DNA from: Basidiobolus meristosporus CBS 931.73
Taxonomy: Eukaryota > Fungi > Basidiobolomycota
Assembly (NCBI GenBank): GCA_002104905.1
Contig: MCFE01000402.1
Location: 1-64,000 of the forward strand
Length of the DNA: 64,000 bases
Reading direction: 5' to 3'
Under the pieces are notes generated by a model, which saw only the letters and a list, made by a program, of their open reading frames with translations, made no database searches and had not been told where the DNA came from. This document shows positions 1-64,000 of the stretch, piece by piece. Every line of letters starts with the position of its first letter. The first letter of the stretch is position 1. Both the position numbers and the translations under genes were made by a program.

Positions 1-604
1 GTATTGGAGGTGTAAATCAACAGTACACAAGCAATAAAATTGCTCATTAGGTGCTGGAAGTCGCATACTAGCTTAGTAATCATGATCTAAAATTTCATCA
101 CTTTCTGGATGCACACACACCACAGTATATCTGGCGTGTGCTTTGGTCTCTTCTTGGTAAAACCTAAATGACGTATATTTTCATCCAACTAAGACGTTGA
201 CATCTGGGGCCTTGTAAAAACTCCCACCCCTTGAGTCACTTGATAGGTGAAGTGGAGGCGGTAAGCATCATTTATCCTCGGCTTAATAAGATAATATATC
301 CGAGTGCTGTGCGTATTTACCGAATATCTACGTTCTCTATGAACTCTACATTGTTGACAATTCATGATTTTAATTTGAAGGGTAATCCAAATCTTACAAA
401 TTAGAATTTCAATATACTCAGCGGATGACTTGGAAAATTCTCAAGGATCAAACATCTGCTGCCCAACTAGTATCAGTCACAATCGCCATGTCAAGCTTAT
501 ATATACATGGCAATTATGAATTTAAGCTTTGCCCTGCGGCTCACAACTGAATATAAAAGCGATGCATGAGGTAAGATTCACTCTCTATAACCTCGATTTG
601 AGTT

Positions 605-2564
605 ATGCCTACCAAAAAATACTCCGACGGAACTACACCGCAAATTGCTATCCTCGGTGGAGGGTATTTGGCATTGCTTCTGATTTTACCACTTAATTTT
701 TAACATTGCATGTAGTGTTTCGGGCATGTGCATTGCTATCCAGTTAAAGCGCACTCTCGGTTTAGACTCCTTCACCATATATGAATCGGGTGACGACCTT
801 GGGGGAACATGGCTTGCGAATAAATACCCCGGCTGCGCCTGTGATATACCTTCGCATGTGTATTCTTTCTCATTCGAACCTAATCCCGGTGAATACGTAT
901 AATGGCTTTCATATGCCGAATTTTATGCCTAACTGAAATGGAATAGATTGGAGTGAGAAGTTCTCGCAAGGACCTGAGATCCTAAACTATTGTAGAAATG
1001 TGGCGAAAAAATACAACCTTTATCCATACACCAAGTTACGTACAACTGTTAACTCCGCTTTCTGGGATAAAGAAGCCCAGTTATGGAGAATAAAGATTCA
1101 GGAACGCGACGGTGACGAGAAGGAAGTATCCGCCAATATCATGTAGGTTATTCATCAATTACTACCAGTGCGAACAGGATTAATGAGAGTTTTTTCGCAT
1201 ATATAGAGTCAGTGGAGTAGGATTGCTCCGTACTCCAGCCATCCCGGAAAAATTCACGAACTTCAAAGGCCCATATATTCACTCTGCGCAGTGGAATTCT
1301 GAGTTCGATGTTGAGGGAAAGGATGTTGCTATAATCGGCAACGGTGCTAGGTTTGACATATATTCATACATAGAAATAATTGATCATTATCGAATTTTCA
1401 TCATATAGCGCGATTCAAATCATCCCGGAGATCGTCAACAAAGTAAAGACTTTGTACGTCTATCAGAGAACACCTAGTTGGATCGTTCCACGTAACAACT
1501 ACAGATATAACGGAGTGGTTAAATGGATCTTCCGATATGTTCCATTTGTACGACGAGTGTATCGTTGGTTCTTATTCTTGAATGTAAGTGTTTATATTAT
1601 ATATATAAATCAGATGCTAATAGCAAGAATCTTTAGCTTGAAATGCGGTTTGGCATTACCCAACCTGGAACCTGGATATCACGTATGGGAGCACGCCGGG
1701 GGCTATTGCATATGAAAAATCAAGTGACCGATTTGAACAAACGGTCTCTCCTCACTCCCCATTATGCGATAGGTTGCAAACGTATTGTGGTTTCGGATGA
1801 CTATTTCCCAGCACTAGATCAGCCCCACGTTCATATTGAAACCTCCCCAATTACTGGTATCGAGGGACACACCGTTCTCACTGAATCTAACAAGCAGACA
1901 GTAGATGCAATGATCCTTGCTACTGGATTTAGGGTCCAGGATTTCCTTGCTCCATTGAAGGTGTACGGAAAGGGAGGTAACGAAATCAGTGAGGTATGGC
2001 AGTCGGAGCCAAAATCGTACCTTGGTATCATGAGTACTGGATTCCCTAATATGTTTATGCTACTTGGGCCAAACACTGGACTAGGTATATTTCAATCTTT
2101 ATATATATTTATATATTTACCATGCGCATTACCCCAAAACTGCCAATTCCTAGGACATAACTCGGCCCTTTTCATGATTGAATGTCAGGCAAGTAGTGTC
2201 CATTTGTCAAGCGTATGCCCTACACCCAACCCTAACTTCGGCAAACGTAGGCCAACTATACTGTAAAAATGGTATCTGAAATGATGAAACGCAATTGTAG
2301 GTCTGTGGAGGTAAAGAAATCCGCCCAGGAACAATTTGACTCCAAGGTTCAGAAAGAACTGAGTCGCAGTGTATGGGCAACGGGCTGCCGTAGCTGGTAC
2401 AAAAACCATAATGGAATTGTGAGTAAATTGCTGGCATGCAATACGTTGGTCATCTTAGTCTAATCATTAAACTTTAGATAACCGCCCTATGGTCAGGGAA
2501 CTGTATAGACTACTGGAGAGCCACCAGATCATTGAAAGTCTCTGATATTCAATTTGTGAAGTAA
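605..2564 (+). CDS. FAD/NADPH-dependent monooxygenase, Baeyer-Villiger (cyclohexanone monooxygenase-like) family; multi-exon
   Basis: Spliced translation gives the N-terminal Rossmann motif IAILGGG/VSG, then GGTWLANKYPGCACDIPSHVYSFSF, the BVMO fingerprint FKGPYIHSAQW, a second Rossmann motif VAIIGNGA, plus YQRTPSW, ILATGF, GFPNMFMLLGPN and VWATGCRSWY. TATA-like ATATAAAA at ~551. Confidence 0.9.
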
Positions 2565-3379
2565 TTGATCTATTGGATCCACTAGATCCTCTGACTCGTT
2601 CCCACCTGGAGTCTATTCAGTTCAAATTCGAATCAGTAAACAACACATTGTCCAGGCCTAGTGGGTTTTCACCAATTGGTGACTATTTTCCAATTATTTA
2701 TGCTACCACTTGGCAACATGTTTTCAACTCATTATACCGTTGATATGTCCGTATTAAGATGAATGTGTGTATATGAGTATAGGAATGTAAGTAACACGGA
2801 TCTTGGAGATGCATTCAAAGATATAAACCACCCATATTTATTCAATATACTGGAATTGAATCTTCAAGAAACGTGGGCCATTCCAATGGAGGAAAAGGCA
2901 TTAGGAGACTCCTCATGCTCCTTCACCTCCTGTATGGTATGAGTGTGCCCCGACTGACCGTATAAGAACCCTTCCAGCGTTCAAACCACTGTCGGCGTTG
3001 CTTCAGAAGTTGCCTACGGTCCAATCAGCAGAAGAAGTTGAACAGGTCATCTTAGAATTCCCACACAGATAGCGTAGTAAGATCAGTTCGCTTCACTCTA
3101 AGTAATCTCGAGGCAACTCCATTGATGACATTCAGCTGTTGGATAATTTGCTCACTTGGGTTGTCAGAGTGGTGTTTGGCCTGAAATCCCCTGAATGATA
3201 GTCAGGATTGGAGCAACAGGAATTCTTAGGTTTAAAAATGATGTAAGAAATTCCGATGACTTCTTACATTTCAAGGGTTTCTTGGTTGAGATAAAAGCTT
3301 GTATGCTAGTTAAATGAGCCCATAAGCTTTTAGATTAGAGAAATGCATGAATATTTATTGAAATAGAGGATATTAAAGG

Positions 3380-4195
3380 CTAACTCAAAAATACAAACCA
3401 AGCGCGCCCCACACGAACTTCGGTATCCCCACCGTACCCAGTTCGCGATTCAGCATTCTCGCTTTGGGCAAAGTATCCATCTTTCTTGCGACCGTTAATC
3501 ATTACCTGCGTACCAAAGTATATCTGGCGAGAATGGCACTCTCTCAGCGTCATAGTTCTTGTTCGAGGGAATAAGATTATCTCATTTTGGTCATCGGCAA
3601 ATCTTATGTCTTCTTCGACCCCTTTACCATCAGGCTTCATGATGTTGGCCTCTTTTACAAAGATTGGGTTGCTGCTGCTGGTATAAATGGGTTTGGTCGG
3701 ATCATACCTGCACCCGCTTCTAGGACACGGTATTTCCCTAGTGTTAATGCATGCGTAGGCATAACGAAAGCCGGCATTACGTGTGTTGTCGCGGAAAAGA
3801 TTCTTTTCGATGAAATAGTTGGAGCATTTTTGAACTTGTTTCCGGAATTGCCCGTAGATTCGACAACCTTCTTGGTTTGTATCGTAGTTCTCCTGCCATT
3901 CATCACTCTTGTATGCCTCTTTGTTGTTGACGCTGAGAGAAGCGATGTAATTCAGCTGGTTTTTATCCCGTAACAGCTCGCTGGGAATTAGATCCGTATT
4001 CTTGATCCGTAGGTCGTTCTCCGCTTGGACTATCTCCTTGATGATATTTGCCCGTATACGACTATCTTTAAAGAAGGAATCAGATCGCTTTTCAAATTGG
4101 GCGGGAAACACCACAGGTTCAACCAAGCCTTGGCCTCGAACAAGGTTAAGAGTATTGGCCAGAAGTAAGCAAAGGAGGGGAGAAGCAGTAACCAT
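3380..4195 (-). CDS. Intronless secreted protein of unknown function (~271 aa, 6 Cys in the mature part)
   Basis: The 298-codon ORF's second Met (4195) starts a signal-peptide-like stretch MVTASPLLCLLLANTLNLVRG. A possible Kex2 site FEKR follows. No family recognised. Confidence 0.7.
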   Translation of the reverse strand: MVTASPLLCLLLANTLNLVRGQGLVEPVVFPAQFEKRSDSFFKDSRIRANIIKEIVQAENDLRIKNTDLIPSELLRDKNQLNYIASLSVNNKEAYKSDEWQENYDTNQEGCRIYGQFRKQVQKCSNYFIEKNLFRDNTRNAGFRYAYACINTREIPCPRSGCRYDPTKPIYTSSSNPIFVKEANIMKPDGKGVEEDIRFADDQNEIILFPRTRTMTLRECHSRQIYFGTQVMINGRKKDGYFAQSENAESRTGYGGDTEVRVGRAWFVFLS

Positions 4196-5698
4196 TTTTC
4201 GTTGAATTCCTTGAGCAGCAATTCTTGGCCATTTATATCCTTTGCTATTGTAGTCGGGCGCATAAGTCAAAGCCAATTATGGTAGCGGCTAAGGGAACTC
4301 ATGATGTTTACTTATTGCTAGAGCATCTATAGGGGTGATTTACATTCCTGTCTTTATGAGCTCAACGTAACCTTGGAACACTAACCAGTTGTTTGTGACA
4401 CATCGCAAAATCATTATCTGCCTAGTATGAATAATCATGGGTGTGTTGTTGATCCATAGTTTGGTAGTGCTAGTGTAGCCCTAATGCCATAATTCTATTG
4501 CCTTCAACGGCTAACAATGGAATTGAAAGGTGAACTATGTTTGAATTTTCTCTAATATTAGTGACAATCACACTCCATCCTTCTTGCGTCACGATTCCTA
4601 CAAATACAATCAGATCTGTTAGATTGTTACTACAACTACCAAGGTACCATCAGGGCTATACCGTTCGCAGAATTGGCCATGAATAGAACTAAGTGGCTGT
4701 TTTGTTCCAGTCTTGATCCAATAACTCTCACTTTGATGTATACACTGCCCCAGGTCTGTCGTAAGTATTGAAAGTGGCTTGTAGAATATTTCCTTGGCTG
4801 TTTACAGAATTGAAACGAAGTACCGATACCTTCTATATGGTATTATAAAAAGCGACGATAAGAAATTCCAGGAAAGGCTCAATAAGAAATATACAAAATT
4901 TCGGTTTTTTTGGTGAAGTTGAAGTTTCTTGATGGTCTTGAAGCTTTCTATTTGAGATATAGAAGATCTTTTGGCTTCAGGGTATCGCTGACTCGCATAT
5001 GGATACCTTGACTCAACTTTTAAAGAAGGTGTGGTTGTGAATAGTCACCTAGGGGCGGTCAAAATGAGTGATCCTTACTTGGTTATCCGGGTCGCAAAAT
5101 ATATTAAGCCATGCAAGTCTTGACGCAAGCTACTGATGCAAACGGGAATCTACTAAATCCTTTGGGAAAACCAGCGGTATCCAACGATAAGATGCCCCTG
5201 GAGGTGTTTGAGAATTTGTTCTTGGTATCCCATCTCAACTTTTGCATTGTTAATAGAGCCACAGTCATGCCAGAATTTGATGATATAGAGGCGGTTTGGA
5301 TAGCACATAATATTCTACGAGGAGTGTTCCCTTGAATATAAATTTTATCATAACAAGTGGAGGTAGAATTCATTGTGCAACTAATATTTAGATAAGCTTT
5401 CCTCGTTGAGCGTGCAATCTGAATCCGAAGTGCGGCATACATTTTTGAGTTATATGCATGCTTAAGAGCGCATAAAGACACAAATTGGAATGTCAAATAT
5501 ATACTGTAATGCTAATCAGACATGATCATTTAGGGTATTAAAAAATTCTGCTCTATTCTTCCCAATTATTTGAAGTGCCAGAAGGACACTGCACTGTAAT
5601 TGTGTATTAGCTTCATTTCAACTATTATATTAATAGTGTTAGAAGTAAATGAGACTTATTAAATACGAATCCAATGAGGTCGAAAAAATCGGATGCAT

Positions 5699-5770
5699 TG
5701 CCTACTGCCAGGATTGAACTGGCGACCTTTAGTTTACGAGACTGACGCGCTACCACTGCGCTAAGCAGGC
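5699..5770 (-). tRNA. tRNA-Thr(CGT)
   Basis: Minus strand folds as a cloverleaf: acceptor GCCTGCT/AGTAGGC, D arm GCGC/GCGC, anticodon loop CTCGTAA, T arm GCCAG-TTCAATC-CTGGC. One anticodon-stem mismatch; T6 terminator downstream. Confidence 0.9.
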
Positions 5771-6178
5771 CTGCCATAACTCCTTTTAAGTATAAAGGTG
5801 GAGCTAGATTACATCAAAATTGTAGCATATACGCAGGATTCTACTGTGGCTCAATAATATTACAAGGAGATTCGGAACTAGAAATCCTATGTCGATACAC
5901 TTACAACCGCATATCAATAGCTACCGAGCAAAATGATCAAAGTAACGTTTTAAATGAAAAAGAAACATACGTCAGCATATGCTGGTCCGGTCTCTGAATT
6001 CACCAAAGACATCTCGGAATGATATAAATGACTTCACAAATACTTATACCTTTGAATATTCGCAACGTAAATATAGAGCGAGATTCATCACTCTCAAAAA
6101 TTTGTTTCTTCCATTCCAAACTTAATTCAGTCACAATCTCATTCTTGACGGTTTAATGGGCATTGTATTCATGAAAAT

Positions 6179-6251
6179 TAACCAAGCCAGGGGTCGAACC
6201 TGGGACCTTCCGCTTAGGAGGCGGACGCTCTATCCACTGAGCTACGAGGCC
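6179..6251 (-). tRNA. tRNA-Arg(CCT), acceptor stem defective (possible pseudogene)
   Basis: D arm GCTC/GAGC, anticodon arm TCCGC-CTCCTAA-GCGGA and T arm CCAGG-TTCGACC-CCTGG all pair perfectly. Acceptor GGCCTCG/CTTGGTT has two mismatches and two G-U pairs. Confidence 0.75.
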
Positions 6252-6261
6252 GCTTTGCGAT

Positions 6262-6584
6262 TGTTACAGAGTAACGAGTCACTCGATGTCAAGTGACATC
6301 AACGCATACAAAGACAACTTAGTAGCCAAGGAAAAGCAAAACAAGACAAATTACCAGACTCACAATAAGGTATAAATACCAACCAAGCAATCAAATAAAA
6401 AGGGAGTTTGGTTATAAACAGAAAGAGCAGTAGAAACAAATATTAATCTGAATATATTTCTACAAAGTCACCATCCTAACCTTTTAAGAGATATTCTTAC
6501 ACTACCCCATCGAATCTACAAGATAACATACACATTATCCATTTTTGTACTCTCTAAAGGGCATTACTCTTTAAGTACGTAACA
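6262..6584 (+). mobile_element. Solo LTR, family 1 (323 bp)
   Basis: Ends TGTTAC...GTAACA, flanked by a 4-bp direct repeat CGAT (6258-6261 and 6585-6588). Internal TATAAATA (~6371) and AATAAA (~6394). Confidence 0.75.
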
Positions 6585-6589
6585 CGATT

Positions 6590-6892
6590 TGTTACGCTTG
6601 TAGAGGCAAATCCCGGCTAAACAGTAAATCTCTTGGGACTCAGGTGAAAGTAAGAGTTAATCCAGGATACAAGGGAGAAGATAATTTATACGTGTACAAG
6701 TCTGTCTACAATAGTTGTTCATGGTGTGCTTTATATACTGTGTGCTAAATTAGGTTTTAGTGATAAATTGGTGATAAATAGGGTTTTTGTCAGAGTAACT
6801 CTATTTGGTTGCAGATTGGTATGATTGGTCTTATATCAGTACAGATGATTGCCCTACTACTTATTACTACTGGTATAATATACTCTGTAGCA
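6590..6892 (-). mobile_element. Solo LTR, family 2 (303 bp)
   Basis: TG...CA ends, flanked by GATT (6586-6589 and 6893-6896). Aligns along its length with 9371-9696. Strand inferred from a TATATAAA on the minus strand. Confidence 0.8.
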
Positions 6893-7260
6893 GATTTTCA
6901 TGGTTAGGTCATCAGCATCCTCAAACCGTCACAGTTGGAGACCTACCCCTGAGCCATCTGTTGCTTATTACTAAATTTGGTATATGGCACAAAGACCTCA
7001 GAGTAGCAAATGTAACTCAAAAGTATAAAACAGCAAATAAATTCTGGATAATAAAGCAGTTTTCCTTCCTTTCAATTTTGCCTATTGATTCCCAATCTCT
7101 GGCCAGTATTGTTGGTAGTACATACTGCATCAGTGGTAGCAGCAACTTGACAAAAAATCCAAGGTAACCATGCCCTACCATGAGTGAGAGCAGATTTGTA
7201 AAACAGTTACTCAACATCCAGAACCTTATATGAGAGCATCTTACAAGAACCAAATTAACA

Positions 7261-8325
7261 AGACATCCAAAAGTCAGGTTACCAACCCCAGATGTCTATT
7301 GTAGACAGAGAGTAGCACATGAGATCAAAGCATGGTTATGTGCAGTAGACCATTATGGTGAAGCTATGCAATCAACACCAGTATAGAAGGTGATTATACT
7401 ATATCATTACTACAGGATGATGCAGCTATATGGTGGAGATGTAATCACCCAATGGAGCTACAGGAGGACTGGGAATATTTCAAAACAAAGTTATATACAG
7501 AATTCAAGCTCTCAAATTACTTGCAGTTGGCTTAGGATATATCAGCCACTATGCAACAAACAGCCTTGGTTGCCCATTATGTCCCAGAATTCAGGAATTT
7601 CATCCTACAGATTCCAACAATATCACATGATGAAAAACCTGATTGATATGTATATGGACTGAAAGCATGCACCAAAGCAGAAGTTAAGTAACAAGACCCT
7701 GCAACATTTGAAAAGGCTGTTAGAATGGCAGATGTTGTAAAAATTTGGAATTCCACCTAAATATTGACCTAACTTAGTCACTTAGATCATTACCTTCAAA
7801 TCCTAGAGAATACTGACCAAATTCCTTGTTGGGATTTACTTAGAATATTTTCACCATAATACCAGGTACGCAGAACAAGAAAATTCTCAAAGCTGTCCAA
7901 ACAGCCCCAATCTTTGCACACATGTTCTTGGGACCTTCCTTAATCTATTCTACGTGCTTGTTATGCCAAGACCATGTAAAAGTATAAACACTACTTTTAC
8001 ATTCAATAAATCATTCAGTGAAAACCACATAATCTACTTGTTCTCCCAATCACTTCCAATATCTCCAAGACTCTTACAACAGCAGAGAGGGTGAATCCAA
8101 TGCTGTTTCAATCCAAAACAGGTAGAGTCCACTTGCCACCTTAAGTATTTGCCATGCCACCAATTAGGATGATTAACAAGATCCAATGGAGAAAGTATCA
8201 CGGGTAGCACAGTCTGACCTGCCCAAGGTGAGTGAAGAGTTGCATGAGGAATATAGAAGAAAAGGCTTTAGTTTCTGGTGTAGCCAATCCAAACACATTC
8301 CAGGAGAATGTCCCAGGAAGTAAAA
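7261..8325 (+). pseudogene. Decayed Ty3/gypsy-type gag (capsid plus zinc knuckle), interrupted
   Basis: Translation across stops and frameshifts gives RLPTPDVY...EIKAWL...LLQDDAAIWW...WEYFKTKLYTEF...YVPEFRNFILQIP...YVYGLK...PATFEKAVRMA. At 8180-8325: PMEK...YRRKGFSFWCSQSKHIPGECP, a degenerate CCHC knuckle. Confidence 0.75.
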
Positions 8326-8550
8326 TAGTGCAAGGTGACAATTATAGATAGCCTGGTTATTGTTGTATTATTAAGTTGTCACCTAAATATTCATGCTAAC
8401 TTAGTCACATAGATCTTACTCTTTGATTAGCACTCTGTCCTGACCAAATTTCTTGTTAGGATTTACTTGAATATTTTCACCAATATATCAGGTACCCAAA
8501 TGATGAGCTTTCTCAAAGCTCTCCAAAAGCCCCCAAACTTTGCACACTAC
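7754..8550. repeat. Two diverged ~170-bp copies (7754-7925 and 8377-8550) of an LTR-like fragment
   Basis: Shared string CACCTAAATATT...AACTTAGTCAC...GACCAAATT...GATTTACTT...ATATTTTCACCA...TCTCAAAGCT...TTTGCACAC. The second copy starts with TGTCAC. Confidence 0.5.
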
Positions 8551-9287
8551 TTGGAGTAGAAATGGCAAATGCTCAAACTAAGCTAACCAACCAAGCAGCT
8601 CAGGCTACACCGGAAATTGGCACCTATGTTGCTTGGCTGAGGCTTGATCCTAATCTGGGCTTGAGTGCTAAGACTTTGAGGGCAAAGTTGTAACACATTG
8701 AAGCTTACACTATGGCAACCAAAGGCTTAGCACTTAAGACCATATTAAGAACAAGCCTCAGCCCAACAATACAGTATTTAGCAACAGAGCCAAAACATTG
8801 ATAAAACACTTAAGACCCAACCTTTCCTGAACCTTGAATCTTTTACAAATGTTAAAGTTCCTACTTCAAGAATTGCCTTGACCCCTCAGATTCCCGAGAC
8901 AGGCTTACAATAAATAATCTTGTAAGAAAAGATCTGTTATGATTTAAATCATAACTGGATAAACCATATAAGCGTCTAGATTAGGGATCAGTACCACACA
9001 GATATAGCACTATCTCCTGTGCATTCCCTTCATCTTTGCTATAAATCCATTTTTATATTCATGTAAGCGATGGTAGATTTGGCCTTGTAGGCTAGTAATA
9101 CAAGGGTCTCCTATAGGTATACTTGATTTCTTTACTAACGTATCAGTGATTCCACTTCCATCGCATGTATGTCATCCACAAAATCTCGCGGTGATTGTAA
9201 CTTGAACGGCATCAATAGCCTCGGTACCCAAGATTGATAGTGCAAAACGTTAAGTTTCTGATAATACTTTCTGATTCAATAAGTTTA

Positions 9288-9360
9288 CGAGGCGCATGGG
9301 ACTCGAACCCACAATCCCCAGATCCGAAGTCTGATGCCTTATCCATTAGGCCAACGCCCC
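9288..9360 (-). tRNA. tRNA-Arg(TCG)
   Basis: Cloverleaf: acceptor GGGGCGT/GCGCCTC, D arm GCCT/AGGC, anticodon loop CTTCGGA, T arm GTGGG-TTCGAGT-CCCAT. Confidence 0.92.
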
Positions 9361-9370
9361 GCATATACCT

Positions 9371-9696
9371 TGTCAAACTCGTAGAGGGAAATCCCGGTTA
9401 AGCAGTATATCTCTTGGGATTCCGGAGAGGGTAGAGTTAATCCAGGTTGCAAGGAAGAAGATACTTTATTTGTGTACAAGCCTGTCTGCAATCGTTATTC
9501 ATGGTGTGCCTTTTATACTGTGTGTGCTAATTAGGTTTTAGTGACAGATTAGTGATAAATTGGTGCTAGATAGGGTTTTGGTCCGAGTAACTCTATTTGG
9601 GTGTAGATCGGCATGATTGCCCTCATATCCATACAGATGGTTGTCTTTTGCGGAGTACCTACCACTTATCCTACAGGTATACTTTACCCTGTAACA
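9371..9696 (-). mobile_element. Solo LTR, family 2 (326 bp)
   Basis: Ends TGTCA...TAACA, flanked by ACCT (9367-9370 and 9697-9700). Homologous to 6590-6892. Confidence 0.8.
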
Positions 9697-10871
9697 ACCT
9701 GTCGTTTTTGGATTATCCAATCGTACAAAAGGGAGAAGATCTAACGTAGCCACTTCAATCGTCAAAAGAAAACTGCTTTATTAACTGTGCCTCGCATAGT
9801 TTATATCATAACTTACATCCCATGTGATAGTTAATTTTATAGCGACTCGGTTCCAAATAGACTGATTACTGTGCTGTACTAACTATTATTGCATGCCATT
9901 TTTGCAGTACTAGGGTGTTTCGACCGTTCGAGCTTCTTGCCACAACATACTGCTGTTGATAAATCAAAAGATCAAGCACATCAAACAGCCACGTAAACCC
10001 CAATGAGAATAGCAACAAACACCAAACTTATTAAATACAAAGATGAACCATTCTTCAACATGTATAACAGTTCCGATTCTAAACAACCGTCTCACAAGAG
10101 TTATAGAATTATTTGAAAATTTCTGCGCGAATTCCTAGAAGTAAATAACTATAACCCAGCACTCAAATAAAAGATAGGCAGTTTTCACAGTCCGAAGATT
10201 GGTCAAATTCACCAATCAAAGTTAACCGCTCCGATCTGAGTTTATTGAGCTTAACACTGAATTTTCTAAAAATCGAGGAGTATGTATCAGATAAAAATTT
10301 GACATTAATAAAAACGCATATGCTTCATGCCAACTAGGGTTGAATAGCACGCGATATATCATACACTTAGATGTACCAGGCCACAGTATAGTGGGGTTTC
10401 TTTCTCCAGAAAGTGATAGAATCCCTCGAAACGCTTGCTGAGCTTTAACGGTCCTCAATACATTGTGAGTACTTTGAATATGCCCACCGCTGAAAGGTTT
10501 GTCTCTACCCTACAATGATACTTTTGCGAGATTCGCCTGTTTAGTTCTACGAATTCAATTCCTATTGATGATTGGATCCATAAATACGCATTAATGTAGC
10601 TGAATAGTGCACCTCCATACTAACAGATCTCAAAAGTGAACGACACAAATAAACCGCTAAAGACTGACAATTGCAAACTGAATAAATAGCCATAATATCA
10701 TGTATATGGAAATCGCTTGTAAAAATGCTCGAGAAATATGAAACATAGCATGTATGCATATTATATCAACATGACATCTATTTAAACAACTGTTTGATCA
10801 TTATACCTTTTAACAACTCTTCATATAGTTCTTAAAGGCCCTTTTTCAGAGGAAACCTAATTCTAGAAGTC

Positions 10872-12485
10872 ATGCTCTCTCCGACTACTGCTGAATCTGC
10901 AGAATGGTTACATTGCAACAGCTGTTTTCGTGATCCCCTATCTTTTGATAAAAGTCTTCACATAGCCCTTCAATATTTGAACGTTACCGAATGTGGACAC
11001 ATAATCTGCCAACAATGCTTTAAGAAGGGTATTTGCTTAACTACAAGCAGAGCAAGCAATGATAGTAACTTTTATTTGTTAAAGATGCCAATAATATGTC
11101 GTCTCAATGTCCTGTGTGCCTTACCATGTGCGCAGCTGTACCACTCGGAGATAAAGTATCTATAATACTTATGATAGTACCCCAAACTATGACCAACTAT
11201 CCAATAGTTCCCTTCCAAAATCAAGCATTTCTTTCGCTCATCAATATCGCCACTTGAGGAGACACTTGAAGTCATGAAAGTACTGCAATGGCTTTGCATT
11301 TGATGTGGCACAAAATTATAAGTATTCAATCATTGATTCTTTAGTTTCAGCACACGAATATGCTGGGTTTGATACGGTTTCTGAAGTCGAAAGTTTCAAA
11401 GCAAAAGGAGGTATTGAACAAGGCAAAAACAGAATTATTAAACATTAAGGACCTTCGCAAGTATGTATACTTTATACGACACCTGTCTATATGCTAACTG
11501 CTCTTCAAGATCAATCCAAACGTTGACTAACGAAAATGAAGCACTGAAATCTCGTTTGGCTGGAGTTCGCAATGCAGTATCAACAAATGATGGGTACATT
11601 TCGTAGTTATATATATATGAAATCGATAAAAATCAATTATATAAACCACATTCTTCCTAGAGGACAAGCTGTCAACCATAAGATTCCCATTACACTACCA
11701 AGCAACTCACAATTTTCGGATAAAGTAACAAATATGTATATCATTGTTCATATGAATATAATTAACCATATTCTTACACAAGACACCTGCAGAAGAAACA
11801 TCTCAACCTAGCAATATATCTCGATTATCCCTTCCAGCACGTGGGCGAAGTTTCACTCCTTCTCCTTTACTCTCGACATCTCCACACTTCAATAGACTGC
11901 CATCTCGTCATACAATAGAGGAATTAGGGGGCTCGAGATGGACTAGAAATTCTCCAAGTTTGATTGATCCGTATGGAGTGTCTGCACAACCTAAAGAGTA
12001 CCAAGCATCAAAGTATCAGCGAAGGTAAAGTCAGGACAGCACCAGCTATGACGGAATATTGACATTATTCTTTGAAGACGCCTGCCAGCTCCGTATGAGG
12101 GTTCTAGGCCCTTAAGCCGCATGTCGGAGCATTCACAACCATTACTTTCTTACCCTGGTAGTTCCAAAGTTCGCAGGCCATGGGTTTATAGTTCTCGTTC
12201 AGACTACAATCAATCTGGAGACGACTTTGATTTGGGCGGAAAAGGTCTGAGGCCCTATACATCTACGACAATACCCTCCCTCCATGAGCCTGGCAAGTAT
12301 CAACGACCCACTAGTGAACGATATTTAAATAGCCAACAGTGTAAGTATTATGACCCCAGCATCTGATTCTACTGTCATTAATGTGCATTCAAGCTCCTTG
12401 GCATCAGCAAGATAGAAGTCCAAGAATAATACGAACACCAATTCTAAGAAATCGTTCGGCTTTTACTAGCAGAGGATATGGTTAA
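10872..12485 (+). CDS. ZIP3: RING-finger meiotic crossover factor, Zip3/Cst9/RNF212 family; multi-exon
   Basis: N-terminal WLHCNSCF...NVTECGHIICQQC...CPVC RING, followed by KIKHFF...LEETLEVMK/FQ, a coiled coil and a low-complexity Ser/Pro/Arg tail. This is the RNF212/Zip3 layout. Confidence 0.7.
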
Positions 12486-12859
12486 TACTGTTATACACTT
12501 TGATATCTATGTCAAGTTCAAGTTCTTGGTTTTTGCTTAGTTTTGTTGTAATAAACGTTTTGTTCAAGTTGCTAACAAAAATTATGACTACGAATGTAAA
12601 GAAACTCGCAACGAGTAAAAAGTGGATAAAGGTGGGAGTCGAGGAAATTTTGAACATACATGGACCACCAAAGGGCCTTGTTTCTATTTACACTCTCATG
12701 ATGAATTGATAAAATGCTCGAGTACTGGATGCTACGAACTAACAGTCACGGGACCAATATAGCATTGAAGCCTAAATCTCCATCACAATGCCAAGCCTAA
12801 TAAATATATATTAGGCTTATTCAAAATTATCGTGAAGGTACAAACGAATATCTGCCCTG

Positions 12860-15800
12860 ATGAGCAGAGATTCACTTTCTGTAGTTGACATGCCACTTTC
12901 GGGTAGATCCAGAAAAGATCGGACCTCTGATGACCAGGAACATGCCGCATTACTGATCGATGATAATCCTGAAGTAATTAATACTTGGGGATCTGACTAT
13001 AAATAATCTTATTAATTCTACTATCAAAACCTAGATTTTACCAAGCACAAGTAGTAAGCAGAAAGGGTCCAGGACAATATTTCTCCCCAGGAATGGTAAG
13101 CATCATGTAGATAGAGGATACAATTTGTCCGGCCATTAATCTGCGTTCTTGAAAGGTTCTTCTGGAAATAAATATCCACCTAATGTCATTCGCAATCAGA
13201 AATACAACGTAGCGACTTTTCTACCCCTGGTTCTTTACGAACAGGTTAGTCGACTCGACACGATATGCTAACTGTATAAGACAGACAACTGACCATACTG
13301 TTGTTAGTTCAAATTCTTCTTCAATCTTTACTTTTTGCTGGTCGCTCTATCGCAGTTCATTCCAGCGTTAAAAATAGGTAAAGGGATTTTGTGGTAGAGT
13401 GGATAAGGTATGAATGCTGAAATGTTTTCTGGTACAACAGGCTATATTGTGACATATGTCGGGCCTTTATGCTTTGTGCTTATTGTGACCATAAGCAAAG
13501 AGGCCTATGATGACTGGAAACGCCACAAACGAGACCAAGAGGCAAACTCACAACAATATGAGATATTGACCCAAGATGGATATCAGTTTATCCCAAGTGC
13601 CAAGATAAAAGTTGGAGATATGGTTGTCCTCAAAAAAGATCAACGGGTAATTGCGGAGCCAGCGTTTTTGCTGAATAGTAATTGATTCCAACGTGCTTTC
13701 AGATTCCTGCCGACTTGATTCTTCTTCGAACTAGCGAAAGCAACGGTGCTTGTTTCATTCGAACTGATCAACTGGACGGTGAAACAGACTGGAAACTAAG
13801 GTACTGCTTTCAGACCAGACAAGTCGAGATTTCAATTACCAAGCCCTATCATAACAGACTAGCCGTTCCTACTTGCCAAAAATTGCCAAACGATAACAAC
13901 TTGCAACAAATCGAAGCCTCCGTTTATGGTTAGATAGCAAACGGCTTAAAGCTTTTTCGCCTACGAATCAATTAACACTAAGGCTTGGTTTAGCGGATGC
14001 GCCTCACAAAGATATTCACAATTTTTTGGGCACATTTACCAGATATTTTCCAAACAATATGGTAACTTCTGTGTATGCATGCGGTGGCTTGATTGCAATT
14101 CGTTAACTCCGTTGTAAACCAGCCTCCCCAGGTAGAAGCCCTCAGTGTCGAAAACACCTTATGGACCAATACTGTGCTGGCTTCCGGTACCGCAGTAGGT
14201 CTGGTCGTTTATACCGGAAAGGAAACTAGGGCTGTCATGAACACAAGCCACCCAGAAACCAAAGTCGGGCTACTGGATATGGAAATGAATAGGATGTCTA
14301 AGGTGATAGTCAATATCCTCGCTTGAACGCTATGCATTTCTCATCAAGGCAAAAATAGATACTTTGCGCGGTAACATTCGTTTTATCCCTGGTGATGATT
14401 GCTTTGAATCAATTCCGAGGCGCTTGGTACATCTACCTCTTCCGCTTCCTTATTTTATTCTCGTCCATCATTCCAATCAGGTAAAGTCCCTTTCTTCTGC
14501 AGCGGTAACTAAAATCTGACGTGACCTTCATATAGTTTACGAGTCAACCTGGACATGGGGAAAACATTCTATTCATATCAGATCACCAAGGACAAACAGA
14601 TCCCTGATACAATTGTGCGGACCAGTACAATTCCGGAAGAGCTTGGCAGAATCGAATACCTGCTCTCGGATAAAACGGGCACCCTCACTCAGAATGGTAC
14701 TTTGATTATCTTAGCCACCTCCCTGTAGCAATATTACTAACACATGAACTGCAGAAATGGAGTTAAAGAAGCTTCATATGGGCACAATGTCATACGGAGA
14801 TGATTCGATGGATGAAGTTCTGCGTCATCTATCCACATATTACGAACGGCAACAGAGTATGATCTGTCGACATTCCACAACGCTGTAAACCAGCTAAAAA
14901 CTCGTTCACTTTAGGCACCGCAGAAAATTCAGTAAACCGCACCAAGAGAACCCCTAGTTTCTCAAACACTAAAGCCCGACGGGATATTGCAACACGTATT
15001 CAAGACATAGTCCAGGCCTTAGCACTCTGCCATAATGTAAGTATATCCCGGGATTTTTCGCATGACTACAGCATTGACTTGGGGAAATCCACTCTATATT
15101 CAGGTCACCCCAGTGGATTCTGATGACGGTTCCATTACCTATCAAGCCTCATCCCCTGATGAGGTTGCAATTGTTCGTTGGACAGAGAAGGTCCAAATGC
15201 CATTAGTTTTCAGGGATCTAAACTCCATGCATATAAGAACACCTGGAGGAAGCACACTTGAATTTGAGATTCTCCAGGTGTTCCCCTTCACTAGCGAGAG
15301 TAAAAGAATGGGCATCATCGTCCGCAACAAGTCCACTAACGAGATCAACTTCTACATGAAAGGCGCTGATGTAGTAATGGCCAAGATCGTACAGTACAAC
15401 GATTGGTAAGCCATTTTACAATAGCGCTTCATACGGAGGAGACTAACGTCCTTTATTGAAGGCTTGACGAAGAATGCGGGAATATGGCTCGTGAAGGATT
15501 GCGCACTTTGGTGATTGGCCGTAAGCGGTTGACGGAAGAAACATATCGTATGTTTGAGAGAAAGTAAGTAGTTCCATTCCATTCCTAATGTGGCCATCTA
15601 TCGCTAACAGCATATTACAGGTACCATGAAGCCAAGGTCAGCATTCACGACCGAAACACTGCTGTACAATCTGTCATATCAAGCATACTGGAGCATGACC
15701 TTGAACTGCTCGGTCTCACCGGTGTCGAAGACAAACTTCAGGTACCAAGTATCCCTCCACCCGCTGGCAACCTCTTTATTAACTGGGTTTTCAACTAGAA

Positions 15801-17744
15801 TGGGGTCAAAAACACCTTGGAATTGTTACGAAACGCCGGCTTAAAGATATGGATGCTTACAGGTACGCGCAAGAATGGCTAGAGGAATTGATAGAGTTGC
15901 TCATATATATTGAAGGGGATAAAATTGAAACGGCCAAGTGTATTTCGGTGTCCTCGAAGTTGGTCCATCGGAACCAAAACATACACATTATCTCCAAACG
16001 TAAGTTCTCGATTTTTTCATGAACGGCTCTCCGTACTAAATAAGATTGGTAACCACCAGTGAAACATCCATCTGCCGTCCCCGATGAACTGGATATCTTA
16101 AGAGTACAAAGCGAAAGCTGCCTGATTATTGACGGCGAATCATTACAAGTGAGCCCATGAACCACGTATTGCACATTCTTCGTGATTACTCATTATCTCC
16201 GCAGGTTTGTTTGGATTTTTGGAAAACAGAGTTTATCGAACTAGCGGTTCGCCTTCCGGTTGTTGTTTGTTGTAGATGCTCGCCAACACAAAAGGAAAGA
16301 TTGGTTTTGGGAGAGCCGACCATGGATGCTTGGGCTAATTTGACTATTGTACAAATAGGCTGACATCACTAGATTAATCCGAGAATACACCAAAAAGCGC
16401 GTGTGCTCCATAGGAGATGGCGGCAACGACGTGAGCATGATCCAGGCTGCCGATGTAGGTTTGTATCATTTTGAAACATGGTTCGCTTGCTACGTGTCTT
16501 TGTTGATTCTTGTGTCTAGGTGTTGGGATCGTCGGAAAAGAAGGAAAGCAAGCTTCGCTGGCCGCTGATTTTTCGATCACCCAATTCAGTCATATCACAC
16601 GCCTACTCTGTAAGTTCGTTTTCTTGACACCTCCGGCTACCCTCTACTAACCCCTTGTGCTAATTAGTGTGGCATGGAAGAAACAGCTGTATCCTTGCAT
16701 GCATTTTACCGCTGTCCTAATTCCTACGCAATCATCAGTTCTTAACTCAGCCCAACAGATAAACGCTCCGCCAAACTCAGCCAGTTTGTCATTCACCGTG
16801 GTCTTATCATTTCCATTATGCAAGCTGCCTTTTCGGCCATCTTCTATTTCGCTCCCATCGCGCTTTACCAGGTATTTCGGAGTTGATTGATTGCCCGGCA
16901 CCTCGTGTACTAAGTATATTATCCCCATCAACACAGGGCATTCTTCTTGTTGGGTGGGTTTGCATACTCTAGTCGTAGCGTAAGGAACTGTTGCTGACCT
17001 TATTCCAAAGATATACCACTTGTTACACGATGTGGCCAGTTTTCTCACTTGTTCTAGACAAAGATGTTAGCGAAGATATTGCCCTTCTCTACCCAGAGCT
17101 ATATAAGGATCTCACCAAGGTGGCTGACAGCAGTGCATATGAGCCATGTCAGTACTGAAACTAAATGCTTGATACTAGGGACGCTCTTTGTCATACAAGA
17201 CATTCTTCACTTGGCTGCTCATTAGCGTGTACCAAGGTTCGTTTGTTCTATCTGATTGTATGTGGCTCAATCGCTCATTCTCGTTATAGGCGGAGCTATT
17301 ATGATGCTTGCCATTTGGCTGTTTGACGCGGAATTTATTCACATTGTATCGATCTCATTCACCGCCCTCATATTCAACGAGCTGCTCATGGTCGCATTTG
17401 AAATTAATACCTGGTACCGTTGACTTGTCTTTTCTTGGGGATTTGCAGATCGATTAATTCCGTCGAGTTCATTAGGCATCCATTTATGATATACTCGGAG
17501 CTTGCATCGATTCTCATTTATATCACGTCCATGATGTTTTTGAAAACTGATTTTGGTAGGCGGTTGTGGTTGACGGCCGGTTTGAAAATTGCTAACGATT
17601 TTTTGGTCAGATCTGGACTTTATCCTCACCTGGGGCTTCGTATGGAAGGTCTCGCTGATCACAGCTGTCAGCAGTCTGCCGTTGTATGCGTTCAAGCTCT
17701 TCAGTAGATGGTACGCTCCTCCAAGCTATTCGAAATTGACGTAG
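12860..17744 (+). CDS. NEO1: P4-type phospholipid-translocating ATPase, Neo1/ATP9 class; about 25 exons
   Basis: [100 protein letters not shown]-terminal PPSYSKLT. Confidence 0.93.
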
Positions 17745-17877
17745 ATAGCACAAATTTCAGTGATGTACACTTGTTTATTTTATTATTTTTGATATCGATC
17801 ACCAAAATAAATCCCCACTTGCCAGAATTCTGGGTAGACATCACTTACGTGCAGCATTATTACATAAAGTATCTTGT

Positions 17878-19384
17878 TTAACTGGATCCATTGTTTCCGC
17901 CTTGGTTACCCATGAATTGTCGAGCCCTATATTCATTGTGGGTTAGCACTGCAAATAATAATATAATAACAACGTGTAGTCAAATCTTACATATTCATAA
18001 GCTCAGGGTTGTTCATCATGTCAGCCAATGGGTTGTCACCGCCGGCTGCGGGGCTACCACCAGCCCCAGGGTTGCCGCCACCCATCATGTTTTGGGCCCT
18101 AAATTCTGTGTTAATAGGAAGCTGCTGGTCAAATTGAAATGAGACTCATACATTTGGGCAATATTGGGGTTGCTAAGAAGTCTTTCCAAGCCACCATTGC
18201 TCATAAGCTGATTCGCCATGTTCATGAAGGCAGGGTTGCTCATCATGGAAGCAAAGTCCATGCCGCCAAGGTTGGGCAGGCCGCCGGCACCTGGTGCAGA
18301 GCGAGCTTGGCTTTGAGGGCCAACCTCTTGCAACTTTTGACGAGCGGTAGCCAAGGCACTCTTCATAGAAGCATTCTCAGGGTCTAGCTCTAGGCCCTTT
18401 TCATAAGCCTCAACCGCCTCCTTGTAGGAGCCTTTAGAGAAGTAAGCGTGGCCCATACGGCTATAAGCCTTAACATAAGTAGGGTCGATTTCTGATGCTT
18501 TAATCGAATCAGCAATGGCACTGTCGTGATCACCTAGTTGGCCGTAAGCAGCAGCTCTTTTGGGGATATCAATTAAAGGGCGAGAATAGGGTAAAGCTTC
18601 GTCAAGGATCTACCTGTTGGCATAGTATACGGAGTTGTTGCTGTCGAGCTCGATAGCTTGGCTATACAACTTGATGGCTTCTTCATAATCTTTCTCCGAC
18701 ACCTTCTTATTTCCTATTGGAGGAAAAGGTAAGTATTGTTGGTCTCATTCAGTTCACTTGCAATACCTACCAGCTTTCTTCAACTCTTCGGCCTTGCTCT
18801 TATCCTCTTCACTGTTTTCGGCTTTCTGTTGGTAAGCGTAGACTGTATCAGAGAAATAGGATCAAGCATTCCGATTGCAAGCAAACAAATTTACCTTGGT
18901 AACTGTTATCGGAAGGAGAATATTACAGCAAAAGGATGGAAGGCTGTTTAACGTAGTTATCCTATAAGAAGAAGGGATGATCTACAAACCTGGCACTTGT
19001 GGTTGGGATGTTGAGCTAGCCTGCAAGTGGTAGATATCTTAATACACAGGAGAGCGACAATCAAGAGGACACAATCTCCACATACTTGCTTTGAGGACAT
19101 TCTGTTTTGTGTCTTGATGAAAACGTCAAAAATACTGGTCAGGGTCGCGGGCTTGGTGGTGTACATAGCTCTCTGTGTCTCATCTTGGGCATCTACGCCA
19201 AATGCTTCACCGATGCACTGCATGGCAACTACGCAGGCTAAGTAAAAAAATCAAAACACTCAACATATAAGAGAAAATTACCTTCAATGCCTTCGACATC
19301 ATCAGCTTTGATGGTACCGTCGTTGACGGATTGTTGTAAAAATTCCAGGATGGAGAAAACCAAACGTTTCTTATTATCACTCAT
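17878..19384 (-). CDS. SGT2: Small glutamine-rich TPR co-chaperone (GET pathway)
   Basis: N-terminal dimerisation domain MSDNKKRLVFSILEFL...VAMQCIGEAFGV, TPRs (...AYFSKGSYKEAVEAYEKGLELDPEN) and an Sti1-like tail MMSNPAFMNMANQLM. Confidence 0.9.
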
Positions 19385-19657
19385 TTGTATGGAAAGAGCT
19401 TAAGCTTAAGAGTGAGGTGGGAGATACGGGGAATTAGGCTTTAATATTCTCGATTTCAATCCAACAATTGGCATGGAATCATCCAGAATATCCGGGTGAT
19501 CTCCTGTTCAGAACTATATGCTTAAGTTAGTGATCATGCCAGTGTTATTGAGTGATGCGCTAGGGAAAATGGTGGTAATTTTTTTCCATATAACTTTGTT
19601 TATTTCTCGTCTCCGACTTTAGCTACCATACTGTGTACTTTCACGTAAACAAACGCT

Positions 19658-22036
19658 ATGGCTGTTAATTCGTATTATGAGCGATGTAGCCCGATCTTAC
19701 AGCGTCGGCTGTACTCCACCGTTTTCCTTATAGTAGCATACGTATATACGTTGCTGTACCTCTGGCAAGCACGTTTTTCGGATGGATTAGGTAGACCAAT
19801 TCACACCTGCCCTTGTTAGCTTATTGTACCTAAACCAATTTCCCTCAGGTTTCTTTTGGAAGTTTTTCTCCATCCGACTTATTTGGTGGTCAGCACTCGT
19901 CTCCTTTTCCCTTGTGACTCTAGTGTTTGCTCGAAAGGTGTTACTTCAGGGTAAACGCATTCACTCTTTGCTCAAATTAGCTGTTAGTCATAGCTAACGG
20001 ACCCTGCTAGTCAAGCGAGATACCGATTCCAGTCTTCTTTCCTCCTTCCTGAGAATCTTCCAGAAGCGTTTCTTGATCATTGGCGCCTTGCATTCCCTTT
20101 CGGCCTTCCTCATATCGTCATATTATTTTGGACTCAAGCGAAATGAGAAATATTACGAACTGTTCAAATATCCTGAAGGGTAAGAGAGGCAAGTCTATTC
20201 AAGGAAACAGGCTGTACTCATTGAATCCAACTTCACAGCAAATATGAGCCACCTAGAATCAATGAGCTCTACCTAGTGGTGTTTTTACACAGCTGCGGTC
20301 TGGCCCTTTACTACACCAGCATCTTTGTTCTGCAAGAGAAGAGCCAGCTTAGATTCCCCATCATCCAGGTATTGTGCCGATGTTTCCTTGCGCCTCGATC
20401 ACGAACTAATCCCAGGCCGATAGCAATCGCGCTTCTTTGCGCTGAAAGGCCGCCTACCAACAATCCTGTATACTAGCGTGAGAATCTCGCTTGTTTATCT
20501 CCGCGGATTCTTCGTCCTGTATCTTCTTTTCGGGCATACAATTCAGAATTGCATCACTTTCGTCCTGGGAATCTTTGTCACGTAAGCACACTCGATCCAA
20601 ATTGACATCCACTCGTGTCTAACACACCACAACAGCGTCACTCCTTACCCGATCTCGAGGGGGATCCTCTTCGACTTTGGCCTAATCACCCGAGTGATTC
20701 TGAGCGGAACCTTGATCACGCTGTGCTGGGAAATTCAAAACCACATCTTCGAAATCTGCTTTACCGAGGTATTTTCAAAACTGCCGCATATCGACATCTC
20801 CATGCTAACAGCCCTCTCTAGCATGTCAACGTTAGTGATATGAATGTCAACCCCAATGCCTGCCTTATATCGGGACTGCAATTGAATTCAAAGCCATACA
20901 TGCAGGTATGTGCCGTCCCTTCGCTCGCAACCATTCATGGTTAGCATATTGATGGTTTTTTGGTTAGCATTTGGCGTATCTGGAGCTCTGGAGGATAGCC
21001 AAGTTTAGCCCTACTCGCCGCTCTTTGATCTTCCGAGACATCGAGAAGAACCCGACCTCCTGGCAACAAATTTCTTCCGAGTGCATTAAAGCAGTCGATG
21101 GACTGACTAGCTCAATCAAGCAACACATGAACAAGCATAAGCCTGGTAAGCTGGCGTTAGCGCATATCTCAGCAATCAGTATCTTAGGCTAACTACCTGT
21201 GTTCCTAGATACTTCCAAGCCAGCTGCTAGCCACAAAGCAAATATCCAGCAGAACTCCTTCTTGAACGATGCATTCCCTCAAAAACACAAAATCGCCAAC
21301 CTCCCTAGCGCTATCCCTGCCAACCCAGGAAGATCTCTTCCCTCCATCTTTGCAAAGCCTGCTGACCCCTTGGTCCAGAAGCCTGAGCATTCACGAATCT
21401 TGGGCCCCAGCGATAACATTTATCAGCCAGTTAATGCTACCACCCAGAATTGGGAAGGAAAGATTCTGTCTCTGATCACCACTCTTATCAAGCGCTGGAA
21501 ATGGGGTCAGGCATTGCTAGTTCAGACCGAGGAAGAGCAGGCAAAGGCGCTTTTCGACAGTATTCAGTTGCAGATCTGGGCTATCCAAGGTATTTGACAG
21601 AGGCTGATGTGACCCCCAACCAAACGAAAGCTAACTTCATTGAGCACAGCTCTCTCTCGCTTCACCGCCACCTCCCTTACCGAAGATTTATATGGCACAG
21701 TCCAGAGAGATATTCCAAGAATTCTGGAGTGCCTGTTGGCTTGTTTGATCACCATTGAGACATTTATCCAGGCCCCACCCATCCATTCCAATCCAGGAAA
21801 GGCACGCGATACTCATCAGCGCCTACAAAGACAGTCGTTCGCAGTTGTCAACGGTAAGCCCCAGTCACTTCGCAGCAAGCGCTCACCTATTGATACTGAA
21901 TCTCGTGCATACATACATAGCCCTGCAAACGTCCATCTACGAGATCACCACCACATTCTACGAGAACCTTTCTGGCTACAAGTTCCCGCCCAAATATGCC
22001 TTAAGACTTCAGTCTTTCATGGACTTCAAGGAGTAA
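19658..22036 (+). CDS. NDC1: Transmembrane nucleoporin Ndc1; multi-exon
   Basis: Hydrophobic N-terminal exons, then AYLELWRIAKFSPTRRSLIF and QIWAIQALSRFTATSLTEDLYGTVQRDIPRIL, which are typical Ndc1 C-terminal motifs. Confidence 0.8.
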
Positions 22037-23095
22037 AATGTACATTCACAGCTTGAACAGACCCATTAAATAGACCTCCCATCAATGTTGCGGGTTGACA
22101 ATGCCAATAAACGCCGTGGGTGGGTGAGATAATGCGAACAGCACTCTTCCTCTCTTATCTTGCCTAACATGATGGTAATGATGCGGATTGGTTTGGCCAT
22201 TAGTTTCTGGCCAATCGATGGAGATCACACCTCGGGCCGGATATGGCAACAGCACGTCACCATATTCTCAGGACGGCAGGACATCCGAAAAGCTCGGCCG
22301 TAACCAGCCCACAACTAGCCACTCAGTCAAACCTTATTATTTGTCAATTGTACAATCACGGTAGTGTTGTTCCGAAACCTACTGCTGTCAAAACATCCTG
22401 CTGGTTGGCCAGGCATTCATATAGATCACATATACAAAAGCATTTATAAGATAGAATACATACAGATAGGCACATTGACACTTGGTGTAACCGGCGCGGC
22501 TAATTCAGCAAAGAGTTTCGGTATGAGATACAGAAACAGCGAATCTGTGCCATGCAGGAATAACTCCCACCATGGGTGGATGGTGGATGGTGAATGGGTT
22601 ACGCTCGCCGTGGATCGAACTGAGCCATTTGGTTTGGTTTGGTTTGGAATTTACTAATCTTCATATGACTGTCATTGTGTATGCATACTCCGGATGTGAT
22701 TCATTCGCCGTGCATTCCGATAATTCACCCAGCAAGTGCACCAGTCCCCCGCTGAAGCGTGGAAAAGTTATCAAATTGATGGTTACCCACAATGAGAGGG
22801 GGGTTAGGTAGGTGAGAAATTACTGCTTTCTTGGCCGGAAATTAATCAGCAATCCGTTGAAAACCCATCGGAAATATCCCTGTCAATACGGACACATGAT
22901 AACCAACTCTGCCAAACCTCGGCACATGACGTTGCTTCAGGTGGATAAAAAGGGGCTGCTTCTCCGTGGATGGTTGTATTTCCAGCTATCTGTGCCTTCT
23001 TCTGCTACGGCAACCGTAACTGTAGCGACCAACCACCCCAACCGGAAATCCACTCCTAACTCAGCGCTCGGTTCAGCCTTCCCTTCATCTACACC

Positions 23096-24152
23096 ATGTC
23101 CAAAGATAACCAGAAAAAGTCGATCTCCACCCATTTGATCGCCGGTGGCAGTGCCGGTTTCGTCGAGGCGTTGACATGCCATCCGTTAGATACGATTAAG
23201 GTTAGAATGCAGTTGAGAACAAAGTCCGCCGCCCAGGGACAGCCTCGCAACTTTGTTGGCGTCGGCATTCGCATCATCAAGAAGGAGGGTGCCTTGGCGC
23301 TTTACAAGGGTCTTGGGGCGGTTGTCACTGGTATCGTGCCCAAGATGGCCATTCGATTCTCCAGTTTCGAGATCTACAAGTCGTGGTTGGCCAATAAGGA
23401 AACCGGCAAGGTTTCTACTGGTGCCACCTTCATCGGTAAGCCATCCTTTTGAAGGATTTGCGAGGCGTTACTAACTTTCGAGTGTCTAGCTGGTCTTGCC
23501 GCTGGTGTGACCGAGTCTATCTTTGTGGTGTGCCCAATGGAGGTGGTTAAGATTCGCCTACAAGCTCAACGCCATTCCATGATGGACCCATTAGATGTTC
23601 CCAAGTATCGTAATGCTGGACATGCCGCCTACACCATAGTCAAGGAGGAGGGTATCGGCGCTCTCTACAAGGGAGTCACCCTGACTTGTCTGCGTCAAGG
23701 TAACTAATACGCTGCTGATGATGCATAAGAGCGGAAACTCAAACTGACTTATCTTTTTAGCTACCAACCAGGGTGTCAACTTTACTGTCTACCAAGAGGT
23801 CAAGAAGGTACTCTTGGCTAAGCAGGACTTGAAGGAACTCCCCAGTTACCAAGCCTTGATCGTCGGTGGTCTTAGTGGTGCCATGGGGCCTATCAGTAAC
23901 GCACCCATCGATACCATCAAGACTCGTATCCAACGTGCTCCCAACCCAGCTGGCCAATCTGGTTGGACTCGCTTCACTTCGGTCACCGGCAGCATCATCA
24001 AGAACGAGGGCTACAGAGCTTTCTACAAGGGACTGACCCCCCGTCTCCTTCGTGTCGCCCCTGGCCAAGCCATCACCTTCATGGTGTACGAGAAGGTCCG
24101 GCAATGGATTGACCTTTGGTCCAGTTTGATGGAGCAAAGCCAGCAAGCTTAG
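23096..24152 (+). CDS. SFC1: Mitochondrial succinate/fumarate carrier; 3 exons
   Basis: Three carrier signatures (CHPLDTIKVRMQ, CPMEVVKIRLQAQ, NAPIDTIKTRIQ). QAQRHSMMDPLDVPKYRNAGHA is characteristic of Sfc1/Acr1 orthologues. Confidence 0.88.
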
Positions 24153-24292
24153 AGTAGTACCAATCATCTCCAATGCACTTCTTCCCCCCCCAATCATTCA
24201 TAATGTATCACCTTCCGACATCTTCCTTGATTTGCTATGAACACTTCATACACAGGCATATATATACCGCAGAATGCACTTAAAATAAACTG

Positions 24293-24860
24293 CTATTCAT
24301 GAACCAGCCACGCGGAACCGACTGAAACCCATCCAAATCCAGCAGGTAACCTCATATACTTGCAATGTTTCTCAGGCGCGCCTTTAGGCATGAGGCAGTA
24401 GCTGAAGTCAGGAATCGAACGATCGCAATGGAACCTTCCATTTCGGATACATGTCCTAGCCCAACCCAGCTTTTCGATTGTACAGCATCCACAAGGGAAT
24501 AAATGTGCCCAACTGATCGTTGAATTAGTGCTGGGTCACTTATATGCCAGCACTCGTATCTACCTTACTTGGCGGTCGGGTTCATTTCCTAGCCTAACGA
24601 CATCTCCATCATCAATATAATATGTTGATCAACTTCTGCATGAATTCTGGTTGTTCAATTACTTGGATGCTACACCAATCAAGATGACCCATCATGTTGT
24701 TCAGCATGCTCACCTGTTGACACAGGACTGTCACCTCACCAAGAACCGCCAAATCATCTTCGGCAGAGATTCGCAACGATCGTTTAGTGAACATTGGGGG
24801 GGGGTGCACAAAGACATGAGAGGGTACTTTTCTATCATTTAGTTGTAAGCAAGTTCTCAT
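24293..24860 (-). CDS. Candidate small Cys-rich protein (~97 aa) with micro-exons; missed by the ORF track
   Basis: Strong donors CAG|GTGAGC (24713) and CAA|GTAAGG (24568), and a CTAAT branch with CAG acceptor (24513). Exons 24860-24828, 24727-24714, 24669-24663, 24588-24569 and 24512-24293 join without stops. The exon model is one of several possible. Confidence 0.3.
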
Positions 24861-25250
24861 TGGTTTGTTGTTGATGATAATAATAATAGGTAATAGAGGT
24901 GAGAGCTTTCTACTAAGAATCACTGGATTAGCTGGGAAAATAGGAGAATTCAGAAAAAATAAAATCGTTCTAGGAATCGCCCGCGCGCGCATGTGGGGGA
25001 AAAGAAAAGCCTGGGAACTGATCCGACCGTACCACCAGGACACCCCGGTGCTGGGTAGGCTCGGTTTGGTTGATGGTAGGGTCGGGGAGGCAAAGACAAA
25101 ATTTAAATGTGTAGCTATCTTGAGTGTGAATGGGTTTTGGTTTTAAACGTGGGGTTGATGGTTGCTTGTAAACAATCAGAGGGAAATCAAGGCGATGCGA
25201 TATCCCCTCTCGGATCGGCGCATCCCTGGCATCGCTCATGGCTTCTTGGC

Positions 25251-27594
25251 TCAGGAGTCTATCAAATTCGATCTGCCGTAGAAGAACAGGTAAGCCAGGC
25301 GTTCGGGGTGTTCAGCAACCACTTCTGACTCGGGGATGCGTGTGATATTCGTGTCGTCCATATGCAGCCATTCGCCGTTTTGTCGGAGAACGTCACAGGT
25401 ATAATGTCCACCGGCTGCGAGCATACCATGGTGATAAACCACTAAGAAAATTCCCGCCTTAGAGCTGATGCAACATAAAATGGTGGATCTCAAAATCAAT
25501 TACCTCCAATTAACTTGTAGGAAATAGGCTTGGTAACTGCTTTCGACGAAGACATGATTTCTATCCCAACAGTTAGTCATGGTGGTTGCATTCGGATGGA
25601 CTTGTCCTAGTTACCTGGTGCGATGTTAAGGTCGGTTGAGTATTGAATGTGCTTGTGAACTTTTTGGATCCCGCCGACGCTGTTGTACTCGAAACGCTTG
25701 AGATGAAGGATCAACACCGGTGGAAGTGTCTCGATAAACGTTTGTCGTGTGGCCTCGACCTGAATGCCTTGACTGGTGGTGAACCCATCAATATGATCTA
25801 GCTTGGTCACGTTGAGCAAGGCATCTTCAATGGTATGGATTCCGTCAGGCTACAACGCAATATCGTGTTAGACGTGGTTACAGCTATCAAAGATAACGAG
25901 CATGCCTCTTCATACCGCAATGTCAAGTTGAAGAGCTTGGAATGGCTCGAGTGTAACAGAGTCTTTGGAGCCTGGGCATCTCAAGATTGATCTAACTTGG
26001 CCACCGAAAATCTTCTTGATTGGTGTTTCAATAACTTCGGTCTAAGTTGTAACAGTTGCGATTAATATGGTGAAGTCCACTACATAGGGTTGAATAAATC
26101 GTACAGCTCGTGTGACGGATGTTTTGTTGCGTGGGCCGACTTCCATCCATTCACTTCCGGCTCCTGTGCCATTAGTGCCCTCGTGGCTGGGCTCGGAGGG
26201 ATCTTCTTGCGAATCGGTAACTTGTGGAAGGACTAATGCAGCATAAACGTTGAGCATTTGATATCAACTAGATTTTCATACAATGCTTACTTGACATGCA
26301 TTCTTCGTGAAGCCCATCCAAGAGAAATCCCAGAAACTCCTCAGCATCTTCCTGTCTTCCCTGCAGAAAAGGAAATGGCCGTCAGCGTACGATGAACAAA
26401 ACCAAAGTGGTTGGAAGACATACTCTCATAGAATTGAATCGCTTGAGACTGCGAAGGGCATCGTAGACGTATTCGGGAACGAACGCATCTTCATACTCGA
26501 CCACACCTACGTATATCTTTAGCTCCACATTCTATCAATCAACAGTCGATCCGTGCTCATTTACCTTGCGACTCCACATCGGGCCCTTCTTGAAACTCAT
26601 TGATGAACATTACTCTATACATAATTGATCAGAATCAGTCGGAATAAACGAGGGCTACGAATTCAATCTTACAATGAATCAATCAAGGGCGTTTTACTTT
26701 TGAAGCTGTGGACCACATTCTTGCTGATGTCTTTGACCAGAGTGTAGAAAGGCGCGATGTGTGCAAGAGGCTGCAAGATCTAGATTGAGCCAGGTTGGTG
26801 AGTACAGTGGGGCAGAGCATCGCTCATGATGGAACATACCGCATTCATAAAACATGTATTGCCATTGTTGACCAAGCCTCTAGGCCTGATCAATTTCCCG
26901 TCAAAGGAAACCTTGAAGTTGTGAAGTACGTCTGAGACGCAAGTATGGTTAGTAACCGACCGGTTTCGGAGTGGTATGCTGTTCACTCACTGTCAATCCC
27001 CTGCAAAGCGACCCGTCCATTCACTTTGGGTGTTTTGGTGATGTCTTTCGAAGAAGTGACTGCTCTGGTTGAGTCTTGTCCTTCGGGGTTGGTGGTTTGC
27101 GAGTTGGCAGCATTCTCTGCTGCTTGGGCTTTGGCTTTATTCTTGTTTCTCACCAAGTCAGCCCAACTTTTGGCCGCGGGAGGGGCGGTTTCAGTGGTGG
27201 TGGTGGTGGCGGCGGCGGCGGCGGTAGTATGATTAAAGATAGTAGTGGTATCTTGCGATAAGGCTAACAGACTGGTTTTAGTAAGGGGTCGCTGAGTCAT
27301 CGCAAACATATGCTCTTACTCGGTAAAGGTTTGATTTTCCACGGTAACTATCGCGTCGATAAGCAGAGACAAGTTAACACAAGGTGAATCGAAACAGGTT
27401 AACGAGAAATATAGATACCGAAAAGGTGACGTAACTGTCCACGACTTCGTTAATCTCTTCACGGCTCAAGTCTCCAAGCGTGTAATAAGGGTGTGTGATC
27501 TAGAATACAGGTACCCAATGGGAGGATAGAAACAACTTTGAATTAGACGACCAGGCAATCTACAGAATAGTGAGAGGGCTCGTACAGTTTTCAT
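25251..27594 (-). CDS. UBP3: Ubiquitin-specific protease, Ubp3/USP10-like; multi-exon, 5' end uncertain
   Basis: Cys box PRGLVNNGNTCFMNA, LPPVLILHLKRF, His box VVYHHGMLAAGGHYTCDV, and AYLFFY. KSWADLV motif in the low-complexity N-terminal region. Confidence 0.8.
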
Positions 27595-28305
27595 GGGTCC
27601 GAAGTTGCGATAAATAATGAACAGAGAAGGCGATGAAATTAAAAAAGTCTAACAGTCAAGATGAGCCGAATCAAAGGAAGTAAAATGCGAGTGAGTTATA
27701 AGTCAGTATGTGGAATGCAACATGCTCCAGGAGAAGAGGTTCGATTGAGTTGGTATAAGCGAGGTGTTGTGGTGAACTCGAGGGATTGCTTTCAAAGAGT
27801 TTCTATGCTGTATAGGTCGATGTCTTTTCCAGTCGAAAAAAAGTAGCAAACTGGGAACCCAACGCTTCCGAAATAAAATTACAAAGTCCAAAGTTTGAAC
27901 GAATTGGTGAGATTTGACGATATTGCGTGTTGAAGAATTTGCTAGCAGGGTACTGATGTTTGATGGTCAATGATAGGTGGAATCTTGGATCCCGCTTTTT
28001 TCTTTTTTTCTGAACCACAGCATTTAGTGTGAAGTGGTGGTTAGCCATCATGGGGGATGAAGCACGTGCTTTCAATTTGGGTTAATTTAATCCAACATTT
28101 GATTTTGTTGCGGGGTAGGAGGTGAAGGTATGGTTGATGAGGATGGTAAGAGTTGCCATGTATGTAGAATGGCCTACTTCTATAACCGGATTCAGAGTGC
28201 TGTGAGGGAAGGGCTACATTTACACAAAGTAGAGCAGGGGAATAGTGAATGTGATCTGGAAGATGTGCTGTAACAAGAGTCTGTATCCAAACATGCCATA
28301 TTTTC

Positions 28306-30241
28306 TTATTGCTGACTGCATTGAACACCTGGTCCACCTCTGCCTTCGTCTTCCTCATCCTCCTCGTATGCGTTTCCGCCAGAGGAGCCTGTGGTACCGT
28401 ACTAGACACGCAAGGTAAGTATTTCCAATGTTACTGCCGATAGCCGTTGAAATGTTACCTGTGAGATGTTAGAGTCATGCAGGTGAATCTCATCAATAAC
28501 CTCCGGACGGGCCGCTTCGGCAGGGCGAGGGGGGAGTACGCTTTCCAGAGTCTTTGAAGATCATTAGCCACCAAAAACGGGTCTCCAGCTAAATAAGTGA
28601 TTTCATACCTTGTATTCGGGGTTTGAGAGCCATCCATTAGGTGGGAACTCAACATCGAATTGAACATAAAGGTTTCCTTTGTCGAAAGGTCTCTTGTACT
28701 GAGGCATACCTTCGCCCATGATGCACTTGACATCCCCTACACCAAACAGTCAGCATTGCAAGGTGGTGCTGTATATTCAATAGAAAGCATTTACCAGGCT
28801 TGATGACCTCTCCAGGTGGGTGGTTCACAACCAAGCCACGACCATCCAAGTGAGTTACTATACATTTGGAGAATCCGCAAAGCGCCTCTGTCAAGGTGAT
28901 TTTAACATGGGCCAACAAGTCCGCCCCCTTTCTTTCGAAAGTGTCGTGGTCCTGTTGCTTCACAACTAGGACAACATCACCAGTTTCAATTCCAGGCTAT
29001 TGTGATATTCGATAAGTGTCTGCTTTGCTGAAGACGTGTCGAGCTTGGTTACCTCTTGGTCAGCTTCTCCTTTCACGACGATCTTTTGGCCGTCTTTCAT
29101 GCCCTTGTCGATGAATGCCTCAAGAATCTTGCGTTCGTTGGTGACCTTCTTGCCCTTACATTTCTTGCATCTATCTTTCTCCTTGATGATCTCTCCTTTA
29201 CCGTCACCTGGTAGTAATGTGTGATGAATACCATAATGCAACCAACAAATGCAGCCGAGGACTACACTTACATGAGGTACAAGCAACTTGCATCTGTTGC
29301 ATCATGCCAGGAGCGATCTGGCGCATGGTCATTTTGACACCGTGACCATCGCAGCTGGTACATTTCTTGACTGCGCCGGATTTTCCACCCTTGCTACATT
29401 GATAGGAAGATCAGTCCCCACCACAAGCGATCGGCTGTTCTATGCTTTACTAACCCATGACAGTGCGAGCAGATAACGTTCCTTTGGAGAGCCATCTTGG
29501 TGGCTTTACCGTTATAAAGGTCCTCAAGAGTTACTTTAAGAGGGTGTACGATATCCTCGCCACGTTGCTTCCAATTACGAGGGCCACCGGCTAACAACTT
29601 GATCAATCAATGCAATATGAGAAGCAAATAGGTGCGCCTTTTACCTCCAAATGAAGGACCCCCAAAGCCGCCACCGAAGAATTGAGCAAAAATGTCTTCG
29701 GGGTTCATTCCGTAGTCACCGCCTCCATTGCCGCCTTCTTCACCAAAGCGATCATAATGTTCTCTACATTTTTCTCCCATTGTTAAACCCGCTCCTGGAC
29801 AATCCAATTTTTCTTTCTGGTAAAACCAACCTCTTATCAGGATCGCTCAGAATCTCGTAAGCGTGGCTGATTTCCTTGAACTGGAATTGGAGAAGGTGTA
29901 TTAGTCAGCTGATTGAAGCCCTCGAAAGTCCTTTCCTAACCGACTTGCCTTTTCTCCTTCATCGGGGTTCTTGTCAGGATGGAATTTCATAGCCTGCAAG
30001 GGATGGGTCAGATAGAGCATGGTGTACGAGAGTGCCGGTTTCAGCGAGCTGTCTGGCTATCTATCTATTCGAGCGGGAATATCTCCCAAGTGAAATACTG
30101 ACCAATTTACGATAGGCCTAGAGAATTGGGATCAATACTTGTCTTGACTCGAGAATACTGGTGAATACTCAACGGTACCTTTTTGATTTCTGAATCAGTG
30201 GCATCTCTCTCGACACCCAAGATCTCGTAATAGCTAGACAT
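28306..30241 (-). CDS. YDJ1: Type I Hsp40/DnaJ chaperone with C-terminal CaaX
   Basis: J domain YYEILGV...[10 protein letters not shown] region, [20 protein letters not shown], CxxCxGxG repeats ([20 protein letters not shown]), ending GVQCSQQ-stop. Confidence 0.92.
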
Positions 30242-30900
30242 GGCACGAACAAAAAAGCTATGTATTCCAAAGCAAAGATACTATTAAACCAGTTTTCGCC
30301 CAGTCTATGTAAGGTGGGAGCACCGGTGATTAAAGTGAAATATTGTTAACGATCTATAACCAAATCATATTGTTCACCCTAGATATCAAAATAACTCTCC
30401 CATGTACATGAGATCAAAATTTTCCATATTTCCCTTCGGGATTTCCTGGAGCAAGACGAATCAACAGTTGTTCTCCATGCCCACTTGAGGCTTGTGTTAC
30501 CCAATTCTTTCCAGCGTCGCAGTAAATTGAAATGCCCAAATTGGTTCGAAAAGCCACTTGAGTTGTTGATCCATAAACAATCCTAAAAAGGCGCATCCTC
30601 CATATGAACCCAATACATCATTGGCTTGCCTTGCGGCTCATACAAGGATAGTAATGTCTCTAGGAAGGTAGATTTGTTACCCTCTTTGCCAGCGCTACGT
30701 GAATGTCTACTTTGTCTCTTAGCCAAGCGAATACATCGTTATAGTCTCAATCTCCTGTGAAGCATGCACCAAACTTGGCTGAGTAATGCCGTCCATTGTA
30801 AAAAGTAGAGGTCATTAAATCATCTGCCTACAAATATCCAGCCTGCTTCGTATTGAATAGCAAAACCAACACATTTGCAATTGATTCCCTTATCCATAAA

Positions 30901-31378
30901 AGTTGAATCGCTTGTCCATAGTCTGCACGCTGTTGATGGTCACTTTGGCCAATGGAGATCACTTGCGGTTCACGAAGCCAGCTAGCAGTGGCCATATAGC
31001 TAGTACTTCAGTATCCAGCTACAACTTCAACCCGTTCCCTACTTAATGATAAACAAGGAGGTCGAGCTTGGTCACAAAAAAACAGAAGCACAGCTTCACC
31101 GCTTGAATTTTGGAACACTAATTCGGCGCTTGCTCTCACTGGAGCCTGCAGAGTTCCAATATGAATTTGGATTCAGGGACGCGAGATTTGTTCAGATGGA
31201 GCCTGGTGTAGCTGATCGGAAATATGATACCACTGGCGTTAAAGCACTAGACGATGACTCAGATTACTTCAGATAATGAGGATGAAGATGACGAGGACAC
31301 CAACCTAGAGGAGGCCGAGTTGTGGGGAAGGTTTGGCGGTCGTGGGCGATGGGACGTGGTAGATGGGGAAGATGGTAA
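30901..31378 (+). pseudogene. Array copy 1, degenerate A-type
   Basis: SIVCTLLMVTLANGDH is recognisable, but there is no ATG, an internal deletion, frameshifts and a shortened tail. Confidence 0.8.
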
Positions 31379-31805
31379 ACTACAGTGAACTTCACAATTT
31401 GCTCACAAGTCTGGATCATCACCAAGATTAGGCCTAATAAATGCCTAGAGCGATATGTGAAATGTAACATTAGCACTAACTGCTTTAATAAAGCCTACAA
31501 CAATTGTAAGACACTCAAATTCACTATCCTACCATTTCATAGCAATAATATACAGCTTTCAGCAAGGCCGCAAATGTTAAAGCAGTATTCACCTGCAGAT
31601 GACTGCCAAAGAATCACTTATCCCTACTATGCCTACTCATTAGGTAGTACTCTGGAGTTTTCTGGTAACAGAATAGCCACTTGCAACATTCAAAGGATCG
31701 TGAACTAATTCACTTTGCTGGCTACTTATTAGGCTACTCAAGCTTAGTGACCGATCTATATCCTATTTGTTGCGTTTATTATCCCAGCATTCTGATGACG
31801 GTGAG

Positions 31806-31882
31806 TATAATAAACCATATCTGAATTGAGTGAATTGAATGATAATGAGTCTAACTAAGCAATTCAACCAGAATAAAAGCGC
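31806..31882 (+). promoter_or_regulatory. Example of the three-part upstream module shared by most array copies (TATAATAA(A/G) ... ATGAG(T)CT ... ATAAAA)
   Basis: Seen at 31806/31845/31873, 38139/38171/38206, 53558/-/53625 and 55717/55751/55779, with 62-67 nt between the first and last element. Confidence 0.55.
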
Positions 31883-31948
31883 ATCAAAGAGTCTCCAAAA
31901 ACTCAGACTTGAGCTCTCCAAAGCAACTACACCCAAAAGTACCCGAAG

Positions 31949-32515
31949 ATGTTTCCTAAAATTGCCATTGTCGGTTCGCTCTTGATGGCCACCCTGGCCT
32001 ATGGTGACCATTTGAAGTTCGTTAAGCCAGCAACCAGCAACAATGCAGCCATTGCCTCCGTGTCCAACCATGAATTCAACCCATTTTACAACACTGGTCG
32101 TGGCGTCCTTATTCCAAACTACCTGATCAATAGGGACATTGAACTTGCACCAGAAGAAATCCGTCGACGCCACCTGAATATTGGTGCATTGATTGATCGC
32201 TTACTCTCGCTGAAGACCTTGGGGTTCGCAAACGAGTTTGAGTTCAAGGGGGCAAGATTCATTGACTTGGAGCCAGCCCATGAGTTTGTCACCAAGAATA
32301 CCGACATGAAGTATGGCACTACAAGTGATGAAGCAGTGAACGACAACTCCGACATTACTTCAGATAATGAGGATGAAGATGACGAGGACACCAACCCAGA
32401 GGAAGCTGAGCTATGGGGAAGATTTGGTGGTCGTGGGCGCTGGAGACGTGGCAGATGGGGCCGTGGACGATGGGGACGCGGTCGCTGGGGACGTGGTAGA
32501 TGGGGAAGATGGTAG
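31949..32515 (+). CDS. Array copy 2, A-type precursor (188 aa)
   Basis: Intact. MFPKIAIVGSLLMATLAYG signal; tail WGRFGGRGRWRRGRWGRGRWGRGRWGRGRWGRW. Confidence 0.9.
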   Translation: MFPKIAIVGSLLMATLAYGDHLKFVKPATSNNAAIASVSNHEFNPFYNTGRGVLIPNYLINRDIELAPEEIRRRHLNIGALIDRLLSLKTLGFANEFEFKGARFIDLEPAHEFVTKNTDMKYGTTSDEAVNDNSDITSDNEDEDDEDTNPEEAELWGRFGGRGRWRRGRWGRGRWGRGRWGRGRWGRW

Positions 32516-33150
32516 ACTGCAATATGCCGCATTCTTCGCTTCACTCACCGAGATACTTCCTGGGATGGCATCTGAAGAATACCTCAGTTGTATTTTCAAG
32601 TAATGATTGAACCGGTCATGCTAAATAAAGACTTCTCATCTATGCAACAGTTCCTTCATTTTGTTATCTGAATATTCTAACAGATGCTCTAGACAAGTTT
32701 GGCTACAACAACATGCCTCAATGTCAATTCCATGTGTATTGGTCAATGCGAAGCCTTCTTCCCCCATAATTGCCTCTAATGTCGTCATGATGAATATGCT
32801 ATAGCTAAAATGCCGACTTGCGAGTCAGGTACTAGCTATGTATCCTGCAGCTCTCTGGAGTTTCCAGCAGCAGAATAGTCACTTGCGGTATACAAATTTC
32901 CAAGAAATACATTCACTTAGCCGACTATATGTAGTCTACTCAAGCTTGACACCCGATCCATTTATTATTTGTTGTGTTAGTTACGTCGATGCTCCAAAGG
33001 CAATGAGTTTAATAAAGCATGCCTGGATTGGGTGAATTGAATGATGACGAGTCTAACTAAGCAATTCAACCAGAATAAAAGCGCATCAAAGAGTCTCCAA
33101 AAACTCAGACTTGAGCTCTCCAAAGCAACTACACCCAAAAGTACCCGAAG

Positions 33151-33718
33151 ATGTTTCCTAAAATTGCCATTGTCGGTTCGCTCTTGATGGCCACCCTGGC
33201 CTATGGTGACCATTTGAAGTTCGTTCAAGCCAGCAACCAGCAACAATGCAGCCATTGCCTCCGTGTCCAACCATGAATTCAACCCATTTTACAACACTGG
33301 TCATGGCATCCTCATTCCAAACTACCTGATAAATCGAGAGGTTGAGCTCGCACCAGAAGAAATCCGTCGACGCCACCTGAATATTGGTGCATTGATTGAT
33401 CGCTTACTCTCGCTGAAGACCTTGGGGTTCGCAAACGAGTTTGAGTTCAAGGGGGCAAGATTCATTGACTTGGAACCAGCCCATGAGTTTGTCACCAAGA
33501 ACACCGACATGAAGTATGGCACTACAAGTGATGAAGCAGTGAATGACAACTCCGACATTACTTCTGATAATGAGAATGAAGATAGCGAGGACACCAACCC
33601 AGAGGAAGCTGAGCTATGGGGAAGATTTGGCGGTCGTGGGCGCTGGAGACGTGGCAGATGGGGCCGTGGACGATGGGGACGCGGTCGCTGGGGACGTGGT
33701 AGATGGGGAAGATGGTAG
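33151..33718 (+). CDS. Array copy 3, A-type, +1 frameshift near 33226 (pseudogene or consensus error)
   Basis: Near-identical to copy 2 apart from one extra C in ttcgttCaag. Confidence 0.7.
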
Positions 33719-34765
33719 TCTTCAATGTGCTTCGCTCTTTACATTAATGGCGAAAACTCTCCCGGGGTTAGCGGCAAAGAAAAAACACCAGAGTCGAGTT
33801 TTGTAGCTAGGCTTGAATTGATCATACTAAATAAAGACTAGTCATCTATACTACAAGGCTATTGTCGTTTTCTGTACATTCCAACATAAAAACCTACCTC
33901 AATGCTAACCCCATACACAATGTCTATCATGAGGTCTTTTTGCTTACCGTTTCCTCGAATGCGGTCGGTTCGGAAGAAGATGCTGAATTCTGGCAAAGCA
34001 GTTGCTTTACCAAACGTTCAGTGATTTTCCAGTTTTTCCGGAAGAGGAGTCAGTTTTGAAGCGAAATGTAATATCGGCATTAGCACCAATAAAGCTCGAG
34101 TTTATGTTATGTAATGATATAGCATTCTCTTCCTGGTATTACAATTTCATGTTGCAATTAGATGAAGGTACATACTTTAAAACAGTGGCTTATATCGCTG
34201 CCAGTTGGGCTTGTAAGGGCACGAATGGAAATGGCTTCTTAGCCTTCCCACCATCAGAATCTGGGATGAACCATTGATCAATCGTGGCTTATGTTGCTCC
34301 ATAATTTTTCGTTGGTTTCTCGAGGGAAAATTAAAAAACATCGAATGCGTAATGTTTATCTCATAACATATATGCTCTCTGTGAAGAACATAAAAAGTAC
34401 TTTCTAATACCCGAATACGAATGGTGACTGCTCTTCAGCCCACATGAAATCCTGATAATATGGGAAGCTTCAGCACCGACATTCATCAATCATGCTTCGT
34501 AACAAAGCTCGCTGTAATGTTGCAATTTTCCGCAATGTTTCAAATGGATATATTTGGCACTGCGAAGCGTCATTACCACTGACATCGCCAGAGAGATTGT
34601 GTATCCTCCCAAGTACTGTAAATTTGAAAAAGTGAGCCCAAAAGCTTATGCATGATGAAATGGTGGACCCGGAGCTCAACATGTCACTTTATGCCTGATA
34701 AAAGAGCAATTATCAGGCTCTGGGAAGTAAGATTCGAAATTTCCAGACCAACAACAGCCTTGAGG

Positions 34766-35405
34766 ATGCTTCTTAAACTATCCATTTTCTATTCCTTGTT
34801 GATGACCACTCTGGCTTATAGGGACCACTTGAGGTTCTTTGAGCCAGTCCGTAGTAACAATGCGGCCATTGCCTCCGTGTCTAGCCGTGCATTCGGACCA
34901 TTCTACTATACCGATCAAGGTGTAGTCTTACCCTACTTCATGCTGGGTGAAAATGTCGATATCATCCCAGAGGAGGCTCGAGTTCGTCGTCTGAAGGTAG
35001 GGAGCGTAATCAAGCGTTTGCCACACCGCAGGTACAAGAAAGTGCCTCGGAAGCATGGGCACAGGTATATCAAGAAGGCTGATGTGGAGCCAAATACTGA
35101 GCCTGCCACTAGTGAGAATGACGTTGGGCCTATATCGGAGCCTAAAGCTGGGAAGCCCATTGATGAGCCCGCTAAAGAACCGAAACAAGAGCTTGTAGAA
35201 GAGCCAGCCACTGGTGAGACAGATACTAAGACCACTGGCAACAATGAGGCTGTAAAAAACAACCCAGACATCGCATCTGATGAAGACAGCGAGAATGATG
35301 CTGACTCTGAGGAAGCCAAGCTCGGGTAGATGGGGCCGTGGAAGAGGAAGACGTGGCCGCTGGGGACGTGGTAGAAGAGGTCGTGGCAGATGGGGAAGAT
35401 GGTAA
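34766..35405 (+). pseudogene. Array copy 4, divergent A/B intermediate; 2-bp loss at ~35324 puts the R/W tail out of frame
   Basis: The ORF stops at EEAKLG-stop (35329). The tail RWGRGRGRRGRWGRGRRGRGRWGRW continues in another frame to TAA at 35405. Confidence 0.7.
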
Positions 35406-35941
35406 ATGTGAGGTGGATTCAATCGCATCCTCACAAACAACCTATCCACAAGATATGCTTATTCCTGCCGATCTTTACACAACAAATAAAATTTAGGAGC
35501 GATCATACCCAGCTTTGTTTCAACTTTGATTTATCACATGTGTTAATATGATTTTGAAAATGGTCGGTTAACGCTGGGCTAATAAACAGCATACCCACAC
35601 CTCACGCTCGAGATACCAATGAAAAATATACCTTCAAGTATCTAAACTATAAGTTATCTTGGGAGCGTTAACGGTTTTCAGGCAGTACTTGCAATTCATA
35701 TATGTAGCGGACACCAATTATACCGTCAGTGTCTTATGAGCTGTGGGCGCGTATCCAAGGGTGAGAATTCCATGATGCGAAAGAATTCGGAGTCGTGAGT
35801 ATAATATAATAGGGTTAAGCAATTATAAGTGGCTTAATGAGCTTAATTGGTTGTTAAAGGTTTGTTGTGTATAAGTATGCCGCCTAGGCACTCTCAACAA
35901 TCAGACTAGAGCTTCAAAAAGCCCACACTAGCTACTCGAAG

Positions 35942-36536
35942 ATGCTTTTCAAACCTTCCGTTCTTTGCTCGCTACTGATGGCCACTATGGCCTATGGAGA
36001 TCACGCAAAGTTCTTCAAGCCAGCTGCCAGTAATACTATGGCCGTCGCTTCCGTATCTGACCACGGATTCAGTCCAATCGGCTACACTGATCAAGGTGTC
36101 ATCTTCCCCTACTACATGCTGGATGAAGATATCGAGATTACCCCAGAGGAGGCTCAGCTTCGTCGTCTGAAGATCGGGAGCATGGTGAAGCGTGCATCCC
36201 ATCACAAGTCCAAGAAGGTGTACAAGAAGCATAGCAAGAAACACCACAAGAAGACCAAGCATAAGGTTGGAGAGAAGACCGATGTAGAGCCAATGACTGA
36301 GCCAACCACAGGTGAGGGCGATGTTGATGCTCCTGTCAATGATGAGGCAGCCGAGGATGACTTGGATATTGCAGCTGACGAAGACAACGAGGATGACACT
36401 GACCCTGAGGAAGCCGAGCTCTGGGGTCGCTGGGGCCGTGGAAGGTGGGGACGCGGTCGGTGGGACGAGGCGCTGGGGACGTGGGAGATGGGGCCGTGGC
36501 AGATGGGGACGTGGTAGATGGGGAAGAAGATGGTAA
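35942..36536 (+). CDS. Array copy 5, B-type, two 1-bp deletions inside the tail (~36461-36471)
   Basis: MLFKPSVLCSLLMATMAYG signal and K/H tract. The tail switches frame at G and C homopolymers. Confidence 0.75.
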
Positions 36537-37111
36537 ATCCATACGTGGATCCAACCATATCCTCAATACCAAAGCAACAGCAAGACTTCTAGTTCATGTA
36601 TTGATATGATTAGGCAGTGCGCATCCCAGCCAATCATCATACAATAAATCAATTTTAGGAGTGATCGCATCCACTATTGTTTCATTTTCGATTTATCACA
36701 CATGGTATAATGATATGAAAAAGATTGGGTTCCTCTGGGCTAATAAGCAGCATACCCTCATTTCACCCGCGAGATAACAATGCAAAGGGTTTTTGCAAAT
36801 ACATGAATTAAGGGCCACCTTGAGAGCGTGTACGGTGGTTTTCAGGCATTGCTTGCATATTTGGCGGACACCAATTATACTGTCTCTTAGGCTGCGGGCG
36901 CGTATCCAAGAGTGAGAATTTAATGTGGCTGAAGAATTTGAAGTCGAACAAGCAATATAATAAGGTCGACTCAATATAGGTAGCTCCATGAGCTAAATCT
37001 AGTATTGGAAGGGCTCTCATGCATAAAAATAGCGCCTTTGCTGTCTCGAAAATCATACTAGAGCTTTCCAAAGTCGCTGTAAACCACTCTAGCAACACCT
37101 GCCACTCGAAG

Positions 37112-37709
37112 ATGATTTTCAAGCCTTCAGTTCTTTGCTCGCTACTAATGGCCACCCTGGCCTATGGCGATCATGCGAAGTTCTTCAAGCCAGCTGCCAG
37201 TGGCAGTGTGGCCGTCGCTTCCATATCCAACCACGGATTCAGTCCAATCCGCTACACTGATCAAGGTGTCATCTTCCCCTACTACATGCTGGATGAAGAT
37301 ATCGAGATTACCCCAGGAGGAGGCTCAGCTTCGTCGTCTGAAGATCGGCAGCATGGTGAAGCGTGCACCCCATCATAAGTACAAGAAGGTGTACAAGAAG
37401 CATAGCAAGAAGCACCACAAGAAGACTGAGCATAAGGTTGGAGAGAAGACCGATGTGGAGCCAATGACTGAGCCATCCCACGGTGAGGGCGATGTCGATG
37501 CTCCTGTCAATGATGAGGCAGCCGAGGATGACTTGGATATTGCAGCTGACGAAGACAACGAGGATGACACTGACCCTGAGGAAGCCGAGCTCTGGGGTCG
37601 CTGGGGCCGTGGAAGGTGGGGACGCGGTCGGTGGGGACGTGGCCGCTGGGGACGTGGGAGATGGGGCCGTGGCAGATGGGGACGGGGTAGATGGGGAAGA
37701 AGATGGTAA
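37112..37709 (+). CDS. Array copy 6, B-type, +1 G frameshift at ~37316
   Basis: Split across ORFs 37019-37378 and 37164-37709, which join into a normal B-type precursor. Confidence 0.75.
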
Positions 37710-38294
37710 ATCCATAGTGGATCCAACCATATTCTCAGTACCGAAGCAACAGCAAGACTTCTAGTTCATGTATTGATATGATTAGGCAGTGCTCATTCCA
37801 GCCAATCATTATACAATAAATCAATTTTAGGAGTGATCACACCCACTGTTTTTTCGATTTAGATTTATCACACATGGGATCATGATATGAAAAAGATTGG
37901 GTACCTCTGGACTAAAAAGCAGCCTACCCACATCTTGCTCACGAGACATTGATGAAAGAAGTACCATCAAGAATCTAGTATTTAAGCTATCTTTATGGCG
38001 TTTACAGTGCTAGCAGGTCGATGAGTGTAATCCATACGTGCAGTGGACACTTATTACAACAATTAGGCTCAATAGGATATGGGCGCATATCCTATAGTAA
38101 GACTTCAGCGGGTGAAGAGTTTGAAGTGGAACAAGCAATATAATAAGGTCGACTCAATATAGGTAGCTCCATGAGCTAAATCTAGCATTGGAGGGGCTCT
38201 TATGCATAAAAATAGCGCCTTTGCTGTCTCGAAAATCATACTAGAGCTTTCCAAAGTCGTTGTAAACCACTCTAGCAGCACCTGCCACTCGAAG

Positions 38295-38890
38295 ATGATT
38301 TTCAAACCTTCCGTCCTTTGCTCGCTACTAATGGCCACACTGGCCTATGGTGATCATGCGAAGTTCTTCAAGCCAGCTGACAGTAGCAATATGGCTGTCG
38401 CTTCCGTGTCTGACCACGGATTCAGTCCAATCCGCTACACTGATCAAGGTGTCATCTTCCCCTACTACATGCTGGATGAAGACATCGAGATTACCCCAGA
38501 GGAGGCTCAGCTTCGTCGTCTGAAGATCGGGAGCATGGTGAAGCGTGCACCCCATCATAAGTACAAGAAGGTGTACAAGAAGCATAGCAAGAAGCACCAC
38601 AAGAAGACTGAGCATAAGGTTGGAGAGAAGACCGATGTAGAGCCAATGACTGAGCCAACCACAGGTGAGGGCGATGTCGATGCTCCTGTCAATGATGAGG
38701 CAGCCGAGGATGACTTGGATATTGCAGCTGACGAAGACAACGAGGATGACACTGACCCTGAGGAAGCCGAGCTCTGGGGTCGCTGGGGCCGTGGAAGGTG
38801 GGGACGCGGTCGGTGGGGACGTGGCCGCTGGGGACGTGGGAGATGGGGTCGGGCAGATGGGGCCGTGGCAGATGGGGAAGAAGATGGTAA
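38295..38890 (+). CDS. Array copy 7, B-type, -1 frameshift in the tail (~38851)
   Basis: Normal up to (GRGRW)4, then reads ADGAVADG because one T is missing. Confidence 0.75.
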
Positions 38891-39505
38891 ATCCTAGGTG
38901 GATTCAACCATATTCTCAATACCAAAGCAACAGCAAGACTTCTAGTTCATGTATTGATATGATTAGGCAGTGCGCATCCCAGCCAATCATCATACAATAA
39001 ATCAATTTTAGGAGTGATCATACCCGCTATTGTTTCATTTTCCCAATTTTAGGATTCATTTCATCCAGTATTGTTTCTTTTTCGATATGTCACACATGTT
39101 ATTTTGATCTGGAAAACTGGGGTGCCTTTTGACTAAAAAGCGGTTCAGCCTCTCCTCTCTTTCAAGATAACAATGCAAGGAGGGCTTTAAAGTGCCTAGT
39201 CTATGAGCTATCTAGAGTACACTACGAGAAGTGTCTGTCTGTGTTTATGATACATGTGACATGTACTGACTGAGCCAATGCTTCCTACGGTGTTTGCACA
39301 TGATCAAGAGTAAAATTTAACGGATGAAGAGTTTAATGTCGAAGAAGCAACATAATATAGTCAAGCCAATATAGGTAGCTCAAAGAGTAAAGTCTAATAT
39401 TGGAAAGCTCTTGTGCATAAAAGGGTCCAGTGCGCACCTTCAAGAATCATACTAGAGCTTTCCAAAGTAGCTGTAAACCACTCTAGCAACACCTACTACT
39501 CGAAG

Positions 39506-40099
39506 ATGCTTTTCAAACCTTCCGTTCTTTGCTCGCTACTGCTGGCCACCCTAGCCTATGGAGATCACGCAAAGTTCTTCGAGCCAGCTGCCAGTAGCAA
39601 TATGGCCGTCGCTTCCGTGTCTGACTACGGATTCAGTCCAATCCGCTACACTGATCAAGGTGTCATCTTCCCCTACTACATGCTGGATGAAGACATCGAG
39701 ATTACCTCGGAGGAGGCTCAGCTTCGTCGTCTGAAGATCGGGAGCATGGTGAAGCGGGCGCCCCATCACAAGTCCAAGAAGGTCTACAAGAAGGTGACCA
39801 AGAAGCACCACAAGAAGCACCACAAGACGACCAAGCATAAGGTTGGAGAGAAGACCGATGTAGAGCCAATGACTGAGCCAACCACAGGTGAGGTAGATGT
39901 CGATGCTCCTGTCAATGATGAGGCAGCGGTGAATGACCCAGATGTTGCAACTGACGAAGACAACGAGGATGACACTGACCCTGAGGAAGCCGAGCTCTGG
40001 GGTCGCTGGGGCCGTGGAAGGTGGGGACGCGGTCGGTGGGGACGTGGCCGCTGGGGCCGTGGCAGATGGGGACGGGGTAGATGGGGAAGAAGATGGTAA
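39506..40099 (+). CDS. Array copy 8, B-type precursor, 33-aa tail
   Basis: Intact; WGRW(GRGRW)5GRRW. Confidence 0.9.
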   Translation: MLFKPSVLCSLLLATLAYGDHAKFFEPAASSNMAVASVSDYGFSPIRYTDQGVIFPYYMLDEDIEITSEEAQLRRLKIGSMVKRAPHHKSKKVYKKVTKKHHKKHHKTTKHKVGEKTDVEPMTEPTTGEVDVDAPVNDEAAVNDPDVATDEDNEDDTDPEEAELWGRWGRGRWGRGRWGRGRWGRGRWGRGRWGRRW

Positions 40100-40607
40100 A
40101 TCCTACGTGGATCCAACCATATCCTCAATACCAAAGCAACAGCAAGACTTCTAGTTCATGTATTGATATGATTAGGCAGTGCGCATCCCAGCCAATCATT
40201 ATACAATAAATCAATTTTAGGAGTGATCACACCCACTATTGTGTCATTTTAGATTTATCACACATGGTATCATGATATGAAAGAGATTGGGTTCCTCTGG
40301 GCTAATAAGGGCGTTTAGCGTTCTGGTCGGTCTCTAAGTGTAATATGTATTAGCAGTGGACACTGGTACTACTAATTTGGCTCATTGGACAGTGGGCCCA
40401 TATCCAAGAGTAAAACTTCAACGGGTGAAGAGTTTGAAGTCGAACAAGCAATATATTAATGTTGACTCAATATCTGTAGCTCCATGAGCTAAATCTAGTA
40501 TTGGAAGGGCTCTTATGCATAAAAATCGCGCTTTTGCTGTCTCGAGAATCATACTAGAGCTTTCCAAAGTCGCTGTAAACCACTCTAGCAACACCTGCCA
40601 CTCGAAG

Positions 40608-41264
40608 ATGATTTTCAAACCTTCCGTCCTTTACTCGCTACTGATGGCCACACTGGCCTATGGTGATCATGCGAAGTTCTTCAAGCCAGCTGCCAGTAGC
40701 AGTGTGGCCGTTGCTTCCGTATCTGACCACGGATTCAGTCCAATCCGCTACACTGATCAAGGTGTCGTCTTCCCCTACTACATGCTGGATGAAGATATCG
40801 AGATTACCCCAGAGGAGGCTCAGCTTCGTCGTCTGAAGATCGGGAGCATGGTGAAGCGTGCATCCCATCACGAGTCCAAGAAGGTGTACAAGAAGGTGAC
40901 CAAGAAGGTGACCAAGAAACATAGCAAGAAACACCACAAGAAGCACCATAAGAAGCACCACAAGAAACACCACAAGAAGACTAAGCATAAGGTTGGAGAG
41001 AAGACCGATGTGGAGCCAGTGACTGAGCCAACCCACGGTGAGGGTGATGTCGATGCTCCTGTCAATGATGAGGCAGCCGAGGATGACTTGGATATTGCAG
41101 CTGACGAAGACAACGAGGATGACACTGACCCTGAGGAAGCCGAGCTCTGGGGTCGCTGGGGCCGTGGAAGGTGGGGACGCGGTCGGTGGGGACGAGGCCG
41201 CTGGGGCCGTGGGAGATGGGGCCGTGGCAGATGGGGACGGGGTAGATGGGGAAGAAGATGGTAA
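40608..41264 (+). CDS. Array copy 9, B-type precursor, expanded K/H tract, 38-aa tail
   Basis: Intact; KKVY-KKVT-KKVT-KKHS-(KKHH)4; WGRW(GRGRW)6GRRW. Confidence 0.9.
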   Translation: MIFKPSVLYSLLMATLAYGDHAKFFKPAASSSVAVASVSDHGFSPIRYTDQGVVFPYYMLDEDIEITPEEAQLRRLKIGSMVKRASHHESKKVYKKVTKKVTKKHSKKHHKKHHKKHHKKHHKKTKHKVGEKTDVEPVTEPTHGEGDVDAPVNDEAAEDDLDIAADEDNEDDTDPEEAELWGRWGRGRWGRGRWGRGRWGRGRWGRGRWGRGRWGRRW

Positions 41265-41879
41265 ATCCTAGGTGGCTCCCACCACATCCTCAATACCGAA
41301 GCAACAGCAAGACTTCTAGTTCATGTATTGATATGATTAGGCAGTGCGCATCCCAGCCAATCATTATACAATAAATCAATTTTAGGAGTGATCATACCCG
41401 CTATTGTTTCATTTTCCCAATTTTAGGATTCATTTCATCCAGTATTGCTTCTTTTTCGATATGTCACACATGGTATTTTGATCTGGAAAACTGGGGTGCC
41501 TTTTGACTAAAAAGCGGTTCAGCCTCTCCTCTCTTTCAAGATAACAATGCAAGGAGGGCTTTAAAGTGCCTAGTCTATGAGCTATCTAGAGTACACTAAG
41601 AGAAGTGTCTGTCTGTGTTTATGATACATGTGACATGTACTGACTGAGCCAATGCTTCCTACGGTGTTTGCACATGATCAAGAGTAAAATTTAACGGGTG
41701 AAGAGTTTGATGTCGAAGAAGCAACATAATATAGTCAAGCCAATATAGGTAGCTCAAAGAGTAAAGTCTAATATTGGAAAGCTCTTGTGCATAAAAGGGT
41801 CCAGTGCGCACCTTCAAGAATCATACTAGAGCTTTCCAAAGTAGCTGTAAACCACTCTAGCAACACCTACTACTCGAAG

Positions 41880-42487
41880 ATGCTTTTCAAACCTTCCGTC
41901 CTTTACTCTCTACTGATGGCCACACTGGCCTATGGAGATCATGCGAAGTTCTTCAAGCAAGCTGCCAGTAGCAATATGGCCGTCGCTTCCGTGTCTGACT
42001 ACGGATTCAGTCCAATCCGCTACACTGATCAAGGTGTCATCTTCCCCTACTACATGCTGGATGAAGACATCGAGATTACTCCAGAGGAGGCTCAACTTCG
42101 TCGTCTGAAGATCGGGAGCATGGTGAAGCGGGCGCCCCATCACAAGTCCAAGAAGGTCTACAAGAAGGTGACCAAGAAGCATAGCAAGAAGCACCACAAG
42201 ACGACCAAGCATAAGGTTGGAGAGAAGACCGATGTAGAGCCAATGACTGAGCCAACCACAGGTGAGGGCGATGTCGATGCTTCTGTCAATGATGAGGCAG
42301 CCGAGGATGACTTGGATATTGCAGCTGACGAAGACAACGAGGATGACACTGACCCTGAGGAAGCCGAGCTCTGGGGTCGCTGGGGCCGTGGAAGGTGGGG
42401 ACGCGGTCGGTGGGGACGTGGCCGCTGGGGACGTGGGAGATGGGCCGTGGCAGATGGGGACGGGGTAGATGGGGAAGAAGATGGTAA
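41880..42487 (+). CDS. Array copy 10, B-type, -1 G frameshift in the tail (~42442)
   Basis: agatgggccg versus agatggggccg in sister copies. Confidence 0.75.
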
Positions 42488-42996
42488 ATCCATAGTGGAT
42501 CCAACCATATTCTCAATACCAAAGCAACAGCAAGACTTCTAGTTCATGTATTGATATGATTAGGCAGTGCGCATCCCAGCCAATCATTATACAATAAATC
42601 AATTTTAGGAGTGATCGCATCCACTATTGTTTCATTTTAGATTTATCACACATGGTATCATGATATGAAAGAGATTGGGTTCCTCTGGGCTAATAAGGGC
42701 GTTTAGCGTTCTGGTCGGTCTCTAAGTATAATATGTATTAGCAGTGGACACTTTGTACTACTAATTTAGCTCATTGGACAGTGGGCCCATATCCAAGAGT
42801 AAAACTTCAACGGGTGAAGAGTTTGAAGTCGAACAAGCAATATATTAATGTTGACTCAATATCTGTAGCTCCATGAGCTAAATCTAGTATTGGAAGGGCT
42901 CTTATGCATAAAAATAGCGCTTTTGCTGTCTCGAGAATCATACTAGAGCTTTCCAAAGTCGCTGTAAACCACTCTAGCAACACCTGCCACTCGAAG

Positions 42997-43653
42997 ATGA
43001 TTTTCAAACCTTCCGTCCTTTACTCGCTACTGATGGCCACACTGGCCTATGGAGATCATGCGAAGTTCTTCAAGCCAGCTGACAGTAGCAATATGGCTGT
43101 CGCTTCCGTGTCTGACCATGGATTCAGTCCAATCCGCTACACTGATCAAGGTGTCATCTTCCCCTACTACATGCTGGATGAAGATATCGAGATTACCCCA
43201 GAGGAGGCTCAGCTTCGTCGTCTGAAGATCGGGAGCATGGTGAAGCGTGCACCCCATCAGGAGTCCAAGAAGGTGTACAAGAAGGTGTACAAGAAGGTGA
43301 CCAAGAAGGTGACCAAGAAACATAGCAAGAAACACCACAAGAAGCACCACAAGAAACACCACAAGGAGACTAAGCATAAGGTTGGAGAGAAGACCGATGT
43401 GGAGCCAGTGACTGAGCCAACCCACGGTGAGGGTGATGTCGATGCTCCTGTCAATGATGAGGCAGCCGAGGATGACTTGGATATTGCAGCTGACGAGGAC
43501 AACGAGGATGACACTGACCCTGAGGAAGCCGAGCTCTGGGGTCGCTGGGGCCGTGGAAGGTGGGGACGCGGTCGGTGGGGACGTGGCCGCTGGGGACGTG
43601 GGAGATGGGGCCGTGGCAGATGGGGACGGGGTAGATGGGGAAGAAGATGGTAA
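42997..43653 (+). CDS. Array copy 11, B-type precursor, expanded K/H tract, 38-aa tail
   Basis: Intact ORF. Confidence 0.9.
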   Translation: MIFKPSVLYSLLMATLAYGDHAKFFKPADSSNMAVASVSDHGFSPIRYTDQGVIFPYYMLDEDIEITPEEAQLRRLKIGSMVKRAPHQESKKVYKKVYKKVTKKVTKKHSKKHHKKHHKKHHKETKHKVGEKTDVEPVTEPTHGEGDVDAPVNDEAAEDDLDIAADEDNEDDTDPEEAELWGRWGRGRWGRGRWGRGRWGRGRWGRGRWGRGRWGRRW

Positions 43654-44238
43654 ACCCTTGGTGGCTCCCACCACATCCTCAATACCGAAGCAACAGCAAG
43701 ACTTCTAATTCATGTATTGATATGATTAGGCAGTGCTCATTCCAGCCAATCATCATACAATAAATCAATTTTAGGAGTGATCACACCCACTGTTTTTTCG
43801 ATTTAGATTTATCACACATGGTATCATGATATGAAAAAGATTGGGTACCTCTGGACTAAAAAGCAGCCTACCCACATCTTGCTCACGAGATATTGATGAA
43901 AGAAGTATAATCGTAAGGCTAGTAGTCAAGCATTCTTAAGGGCGTTTACCGTTCTGGTCGGTTTCTGAGTGTAATCTGTATAAGCAGTGGACACTGGTAC
44001 TACTAATTAGGCTTATTAGGCTGTGGGCGCATATCCCAGAGTAAGACTTCAACGGTTAAAAAGTTTGAAGTCGAACAAGCAATATAATAAGGCCGAATCA
44101 ATATAGGAAGCTCCATGAGCCAAATATAGTATTGGAGGGGCTCTTATGCATAAAAACAGCGCTTTTGCTATCTCGAGAATCATACTAGAGCTTTCCAAAG
44201 TAGCTGTAAACCACTCTAGCAACACCTACAACTCGAAG

Positions 44239-44835
44239 ATGATTTTCAAGCCTTCAGTTCTTTGCTCGCTACTAATGGCCACCCTGGCCTATGGAGATCA
44301 TACGAAGTTCTTCAAGCCAGCTGACAGTAGCAATATGGCCGTCGCTTCCGTGTCTGACCACGGATTCAGTCCAATCCGCTACACTGATCAAGGTGTCATC
44401 TTCCCCTACTACATGCTGGATGAAGACATTGAGATTACCCCAGAGGAGGCTCAACTTCGTCGTCTGAAGATCGGGAGCATGGTGAAGCGTGCACCCCATC
44501 ACAAGTACAAGAAGGTGACCAAGAAACATAGCAAGAAACACCACAAGAAGACTGAGCATAAGGTTGGAGAGAAGACCGATGTGGAGCCAGTGACAGAACC
44601 AACCACAGGTGAGGTTGATGTCGATGCTCCTGTCAATGATGAGGCAGCGGAGGCTGACCCGGATATTGCATCAGACGAGGACAACGAGGATGACACTGAC
44701 CCTGAGGAAGCCGAGCTCTGGGGTCGCTGGGGCCGTGGAAGGTGGGGACGCGGTCGGTGGGGACGTGGCCGCTGGGGACGCGGGAGATGGGGTCGTGGTA
44801 GATGGGGGCGGGGTAGGTGGGGAAGAAGATGGTAA
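44239..44835 (+). CDS. Array copy 12, B-type precursor
   Basis: Intact ORF, 38-aa tail. Confidence 0.9.
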   Translation: MIFKPSVLCSLLMATLAYGDHTKFFKPADSSNMAVASVSDHGFSPIRYTDQGVIFPYYMLDEDIEITPEEAQLRRLKIGSMVKRAPHHKYKKVTKKHSKKHHKKTEHKVGEKTDVEPVTEPTTGEVDVDAPVNDEAAEADPDIASDEDNEDDTDPEEAELWGRWGRGRWGRGRWGRGRWGRGRWGRGRWGRGRWGRRW

Positions 44836-45408
44836 ATCCATAGTGGATCCAACCATATCCTCAATACCGAATCAACTGCGAGACTTCTAGTTTATGTACT
44901 GATATGATTAGGCAGTGTTCATTCCAGCCAATCATTATACAATAAATCAAATTTAGCAGTGATCAAGTTCATTATTGTTTCATTTTCGATTTATCACACA
45001 TGGTATTTTGATCTGGAAAACTGGGGTACTTTTGGCTAGAAAGCAGTTCAGCCTCTCCTCACTTTCGAGATAACAATGCAAGGAGGGCTTTAAAGTGCCT
45101 AGTCTATGAGCTATCTAGAGTACACTAAGAGAGGTGTCTGTCTGTGTTTATGATACATGTGACATGTACTGACTGAGCCAATGCTTCCTAAGGTGTTTGC
45201 ACATGATCAAGAGTAAAATTTAACGGATGAAGAGTTTGATGTCGAAGAAGCAACATAATATAGTCAAGCCAATATAGGTAGCTCAAAGAGTAAAGTCTAA
45301 TATTGGAAAGCTCTTATGCATAAAAGGGTCCAGTGCGCGCCTTCAAGAATCATACTAGAGCTTTCCAAAGTAGCTGTAAACCACTCTAGCAACACCTACT
45401 ACTCGAAG

Positions 45409-46005
45409 ATGCTTTTCAAACCTTCCGTTCTTTGCTCGCTACTGATGGCCACCCTGGCCTATGGCGATCATGCGAAGTTTTTCAAGCCGGCTGACAGTAG
45501 CAGTGTGGCCGTCGCTTCCATATCCGACCACGGATTCAGTCCAATCCGCTACACTGATCAAGGTGTCATCTTCCCCTACTACATGCTGGATGAAGACATC
45601 GAGATTACTCCAGAGGAGGCTCAACTTCGTCGTCTGAAGATCGGCAGCATGGTGAAGCGTGCACCCCATCACAAGTACAAGAAGGTGACCAAGAAACATA
45701 GCAAGAAACACCACAAGAAGACTGAGCATAAGGTTGGAGAGAAGACCGATGTGGAGCCAATAATTGAACCAACCACCGGAGAGGTCGATGTCGATTCTCC
45801 TGTCAATGATGAGGCGGCGGTGGATGACCCGGATATTGCAGCTGACGAAGACAACGAGGATGACACTGACCCTGAGGAAGCCGAGCTCTGGGGTCGCTGG
45901 GGCCGTGGAAGGTGGGGACGCGGTCGGTGGGGACGTGGGAGATGGGGCCGTGGGAGATGGGGCCGTGGCAGATGGGGACGGGGTAGATGGGGAAGAAGAT
46001 GGTAA
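45409..46005 (+). CDS. Array copy 13, B-type precursor
   Basis: Intact ORF, 38-aa tail. Confidence 0.9.
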   Translation: MLFKPSVLCSLLMATLAYGDHAKFFKPADSSSVAVASISDHGFSPIRYTDQGVIFPYYMLDEDIEITPEEAQLRRLKIGSMVKRAPHHKYKKVTKKHSKKHHKKTEHKVGEKTDVEPIIEPTTGEVDVDSPVNDEAAVDDPDIAADEDNEDDTDPEEAELWGRWGRGRWGRGRWGRGRWGRGRWGRGRWGRGRWGRRW

Positions 46006-46589
46006 ACCCTAGGTGGCTCCCACCACATCCTCAATACCGAAGCAACAGCAAGACTTCTAGTTCATGTATTGATATGATTAGGCAGTGCGCATCCCAGCCA
46101 ATCATTATACAATAAATCAATTTTAGGAGTGATCACACCCACTATTGTGTCATTTTAGATTTATCACACATGGTATCATGATATGAAAGAGATTGGGTAC
46201 CTCTGGACAAATAAGCAGCTCACTCACATCTTGATCACGAGATATTGATGAAAGAAGTATAATCGTAAGGCTAGTAGTCAAAGATTCTTGAGGGCGTTTG
46301 CCGTTCTGGTCGCTCCCTGAGTGTGATCTGTATTAGCAATGGACACTGATAATACTAATTAGGCTCATTGGGCAGTGGGCCCATATCCAAGAGTAAGACT
46401 TCAACGGGTGAAAAGTTAAAATTCATACAAGCATTATGATAAGGTTGACTCAATATAGGTAGCTCCATGAGCTATATCTACTCTTGGGGGGCTCTTATGC
46501 ATAAAAATAGCGCCTTTGCTATCTCGAGAATCATACTAGAGCTTTCCAAAGTAGCTGTAAACCACTCTAGCAACAACTACCACTCGAGG

Positions 46590-47186
46590 ATGCTTTTCAA
46601 ACCTTCCGTCCTTTACTCGCTACTGCTGGCCACCCTGGCCTATGGAGATCATACGAAGTTCTTCAAGCCAGCTGACAGTAGCATTATGGCCGTCGCTTCC
46701 GTGTCTGACCACGGATTCAGTCCAATCCGCTACACTGATCAAGGTGTCATCTTCCCCTACTACATGCTGGATGAAGACATCGAGATTACCCCAGAGGAGG
46801 CTCAGCTTCGTCGTCTGAAGATCGGGAGCATGGTGAAGCGTGCACCCCATCACAAGTACAAGAAGGTGACCAAGAAACATAGCAAGAAGCACCACAAGAA
46901 GACTGAGCATAAGGTTGGAGAGAAGACCGATGTGGAGCCAATGACTGAGCCAACCCACGGTGAGGGCGATGTCGATGCTCCTGTCAATGATGAGGCAGCG
47001 GTGGATGACCCAGATGTTGCAACTGACGAAGACAACGAGGATGACACTGACCCTGAGGAAGCCGAGCTCTGGGGTCGCTGGGGCCGTGGAAGGTGGGGAC
47101 GCGGTCGGTGGGGACGAGGCCGCTGGGGACGTGGGAGATGGGGCCGTGGCAGATGGGGACGGGGTAGATGGGGAAGAAGATGGTAA
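46590..47186 (+). CDS. Array copy 14, B-type precursor
   Basis: Intact ORF, 38-aa tail. Confidence 0.9.
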   Translation: MLFKPSVLYSLLLATLAYGDHTKFFKPADSSIMAVASVSDHGFSPIRYTDQGVIFPYYMLDEDIEITPEEAQLRRLKIGSMVKRAPHHKYKKVTKKHSKKHHKKTEHKVGEKTDVEPMTEPTHGEGDVDAPVNDEAAVDDPDVATDEDNEDDTDPEEAELWGRWGRGRWGRGRWGRGRWGRGRWGRGRWGRGRWGRRW

Positions 47187-47770
47187 ATCCTAGGTGGCTC
47201 CCACCACATCCTCAATACCGAAGCAACAGCAAGACTTCTAGTTCATGTATTGATATTATTAGGCAGTGCTCATTGCAGCCAATTATCATGCAATAAATCA
47301 AATTTAGGCGTGATTACAAACACTATTGTTTCATTTGCGATTTATCACAAATGGTATTGTGATCTGACAAAACTCGGGTAACTCTAGTCTAATAAGCAGC
47401 CTGTCCACGTCTTGCTCACGAGATATTGTTGTAAGACTTACTATCGATAGACCAGTCTACAAGCTACCTTGAGGGCGTTTTCAGTACTATTCAGTCAATG
47501 AGTGTTATCTGTATTAGCAGTGGACACTGATAACACTAATTAGGCTCATTAGGCTGCGAGTGCATAGCCAAGAGTAAGACTTCAACGGGTGAAGTATTTG
47601 AAGCAGATCAAGCAATATAATAAGGTCAACTCAATATAGGTAGCTCCATGAGCTATATCTACTCTTGGGGGGCTCTTATGCATAAAAACAGCGCCTTTGC
47701 TATCTCGAGAATGATACTAGAGCTTTCCAAAGTAGCTGTAAATCACTCTAGCAACAACTACCACTCGAAG

Positions 47771-48352
47771 ATGCTTTTCAAACCTTCCGTTCTTTGCTCG
47801 CTACTGCTGGCCACCCTAGCCTATGGAGATCACGCGAAGTTCTTTAAGCCAGCTGCCAGTAGCAGTGTGGCCGTCGCTTCCGTGTCTGACCACGGATTCA
47901 GTCCAATCCGCTACACTGATCAAGGTGTCATCTTCCCCTACTACATGCTGGATGAAGATATCGAGATTACCCCAGAGGAGGCTCAGCTTCGTCGTCTGAA
48001 GATCGGGAGTATGGTGAAGCGGGCGCCCCATCACAAGTACAAGAAGGTGACCAAGAAGCATAGCAAGAAGCATCACAAGAAGACCGAGCATGAGGTTGGA
48101 GAGAAGACGGATATGGAGCCAATGACTGAACCAACCACCGGTGAGGTTGATGTCGATGCTCCTGTCAATGATGAGGCAGCCGAGGATGACTTGGATATTG
48201 CAGCTGACGAAGACAACGAGGATGACACTGACCCTGAGGAAGCCGAGCTCTGGGGTCGCTGGGGCCGTGGAAGGTGGGGACGCGGTCGGTGGGGCCGTGC
48301 GAGATGGGGCCGTGGCAGATGGGGACGAGGTAGATGGGGAAGAAGATGGTAA
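47771..48352 (+). CDS. Array copy 15, B-type precursor, 33-aa tail with one G-to-A change
   Basis: Intact; WGRWGRGRWGRGRWGRARWGRGRWGRGRWGRRW. Confidence 0.9.
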   Translation: MLFKPSVLCSLLLATLAYGDHAKFFKPAASSSVAVASVSDHGFSPIRYTDQGVIFPYYMLDEDIEITPEEAQLRRLKIGSMVKRAPHHKYKKVTKKHSKKHHKKTEHEVGEKTDMEPMTEPTTGEVDVDAPVNDEAAEDDLDIAADEDNEDDTDPEEAELWGRWGRGRWGRGRWGRARWGRGRWGRGRWGRRW

Positions 48353-48915
48353 ATCCGAAATGGATTCAATCAAGTCCTCAAAATTCTTGCCACAAGAACA
48401 GTTCTGGTACATGTATTGATATGATTAGGCAGTGCTCACCTTTGCCAACCATTATACAATAAAGTAGATTTTAGGAGTGACTGTTCCTCTCGATGATTCG
48501 TAACGATCATTTCAGGAATTATGACCTGTCATGCTTTCTGTATCGCAGAATGGGTTAGCAATAATCTCCAGTGTATAAACATGTCAATTCGCTTCATTCA
48601 TTTGGTAAGGTGATACAGTATCATAATAGTGTTTGTTATCTATGTTGGTAATCGCGTGTCTGACATCTATTCCATGGAATATTAGATCATTTTAAAAAAT
48701 ATCGACCTGTGTTGGTGGCCTTTTAAGTCGCGAATGATTTTGTGGTTTCTGAATTTGATGTGGCTTACGAGGTTAGATTTGAAAGAACGATATAATAAGG
48801 TGATGCTAGCATTTAGTTCTCAATGAGCTTATTTTGGTGCTAGAATTTGCTCATGAAAGCACCACATCTGTTCTCCCAAGAAGCAGATCTGAATTTTTTC
48901 AAGAGAAACGGAAAT

Positions 48916-49477
48916 ATGCAAACCTTCAATTCTCTGCCCCCTATTGATGGCAACTCTGGCTTATGGAGACCACTTGAAATTTATCAAGCCTTCCGCTAGT
49001 AATAATGCGGCCATTGCCTCCGTGTCCAACCGCGAATTCAACCCATTCCACAACACTGGCCATGGCGTCCTCATTCCTAACTACCTGATCAATAGGGAGA
49101 TTGAACTCGCACCAGAAGAAGTCCGCCTGCGTCGCTTGAATATTGGTGCATTGATTGAGAGCATACTCTCACTGAAAGCCTTGGGGTTCCCAAATGAGTT
49201 TGAGTTCAAGGGTGCAAGATTCATTAGCTTCGAGCCAACCGGTATATTCGACACAGGCGAGACTGGCATGAAATATGACACTACCAGTGATGAGGCAGTT
49301 GAAGATAACCCCGATATTACCGCTGATGATGAGGATGAGGATGAAGATGCCACTGACCCAGAAGAGGCCGAGCTATGGGGCAGGTTTGGTGGCTGTGGAC
49401 GTTGGAGACGAGGAAGATGGGGCCGTGGCAGGTGGCGTCGCGGCCGCTGGGGACGTCGTAGATGGGGAAGATGGTAG
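48916..49477 (+). pseudogene. Array copy 16, A-type; small deletion after the ATG removes the start of the signal peptide
   Basis: ATG C AAA CCT versus ATG CTT TTC AAA CCT in other copies; first in-frame Met is MATLAYG. The TATA-like element is also changed (ATGAAA), and the tail contains a Cys. Confidence 0.6.
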
Positions 49478-50171
49478 ACTGCAGTGTGCCTCATTCTTTG
49501 CTCTAGTGGTGGATAAGGCCTAGAATGATATGTGAAATGTAACGTTGGTAACAACTACTTTCATAAAGCCTACGACTATAAAGAAGACAATAAAATTCTC
49601 TATTCCACAATATCTTGGTTACATTATACAGCTTTTGATGAGGTCTTAAATATCTAAACAGATTCCACTTTACATCCAATCCAAAGAACATGTTGATTAC
49701 TGTATATAAATATAACGGTCACGCAATAGCAACAGTAATTAATGAGGATGAACAGCTTGAAATCGAGAGATCAACCGTGGTAATACAGTATGTGAAATTC
49801 TCGTGTCATCATCTGCATTCGCAATACAAAAATAAACGGGTTGCTAACGAGGGCGAGAGTAAAACGATTGAAGGACTGGGTAGTATCTAATTAAAATTGG
49901 ATGGCAGATAACGGTGGTGTGAAGTATTCAAATAACTAACGATGGATCGAACTCTATTCCAAATGAGAATACTCGCTATGCTTCCTATTTGCTGCACCAT
50001 ACATCGCGAAGTATAGAGCTATAAATGGGCGAAGAGCAAAATAGAGATATATTAAAGTGAACGAAATGAACTCGAGTCTAAATAAGTAACTAGATGGCGA
50101 TAAAAAACATTAAATCCGCATCCGAAAAATCGTTATTCGACAACAACGCCTAATTACCCAATCGCAAAATA

Positions 50172-50741
50172 ATGATGTTTCTCAAGTCTTCCGTTTTCTC
50201 CTCGTTCCTAATGGTCACTTTAGCTTACGGGGACCGTTCAATATTCTTCAAGCCAGCGACCAGCAACAATGCGGCCATTGCCTCCGTGTCCAACCGCGAA
50301 TTCAACCCATTCCACAACACTGGCCATGGCATCCTCATTCCAAACTACCTGATAAATCGAGAGGTTGAGCTCGCACCAGAAGAAATCCGTCGACGCCACC
50401 TGAATATTGGTGCATTGGTTGATCGCTTACTCTCGCTGAAGACCTTGGGGTTCGCAAACGAGTTTGAGTTCAAGAGGGCGAGATTCATTGACTTGGAGCC
50501 AGCCCATGAATTTGTCACCAAGAACACCGACATGAAGTATGGCACTACAAGTGATGAAGCAGTGAATGACAACTCCGACATTACTTCTGATAATGAGGAT
50601 GAAGATGACGAGGACACCAACCCAGAGGAAGCTGAGCTATGGGGAAGATTTGGTGGTCGTAGACGTTGGGGGCGTGGCAGATGGGGTCGCGGAAGGTGGG
50701 GACGCGGTCGCTGGGGACGTGGAAGATGGGGAAGATGGTAG
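50172..50741 (+). CDS. Array copy 17, A-type precursor (189 aa)
   Basis: Intact; tail WGRFGGRRRW(GRGRW)4GRW. Confidence 0.88.
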   Translation: MMFLKSSVFSSFLMVTLAYGDRSIFFKPATSNNAAIASVSNREFNPFHNTGHGILIPNYLINREVELAPEEIRRRHLNIGALVDRLLSLKTLGFANEFEFKRARFIDLEPAHEFVTKNTDMKYGTTSDEAVNDNSDITSDNEDEDDEDTNPEEAELWGRFGGRRRWGRGRWGRGRWGRGRWGRGRWGRW

Positions 50742-51375
50742 ACTGCAATATGCCGCATTCTTCGCTTCACTTACGGAGATACTTCCTGGGATGGCATCTG
50801 AAAAATACCTCAGTTGTATTTTCAAGTAATGATTGAACCGGTCATGCTAAATAAAGACTTCTCATCTATGCAACAGTTCCTTCATTTTGTTATCTGAATA
50901 TTCTAACAGATGCTCTAGACAAGTTTGGCTACAACAGCATGCCTCAATGTCAATTCCATGTGTATTGGTCAATGCGAAGCCTTCTTCCCCATAATTGCCT
51001 CTGATGTCGTCATGATGAATATGCTATAGCTAAAATGCCGACTTGCGAGTCAGGTACTAGCTATGTATTCTGCAGCTCTCTGGAGTTTCCAGCAGCAGAA
51101 TATTCACTTGCGGTATACAAATTTCCAAGAAATACATTCACTTAGCCGACTATATGTAGTCTACTCAAGCTTGACACCCGATCCATTTATTATTTGTTGT
51201 GTTAGTTACGTCGATGCTCCAAAGGCAATGAGTTTAATAAAGCATGCCTGGATTGGGTGAATTGAATGATAATGAGTCTAACTAAGCAATTCAACCAGAA
51301 TAAAAGCGCATCAAAGAGTCTCCAAAAACTCAGACTTGAGCTCTCCAAAGCAACTACACCTAAAAGTACCCGAAG

Positions 51376-51942
51376 ATGTTTCCTAAAATTGCCATTGTCG
51401 GTTCGCTCTTGATGGCCACCCTGGCCTATGGCGACCATTTTAAGTTCTTCAAGCCAGCGACCAGCAACAATGCGGCCATTACCTCCGTGTCCAACCACGA
51501 ATTCAACCCATTCCACAACACTGGCCATGGCATCCTCATTCCAAACTACCTGATAAATCGAGAGGTTGAGCTCGCACCAGAAGAAATCCGTCGACGCCAC
51601 CTGAATATTGGTGCATTGATTGATCGCTTACTCTCGCTGAAGACCTTGGGGTTCGCAAACGAGTTTGAGTTCAAGAGGGCAAGATTCATTGACTTGGAAC
51701 CAGCCCATGAGTTTGTCACCAAGAACACCGACATGAAGTATGGCACTACAAGTGATGAAGCAGTGAACGACAACTCTGACATGACTTCTGACAATGTGGA
51801 TGAAGATGACGAGGACACCAACCCAGAGGAAGCTGAGCTATGGGGAAGATTTGGTGGTCGTAGACGTTGGGGACGTGGTAGATGGGGTCGTGGACGATGG
51901 GGACGCGGTCGCTGGGGACGTGGTAGATGGGGAAGATGGTAA
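51376..51942 (+). CDS. Array copy 18, A-type precursor (188 aa)
   Basis: Intact ORF. Confidence 0.9.
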   Translation: MFPKIAIVGSLLMATLAYGDHFKFFKPATSNNAAITSVSNHEFNPFHNTGHGILIPNYLINREVELAPEEIRRRHLNIGALIDRLLSLKTLGFANEFEFKRARFIDLEPAHEFVTKNTDMKYGTTSDEAVNDNSDMTSDNVDEDDEDTNPEEAELWGRFGGRRRWGRGRWGRGRWGRGRWGRGRWGRW

Positions 51943-52512
51943 ACTACAGTGAATTTCACAATTTGCTCACAAGTCTGGATCATCACCAAGATTAGGCCTA
52001 ATAAATGCCTAGAGCGATATGTGAAATGTAACATTAGCACTAACCGCTTTAATAAAGCCTACAACAATTGTAAGACACTCAAATTCACTATCCTACCATT
52101 TCATAGCAGTAATATACAGCTTTCAGCAAGACCGCAAATGTTAAAGCAGTATTCACCTGCAGATGACTGCCAAAGAATCACTTATCCCTACTATGCCTAC
52201 TCATTAGGTAGTACTCTGGAGTTTTCTGGTAACAGAATAGCCACTTGCAACATTCAAAGGATCGTGAACTAATTCACTTTGCTGGCTACTTATTAGGCTA
52301 CTCAAGCTTAGTGACCGATCTATATCCTATTTGTTGCGTTTATTATCCCAGCATTTTGATGACGGTGAGTATAATAAACCATATCTGAATTGAGTGAATT
52401 GAATGATAATGAGTCTAACTAAGCAATTCAACCAGAATAAAAGCGCATCAAAGAGTCTCCAAAAACTCAGACTTGAGCTCTCCAAAGCAACTACACCCAA
52501 AAGTACCCGAAG

Positions 52513-53079
52513 ATGTTTCCTAAAATTGCCATTGTCGGTTCGCTCTTGATGGCCACCCTGGCCTATGGTGACCATTTGAAGTTCGTTAAGCCAGCAACCA
52601 GCAACAATGCAGCCATTGCCTCCGTGTCCAACCACGAATTCAACCCATTCCACAACACTGGCCATGGCATCCTCATTCCAAACTACCTGATAAATCGAGA
52701 GGTTGAGCTCGCACCAGAAGAAATCCGTCGACGCCACCTGAATATTGGTGCATTGATTGATCGCTTACTCTCGCTGAAGACCTTGGGGTTCGCAAACGAG
52801 TTTGAGTTCAAGAGGGCGAGATTCATTGACTTGGAGCCAGCCCATGAGTTTGTCACCAAGAACACCGACATGAAGTATGGCACTACAAGTGATGAAGCAG
52901 TGAACGACAACTCTGACATGACTTCTGACAATGTGGATGAAGATGACGAGGACACCAACCCAGAGGAAGCTGAGCTATGGGGAAGATTTGGTGGTCGTAG
53001 ACGTTGGGGACGTGGCAGATGGGGTCGCGGAAGGTGGGGACGCGGTCGCTGGGGACGTGGTAGATGGGGAAGATGGTAG
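52513..53079 (+). CDS. Array copy 19, A-type precursor (188 aa)
   Basis: Intact ORF. Confidence 0.9.
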   Translation: MFPKIAIVGSLLMATLAYGDHLKFVKPATSNNAAIASVSNHEFNPFHNTGHGILIPNYLINREVELAPEEIRRRHLNIGALIDRLLSLKTLGFANEFEFKRARFIDLEPAHEFVTKNTDMKYGTTSDEAVNDNSDMTSDNVDEDDEDTNPEEAELWGRFGGRRRWGRGRWGRGRWGRGRWGRGRWGRW

Positions 53080-53710
53080 ACTGCAATGTGCTTCGTTCTT
53101 TGCCCCAATGGTGCAAACAATTTCTTGGATGGCAGCTAAAGAACGCCTGTGTTATATTTTCAAGCAAAGATTGATCCAGTTGTACTAAATAAAGACTATT
53201 CATCAACGCAACAGTACAATCATTGTTATTTGAAGATTTCAATAAATGTTCTTGATATAAAAGACACCTCAATGGTAACTCGATATACAATATTCAACAT
53301 AAGACCTTTCTCCTTATGAGTACCTTAAATGCTATAGTAATATATATGTGACTACAAAGCCTATCCGTGAAACTACAAAAAATTTACTCTCCCGGTTGTA
53401 CTCCAAGATTTACCAGCAGCTCAACGTTTGCTTGCGACATTTAAATGACTGAGATATCGATGCATTTACCTGATTACTCGTTTGTCTACTCAATCTTGGT
53501 ATTCAATCTATTTCTTACTTCCTGTGCTTACTTTCCCTACGCCTTGAATACGATGAGTATAATAAGGCATATATGAGTTGAGAGAGCTGACTGATAACGA
53601 GTCTAACTAATCAAATCAGTCAGAATAAAAGCACACCAAAGAGTCTCAAAAAATTCAGATTTGAGCTCTCGAAAGCAAGTGCAAGTACCTCAACTGACAA
53701 GTTACTAAGA

Positions 53711-54277
53711 ATGTTTCCTAATATTTCTATTGCCTGCACAATACTGATGGCCACCCTGGCCTATGGCGACCATTTTAAGTTCTTCAAGCCAGCGACCAGC
53801 AACAATGCGGCTATTGCCTCCGTGTCCAACCACGGATTCAACCCATTCCACAACACTGGCCATGGCATCCTCATTCCTAACTACCTGATCAATAGAGAGA
53901 TTGAACTCGCACCAGAAGAAGTCCGCCTGCGTCGCTTGAATATTGGTGCATTGATTGATCGCTTACTCTCGCTGAAGACCTTGGGGTTCCCGGATGAATT
54001 TGAGTTCAAGGGGGTAAGATTCATTGACTTGGAGCCAGCCCATGAGTTTGTCACCAAGAACACCGACATGAAGTATGGCACTACAAGTGACGAGGCAGTG
54101 AATGACAACTCCGACATTACTTCAGATAATGAGGATGAAGATGACGAGGACACCAACCCAGAGGAAGCTGAGCTATGGGGAAGATTTGGCGGTCGTAGAC
54201 GTTGGGGGCGTGGCAGATGGGGTCGCGGAAGGTGGGGACGCGGTCGCTGGGGACGTGGTAGATGGGGGAGATGGTAG
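53711..54277 (+). CDS. Array copy 20, A-type precursor (188 aa)
   Basis: Intact ORF. Confidence 0.9.
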   Translation: MFPNISIACTILMATLAYGDHFKFFKPATSNNAAIASVSNHGFNPFHNTGHGILIPNYLINREIELAPEEVRLRRLNIGALIDRLLSLKTLGFPDEFEFKGVRFIDLEPAHEFVTKNTDMKYGTTSDEAVNDNSDITSDNEDEDDEDTNPEEAELWGRFGGRRRWGRGRWGRGRWGRGRWGRGRWGRW

Positions 54278-55841
54278 ACTACAATGTGCCGCATTCTTAG
54301 CTCCAATGGTGGAAACACTTCGTGGGATAGCAGCCAAAGAACATTTATGCTCTATTTTCAAGTAAAGATTGTACCGGTCACACTAAATAAAGACATCCCA
54401 ATTACGCAATAGTACAATCACTGTTATTTGAATACTTTGGCATATGCTATCGGCATGGCTAGCTATAAAAATGCACACCAATGCTTAGAACACCGCAAGC
54501 CAATGCAGATACAAGATCAGAGCGAAATGGGGATTCTACAGCAATTGAGGAGGAGGAGGCCGATTCTGGGGCAAAGTGCTTACAAAATTCCGCCAAGATT
54601 GACCGTGGCCACAAGTATCGTAGTGTCAGAGGGTATAAACGTGGGCATGGACATAAACACGGGAACAGGACATAGGTAGAGACGCAGACATGAACACAAA
54701 TGCGGGCAACGGTAGGAGTATGAGTATGAGTATAAGTATGAGCTCAGTCAATAATGATAAATCACCTCCCTTATCGTGAGTGAAAGTAAAGCTGAATTTA
54801 TCAACGACCTTCAATTGCCCCACCGGTAAGTACAGCAAATGCAAATGTCGATTTTCACTCTACAATAAACTGCATTCAGCTGTGACCACTCCATTTGTTT
54901 AAAAAGATTGGGAGAAAACAGAATGGAATTGTTGCGAATTGGCTAAATTTCTGGGTGCTGTTTTAAAATGCATCACCGTATGCAACATTGACCAATATAA
55001 TACAGCGTTCCTCAACACAACTCTAAGATATTGACCAACTTTCAAATCCAAAGAGTGCAATAATTATTTTCATTAGTAAACAATATTTGCCGGTGTAAAC
55101 AAGGTAGCTATAGATATTCACGTAGAGATTGTGAAACCACTGGCGAATTCTGCAATAATGGTATTAACATCGCCAACAAAATTTGTTTCCAAACTCCAAG
55201 TGATTATTTGTTGAGACAGAATGGAATATATTTTTCGATTCATATCAATGTTGCAAATTCATTTCATCGAAATGGAATGCTCAAAATACCACAGCACTGT
55301 GGCAAGGGTCTATGTGCGATATGTCGACTCCAATTTATGATTGTTTGAATTGGAGTTATGAGATATAGGATTAGCCAATTCCTCAAATATGAGATGAAAA
55401 ATAGATACAATATACTACTATGTGCATCCTTACAAAGACCGAGTTACCGTAATACAAAAGACTTTTCAACAAGCTTTACAAATATTGATATTGCTTGATG
55501 GGGCGCATAGTATGTGGCCAAAACATTATCCGCACGTCCGATGAATAAGGATCCAAACGGGATCATCATTACTGGGAAAGCATAGCCGACATTCAAATAA
55601 TTGCAAACCCCCTCTACATACCAGAGCTCCTACTGTACTACTCGGCTTAGAGATATAATTCCTGTCGTTTTAGCAAACGAGAAAGTTAAATAAACAATAA
55701 GTGAGGTAGGTCGAAGTATAATAAACTAAGAGTGTAAAAGCCAACTACCAATGAGTCTAAATAAGCGATTCGTTTGAGATAAAAGCGCACAAAGTAACCT
55801 CCAGAAAGTCAGTAGTAAACAGCTCCAACAAATAACCAAAG

Positions 55842-56411
55842 ATGTTTCCTAAACTCTCCTTTGTCTGCTCGCTCTTGATGGCCACCCTGACACATGGTGA
55901 CCATACGAAGTTCTTCAAGCCAGCCGCCAGCAACAGTGCGGCTATTGCTTCCGTGTCCAACCACGAATTCAACCCATTCCATAACACTGGCCATGGCGTC
56001 CTCATTCCTAACTACCTGATCAATAGGGAGATTGAACTCGCACCAGAAGAAGTCCGCCTGCGTCGCTTGAATATTGGTGCATTGATTGATCGCTTACTCT
56101 CGCTGAAGACCTTGGGGTTCCCGGATGAGTCCGAGCTCAAGGGTGCAAGATTCATTAGCTTCGAGCCAACCGGTATATTTGCCACAGGCGAGACTGGCAT
56201 GAAATATGGCACTACCAGTGATGAGGCAGTTGAAGATAACCCCGATATTACCGCTGATGATGAGGATGGGGATGAAGATGCCACTGACCCAGAGGAGGCC
56301 GAGCTATGGAGAAGATTTGGTGGCCGTGGACGTTGGGGACGAGGCAGATGGGGTCGCGGACGGTGGGGACGTGGTAGAAGGGGCAGATGGGGAAGATGGG
56401 GTAGATGGTAG
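55842..56411 (+). CDS. Array copy 21, A-type precursor (189 aa)
   Basis: Intact; tail WRRFGGRGRWGRGRWGRGRWGRGRRGRWGRWGRW. Confidence 0.9.
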   Translation: MFPKLSFVCSLLMATLTHGDHTKFFKPAASNSAAIASVSNHEFNPFHNTGHGVLIPNYLINREIELAPEEVRLRRLNIGALIDRLLSLKTLGFPDESELKGARFISFEPTGIFATGETGMKYGTTSDEAVEDNPDITADDEDGDEDATDPEEAELWRRFGGRGRWGRGRWGRGRWGRGRRGRWGRWGRW

Positions 56412-57406
56412 GTTTTGGTAAAGAGGCACTGCTGCGAACTTGGCCAATATAAAAGTAGGGCTGACAAAGGAGCATTATAGTTCCCTATAAACAGTATCGA
56501 TGTATTCTATGGCCGAATTCGTTCCATACCTTCTGAATAAATGTGCTTGCCGCAAATATAGGCAGTGTAACAATCATATTTCATGGATTTTCCATTTCTC
56601 AGTAGCAGATATGGGCGTACGCATCATTTTGGCAATGACAAGGTAGCTCAACTTCCAACTGGTGATGAAGAAGCTTGATTGAAAGTTAAGCAATATGTTG
56701 AGTCTCCTGTCAACAGCAATGAAGCTACAGGTGATAACACTGGTAGTACTAGATAACCTTCAATATACTGTGTTCTGCTCCACTTGTAAGAAGGGATGGA
56801 TGTGATAGGCTCTGGCGGGCTTGACAGGAGAGCAATTCAAACGTATATCAAGCGTCAGCCATATCGTCACGAAGCGGTCAGATGAAAGAGTGACTATGTT
56901 TCTAAATGGCTCAATTTATGAATGTTGTTTCAAAATGTATCACCGTATAAGATTCTAAGAGATTGAAAAGTTTCCAAACCCAAGGAGTGCTAAGGTTACT
57001 ATTACCGTATAGGGTACAAAACAAAGACCCTTGGTTGTGACAATGGGATTACTCCACCTCTTGTTTCTTATACGACCCACTTCGAAAGTAAAATAAACAA
57101 CAGTGTGAGGATCCATACTACACCATCGATCTCCTTCAGAGTGCGATAAAGCATTGAACAACGGAGCGACAGTGTTGGTCAAGCATACATTTTCAATCGC
57201 CAATGGGCATTATTGATGGCATAGTTGATATTTTCGGTTATTTCACACGAGTGCTCATTGCAGTATGGAGCACGGTACTTTATTCAATCTACAAAAGTCT
57301 ATTTTACAGAAGAGAGGCTAGATAGATTGATGGAGTTGAAAGAAACAACTATAAAAGAGCAAGCCACTTGCACTCTGGCTAATCAGTAAATCAGTCCTCT
57401 TCGAAT

Positions 57407-57961
57407 ATGCTTCATAAATTCACCATCGTTTGCGCTCTCTTAATGGCCACCATGGCTTATGGCGACCACCTTCAACCTGTTAACCCAGCTGTTGGGAGTA
57501 GCGTGGTTAGTGCCGTGGCATCATCCCGTACGGACTCTAGCCCATTTCTCTACAAAGGGAGATATTTCGAGCTAGATAACATGCTCGAAATCACGCCTGA
57601 GGAAGCCCAATTGCGCCGCCTGAAAATGAAAAAAATCCAGAAAAGTAAGCACATCGTCAAACACAAGAAAAAGAAGTACAAAGGCATCACCCGCTTTGCT
57701 CGCCCGGATGAGCCGATGACTGAGGACATTGGGCCTGAAATGGGTGTCTTCAACGACGAGGCTGCTGATGACGATGCTGACAACGACGACAATGCAGAGG
57801 AGACCGAACTCTGGCGCAGATTTGGCCGATTTGGAAGATTTGGTCACTTTCGCCCATACAGAAGATTTGGCCCTTTCCGCAGATATGGTCGATTCAGAAG
57901 ATTTGGGCCTTTCCGAAGATTTGGACCCTTTAGACGTTACGGTAGATTTTATCGCTGGTAA
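57407..57961 (+). CDS. Array copy 22, divergent C-type precursor with Arg/Phe/Tyr hexamer tail (184 aa)
   Basis: MLHKFTIVCALLMATMAYG-DH signal, ITPEEAQLRRLK, Lys-rich tract, acidic spacer, AEETEL, then the 49-aa tail WRRFGRFGRFGHFRPYRRFGPFRRYGRFRRFGPFRRFGPFRRYGRFYRW. Confidence 0.88.
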   Translation: MLHKFTIVCALLMATMAYGDHLQPVNPAVGSSVVSAVASSRTDSSPFLYKGRYFELDNMLEITPEEAQLRRLKMKKIQKSKHIVKHKKKKYKGITRFARPDEPMTEDIGPEMGVFNDEAADDDADNDDNAEETELWRRFGRFGRFGHFRPYRRFGPFRRYGRFRRFGPFRRFGPFRRYGRFYRW

Positions 57962-58236
57962 CTGAGATTGTTGGTGAATGTATGGAGGTTTCGACGAATG
58001 GCACTGGCCTTTGCCCAAGATTCTTCCAATAAATGATATCAAATATCCATACATCACTATTGGCTGATTCTTATATGAATGCCCGCTGCTGAGGTGGGTT
58101 AGTGGGATGTCCTTGGCTGTACCGCTCGCACTATGCTGTCCCCAACTGGGTGCAATGGGTTTCATATTATGTACTAGAAGACACATTTCATCTGCAACAA
58201 GCATAGATCTGGCAACAGATAGTTTATAAAAGCGTG

Positions 58237-60568
58237 TTATGAAATCAATCGAGTTGAGGTCAGAGCAAATGTATACAATGGAATGATGAGGTTATCATTT
58301 TGCAACGAAACAGCTTCTAGCAGGCCTAACAAACCATGTTTCAGTATCCACCAACACATAAGGATTCATTCGAAAGCACTAACCTGTCACACAGATCACG
58401 GTGAAATATCTCCACGTCTATAGCAAGAAATTGACTTAGAATCACGACTCCAGTATCTCTCGATGACAAGAACATGGTCCACTCACCTCCCACATCGAAA
58501 GAGCTGCGGATCCGCTCAGCACGCCGATTACCAACGACCCAGCAAGCATCGATGCAATAAAAGCGGCGGTCCCTTCAACAGTTTTTGAGGTCCCAGGCCA
58601 GTGGGTCTTACCGAAGCGCTTTCCCACTATGGAGGCCTTGATGCTCAGTTAGCGAAAACCATTTACCATCAACGAACAACAATGAAGTGTATACCATGGC
58701 ATCGCCCAAGCCTAGAGTAAAGATACCAGAGAGATTGGCCACCGCGAAATGGCTATGACGTCCAAAATATTTTAGAACGCTACCGAATTCAAAGACTCTC
58801 TCGGCCGCTTACCCATTGAGCCAGATAGGAACAGCACACCCTAGCAGTAGATACATGTGGGATAGAATCACCGGTCCTGAATCACGATGATCCAGAAAAG
58901 TCACCAGGAACCCATGCAAAGTTCGACCAAACGGTGGGATGGTGAAAGACCTCAAATACTCAACATATATGATGCCGCATAAAGCAACGGTGAATGCCAG
59001 ATGCATGAATGATTTCTTGAGGGCAAATATCGATCAGCAAAGGCGATAGAAGAATAGCAGCATGGGACGTACCTCGTATATATAGCCAGGTACAAACATC
59101 AAAATCGCCAGTCCATGAAAGTATTTCCGCTTCAAATTGAGTCCAGCAGAAGTGGTGGTGCTATAAGTGAATTGGGCAATAAGCGCCAACGCTATCGCAA
59201 GGATCGAAACCCAGTAAAGGCAGAGCCCAAGGTGACTCCACTTCGAGAAGAGGAACGAGAGAACCCTGATCACATGCAAGGGTGAGGACTACATTTTCCC
59301 ACACCGTAGAGACCAATTATCTTACCAAAATATGGCGTTCTGGCCCAGGGCTAGAGAAATCCAGGGTACGATTGCTGCTAGAACCACAGCCACAGTGCCG
59401 AGGTAGAAAACGACTGAACTGATTAACACTTGCCAGTCTCTGGCTTCATCCTCAGGTATATTACTATTCTTGCGCAAAATATATAAGCATGGCGATAAGA
59501 CCAGGCCCAGAAAAGTCATCCCTAGCAGTAGCCCCTGTAGCCATATGTAGAAAGGATCCCGCTCGGCGTTCACAAAATCAGGAAGATACCAAAGGTCGAA
59601 CTAGAAATATGAAAGCCGGGTGAATAAGCCTGGCTTCAACGCTGGCCAGTTTCAGGAGACAAGATGTACCTTTTTGACAGCCATGTGTAGCGCATCCAAA
59701 AATATCAAGGACATGCCTTGAGATACTACAGCCATCTCTCCAAAAGTAAAGCTTCTACGTAAAACGCTAGTAATCAAATACATCGACGCCTGGTAAGCAC
59801 AAATAGAGATAAAAATATGCATTGTGGAGAATGCTAAAACATTACTGGTTTAGTCTCTAAGTCAAACACTTCAATGACGCACTTGGATCCCTACCTCGCA
59901 AGTGGGGGAATATTTCCTTGGCACAAAATGCTGTAGCTAGCAACCCGGAAGAGAGAACCCCAAAACTCAGATTCTTCTGGTGAATGAACCCTGTAAGGCT
60001 ATGTACCAAAACTGTATAGCCAAAAACAATGCTCAATTCCAAGAGTGCGATGTGATATTCTGCATTAAAGAAAACTTGGTCATTCCCACATCAAAATACA
60101 CAAACAAAAGCGAAAATCCACCTAAAGGAGTGCTTGAACGGTGTCCAGCTGAGTGCATGTCCAAAATCTTTGCAACCAATACAAAAGGCACTAATAGGCA
60201 GCCATACAAAAATCCATCGTCAGCTCGAGGACTAGTGAGGGGCAGGAACGGATCTGTTAGCGGTTTAAATAGACACATTTAGGACGGAAGCACATACCGA
60301 TACCACGTGCTCTGCGTCCTCCACAGCTTTAGTTGGCCCAACTCAGCTACCTGAGTGACTGACCAAGCCAATATTGATAGCAATGCTAATGCTGATATAT
60401 TGAACTCAGAACTTAATACATTAGACCGACAAGAATTTTGGGTTAGAGACACTCACCAATACATAAGTCTATGGTTAGGAACTGATATGCTTTACATAGC
60501 ACGTAAAGCACAGAGACAATGATTATGAAATGTTCAGCAGGCAAAGAACTGAAACCTTTCCGATCCAT
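58237..60568 (-). CDS. SEC59: Dolichol kinase; multi-exon, start approximate
   Basis: LNLKRKYFHGLAILMFVPG, LDHRDSGPVILSHMYLLLGCAVPIWL, GKRFGKTHWPGTSKTVEGTAAF, LLEAVSLQNDNLIIPL. Confidence 0.88.

Positions 60569-64000: not shown

Follow-up and report, generated by a model that had tools for sequence, protein, structure and literature searches.

Animals are well known to produce linear cationic peptides encoded by genes. The ribosomally made defence peptides of fungi are almost all stabilised by cysteines (defensin-like or AFP/PAF types), and we know of no linear Arg/Trp peptide family in fungi. The precursors of the frog dermaseptin superfamily and of the spider linear cytolytic peptides are built from a signal, an acidic pro-piece and a cationic C-terminal peptide, a layout that recurs, with a signal-like leader, in the gene family of the fungus Basidiobolus described here. 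As in frog dermaseptins, the genes are present in multiple copies, the prepro region is conserved, and the cargo varies between paralogues and species. However, the dermaseptin pro-region ends in Lys-Arg and its cargo is an amphipathic helix, whereas the Basidiobolus precursors have the junction PEEx(Q/E)L, two cargo modules per precursor, and a Gly/Arg/Trp repeat as cargo in a fungal producer. Searches of 5.8 + 1.84 billion proteins revealed no homology to dermaseptin or spider precursors.

Several other systems share individual features with this family. Like indolicidin, tritrpticin, the lactoferricin core and synthetic (RW)n peptides, the Basidiobolus tails are dominated by Arg and Trp and carry a high net charge (PMC6017362). 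Arg/Trp-rich peptides are established membrane-active antimicrobials, and the expected action in common would be on anionic membranes, through cation-pi contacts and interfacial Trp anchoring (PMC6017362). The natural examples have about 13 residues and are released from cathelicidin or lactoferrin (PMC6017362), whereas the Basidiobolus tail has 33-38 residues, is 37% Gly and strictly periodic, and its activity is putative. A cathelin-like pro-domain is absent according to Pfam, and the PDB holds no sequence relative. Like the Basidiobolus genes, those for the NLP/CNC (caenacin) peptides of C. elegans lie in tandem clusters; they encode small secreted proteins whose products, like the Basidiobolus tails, consist almost entirely of Gly, an aromatic residue and Arg (PMC2453101). 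A B. meristosporus subfamily ending in CDWGC (L003) is especially close to them in composition. However, the nematode precursors have neither a long acidic spacer nor PEExxL junctions, a second basic block is missing as well, and an exhaustive profile search returned no nematode protein (nlp-27..34/cnc) at E <= 0.001.

Among fungal systems, the Kex2-processed repeat proteins (KEPs, including alpha-factor and ustiloxin-type precursors) are secreted and, like the Basidiobolus precursors with their signal-like leader, carry a repeated C-terminal peptide region (PMC7329392). Their units are separated by KR, RR or KK, whereas no such site lies between the GRGRW units of types A and B (20/22 copies of the array described below); within the array, regular RR sites occur only in copy 22, and B. 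ranarum P0005 has them too. The Pfam models MF_alpha and MF_alpha_N gave no match at E <= 1. Finally, honeybee apidaecin precursors place an acidic spacer containing Glu, Ala and Pro before each cationic peptide, and these spacers are removed via RR sites and stepwise dipeptidyl peptidase action on X-Ala/X-Pro pairs. That alternation is missing from the Basidiobolus spacers, and there is no homology. In a feature comparison against a protein atlas, the best scores (0.59-0.73, below 0.75) provide leads at most, and the look-alikes include alpha-factor (0.65) and apidaecin (0.59) precursors.

A tandem array of intact and broken copies

The window (the whole stretch of DNA analysed, 64,000 nt) is part of an 81-kb contig of B. 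meristosporus CBS 931.73. By tblastn and ORF listing, 22 family copies are found at 30901-57961, all on the + strand and without introns, at a spacing of one copy per 1.0-1.3 kb (Table 1). This agrees with a preliminary description of 22 same-strand, intronless paralogues over ~27 kb. The same description gave all 22 a common anatomy, which holds for the 14 intact copies but not for the other eight, in which frame breaks, stop codons or loss of the start codon disrupt the ORF. The intact set comprises seven copies of type B, six of type A and one of type C (copy 22), and types A and B account for 20/22 copies overall.

Table 1. Family copies and flanking genes in the window.
Feature	Position	Strand	Description
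Copy 1	30901..31378	+	Decayed pseudogene resembling type A; lacks an ATG, has stops and frame breaks inside, retains a remnant of the tail
Copy 2	31949..32515	+	Intact type A, 188 aa, 33-aa tail
Copy 3	33151..33718	+	Type A; one extra base at 33226 breaks the frame (perhaps an assembly error)
Copy 4	34766..35405	+	Divergent type, basic middle block of a distinct kind; frame broken just 5' of Arg/Gly/Trp tail
Copy 5	35942..36536	+	Type B; 13 extra bases within tail near 36467
Copy 6	37112..37709	+	Type B; one extra base at 37316; public model P0003 bypasses the break by an intron
Copy 7	38295..38890	+	Type B; tail one base short near 38851
Copy 8	39506..40099	+	Intact type B, 197 aa, 33-aa tail
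Copy 9	40608..41264	+	Intact type B, 218 aa, 38-aa tail, expanded His/Lys middle block
Copy 10	41880..42487	+	Type B; tail one base short near 42441
Copy 11	42997..43653	+	Intact type B, 218 aa
Copy 12	44239..44835	+	Intact type B, 198 aa, 38-aa tail (15 R, 9 W, 14 G)
Copy 13	45409..46005	+	Intact type B
Copy 14	46590..47186	+	Intact type B
Copy 15	47771..48352	+	Intact type B, 33-aa tail
Copy 16	48911..49477	+	Type A; leader without preceding start codon
Copy 17	50172..50741	+	Intact type A
Copy 18	51376..51942	+	Intact type A
Copy 19	52513..53079	+	Intact type A
Copy 20	53711..54277	+	Intact type A
Copy 21	55842..56411	+	Intact type A variant, tail begins WRR
Copy 22	57407..57961	+	Intact type C: Lys-rich middle block, 49-aa Arg/Phe/Tyr tail, RR every six residues
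UCH + DnaJ genes	25241..29882	-	Flank the array; adjoin family members in B. ranarum too

The tails of the seven intact B copies, like those of the six intact A copies, are near-identical, which accords with an earlier proposal that the array had been amplified for dosage. However, a third of the copies are broken and copy number varies, in that a second contig of the same assembly has the same right flank and two fewer copies. Thus, the history of the array is one of birth-and-death turnover rather than clean amplification.

Same-strain short-read contigs bear on two of the breaks. They match 33707-35961 without difference, which supports the break in copy 4. In copy 3, the assembly's extra base at 33226 is absent from them, but the contigs over this position have about twice single-copy depth and may derive from 97%-identical paralogues, and therefore this break is uncertain. 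Sequencing runs matching the window cover the intergenic DNA evenly and are thus genomic.

Architecture of the precursors

An alignment of the 14 intact copies yields a common layout. The N-terminal part runs from a signal-like leader through a pro-piece of ~50 residues and a TPEExQLRR motif to a basic middle block, and the C-terminal part runs from an acidic spacer through PEE(A/T)EL to the cationic tail. Judged from the sequences, a conserved front part (signal, pro-piece and TPEExQLRR) appears to bear one or two cationic cargo segments, each preceded by an acidic stretch and a PEEx(Q/E)L junction.

The leader has 19 residues. Its n-region is basic (position 4 is K), its hydrophobic core spans ~13 residues, and the predicted cut follows A-x-G. 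AlphaFold2 models its residues 4-18 as a helix, and no further hydrophobic segment follows downstream. The leader was first described as ending in AYG before DH, and this is the general case; copy 21 has THG, and in copy 17 AYG is followed by DR. The EEAEL junction of that description also stands (as PEEAEL) except in copy 22, which has EETEL. The acidic spacer was found in all 14 intact copies, and the tails, for which 33-49 residues had been given, are 33, 34, 38 or 49 residues long and end in RW-stop. The composition reported for the 38-residue B tail is exact (15 Arg, 9 Trp and 14 Gly). Across the family, Arg, an aromatic residue (W, F or Y) and Gly make up 77-100% of the tail.

The tails of types A and B have no dibasic separator between GRGRW units, although RR occurs once or twice per tail, and GR rather than a dibasic pair directly follows the junction. 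In copy 22, the RR pairs noted in Table 1 flank FGPF and YGRF units. The block upstream of the tail is His/Lys-rich in type B and helical in type A, where the helix is weakly amphipathic (hydrophobic moment 0.24). For type A, AlphaFold2 with the 14-sequence alignment gave no fold (mean pLDDT 45) and left both the spacer and the tail as coil.

Net charge in all types is -11 to -22 for the spacer and +9 to +26 for the tail; within this array, the tail carries +13 to +15, or +18 in the Arg/Phe copy. The two charges are opposite in sign and similar in size, in line with the proposed spacer that neutralises its own tail. The correlation between spacer and tail charge is weak (r = -0.34, n = 11 family types that are non-independent), and for this reason we do not use charge co-variation across types as evidence.

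Selection acts on the protein, most strongly on the tail

Synonymous divergence among intact copies is 0.18-0.27 and non-synonymous divergence is 0.04-0.07. The dN/dS between paralogues is 0.18-0.21 overall and falls to 0.03 (type B) and 0.08 (type A) in the tail. Hence the protein is under purifying selection, strongest on the tail. Within one tail, the 15-nt version of the GRGRW unit differs each time (~3.5 synonymous differences per pair), which argues that the repeat is maintained as a peptide and does not stem from recent DNA slippage. Type-B units are 93.5% identical in the CDS versus 81% in the intergenic spacers, and they also conserve ~80 nt 5' of the ATG and an AATAAA ~105 nt 3' of the stop.

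A family confined to two Basidiobolus species

The preliminary description knew of no characterised family of this kind, and the searches agree: relatives turned up in B. meristosporus and B. ranarum only, whether among the 5.8 + 1.84 billion proteins, in Pfam, among PDB sequences or in JGI metagenomes. The protein searches gave Basidiobolus proteins plus one metagenome look-alike. Pfam assigned no domain above threshold to four window proteins and seven relatives, one protein and the family profile had only chance-level matches among PDB sequences (E > 0.4), and a scan of JGI metagenomes with the window alignment gave 343 pattern matches and no relatives. In the literature, we found neither an 8-residue piece of the tail nor a link between Basidiobolus and such peptides.

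B. ranarum retains the front part at the syntenic locus, where UCH and DnaJ adjoin family members in an inverted block, and its cargo is altered. The layout claimed at the outset, with a signal-like leader, an acidic spacer and a cationic tail, is conserved across the two species. The B. ranarum cargoes include Arg/Phe/Gly and Arg/Tyr/Asp tails, a Lys-rich Cys-rich domain (P0018), and a single amphipathic helix at the protein's end (P0013, hydrophobic moment 0.59). P0005 has HDYDRY units separated by RR, and some tails are Asp-rich. The family turns over quickly between the two species, and the most conserved elements outside the leader are the two junction motifs.

All neighbouring genes tested are housekeeping genes (P-type ATPase, TPR, Ndc1, mitochondrial carrier, UCH and DnaJ, and also dolichol kinase, Arf and a WDR26-like gene). 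No gene for a modifying enzyme or a DUF3328/UstYa protein was found among ten intron-split flanking ORF fragments and the annotated neighbours of L001 and L002.

Possible functions of the family

We favor, with a probability of about 0.5, the reading that these genes encode Basidiobolus-specific secretory prepropeptides whose polycationic products are probably aimed at competing microbes. This reading builds on the gene family, its layout, its restriction to one lineage, its synteny, the purifying selection on it and the charge arithmetic. We infer secretion, cleavage, release and target. On this reading, the selected product in this array is the (GRGRW)n tail at the C terminus. Frog dermaseptin-type and conotoxin precursors likewise combine a conserved prepro region with cargo that varies, and we count the unrelated cationic cargoes on one front part in B. 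ranarum in favor of the prepropeptide reading. Against it stand the eight broken copies, the weak amphipathicity of the type A helix and the Asp in B. ranarum tails.

In the proposed mechanism, the precursor would enter the ER, and the acidic spacer would mask the polycation within the same chain during transit. An endoprotease of the secretory pathway might then cleave at the PEExxL(x)RR/GR junctions or immediately C-terminal to them. Kexin is the obvious candidate where RR is present, but its cleavage at the A/B tail junction is doubtful because GR rather than a dibasic pair stands there, and we know of no protease established to cut at PEExxL. Once free, the Arg/aromatic peptides would attach to anionic polymers or membranes of other cells; the likeliest targets would be bacteria in competition with the fungus, which lives in gut and dung.

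Near charge balance and an Arg/aromatic/Gly composition suit an uncleaved protein equally well, and the charge match does not separate a masked antimicrobial peptide from an uncleaved polyampholyte. Perhaps the whole secreted protein is a block polyampholyte that serves as a material, coacervating by charge and cation-pi contacts to give a glue or matrix, for example at the cell wall or on ballistic spores and adhesive capilliconidia. We consider this rather unlikely, and the specific version in which uncut chains condense extracellularly into a coacervate, for instance as capilliconidial adhesive, distinctly so. The tail composition kept family-wide matches the sticker-and-spacer composition of condensate-forming sequences, the opposite charges of similar size lie on one chain that lacks a predicted fold, and a bulk product would suit high copy number. 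However, junction motifs conserved across species suggest recognition sites, the exact tail sequence is very strongly constrained within subtypes beyond its composition, and a swap of cargo for a Cys-rich domain (P0018) or a lone amphipathic helix (P0013) would be odd for a material.

The RR pairs of copy 22 and the RR-separated units of B. ranarum P0005 raise the possibility of a KEP-type precursor in which proteolysis at basic sites would turn the tail into numerous copies of one very short peptide of 4-6 residues, serving as a signal or as a core for modification. In a survey of 1461 fungi, B. meristosporus CBS 931.73 came out richest, with 43 KEPs, among them a Tyr/Asp-rich type restricted to Basidiobolus (PMC7329392); alpha-factor precursors are also among the weak atlas look-alikes. 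This reading nonetheless seems quite doubtful, given that the dominant A/B tails have no dibasic site between GRGRW units and that the tested neighbour ORFs are housekeeping genes with no modifying enzyme.

Arg/Trp-rich sequences are also efficient cell-penetrating peptides, and the tail might be directed at a host or vector rather than at microbes, entering or lysing cells of gut epithelium or arthropod carriers. Basidiobolus is an amphibian gut symbiont that occasionally infects tissue (PMC7466969), and this way of life, like the quick turnover of the family between species, is consistent with such an effector. We find it improbable: the sequence gives no hint of an animal target, and the tails show conservation, not diversification, within B. 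meristosporus. Least probable by far, and already disfavoured by the sequence comparisons, is a decaying, non-functional tandem duplication whose ORFs persist only through youth, for although eight copies are broken, copy number differs between two contigs of one assembly and public gene models are erratic, the synonymous to non-synonymous contrast, the tail dN/dS of 0.03-0.08 and the retention of the family at a syntenic locus in a second species all argue against it.

If the prepropeptide reading is true, a gut fungus has dozens of genes for a peptide class new to fungi, which might be a factor in how Basidiobolus shapes gut communities. The two-cargo precursor and its conserved PEExxL junction would point to an undescribed processing step, convergence with frog and arthropod peptide precursors would become testable, and (GRGRW)n would offer a natural scaffold for comparison with synthetic (RW)n peptides. 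An adhesive, if that were the function, would use Arg/aromatic condensate chemistry extracellularly, as a fungal counterpart of marine-worm cement.

Gene models at the locus

Public gene models at the locus are unreliable, being merged, truncated or supplied with an intron that bypasses a frame break. Relatives are all annotated as hypothetical proteins, and the family is unnamed. An in-frame ATG 31 codons upstream in type B was considered as the start and rejected: at that position copy 8 reads GTG, stops lie upstream in types A and C, and dN/dS in that stretch is 0.55 versus 0.18 for the CDS. The long antisense ORFs (Pro/Arg/His-rich), like the ORFs in the +1 and +2 frames that overlie the tails, follow mechanically from the codons of the repeat and were rejected.

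Array content and organization

The preliminary description had reported a same-strand array of 22 paralogous genes for secreted-type precursors, and both ORF listing and translated search bear this out in essentials, except that 8 of the 22 copies are broken and only 14 are intact. For the same strain, contigs assembled from short reads back the copy 4 break and cast doubt on that of copy 3; the short-read runs containing array sequence are genomic. Compared over the gene's first 210 bases, type B copies are 88-98% identical to one another and type A copies 78-97%. The two types share approximately 67% identity there, and copy 22 shares 52-58% with the other copies. Identity between copies 2-3 and copies 18-19 is 90-97%, suggesting duplication of a two-copy block. 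Public gene models covering the central copies (P0003, P0015, P0021, P0026, and P0027) are unreliable. Several public array models run 2-3 neighboring copies together, giving proteins of 351-579 residues; in one model an intron bridges a frame break, and some begin inside the leader.

Features of the array, its flanks, and related loci and proteins
Feature	Location	Strand	Description
Array	window 30901-57961	+	22 copies of a single gene, spacing 1.0-1.3 kb
Copy 1	first in array	+	decayed
Type A	copies 2, 3, 16-21	+	188-189 residues
Copy 4		+	divergent
Type B	copies 5-15	+	193-218 residues
Copy 9	window 40608-41264	+	His/Lys block 20 residues longer than in other B copies
Copy 11	window 42997-43653	+	as copy 9
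Copy 22 (type C)	last in array	+	divergent
Public models	window 35942-48352
Antisense ORFs	window 32119-56467	-	Pro/Arg/His-rich
Shifted-frame ORFs	window 32119-56467	+	Gly/Asp/Val-rich
UCH and DnaJ genes	window 25241-29882		directly precede array; inverted relative to L002
B. ranarum locus (L002)	1539-6964		DnaJ, Pmp3, UCH, then family genes
L001 (MCFE01001163.1)	1-12468		array right end and flank
Match to L001	window 52512-63064		99.2% over 10.5 kb
Match to L001	window 48262-51951		about 90%
L003 relatives (B. meristosporus)	7934-8383; 10722-11171		two tandem copies
P0011 (metagenome)	L004:453-803		116 residues
Matches to another sample	window 42800-48500		85-95% identity
P0006, P0012, P0016, P0017 (B. 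ranarum)			tail Arg/Phe/Gly, DCGDC at end
P0005 (B. ranarum)			tail Arg/Tyr/Asp, regular RR sites
P0018 (B. ranarum)	residues about 150-229		Lys-rich six-Cys domain replaces Arg/aromatic tail
P0013 (B. ranarum)			no second module; ends after strongly amphipathic cationic helix (hydrophobic moment 0.59)

Architecture of the encoded precursors

In an alignment of the 14 intact copies, a 19-residue leader ending in AYG before DH is followed by a pro-piece of approximately 54 residues that closes with the motif (T/A)PEE-x-(Q/R)-(L/R). The block that comes next, in the middle of the protein, opens with RR(L)(K/N)IG. This block carries a predicted helix at residues 68-88 in type A, is rich in His and Lys in type B (net +11 to +23), and is rich in Lys in type C (net +15). 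The expanded His/Lys blocks of copies 9 and 11 contain extra KKVT/KKHH units, so that gain of repeats has made the middle cargo variable in length as well. Next come an acidic spacer (net -16 to -21) and a second junction, PEEAEL (EETEL in copy 22). Tails comprise 33-34 residues in type A (13-14 Arg, 7 Trp, 12 Gly, and 1 Phe), 33 or 38 in type B, and 49 in type C (18 Arg, 12 Phe, 4 Tyr, 2 Trp, and 8 Gly, with RR every six residues), and every one closes with RW and a stop. For the 38-residue type B tail, the composition previously described (15 Arg, 9 Trp, and 14 Gly) is matched exactly. Across eleven family types, spacers range from -11 to -22 and tails from +9 to +26. The leader is typical in appearance, the precursor has no further hydrophobic segment, and structure prediction gives no fold (pLDDT 45).

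The leader Met is the true start. An in-frame ATG located 31 codons upstream in type B is missing in copy 8, types A and C have upstream stops, and dN/dS is 0.55 upstream of the leader Met versus 0.18 in the coding sequence. The long ORFs antisense to the tails, and those in shifted forward frames, occur in every copy and are mirror images of the repeat codons rather than genes.

Relatives within and beyond Basidiobolus

In the databases, relatives come solely from B. meristosporus CBS 931.73 and B. ranarum, and all are annotated as "hypothetical proteins"; the window itself lies within an 81,282-nt contig of CBS 931.73. Word-indexed searches of 5.8 billion proteins, also run with a mixed-species profile, and an exhaustive HMMER comparison of a profile with 1.84 billion cluster representatives gave a single hit outside the genus: P0011, a protein encoded on a 954-nt contig of JGI metagenome 3300039722. 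Although P0011 lacks the PEE junction, it combines a signal peptide, an acidic stretch rich in Asp and Asn, and a tail of the form WGRG/YWGRG/GYGY, and this layout may have arisen there independently. Comparison of the array family with Pfam and with PDB sequences gave no match, nor did scanning JGI metagenomes, and no 8-residue piece of the tail occurs in the literature text searched. Because the family matches none of the known families with which it was compared, it appears to be new and restricted to the genus, with a functional kind that is already known and is here predicted. Its unusual traits are the strictly periodic Gly-Arg-Gly-Arg-Trp product, two cargo modules, the PEExxL junction, and the 22-copy array.

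The B. ranarum proteins retain the leader, N-terminal pro-piece, TPEExQLRR, basic middle block, acidic spacer, and PEETEL, and their tails differ from those of the array. In P0018, the array-family leader, pro-piece, and first junction precede the six-Cys domain; by features, this domain weakly resembles small disulfide-rich toxins (scores <=0.67). The shorter relative on B. meristosporus contig L003 forms a sister subfamily: its leader and acidic piece are followed by PEEAQL and a 48-residue Gly/Tyr/Arg/Trp tail closing with CDWGC. Its composition is closely akin to that of the nematode NLP/CNC peptides, which the array family also resembles in composition (PMC2453101).

Three B. ranarum members adjoin DnaJ, Pmp3, and UCH genes, and the same UCH and DnaJ genes flank the array. 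This shared neighborhood indicates that the locus is older than the split between the two species and that its cargo was remodeled afterwards. The right end of the array, together with the flanking dolichol kinase and Arf genes, is also present on a second contig of the same B. meristosporus assembly (L001), which has two copies fewer and would represent an alternative haplotype or else a recent duplicate. Array length is thus polymorphic, with copy number varying between haplotypes or recent duplicates. In another Basidiobolus sample, short contigs match tails and coding regions, and one reads RGRW-stop followed by a different 3′ flank; a diverged form of the family therefore exists there.

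A proposed mechanism and its alternatives

The combined sequence and model features make it most likely, with a probability that we place near one half, that the array proteins are secretory prepropeptides. An acidic stretch and one shared short junction stand before each of the two cationic segments, and the front is constant while the cargo changes. The precursor would enter the ER, the acidic spacer would mask the polycation within the same chain, and endoproteolysis at the junctions would then release an Arg/aromatic peptide. Kexin could cut where RR or x-RR follows the junction. For module 1 this holds in nearly all members; for module 2 it holds in most B. ranarum proteins as well as in copies 21 and 22. 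WGR comes after the second junction of types A and B, and thus a monobasic cut or an unknown PEExxL-recognizing enzyme would be needed; cleavage here appears to be the least secure step. From chemistry and ecology solely, the target would be the anionic membranes of gut and dung bacteria: such membranes are where Arg/Trp peptides act (PMC6017362), and the fungus lives among these bacteria (PMC7466969). The family would work like frog, spider, or insect prepropeptides. The earlier proposal of a dosage-amplified system secreting Arg/Trp peptides neutralized by their acidic spacer is reasonable, though not proven.

Perhaps the protein instead remains uncleaved and serves as a polyampholyte glue or matrix. 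A composition rule of Arg plus any aromatic plus Gly, the charge balance, and the predicted disorder all suit this idea, but the conserved junctions and cargo swaps fit it less well, and we regard it as rather unlikely. Somewhat more doubtful is a KEP-type precursor yielding very short peptides. Copy 22 and P0005 suit such processing, and B. meristosporus CBS 931.73 is reported to be the richest in KEPs among 1461 fungi (PMC7329392); however, no dibasic separators occur in the A and B tails, and the neighboring genes tested have housekeeping functions. Secretion of a host-directed peptide, which by sequence would be indistinguishable from an antimicrobial one, is given only a slim chance.

Selection on the coding sequence

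That the array is junk DNA is highly improbable given the selection data. Whole-coding-sequence dN/dS is 0.21 for type A and 0.18 for type B, and the tail is the most constrained segment (0.08 and 0.03, respectively), all values being summed over all pairs, which are non-independent, although the ratios are unambiguous. Each GRGRW unit of a tail draws differently on the six Arg and four Gly codons, and pairs of units within a tail differ at approximately 3.5 of 15 bases, all silently. Such varied silent codons indicate that the periodic peptide is kept by selection and does not reflect recent slippage. The intact copies are real coding sequences under selection, and a TATA-like element lies approximately 90 nt upstream. 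Among type B units, identity is 93.5% in coding DNA versus 81% in intergenic DNA, and conservation beyond the coding sequence extends to approximately 80 nt preceding the ATG and to an AATAAA located approximately 105 nt past the stop.

Follow-up and report, generated by a model that had tools for sequence, protein, structure and literature searches.

A tandem array of predicted secreted precursors

The window, a stretch of 64,000 nucleotides from Basidiobolus meristosporus CBS 931.73 (GCA_002104905.1 MCFE01000402.1:1-64000), carries an array of 22 paralogous precursor genes arranged head-to-tail. The array consists of copy 1, which is a fragment, the A-type copies (2, 3, and 16-21), the B/C-type copies (5-15), and two divergent copies, namely copy 4 and the terminal copy 22. 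The B/C copies are near-identical paralogues (~90% identity), and the nearest database proteins are hypothetical proteins of the same strain. The gene studied here, at 39506-40099 on the plus strand, is an intact ORF of 197 codons plus TAA. The array and the features of this gene are as follows.

31251-57961, plus strand: array of 22 paralogous precursor genes, head-to-tail (six-frame scan and signal-peptide scan)
39506-40099, plus strand: focal gene, copy 8 of the array, B/C type
39506-39562, plus strand: predicted signal peptide, residues 1-19, with the cut between ...LATLAYG and DH (n-, h-, and c-regions judged by eye)
39563-39706, plus strand: N-terminal pro-region, residues 20-67, with the acidic LDEDIEIT at its end (conserved in alignments A1-A3)
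39707-39724, plus strand: motif 1, S68-E-E-A-Q-L73 (PEEAQL in sister copies); P68 and E70 conserved at ≥90%; start of a predicted AF2 helix (residues 68-83)
39725-39730, plus strand: R74-R75, canonical dibasic (kexin-type) site straight after motif 1 (RR in 29/33 members)
39752-39757, plus strand: K83-R84, second dibasic site read from the sequence, with Ala-Pro next (weighted frequency of R84 in the family profile, 0.81)
39758-39841, plus strand: Lys/His-rich block, residues 85-112, made of 12-nt tandem repeats (units read from the sequence)
39842-39979, plus strand: acidic spacer, residues 113-158, net charge about -20 by charge count, predicted disordered by AF2
39980-39997, plus strand: motif 2, P159-E-E-A-E-L164, the most constrained protein segment (pN = 0.000 at pS = 0.72)
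39995-40006, plus strand: L164-W-G-R167, which fits the expanded Kex2 motif LxxR; L164 and R167 nearly invariant; putative cut after R167
39998-40096, plus strand: Arg/Trp/Gly tail W165...W197, (GRGRW)n, net charge +13, encoded by a 15-nt tandem repeat

Module 1 of the focal copy reads L60-DEDIEIT-S68EEAQL73-R74R75-LKIGSMVKR84-APHHK and then runs into the (KKxx)n Lys/His block. Module 2 reads DEDNEDDTD-P159EEAEL164-WGRW(GRGRW)n and ends at residue 197, and the segment over its putative junction is DTDPEEAELWGRWGRGRW. The intervening acidic spacer is rich in Pro and Thr. The only RR of the focal tail lies at its very end, and the focal Lys/His block contains KK only.

This two-module layout of the B/C copies (acidic run, PEEA(Q/E)L, cationic block) had been described in an original prediction made from the sequence, and our reading confirmed it, with SEEAQL as motif 1 of the focal copy and PEEAQL in the other intact B/C copies. 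We likewise found both modules in copy 22 (ITPEEAQL-RRLKMKK... and DNAEETEL-WRRF), a retained motif position in the A-types (APEEIRRR/APEEVRLRR) without the Lys/His block, and the EEAR noted in copy 4, which there reads PEEARV. A cationic stretch comparable to the Lys/His block of the B/C copies is present in copy 4, copy 22, and several members from Basidiobolus ranarum, and is absent from the A-types.

All copies keep a hydrophobic N-terminus with A-x-G before D20, which we called as a signal peptide by inspection; AF2 places a helix at residues 5-17, inside this predicted signal peptide. The public model K493DRAFT_357305 starts further upstream, at an in-frame ATG or GTG within 39413-39505. 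This upstream codon sits in a TATA-like GCATAAAA box, and a start there would leave the signal peptide buried. In the A-type copies, the corresponding stretch contains stop codons. The signal-peptide ATG is more likely to be the start, and the public models therefore seem mis-annotated. On the minus strand, every tail is mirrored by a long antisense ORF (PRPHLPRPQRP...), for example at 39784-40134; these ORFs arise from the GGN/CGN/TGG repeat codons and do not constitute evidence of genes.

This assembly shows disruptions in eight of the 22 copies (31251-31385, 33151-33715, 34766-35402, 35942-36533, 37112-37706, 38295-38887, 41880-42484, and 48893-49474), for which contig-level reads cannot separate pseudogenes from assembly indels. 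Copy 1 is a tail fragment that reads LEEAEL, copy 16 lacks an ATG, and copies 3, 4, 5, 6, 7, and 10 contain frameshifts. The frameshifts lie early in copies 3 and 6 (in copy 6 at a G run within motif 1), directly behind SEEAKL in copy 4, and within the 15-nt tail repeats in copies 5, 7, and 10. The public models K493DRAFT_357305 and P0001 share breaks seen in the disrupted copies. The sequencing runs that matched the locus were DNA runs in the form of Logan contigs, and no RNA run contained it.

Locus context and synteny

In the window, the array is flanked on the left by UCH and DnaJ genes at 25.2-29.6 kb (25245-29589) and on the right by DOLK (58.5-59.9 kb), Arf (61.2-62.0 kb), and WDR26 (from 63.5 kb), the right flank block lying within 58469-63876. 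The family lies between UCH/DnaJ and DOLK/Arf/WDR26 both in B. meristosporus and in B. ranarum (contigs L002 and L004). Because both flanks are syntenic, the array represents a single orthologous, fast-evolving locus, with extra loci in B. ranarum. The orientation of the UCH-DnaJ block relative to the array is inverted between the two species.

A second contig of the same strain, L001 (GCA_002104905.1 MCFE01001163.1), matches the right end of the array (window positions 48273-63064) at 99.5% identity and has approximately two A-type copies fewer than the window. Its copy 22 allele differs by two residues, both outside the motifs. This contig would be an allelic haplotype, or else the product of a collapsed assembly that differs in copy number. 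In a DNA run from another sample with the same species label, compared with window positions 38000-43900, we found pieces only 85-95% identical to the tail-coding region and to the module 1 region (40781-40847), which suggests that a diverged strain or relative also has the family.

Relatives in Basidiobolus ranarum and scope of the family

An exhaustive profile search with the N-region as query against 1.84 billion representatives returned ten matches. Besides same-species proteins and P0006, all of them came from B. ranarum. P0006, a protein of 3303 residues, was rejected as a spurious hit to a repetitive protein. Word-based protein searches returned matches in the same species or the same subfamily only, with no distant relatives. 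For the focal family, Pfam gave sub-threshold noise only, a PDB sequence search gave no match, and the ESM Atlas gave no usable match. A literature search on WGRGRW-type strings returned nothing relevant and no literature on the family, and the supplements of a survey of Kex2-processed repeat proteins (KEPs; PMC7329392) do not contain these sequences. Across these searches, the family appears to be restricted to Basidiobolus.

Further members were obtained by re-reading ORFs on the contigs of the B. ranarum matches. These contigs hold a five-copy array (L003), a three-gene cluster adjoining DnaJ-Pmp3-UCH (L002), and a single gene adjoining DOLK-Arf-WDR26 (L004). In the B. ranarum members, the module 1 sequence is TPEE[SAG]Q[LM]RR and that of module 2 is [SAT]PEETEL. 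P0012 has only module 1 and a short cationic C-terminus, and the gene on L004, the positional orthologue of copy 22, carries module 2 only. The two modules thus occur independently, in a cassette-like manner, in these natural variants. In B. ranarum, a subfamily with at least 11 genes, of which five lie in tandem (L003:437-7870, P0008, P0013-P0018), has (GRG/GRF)n tails that are capped by an acidic Cys-rich end, GWNDDCGGDDCGDC.

Conservation and selection at the two motifs

We compared members from both species in a 22-sequence alignment (A3), in which the non-B members are 30-51% identical to the focal protein. Outside the signal peptide, the only columns conserved at ≥90% were P68 and E70 in motif 1; E160, E161, E163, and L164 in motif 2; R167, G169, and R172 in the junction after motif 2; and R187 at one more tail position. 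The weighted information profile peaked at residues 64-75 and 159-172.

Comparison of the A with the B types shows nearly saturated synonymous sites, and at a pS of 0.72 the pN of motif 2 was 0.000, so the constraint acts on the protein and not on the DNA. The pN/pS ratios of the other segments were 0.17 for the tail start, 0.28 for motif 1, 0.33 for the acidic spacer, 0.43 for the N-region, and ~1.1 for the Lys/His or A-insert segment. Motif 2 was also kept in B. ranarum subfamilies only 30-38% identical overall. The original prediction had named loss of the motif from distant homologues as one result that would refute it, and in B. ranarum the motif is kept. Judged by these alignments and substitution rates, the motif is real and under selection at both acid-to-base transitions.

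The alignments further indicate that the conserved element exceeds PEEAxL, and comprises PEE-x-(Q/E)-L followed by Arg or Arg-Arg within 0-2 residues. At the family level, module 1 reads (I/L)-T-P-E-E-(S/A/G)-Q-(L/M)-R-R-(V/L/I)-x-(L/I)-G, and module 2 reads P-E-E-(T/A)-E-L followed by W-G-R, W-R-R, Y-R-R, or directly by R-R. In the A-types, module 1 reads PEEIRR or PEEVRL; PEE alone is common to all, and the A-x-L part is not kept.

The two modules differ in context, since motif 1 is embedded in a contiguous conserved stretch of ~33 residues (~G52 to R84) that includes a predicted helix, whereas motif 2 is an island of conservation within predicted disorder. The proposal that one module is repeated twice in each precursor is therefore not supported. 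Of 3000 shuffles that preserved the composition of the 119-residue non-repetitive core, 138 (4.6%) contained a pair of 6-mers with at least 5/6 identical positions. Local alignment of the two 37-residue modules gave p ~0.005 in the B copies, in windows chosen beforehand, and was not significant in the A copies or copy 22. By both measures, the repetition alone is only marginally beyond chance. An internal duplication was considered and rejected, with the alignment marginal in B, not significant in A and copy 22, and homology of the modules not demonstrated. It is the conservation that exceeds chance.

Predicted structure and charge

Two AF2 runs, with 10 and 22 aligned sequences, gave mean pLDDT values of 46 and 50, and the focal protein is predicted to be essentially disordered. 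The sole helix outside the signal peptide spans residues 68-83 and starts at motif 1. The pLDDT of this block is ≤67, and the helix is weak evidence because confidence is low throughout. An amphipathic helix after motif 1 was considered and dropped, since the hydrophobic moment was significant only in P0008 and P0012 of B. ranarum and not in the B. meristosporus copies. Over residues 88-159 the pLDDT is below 50, and motif 2 lies in disorder, with at most three helical residues and Gly-rich sequence next to it.

From N- to C-terminus, the net charges of the blocks are about -7, +14, -21, and +15 in the B/C copies, which sum roughly to zero, and about 0, +3, -17, and +13 in the A-types. The ranges are -20 to -24 for the spacer, +14 to +24 for the Lys/His block, and +13 to +15 for the tail, and the mature totals are mostly between -3 and +5 in both species. 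We infer that the genes encode secreted, mostly disordered proteins with alternating charge blocks.

A candidate kexin-type junction after each motif

Kex2 specificity has been given as Arg at P1, a variable P2 with a preference for Lys, any residue at P3, and Leu or another aliphatic residue at P4 (bioRxiv 10.1101/2020.05.27.120113; PMC8528282). In vitro, it cuts LxxR junctions between a disordered pro-domain and the mature part of fungal effectors, an observation from Ascomycota, whereas Basidiobolus belongs to Zoopagomycota (bioRxiv 10.1101/2020.05.27.120113; PMC8528282).

The focal ELWGR/W matches this expanded motif: P4 is taken by L164, which is invariant, and P1 by R167, which is nearly so. 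In module 1, both QLRR and MVKR end in canonical Kex2-type sites. Among the 31 members with module 2, LxxR was found in 16, LxxR plus RR in 4, L-RR in 9, and neither in 2; the LxxR count is inflated and Arg near Leu is partly expected, because the tails are ~40% Arg. After motif 2, L-x-x-R occurs in B. meristosporus and L-RR in B. ranarum, together in 29/31 members. At module 1, 29 of the 33 members have RR at or within the end of the motif and 4 do not. The two members with neither LxxR nor a dibasic pair at module 2, P0014 (ELRH) and P0018 (ELRG), are both from B. ranarum and still have PEETEL.

The original prediction had argued that, with no KR or RR directly before the Arg/Trp tail, Kex2 could not release the tail precisely and a non-Kex2 protease would be needed. 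The lack of a dibasic pair at this place was borne out for the B/C copies and most A copies, but not for copies 21 and 22 (ELWRR). The conclusion drawn from it is not supported by the census above. The prediction had also counted the RR directly after motif 1, and the KR at residue 84 nine residues further on, as the start of the cationic peptide and not as dibasic sites.

We tentatively propose, at somewhat less than an even chance, that PEE-x-(Q/E)-L plus Arg constitutes a kexin junction, anchored by Leu, at which acidic pro-pieces meet cationic cargo. In these terms the motif looks like a variant of an ordinary fungal Kex2-type site and not like a signal for a new protease. The disorder around motif 2, the cancellation of charge, and the independent occurrence of the two cassettes count in favor of this reading, as does the finding of a kingdom-wide survey that predicted Kex2-processed repeat proteins are more numerous in B. 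meristosporus (43) than in any other fungus surveyed (PMC7329392).

Several features count against the kexin reading. The PEE-x-E part (P5-P9) is better conserved than P2 and P3, and none of it is required by plain Kex2 sites. P2 is Gly (LWGR) in the B/C copies and most A copies, and Gly is not among the residues listed as tolerated there (Lys, Arg, Thr, Pro, Glu, or Ile; PMC8528282). P0014 and P0018 lack both a basic pair and LxxR. In addition, motif 1 lies in a predicted helix and a longer conserved region, an unusual setting for cleavage. The invariant PEE-x-E upstream of Leu thus goes beyond known Kex2 specificity, and may be a helix N-cap, an exposure element, or an extra recognition determinant.

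The layout of the sequence, its conservation under purifying selection, the syntenic position, and the disorder were established here; the following scheme for secretion, cleavage, the protease, and any antimicrobial or other activity of the products is inferred. The precursor would enter the secretory pathway as a pre-pro-protein by means of its predicted signal peptide. The candidate sites would be the RR after motif 1, joined by KR84 in the B/C copies, and, behind motif 2, L-x-x-R in B. meristosporus and L-RR in B. ranarum. The N-terminal pro-region would come off through cuts after R75 and R84. Late in the secretory pathway, a cut after R167 would release the Arg/Trp tail, from W168 onwards, from its neutralizing acidic pro-piece. 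Cationic peptide precursors with an anionic propiece are built on such a plan, as are fungal Kex2-processed pro-domain proteins.

Alternative explanations

PEE-x-(Q/E)-L could instead be the site of a dedicated non-kexin endoprotease that cuts after Leu (L/RR, L/W) and releases Lys/His-rich and Arg/Trp-rich peptides, which we regard as rather unlikely. In favor of such an enzyme, E160, E161, E163, and L164 are more conserved than the Arg positions after them, PEETEL persists in P0014 and P0018, and a Gly that is poor for Kex2 (PMC8528282) stands at P2 in most B. meristosporus copies; a conserved island in disorder is also typical of a short linear recognition motif. However, a Leu-specific cut does not need the Arg or Arg-Arg that follows the motifs in 29/31 and 29/33 members, the A-types share only PEE at module 1 and do not keep the A-x-L part, and the comparison with the spider processing quadruplet motif (PQM) breaks down over Arg at -1, by which the PQM is defined (PMC7889660). 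The first cationic block, moreover, has no mark at its C-terminal end. The original prediction had one precursor yielding two cationic products; the Lys/His block does not end in a conserved element, so the sequence gives no sign that a free first peptide is released. To our knowledge, no fungal protease has PEE-x-(Q/E)-L specificity.

Equally doubtful in our estimate is the possibility that the motifs are not sites of proteolysis. The proteins would then act as intact secreted block polyampholytes (coacervate, adhesive, or coat), with the motifs serving as structural elements, an N-cap box (T/S/D-P-E-E) at the start of a helix or hinge, or as docking sites for a partner that is not a protease, for example a receptor for sorting or a chaperone. 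Helix N-caps classically read T/S-P-E-E, the type that the motif matches, and the sole non-signal helix predicted by AF2 begins precisely at residue 68. The net charge of the whole protein is near zero in most members of both species, and conservation extends to both sides of motif 1. Against a structural role, motif 2 is followed by Gly-rich sequence and predicted helical for no more than three residues, the helix at motif 1 is weak evidence given the mean pLDDT of 46-50, and helical amphipathicity after motif 1 is not significant in the B. meristosporus copies. Arg or Arg-Arg is also kept directly after Leu.

Somewhat more doubtful still is that PEE-x-E-L is a Basidiobolus-specific processing or sorting signal read by a non-kexin factor, for example a Leu-directed endoprotease, giving two peptides per precursor in a manner that is PQM-like but independent. 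Other short-linear-motif functions, such as sorting, take up the remaining probability. An ER-retrieval-like C-terminus (-TEL or -AEL after a Leu cut) was dropped, because module 1 (-QL) does not fit it.

That the repeat is a functionless by-product of acidic composition and very recent duplication is very improbable: comparable 6-mer pairs do arise in shuffles and the B/C paralogues are near-identical, but motif 2 shows no change between the A and B types, whose synonymous divergence is saturated, persists in the remote B. ranarum subfamilies, and deviates in disrupted copies (LEEAEL in copy 1, SEEAKL in copy 4).

Comparison with known precursors

The Kex2-processed pro-domain (K2PP) effectors of fungi (SnTox3, ToxA, and Fol SIX1/4/6) have a signal peptide, for which the present family has a candidate, and share with it a disordered pro-domain rich in disorder-promoting residues and an LxxR or dibasic junction (bioRxiv 10.1101/2020.05.27.120113; PMC8528282). 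The K2PP junction (LxxR, KR, or RR) is present in 29/31 members at module 2 and 29/33 at module 1, and the disordered region that precedes it is also found here (pLDDT <50 over residues 88-159, in an acidic, Pro/Thr-rich spacer). Unlike K2PP proteins, which have a folded mature domain, the present family has a low-complexity cationic tail. The junction occurs twice, the second time near the C-terminus rather than within the protein's first half; only module 1 (residues 74-75) has the position expected of K2PP proteins, and module 2 (residues 164-167 of 197) does not. The family further differs in its invariant PEE-x-E before Leu, the P2 Gly of most copies, and its host in Zoopagomycota, and its cleavage is putative.

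KEPs and alpha-factor-type precursors resemble the family as secreted precursors (here by prediction), and the species is rich in predicted KEPs (PMC7329392). KEP-like RR at regular spacing, which splits the core repeats, is found in the tail of copy 22 ((F/Y)G(P/R)FRR units) and in P0005 of B. ranarum (HDYDRYRR units). In contrast, the (GRGRW)n tails of the focal B/C copies and the A copies have no dibasic separators, and would therefore stay one long peptide. The family has also been amplified as whole genes and not as intragenic cores. The RR-spaced tails of copy 22 (57407-57961), P0005, and L004:976-1344 would yield many short aromatic peptides that are not strongly cationic, unlike the (GRGRW)n output.

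The original prediction had drawn a parallel with spider peptide precursors. In those with PQM/iPQM linkers, such as latarcins and cupiennins, anionic pieces alternate with cationic peptides, as here, and the junctions contain Glu (PMC7889660). The PQM is defined by Arg at -1 plus Glu at -2 to -4 (PMC7889660). The parallel fails on this definition, because PEEA(Q/E)L ends in Leu. When the register is moved to the next Arg, LWGR (B/C and A copies) and QLRR (module 1) contain no Glu at these positions, whereas ELRR (B. ranarum), EEIR/EEVR (module 1 of the A-types), and EEAR (copy 4) fit formally. The far end of the first cationic block also lacks the inverted motif of the iPQM, and there is no homology between the two systems.

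In animal defensin, cathelicidin, and amphibian prepropeptides, an acidic pro-piece is charge-matched to cationic cargo, and Arg/Trp-rich chemistry is typical of membrane-active peptides. A similar balance is found here, where the spacer (-20 to -24) faces the tail (+13 to +15) and the Lys/His block (+14 to +24). The family has no sequence relationship to the animal anionic-propiece precursors, its tails are simple repeats, and its activity is putative.

Implications

Early-diverging fungi are almost unexplored for ribosomal secreted peptides, and Basidiobolus inhabits the guts and dung of amphibians and reptiles, in competition with bacteria. The family described here is amplified, fast-evolving, and genus-restricted, and the acid-to-base junction is its one sharply conserved feature. 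If the processing site is true, exact mature termini are predicted (W168 for a kexin cut, W165 for a cut after Leu), which can be checked by mass spectrometry. The LxxR-type Kex2 rule would then extend from ascomycete effectors to Zoopagomycota, or a second signal would be layered on top of it. If the proteins are uncleaved, they would represent an unusual class of secreted block polyampholytes.
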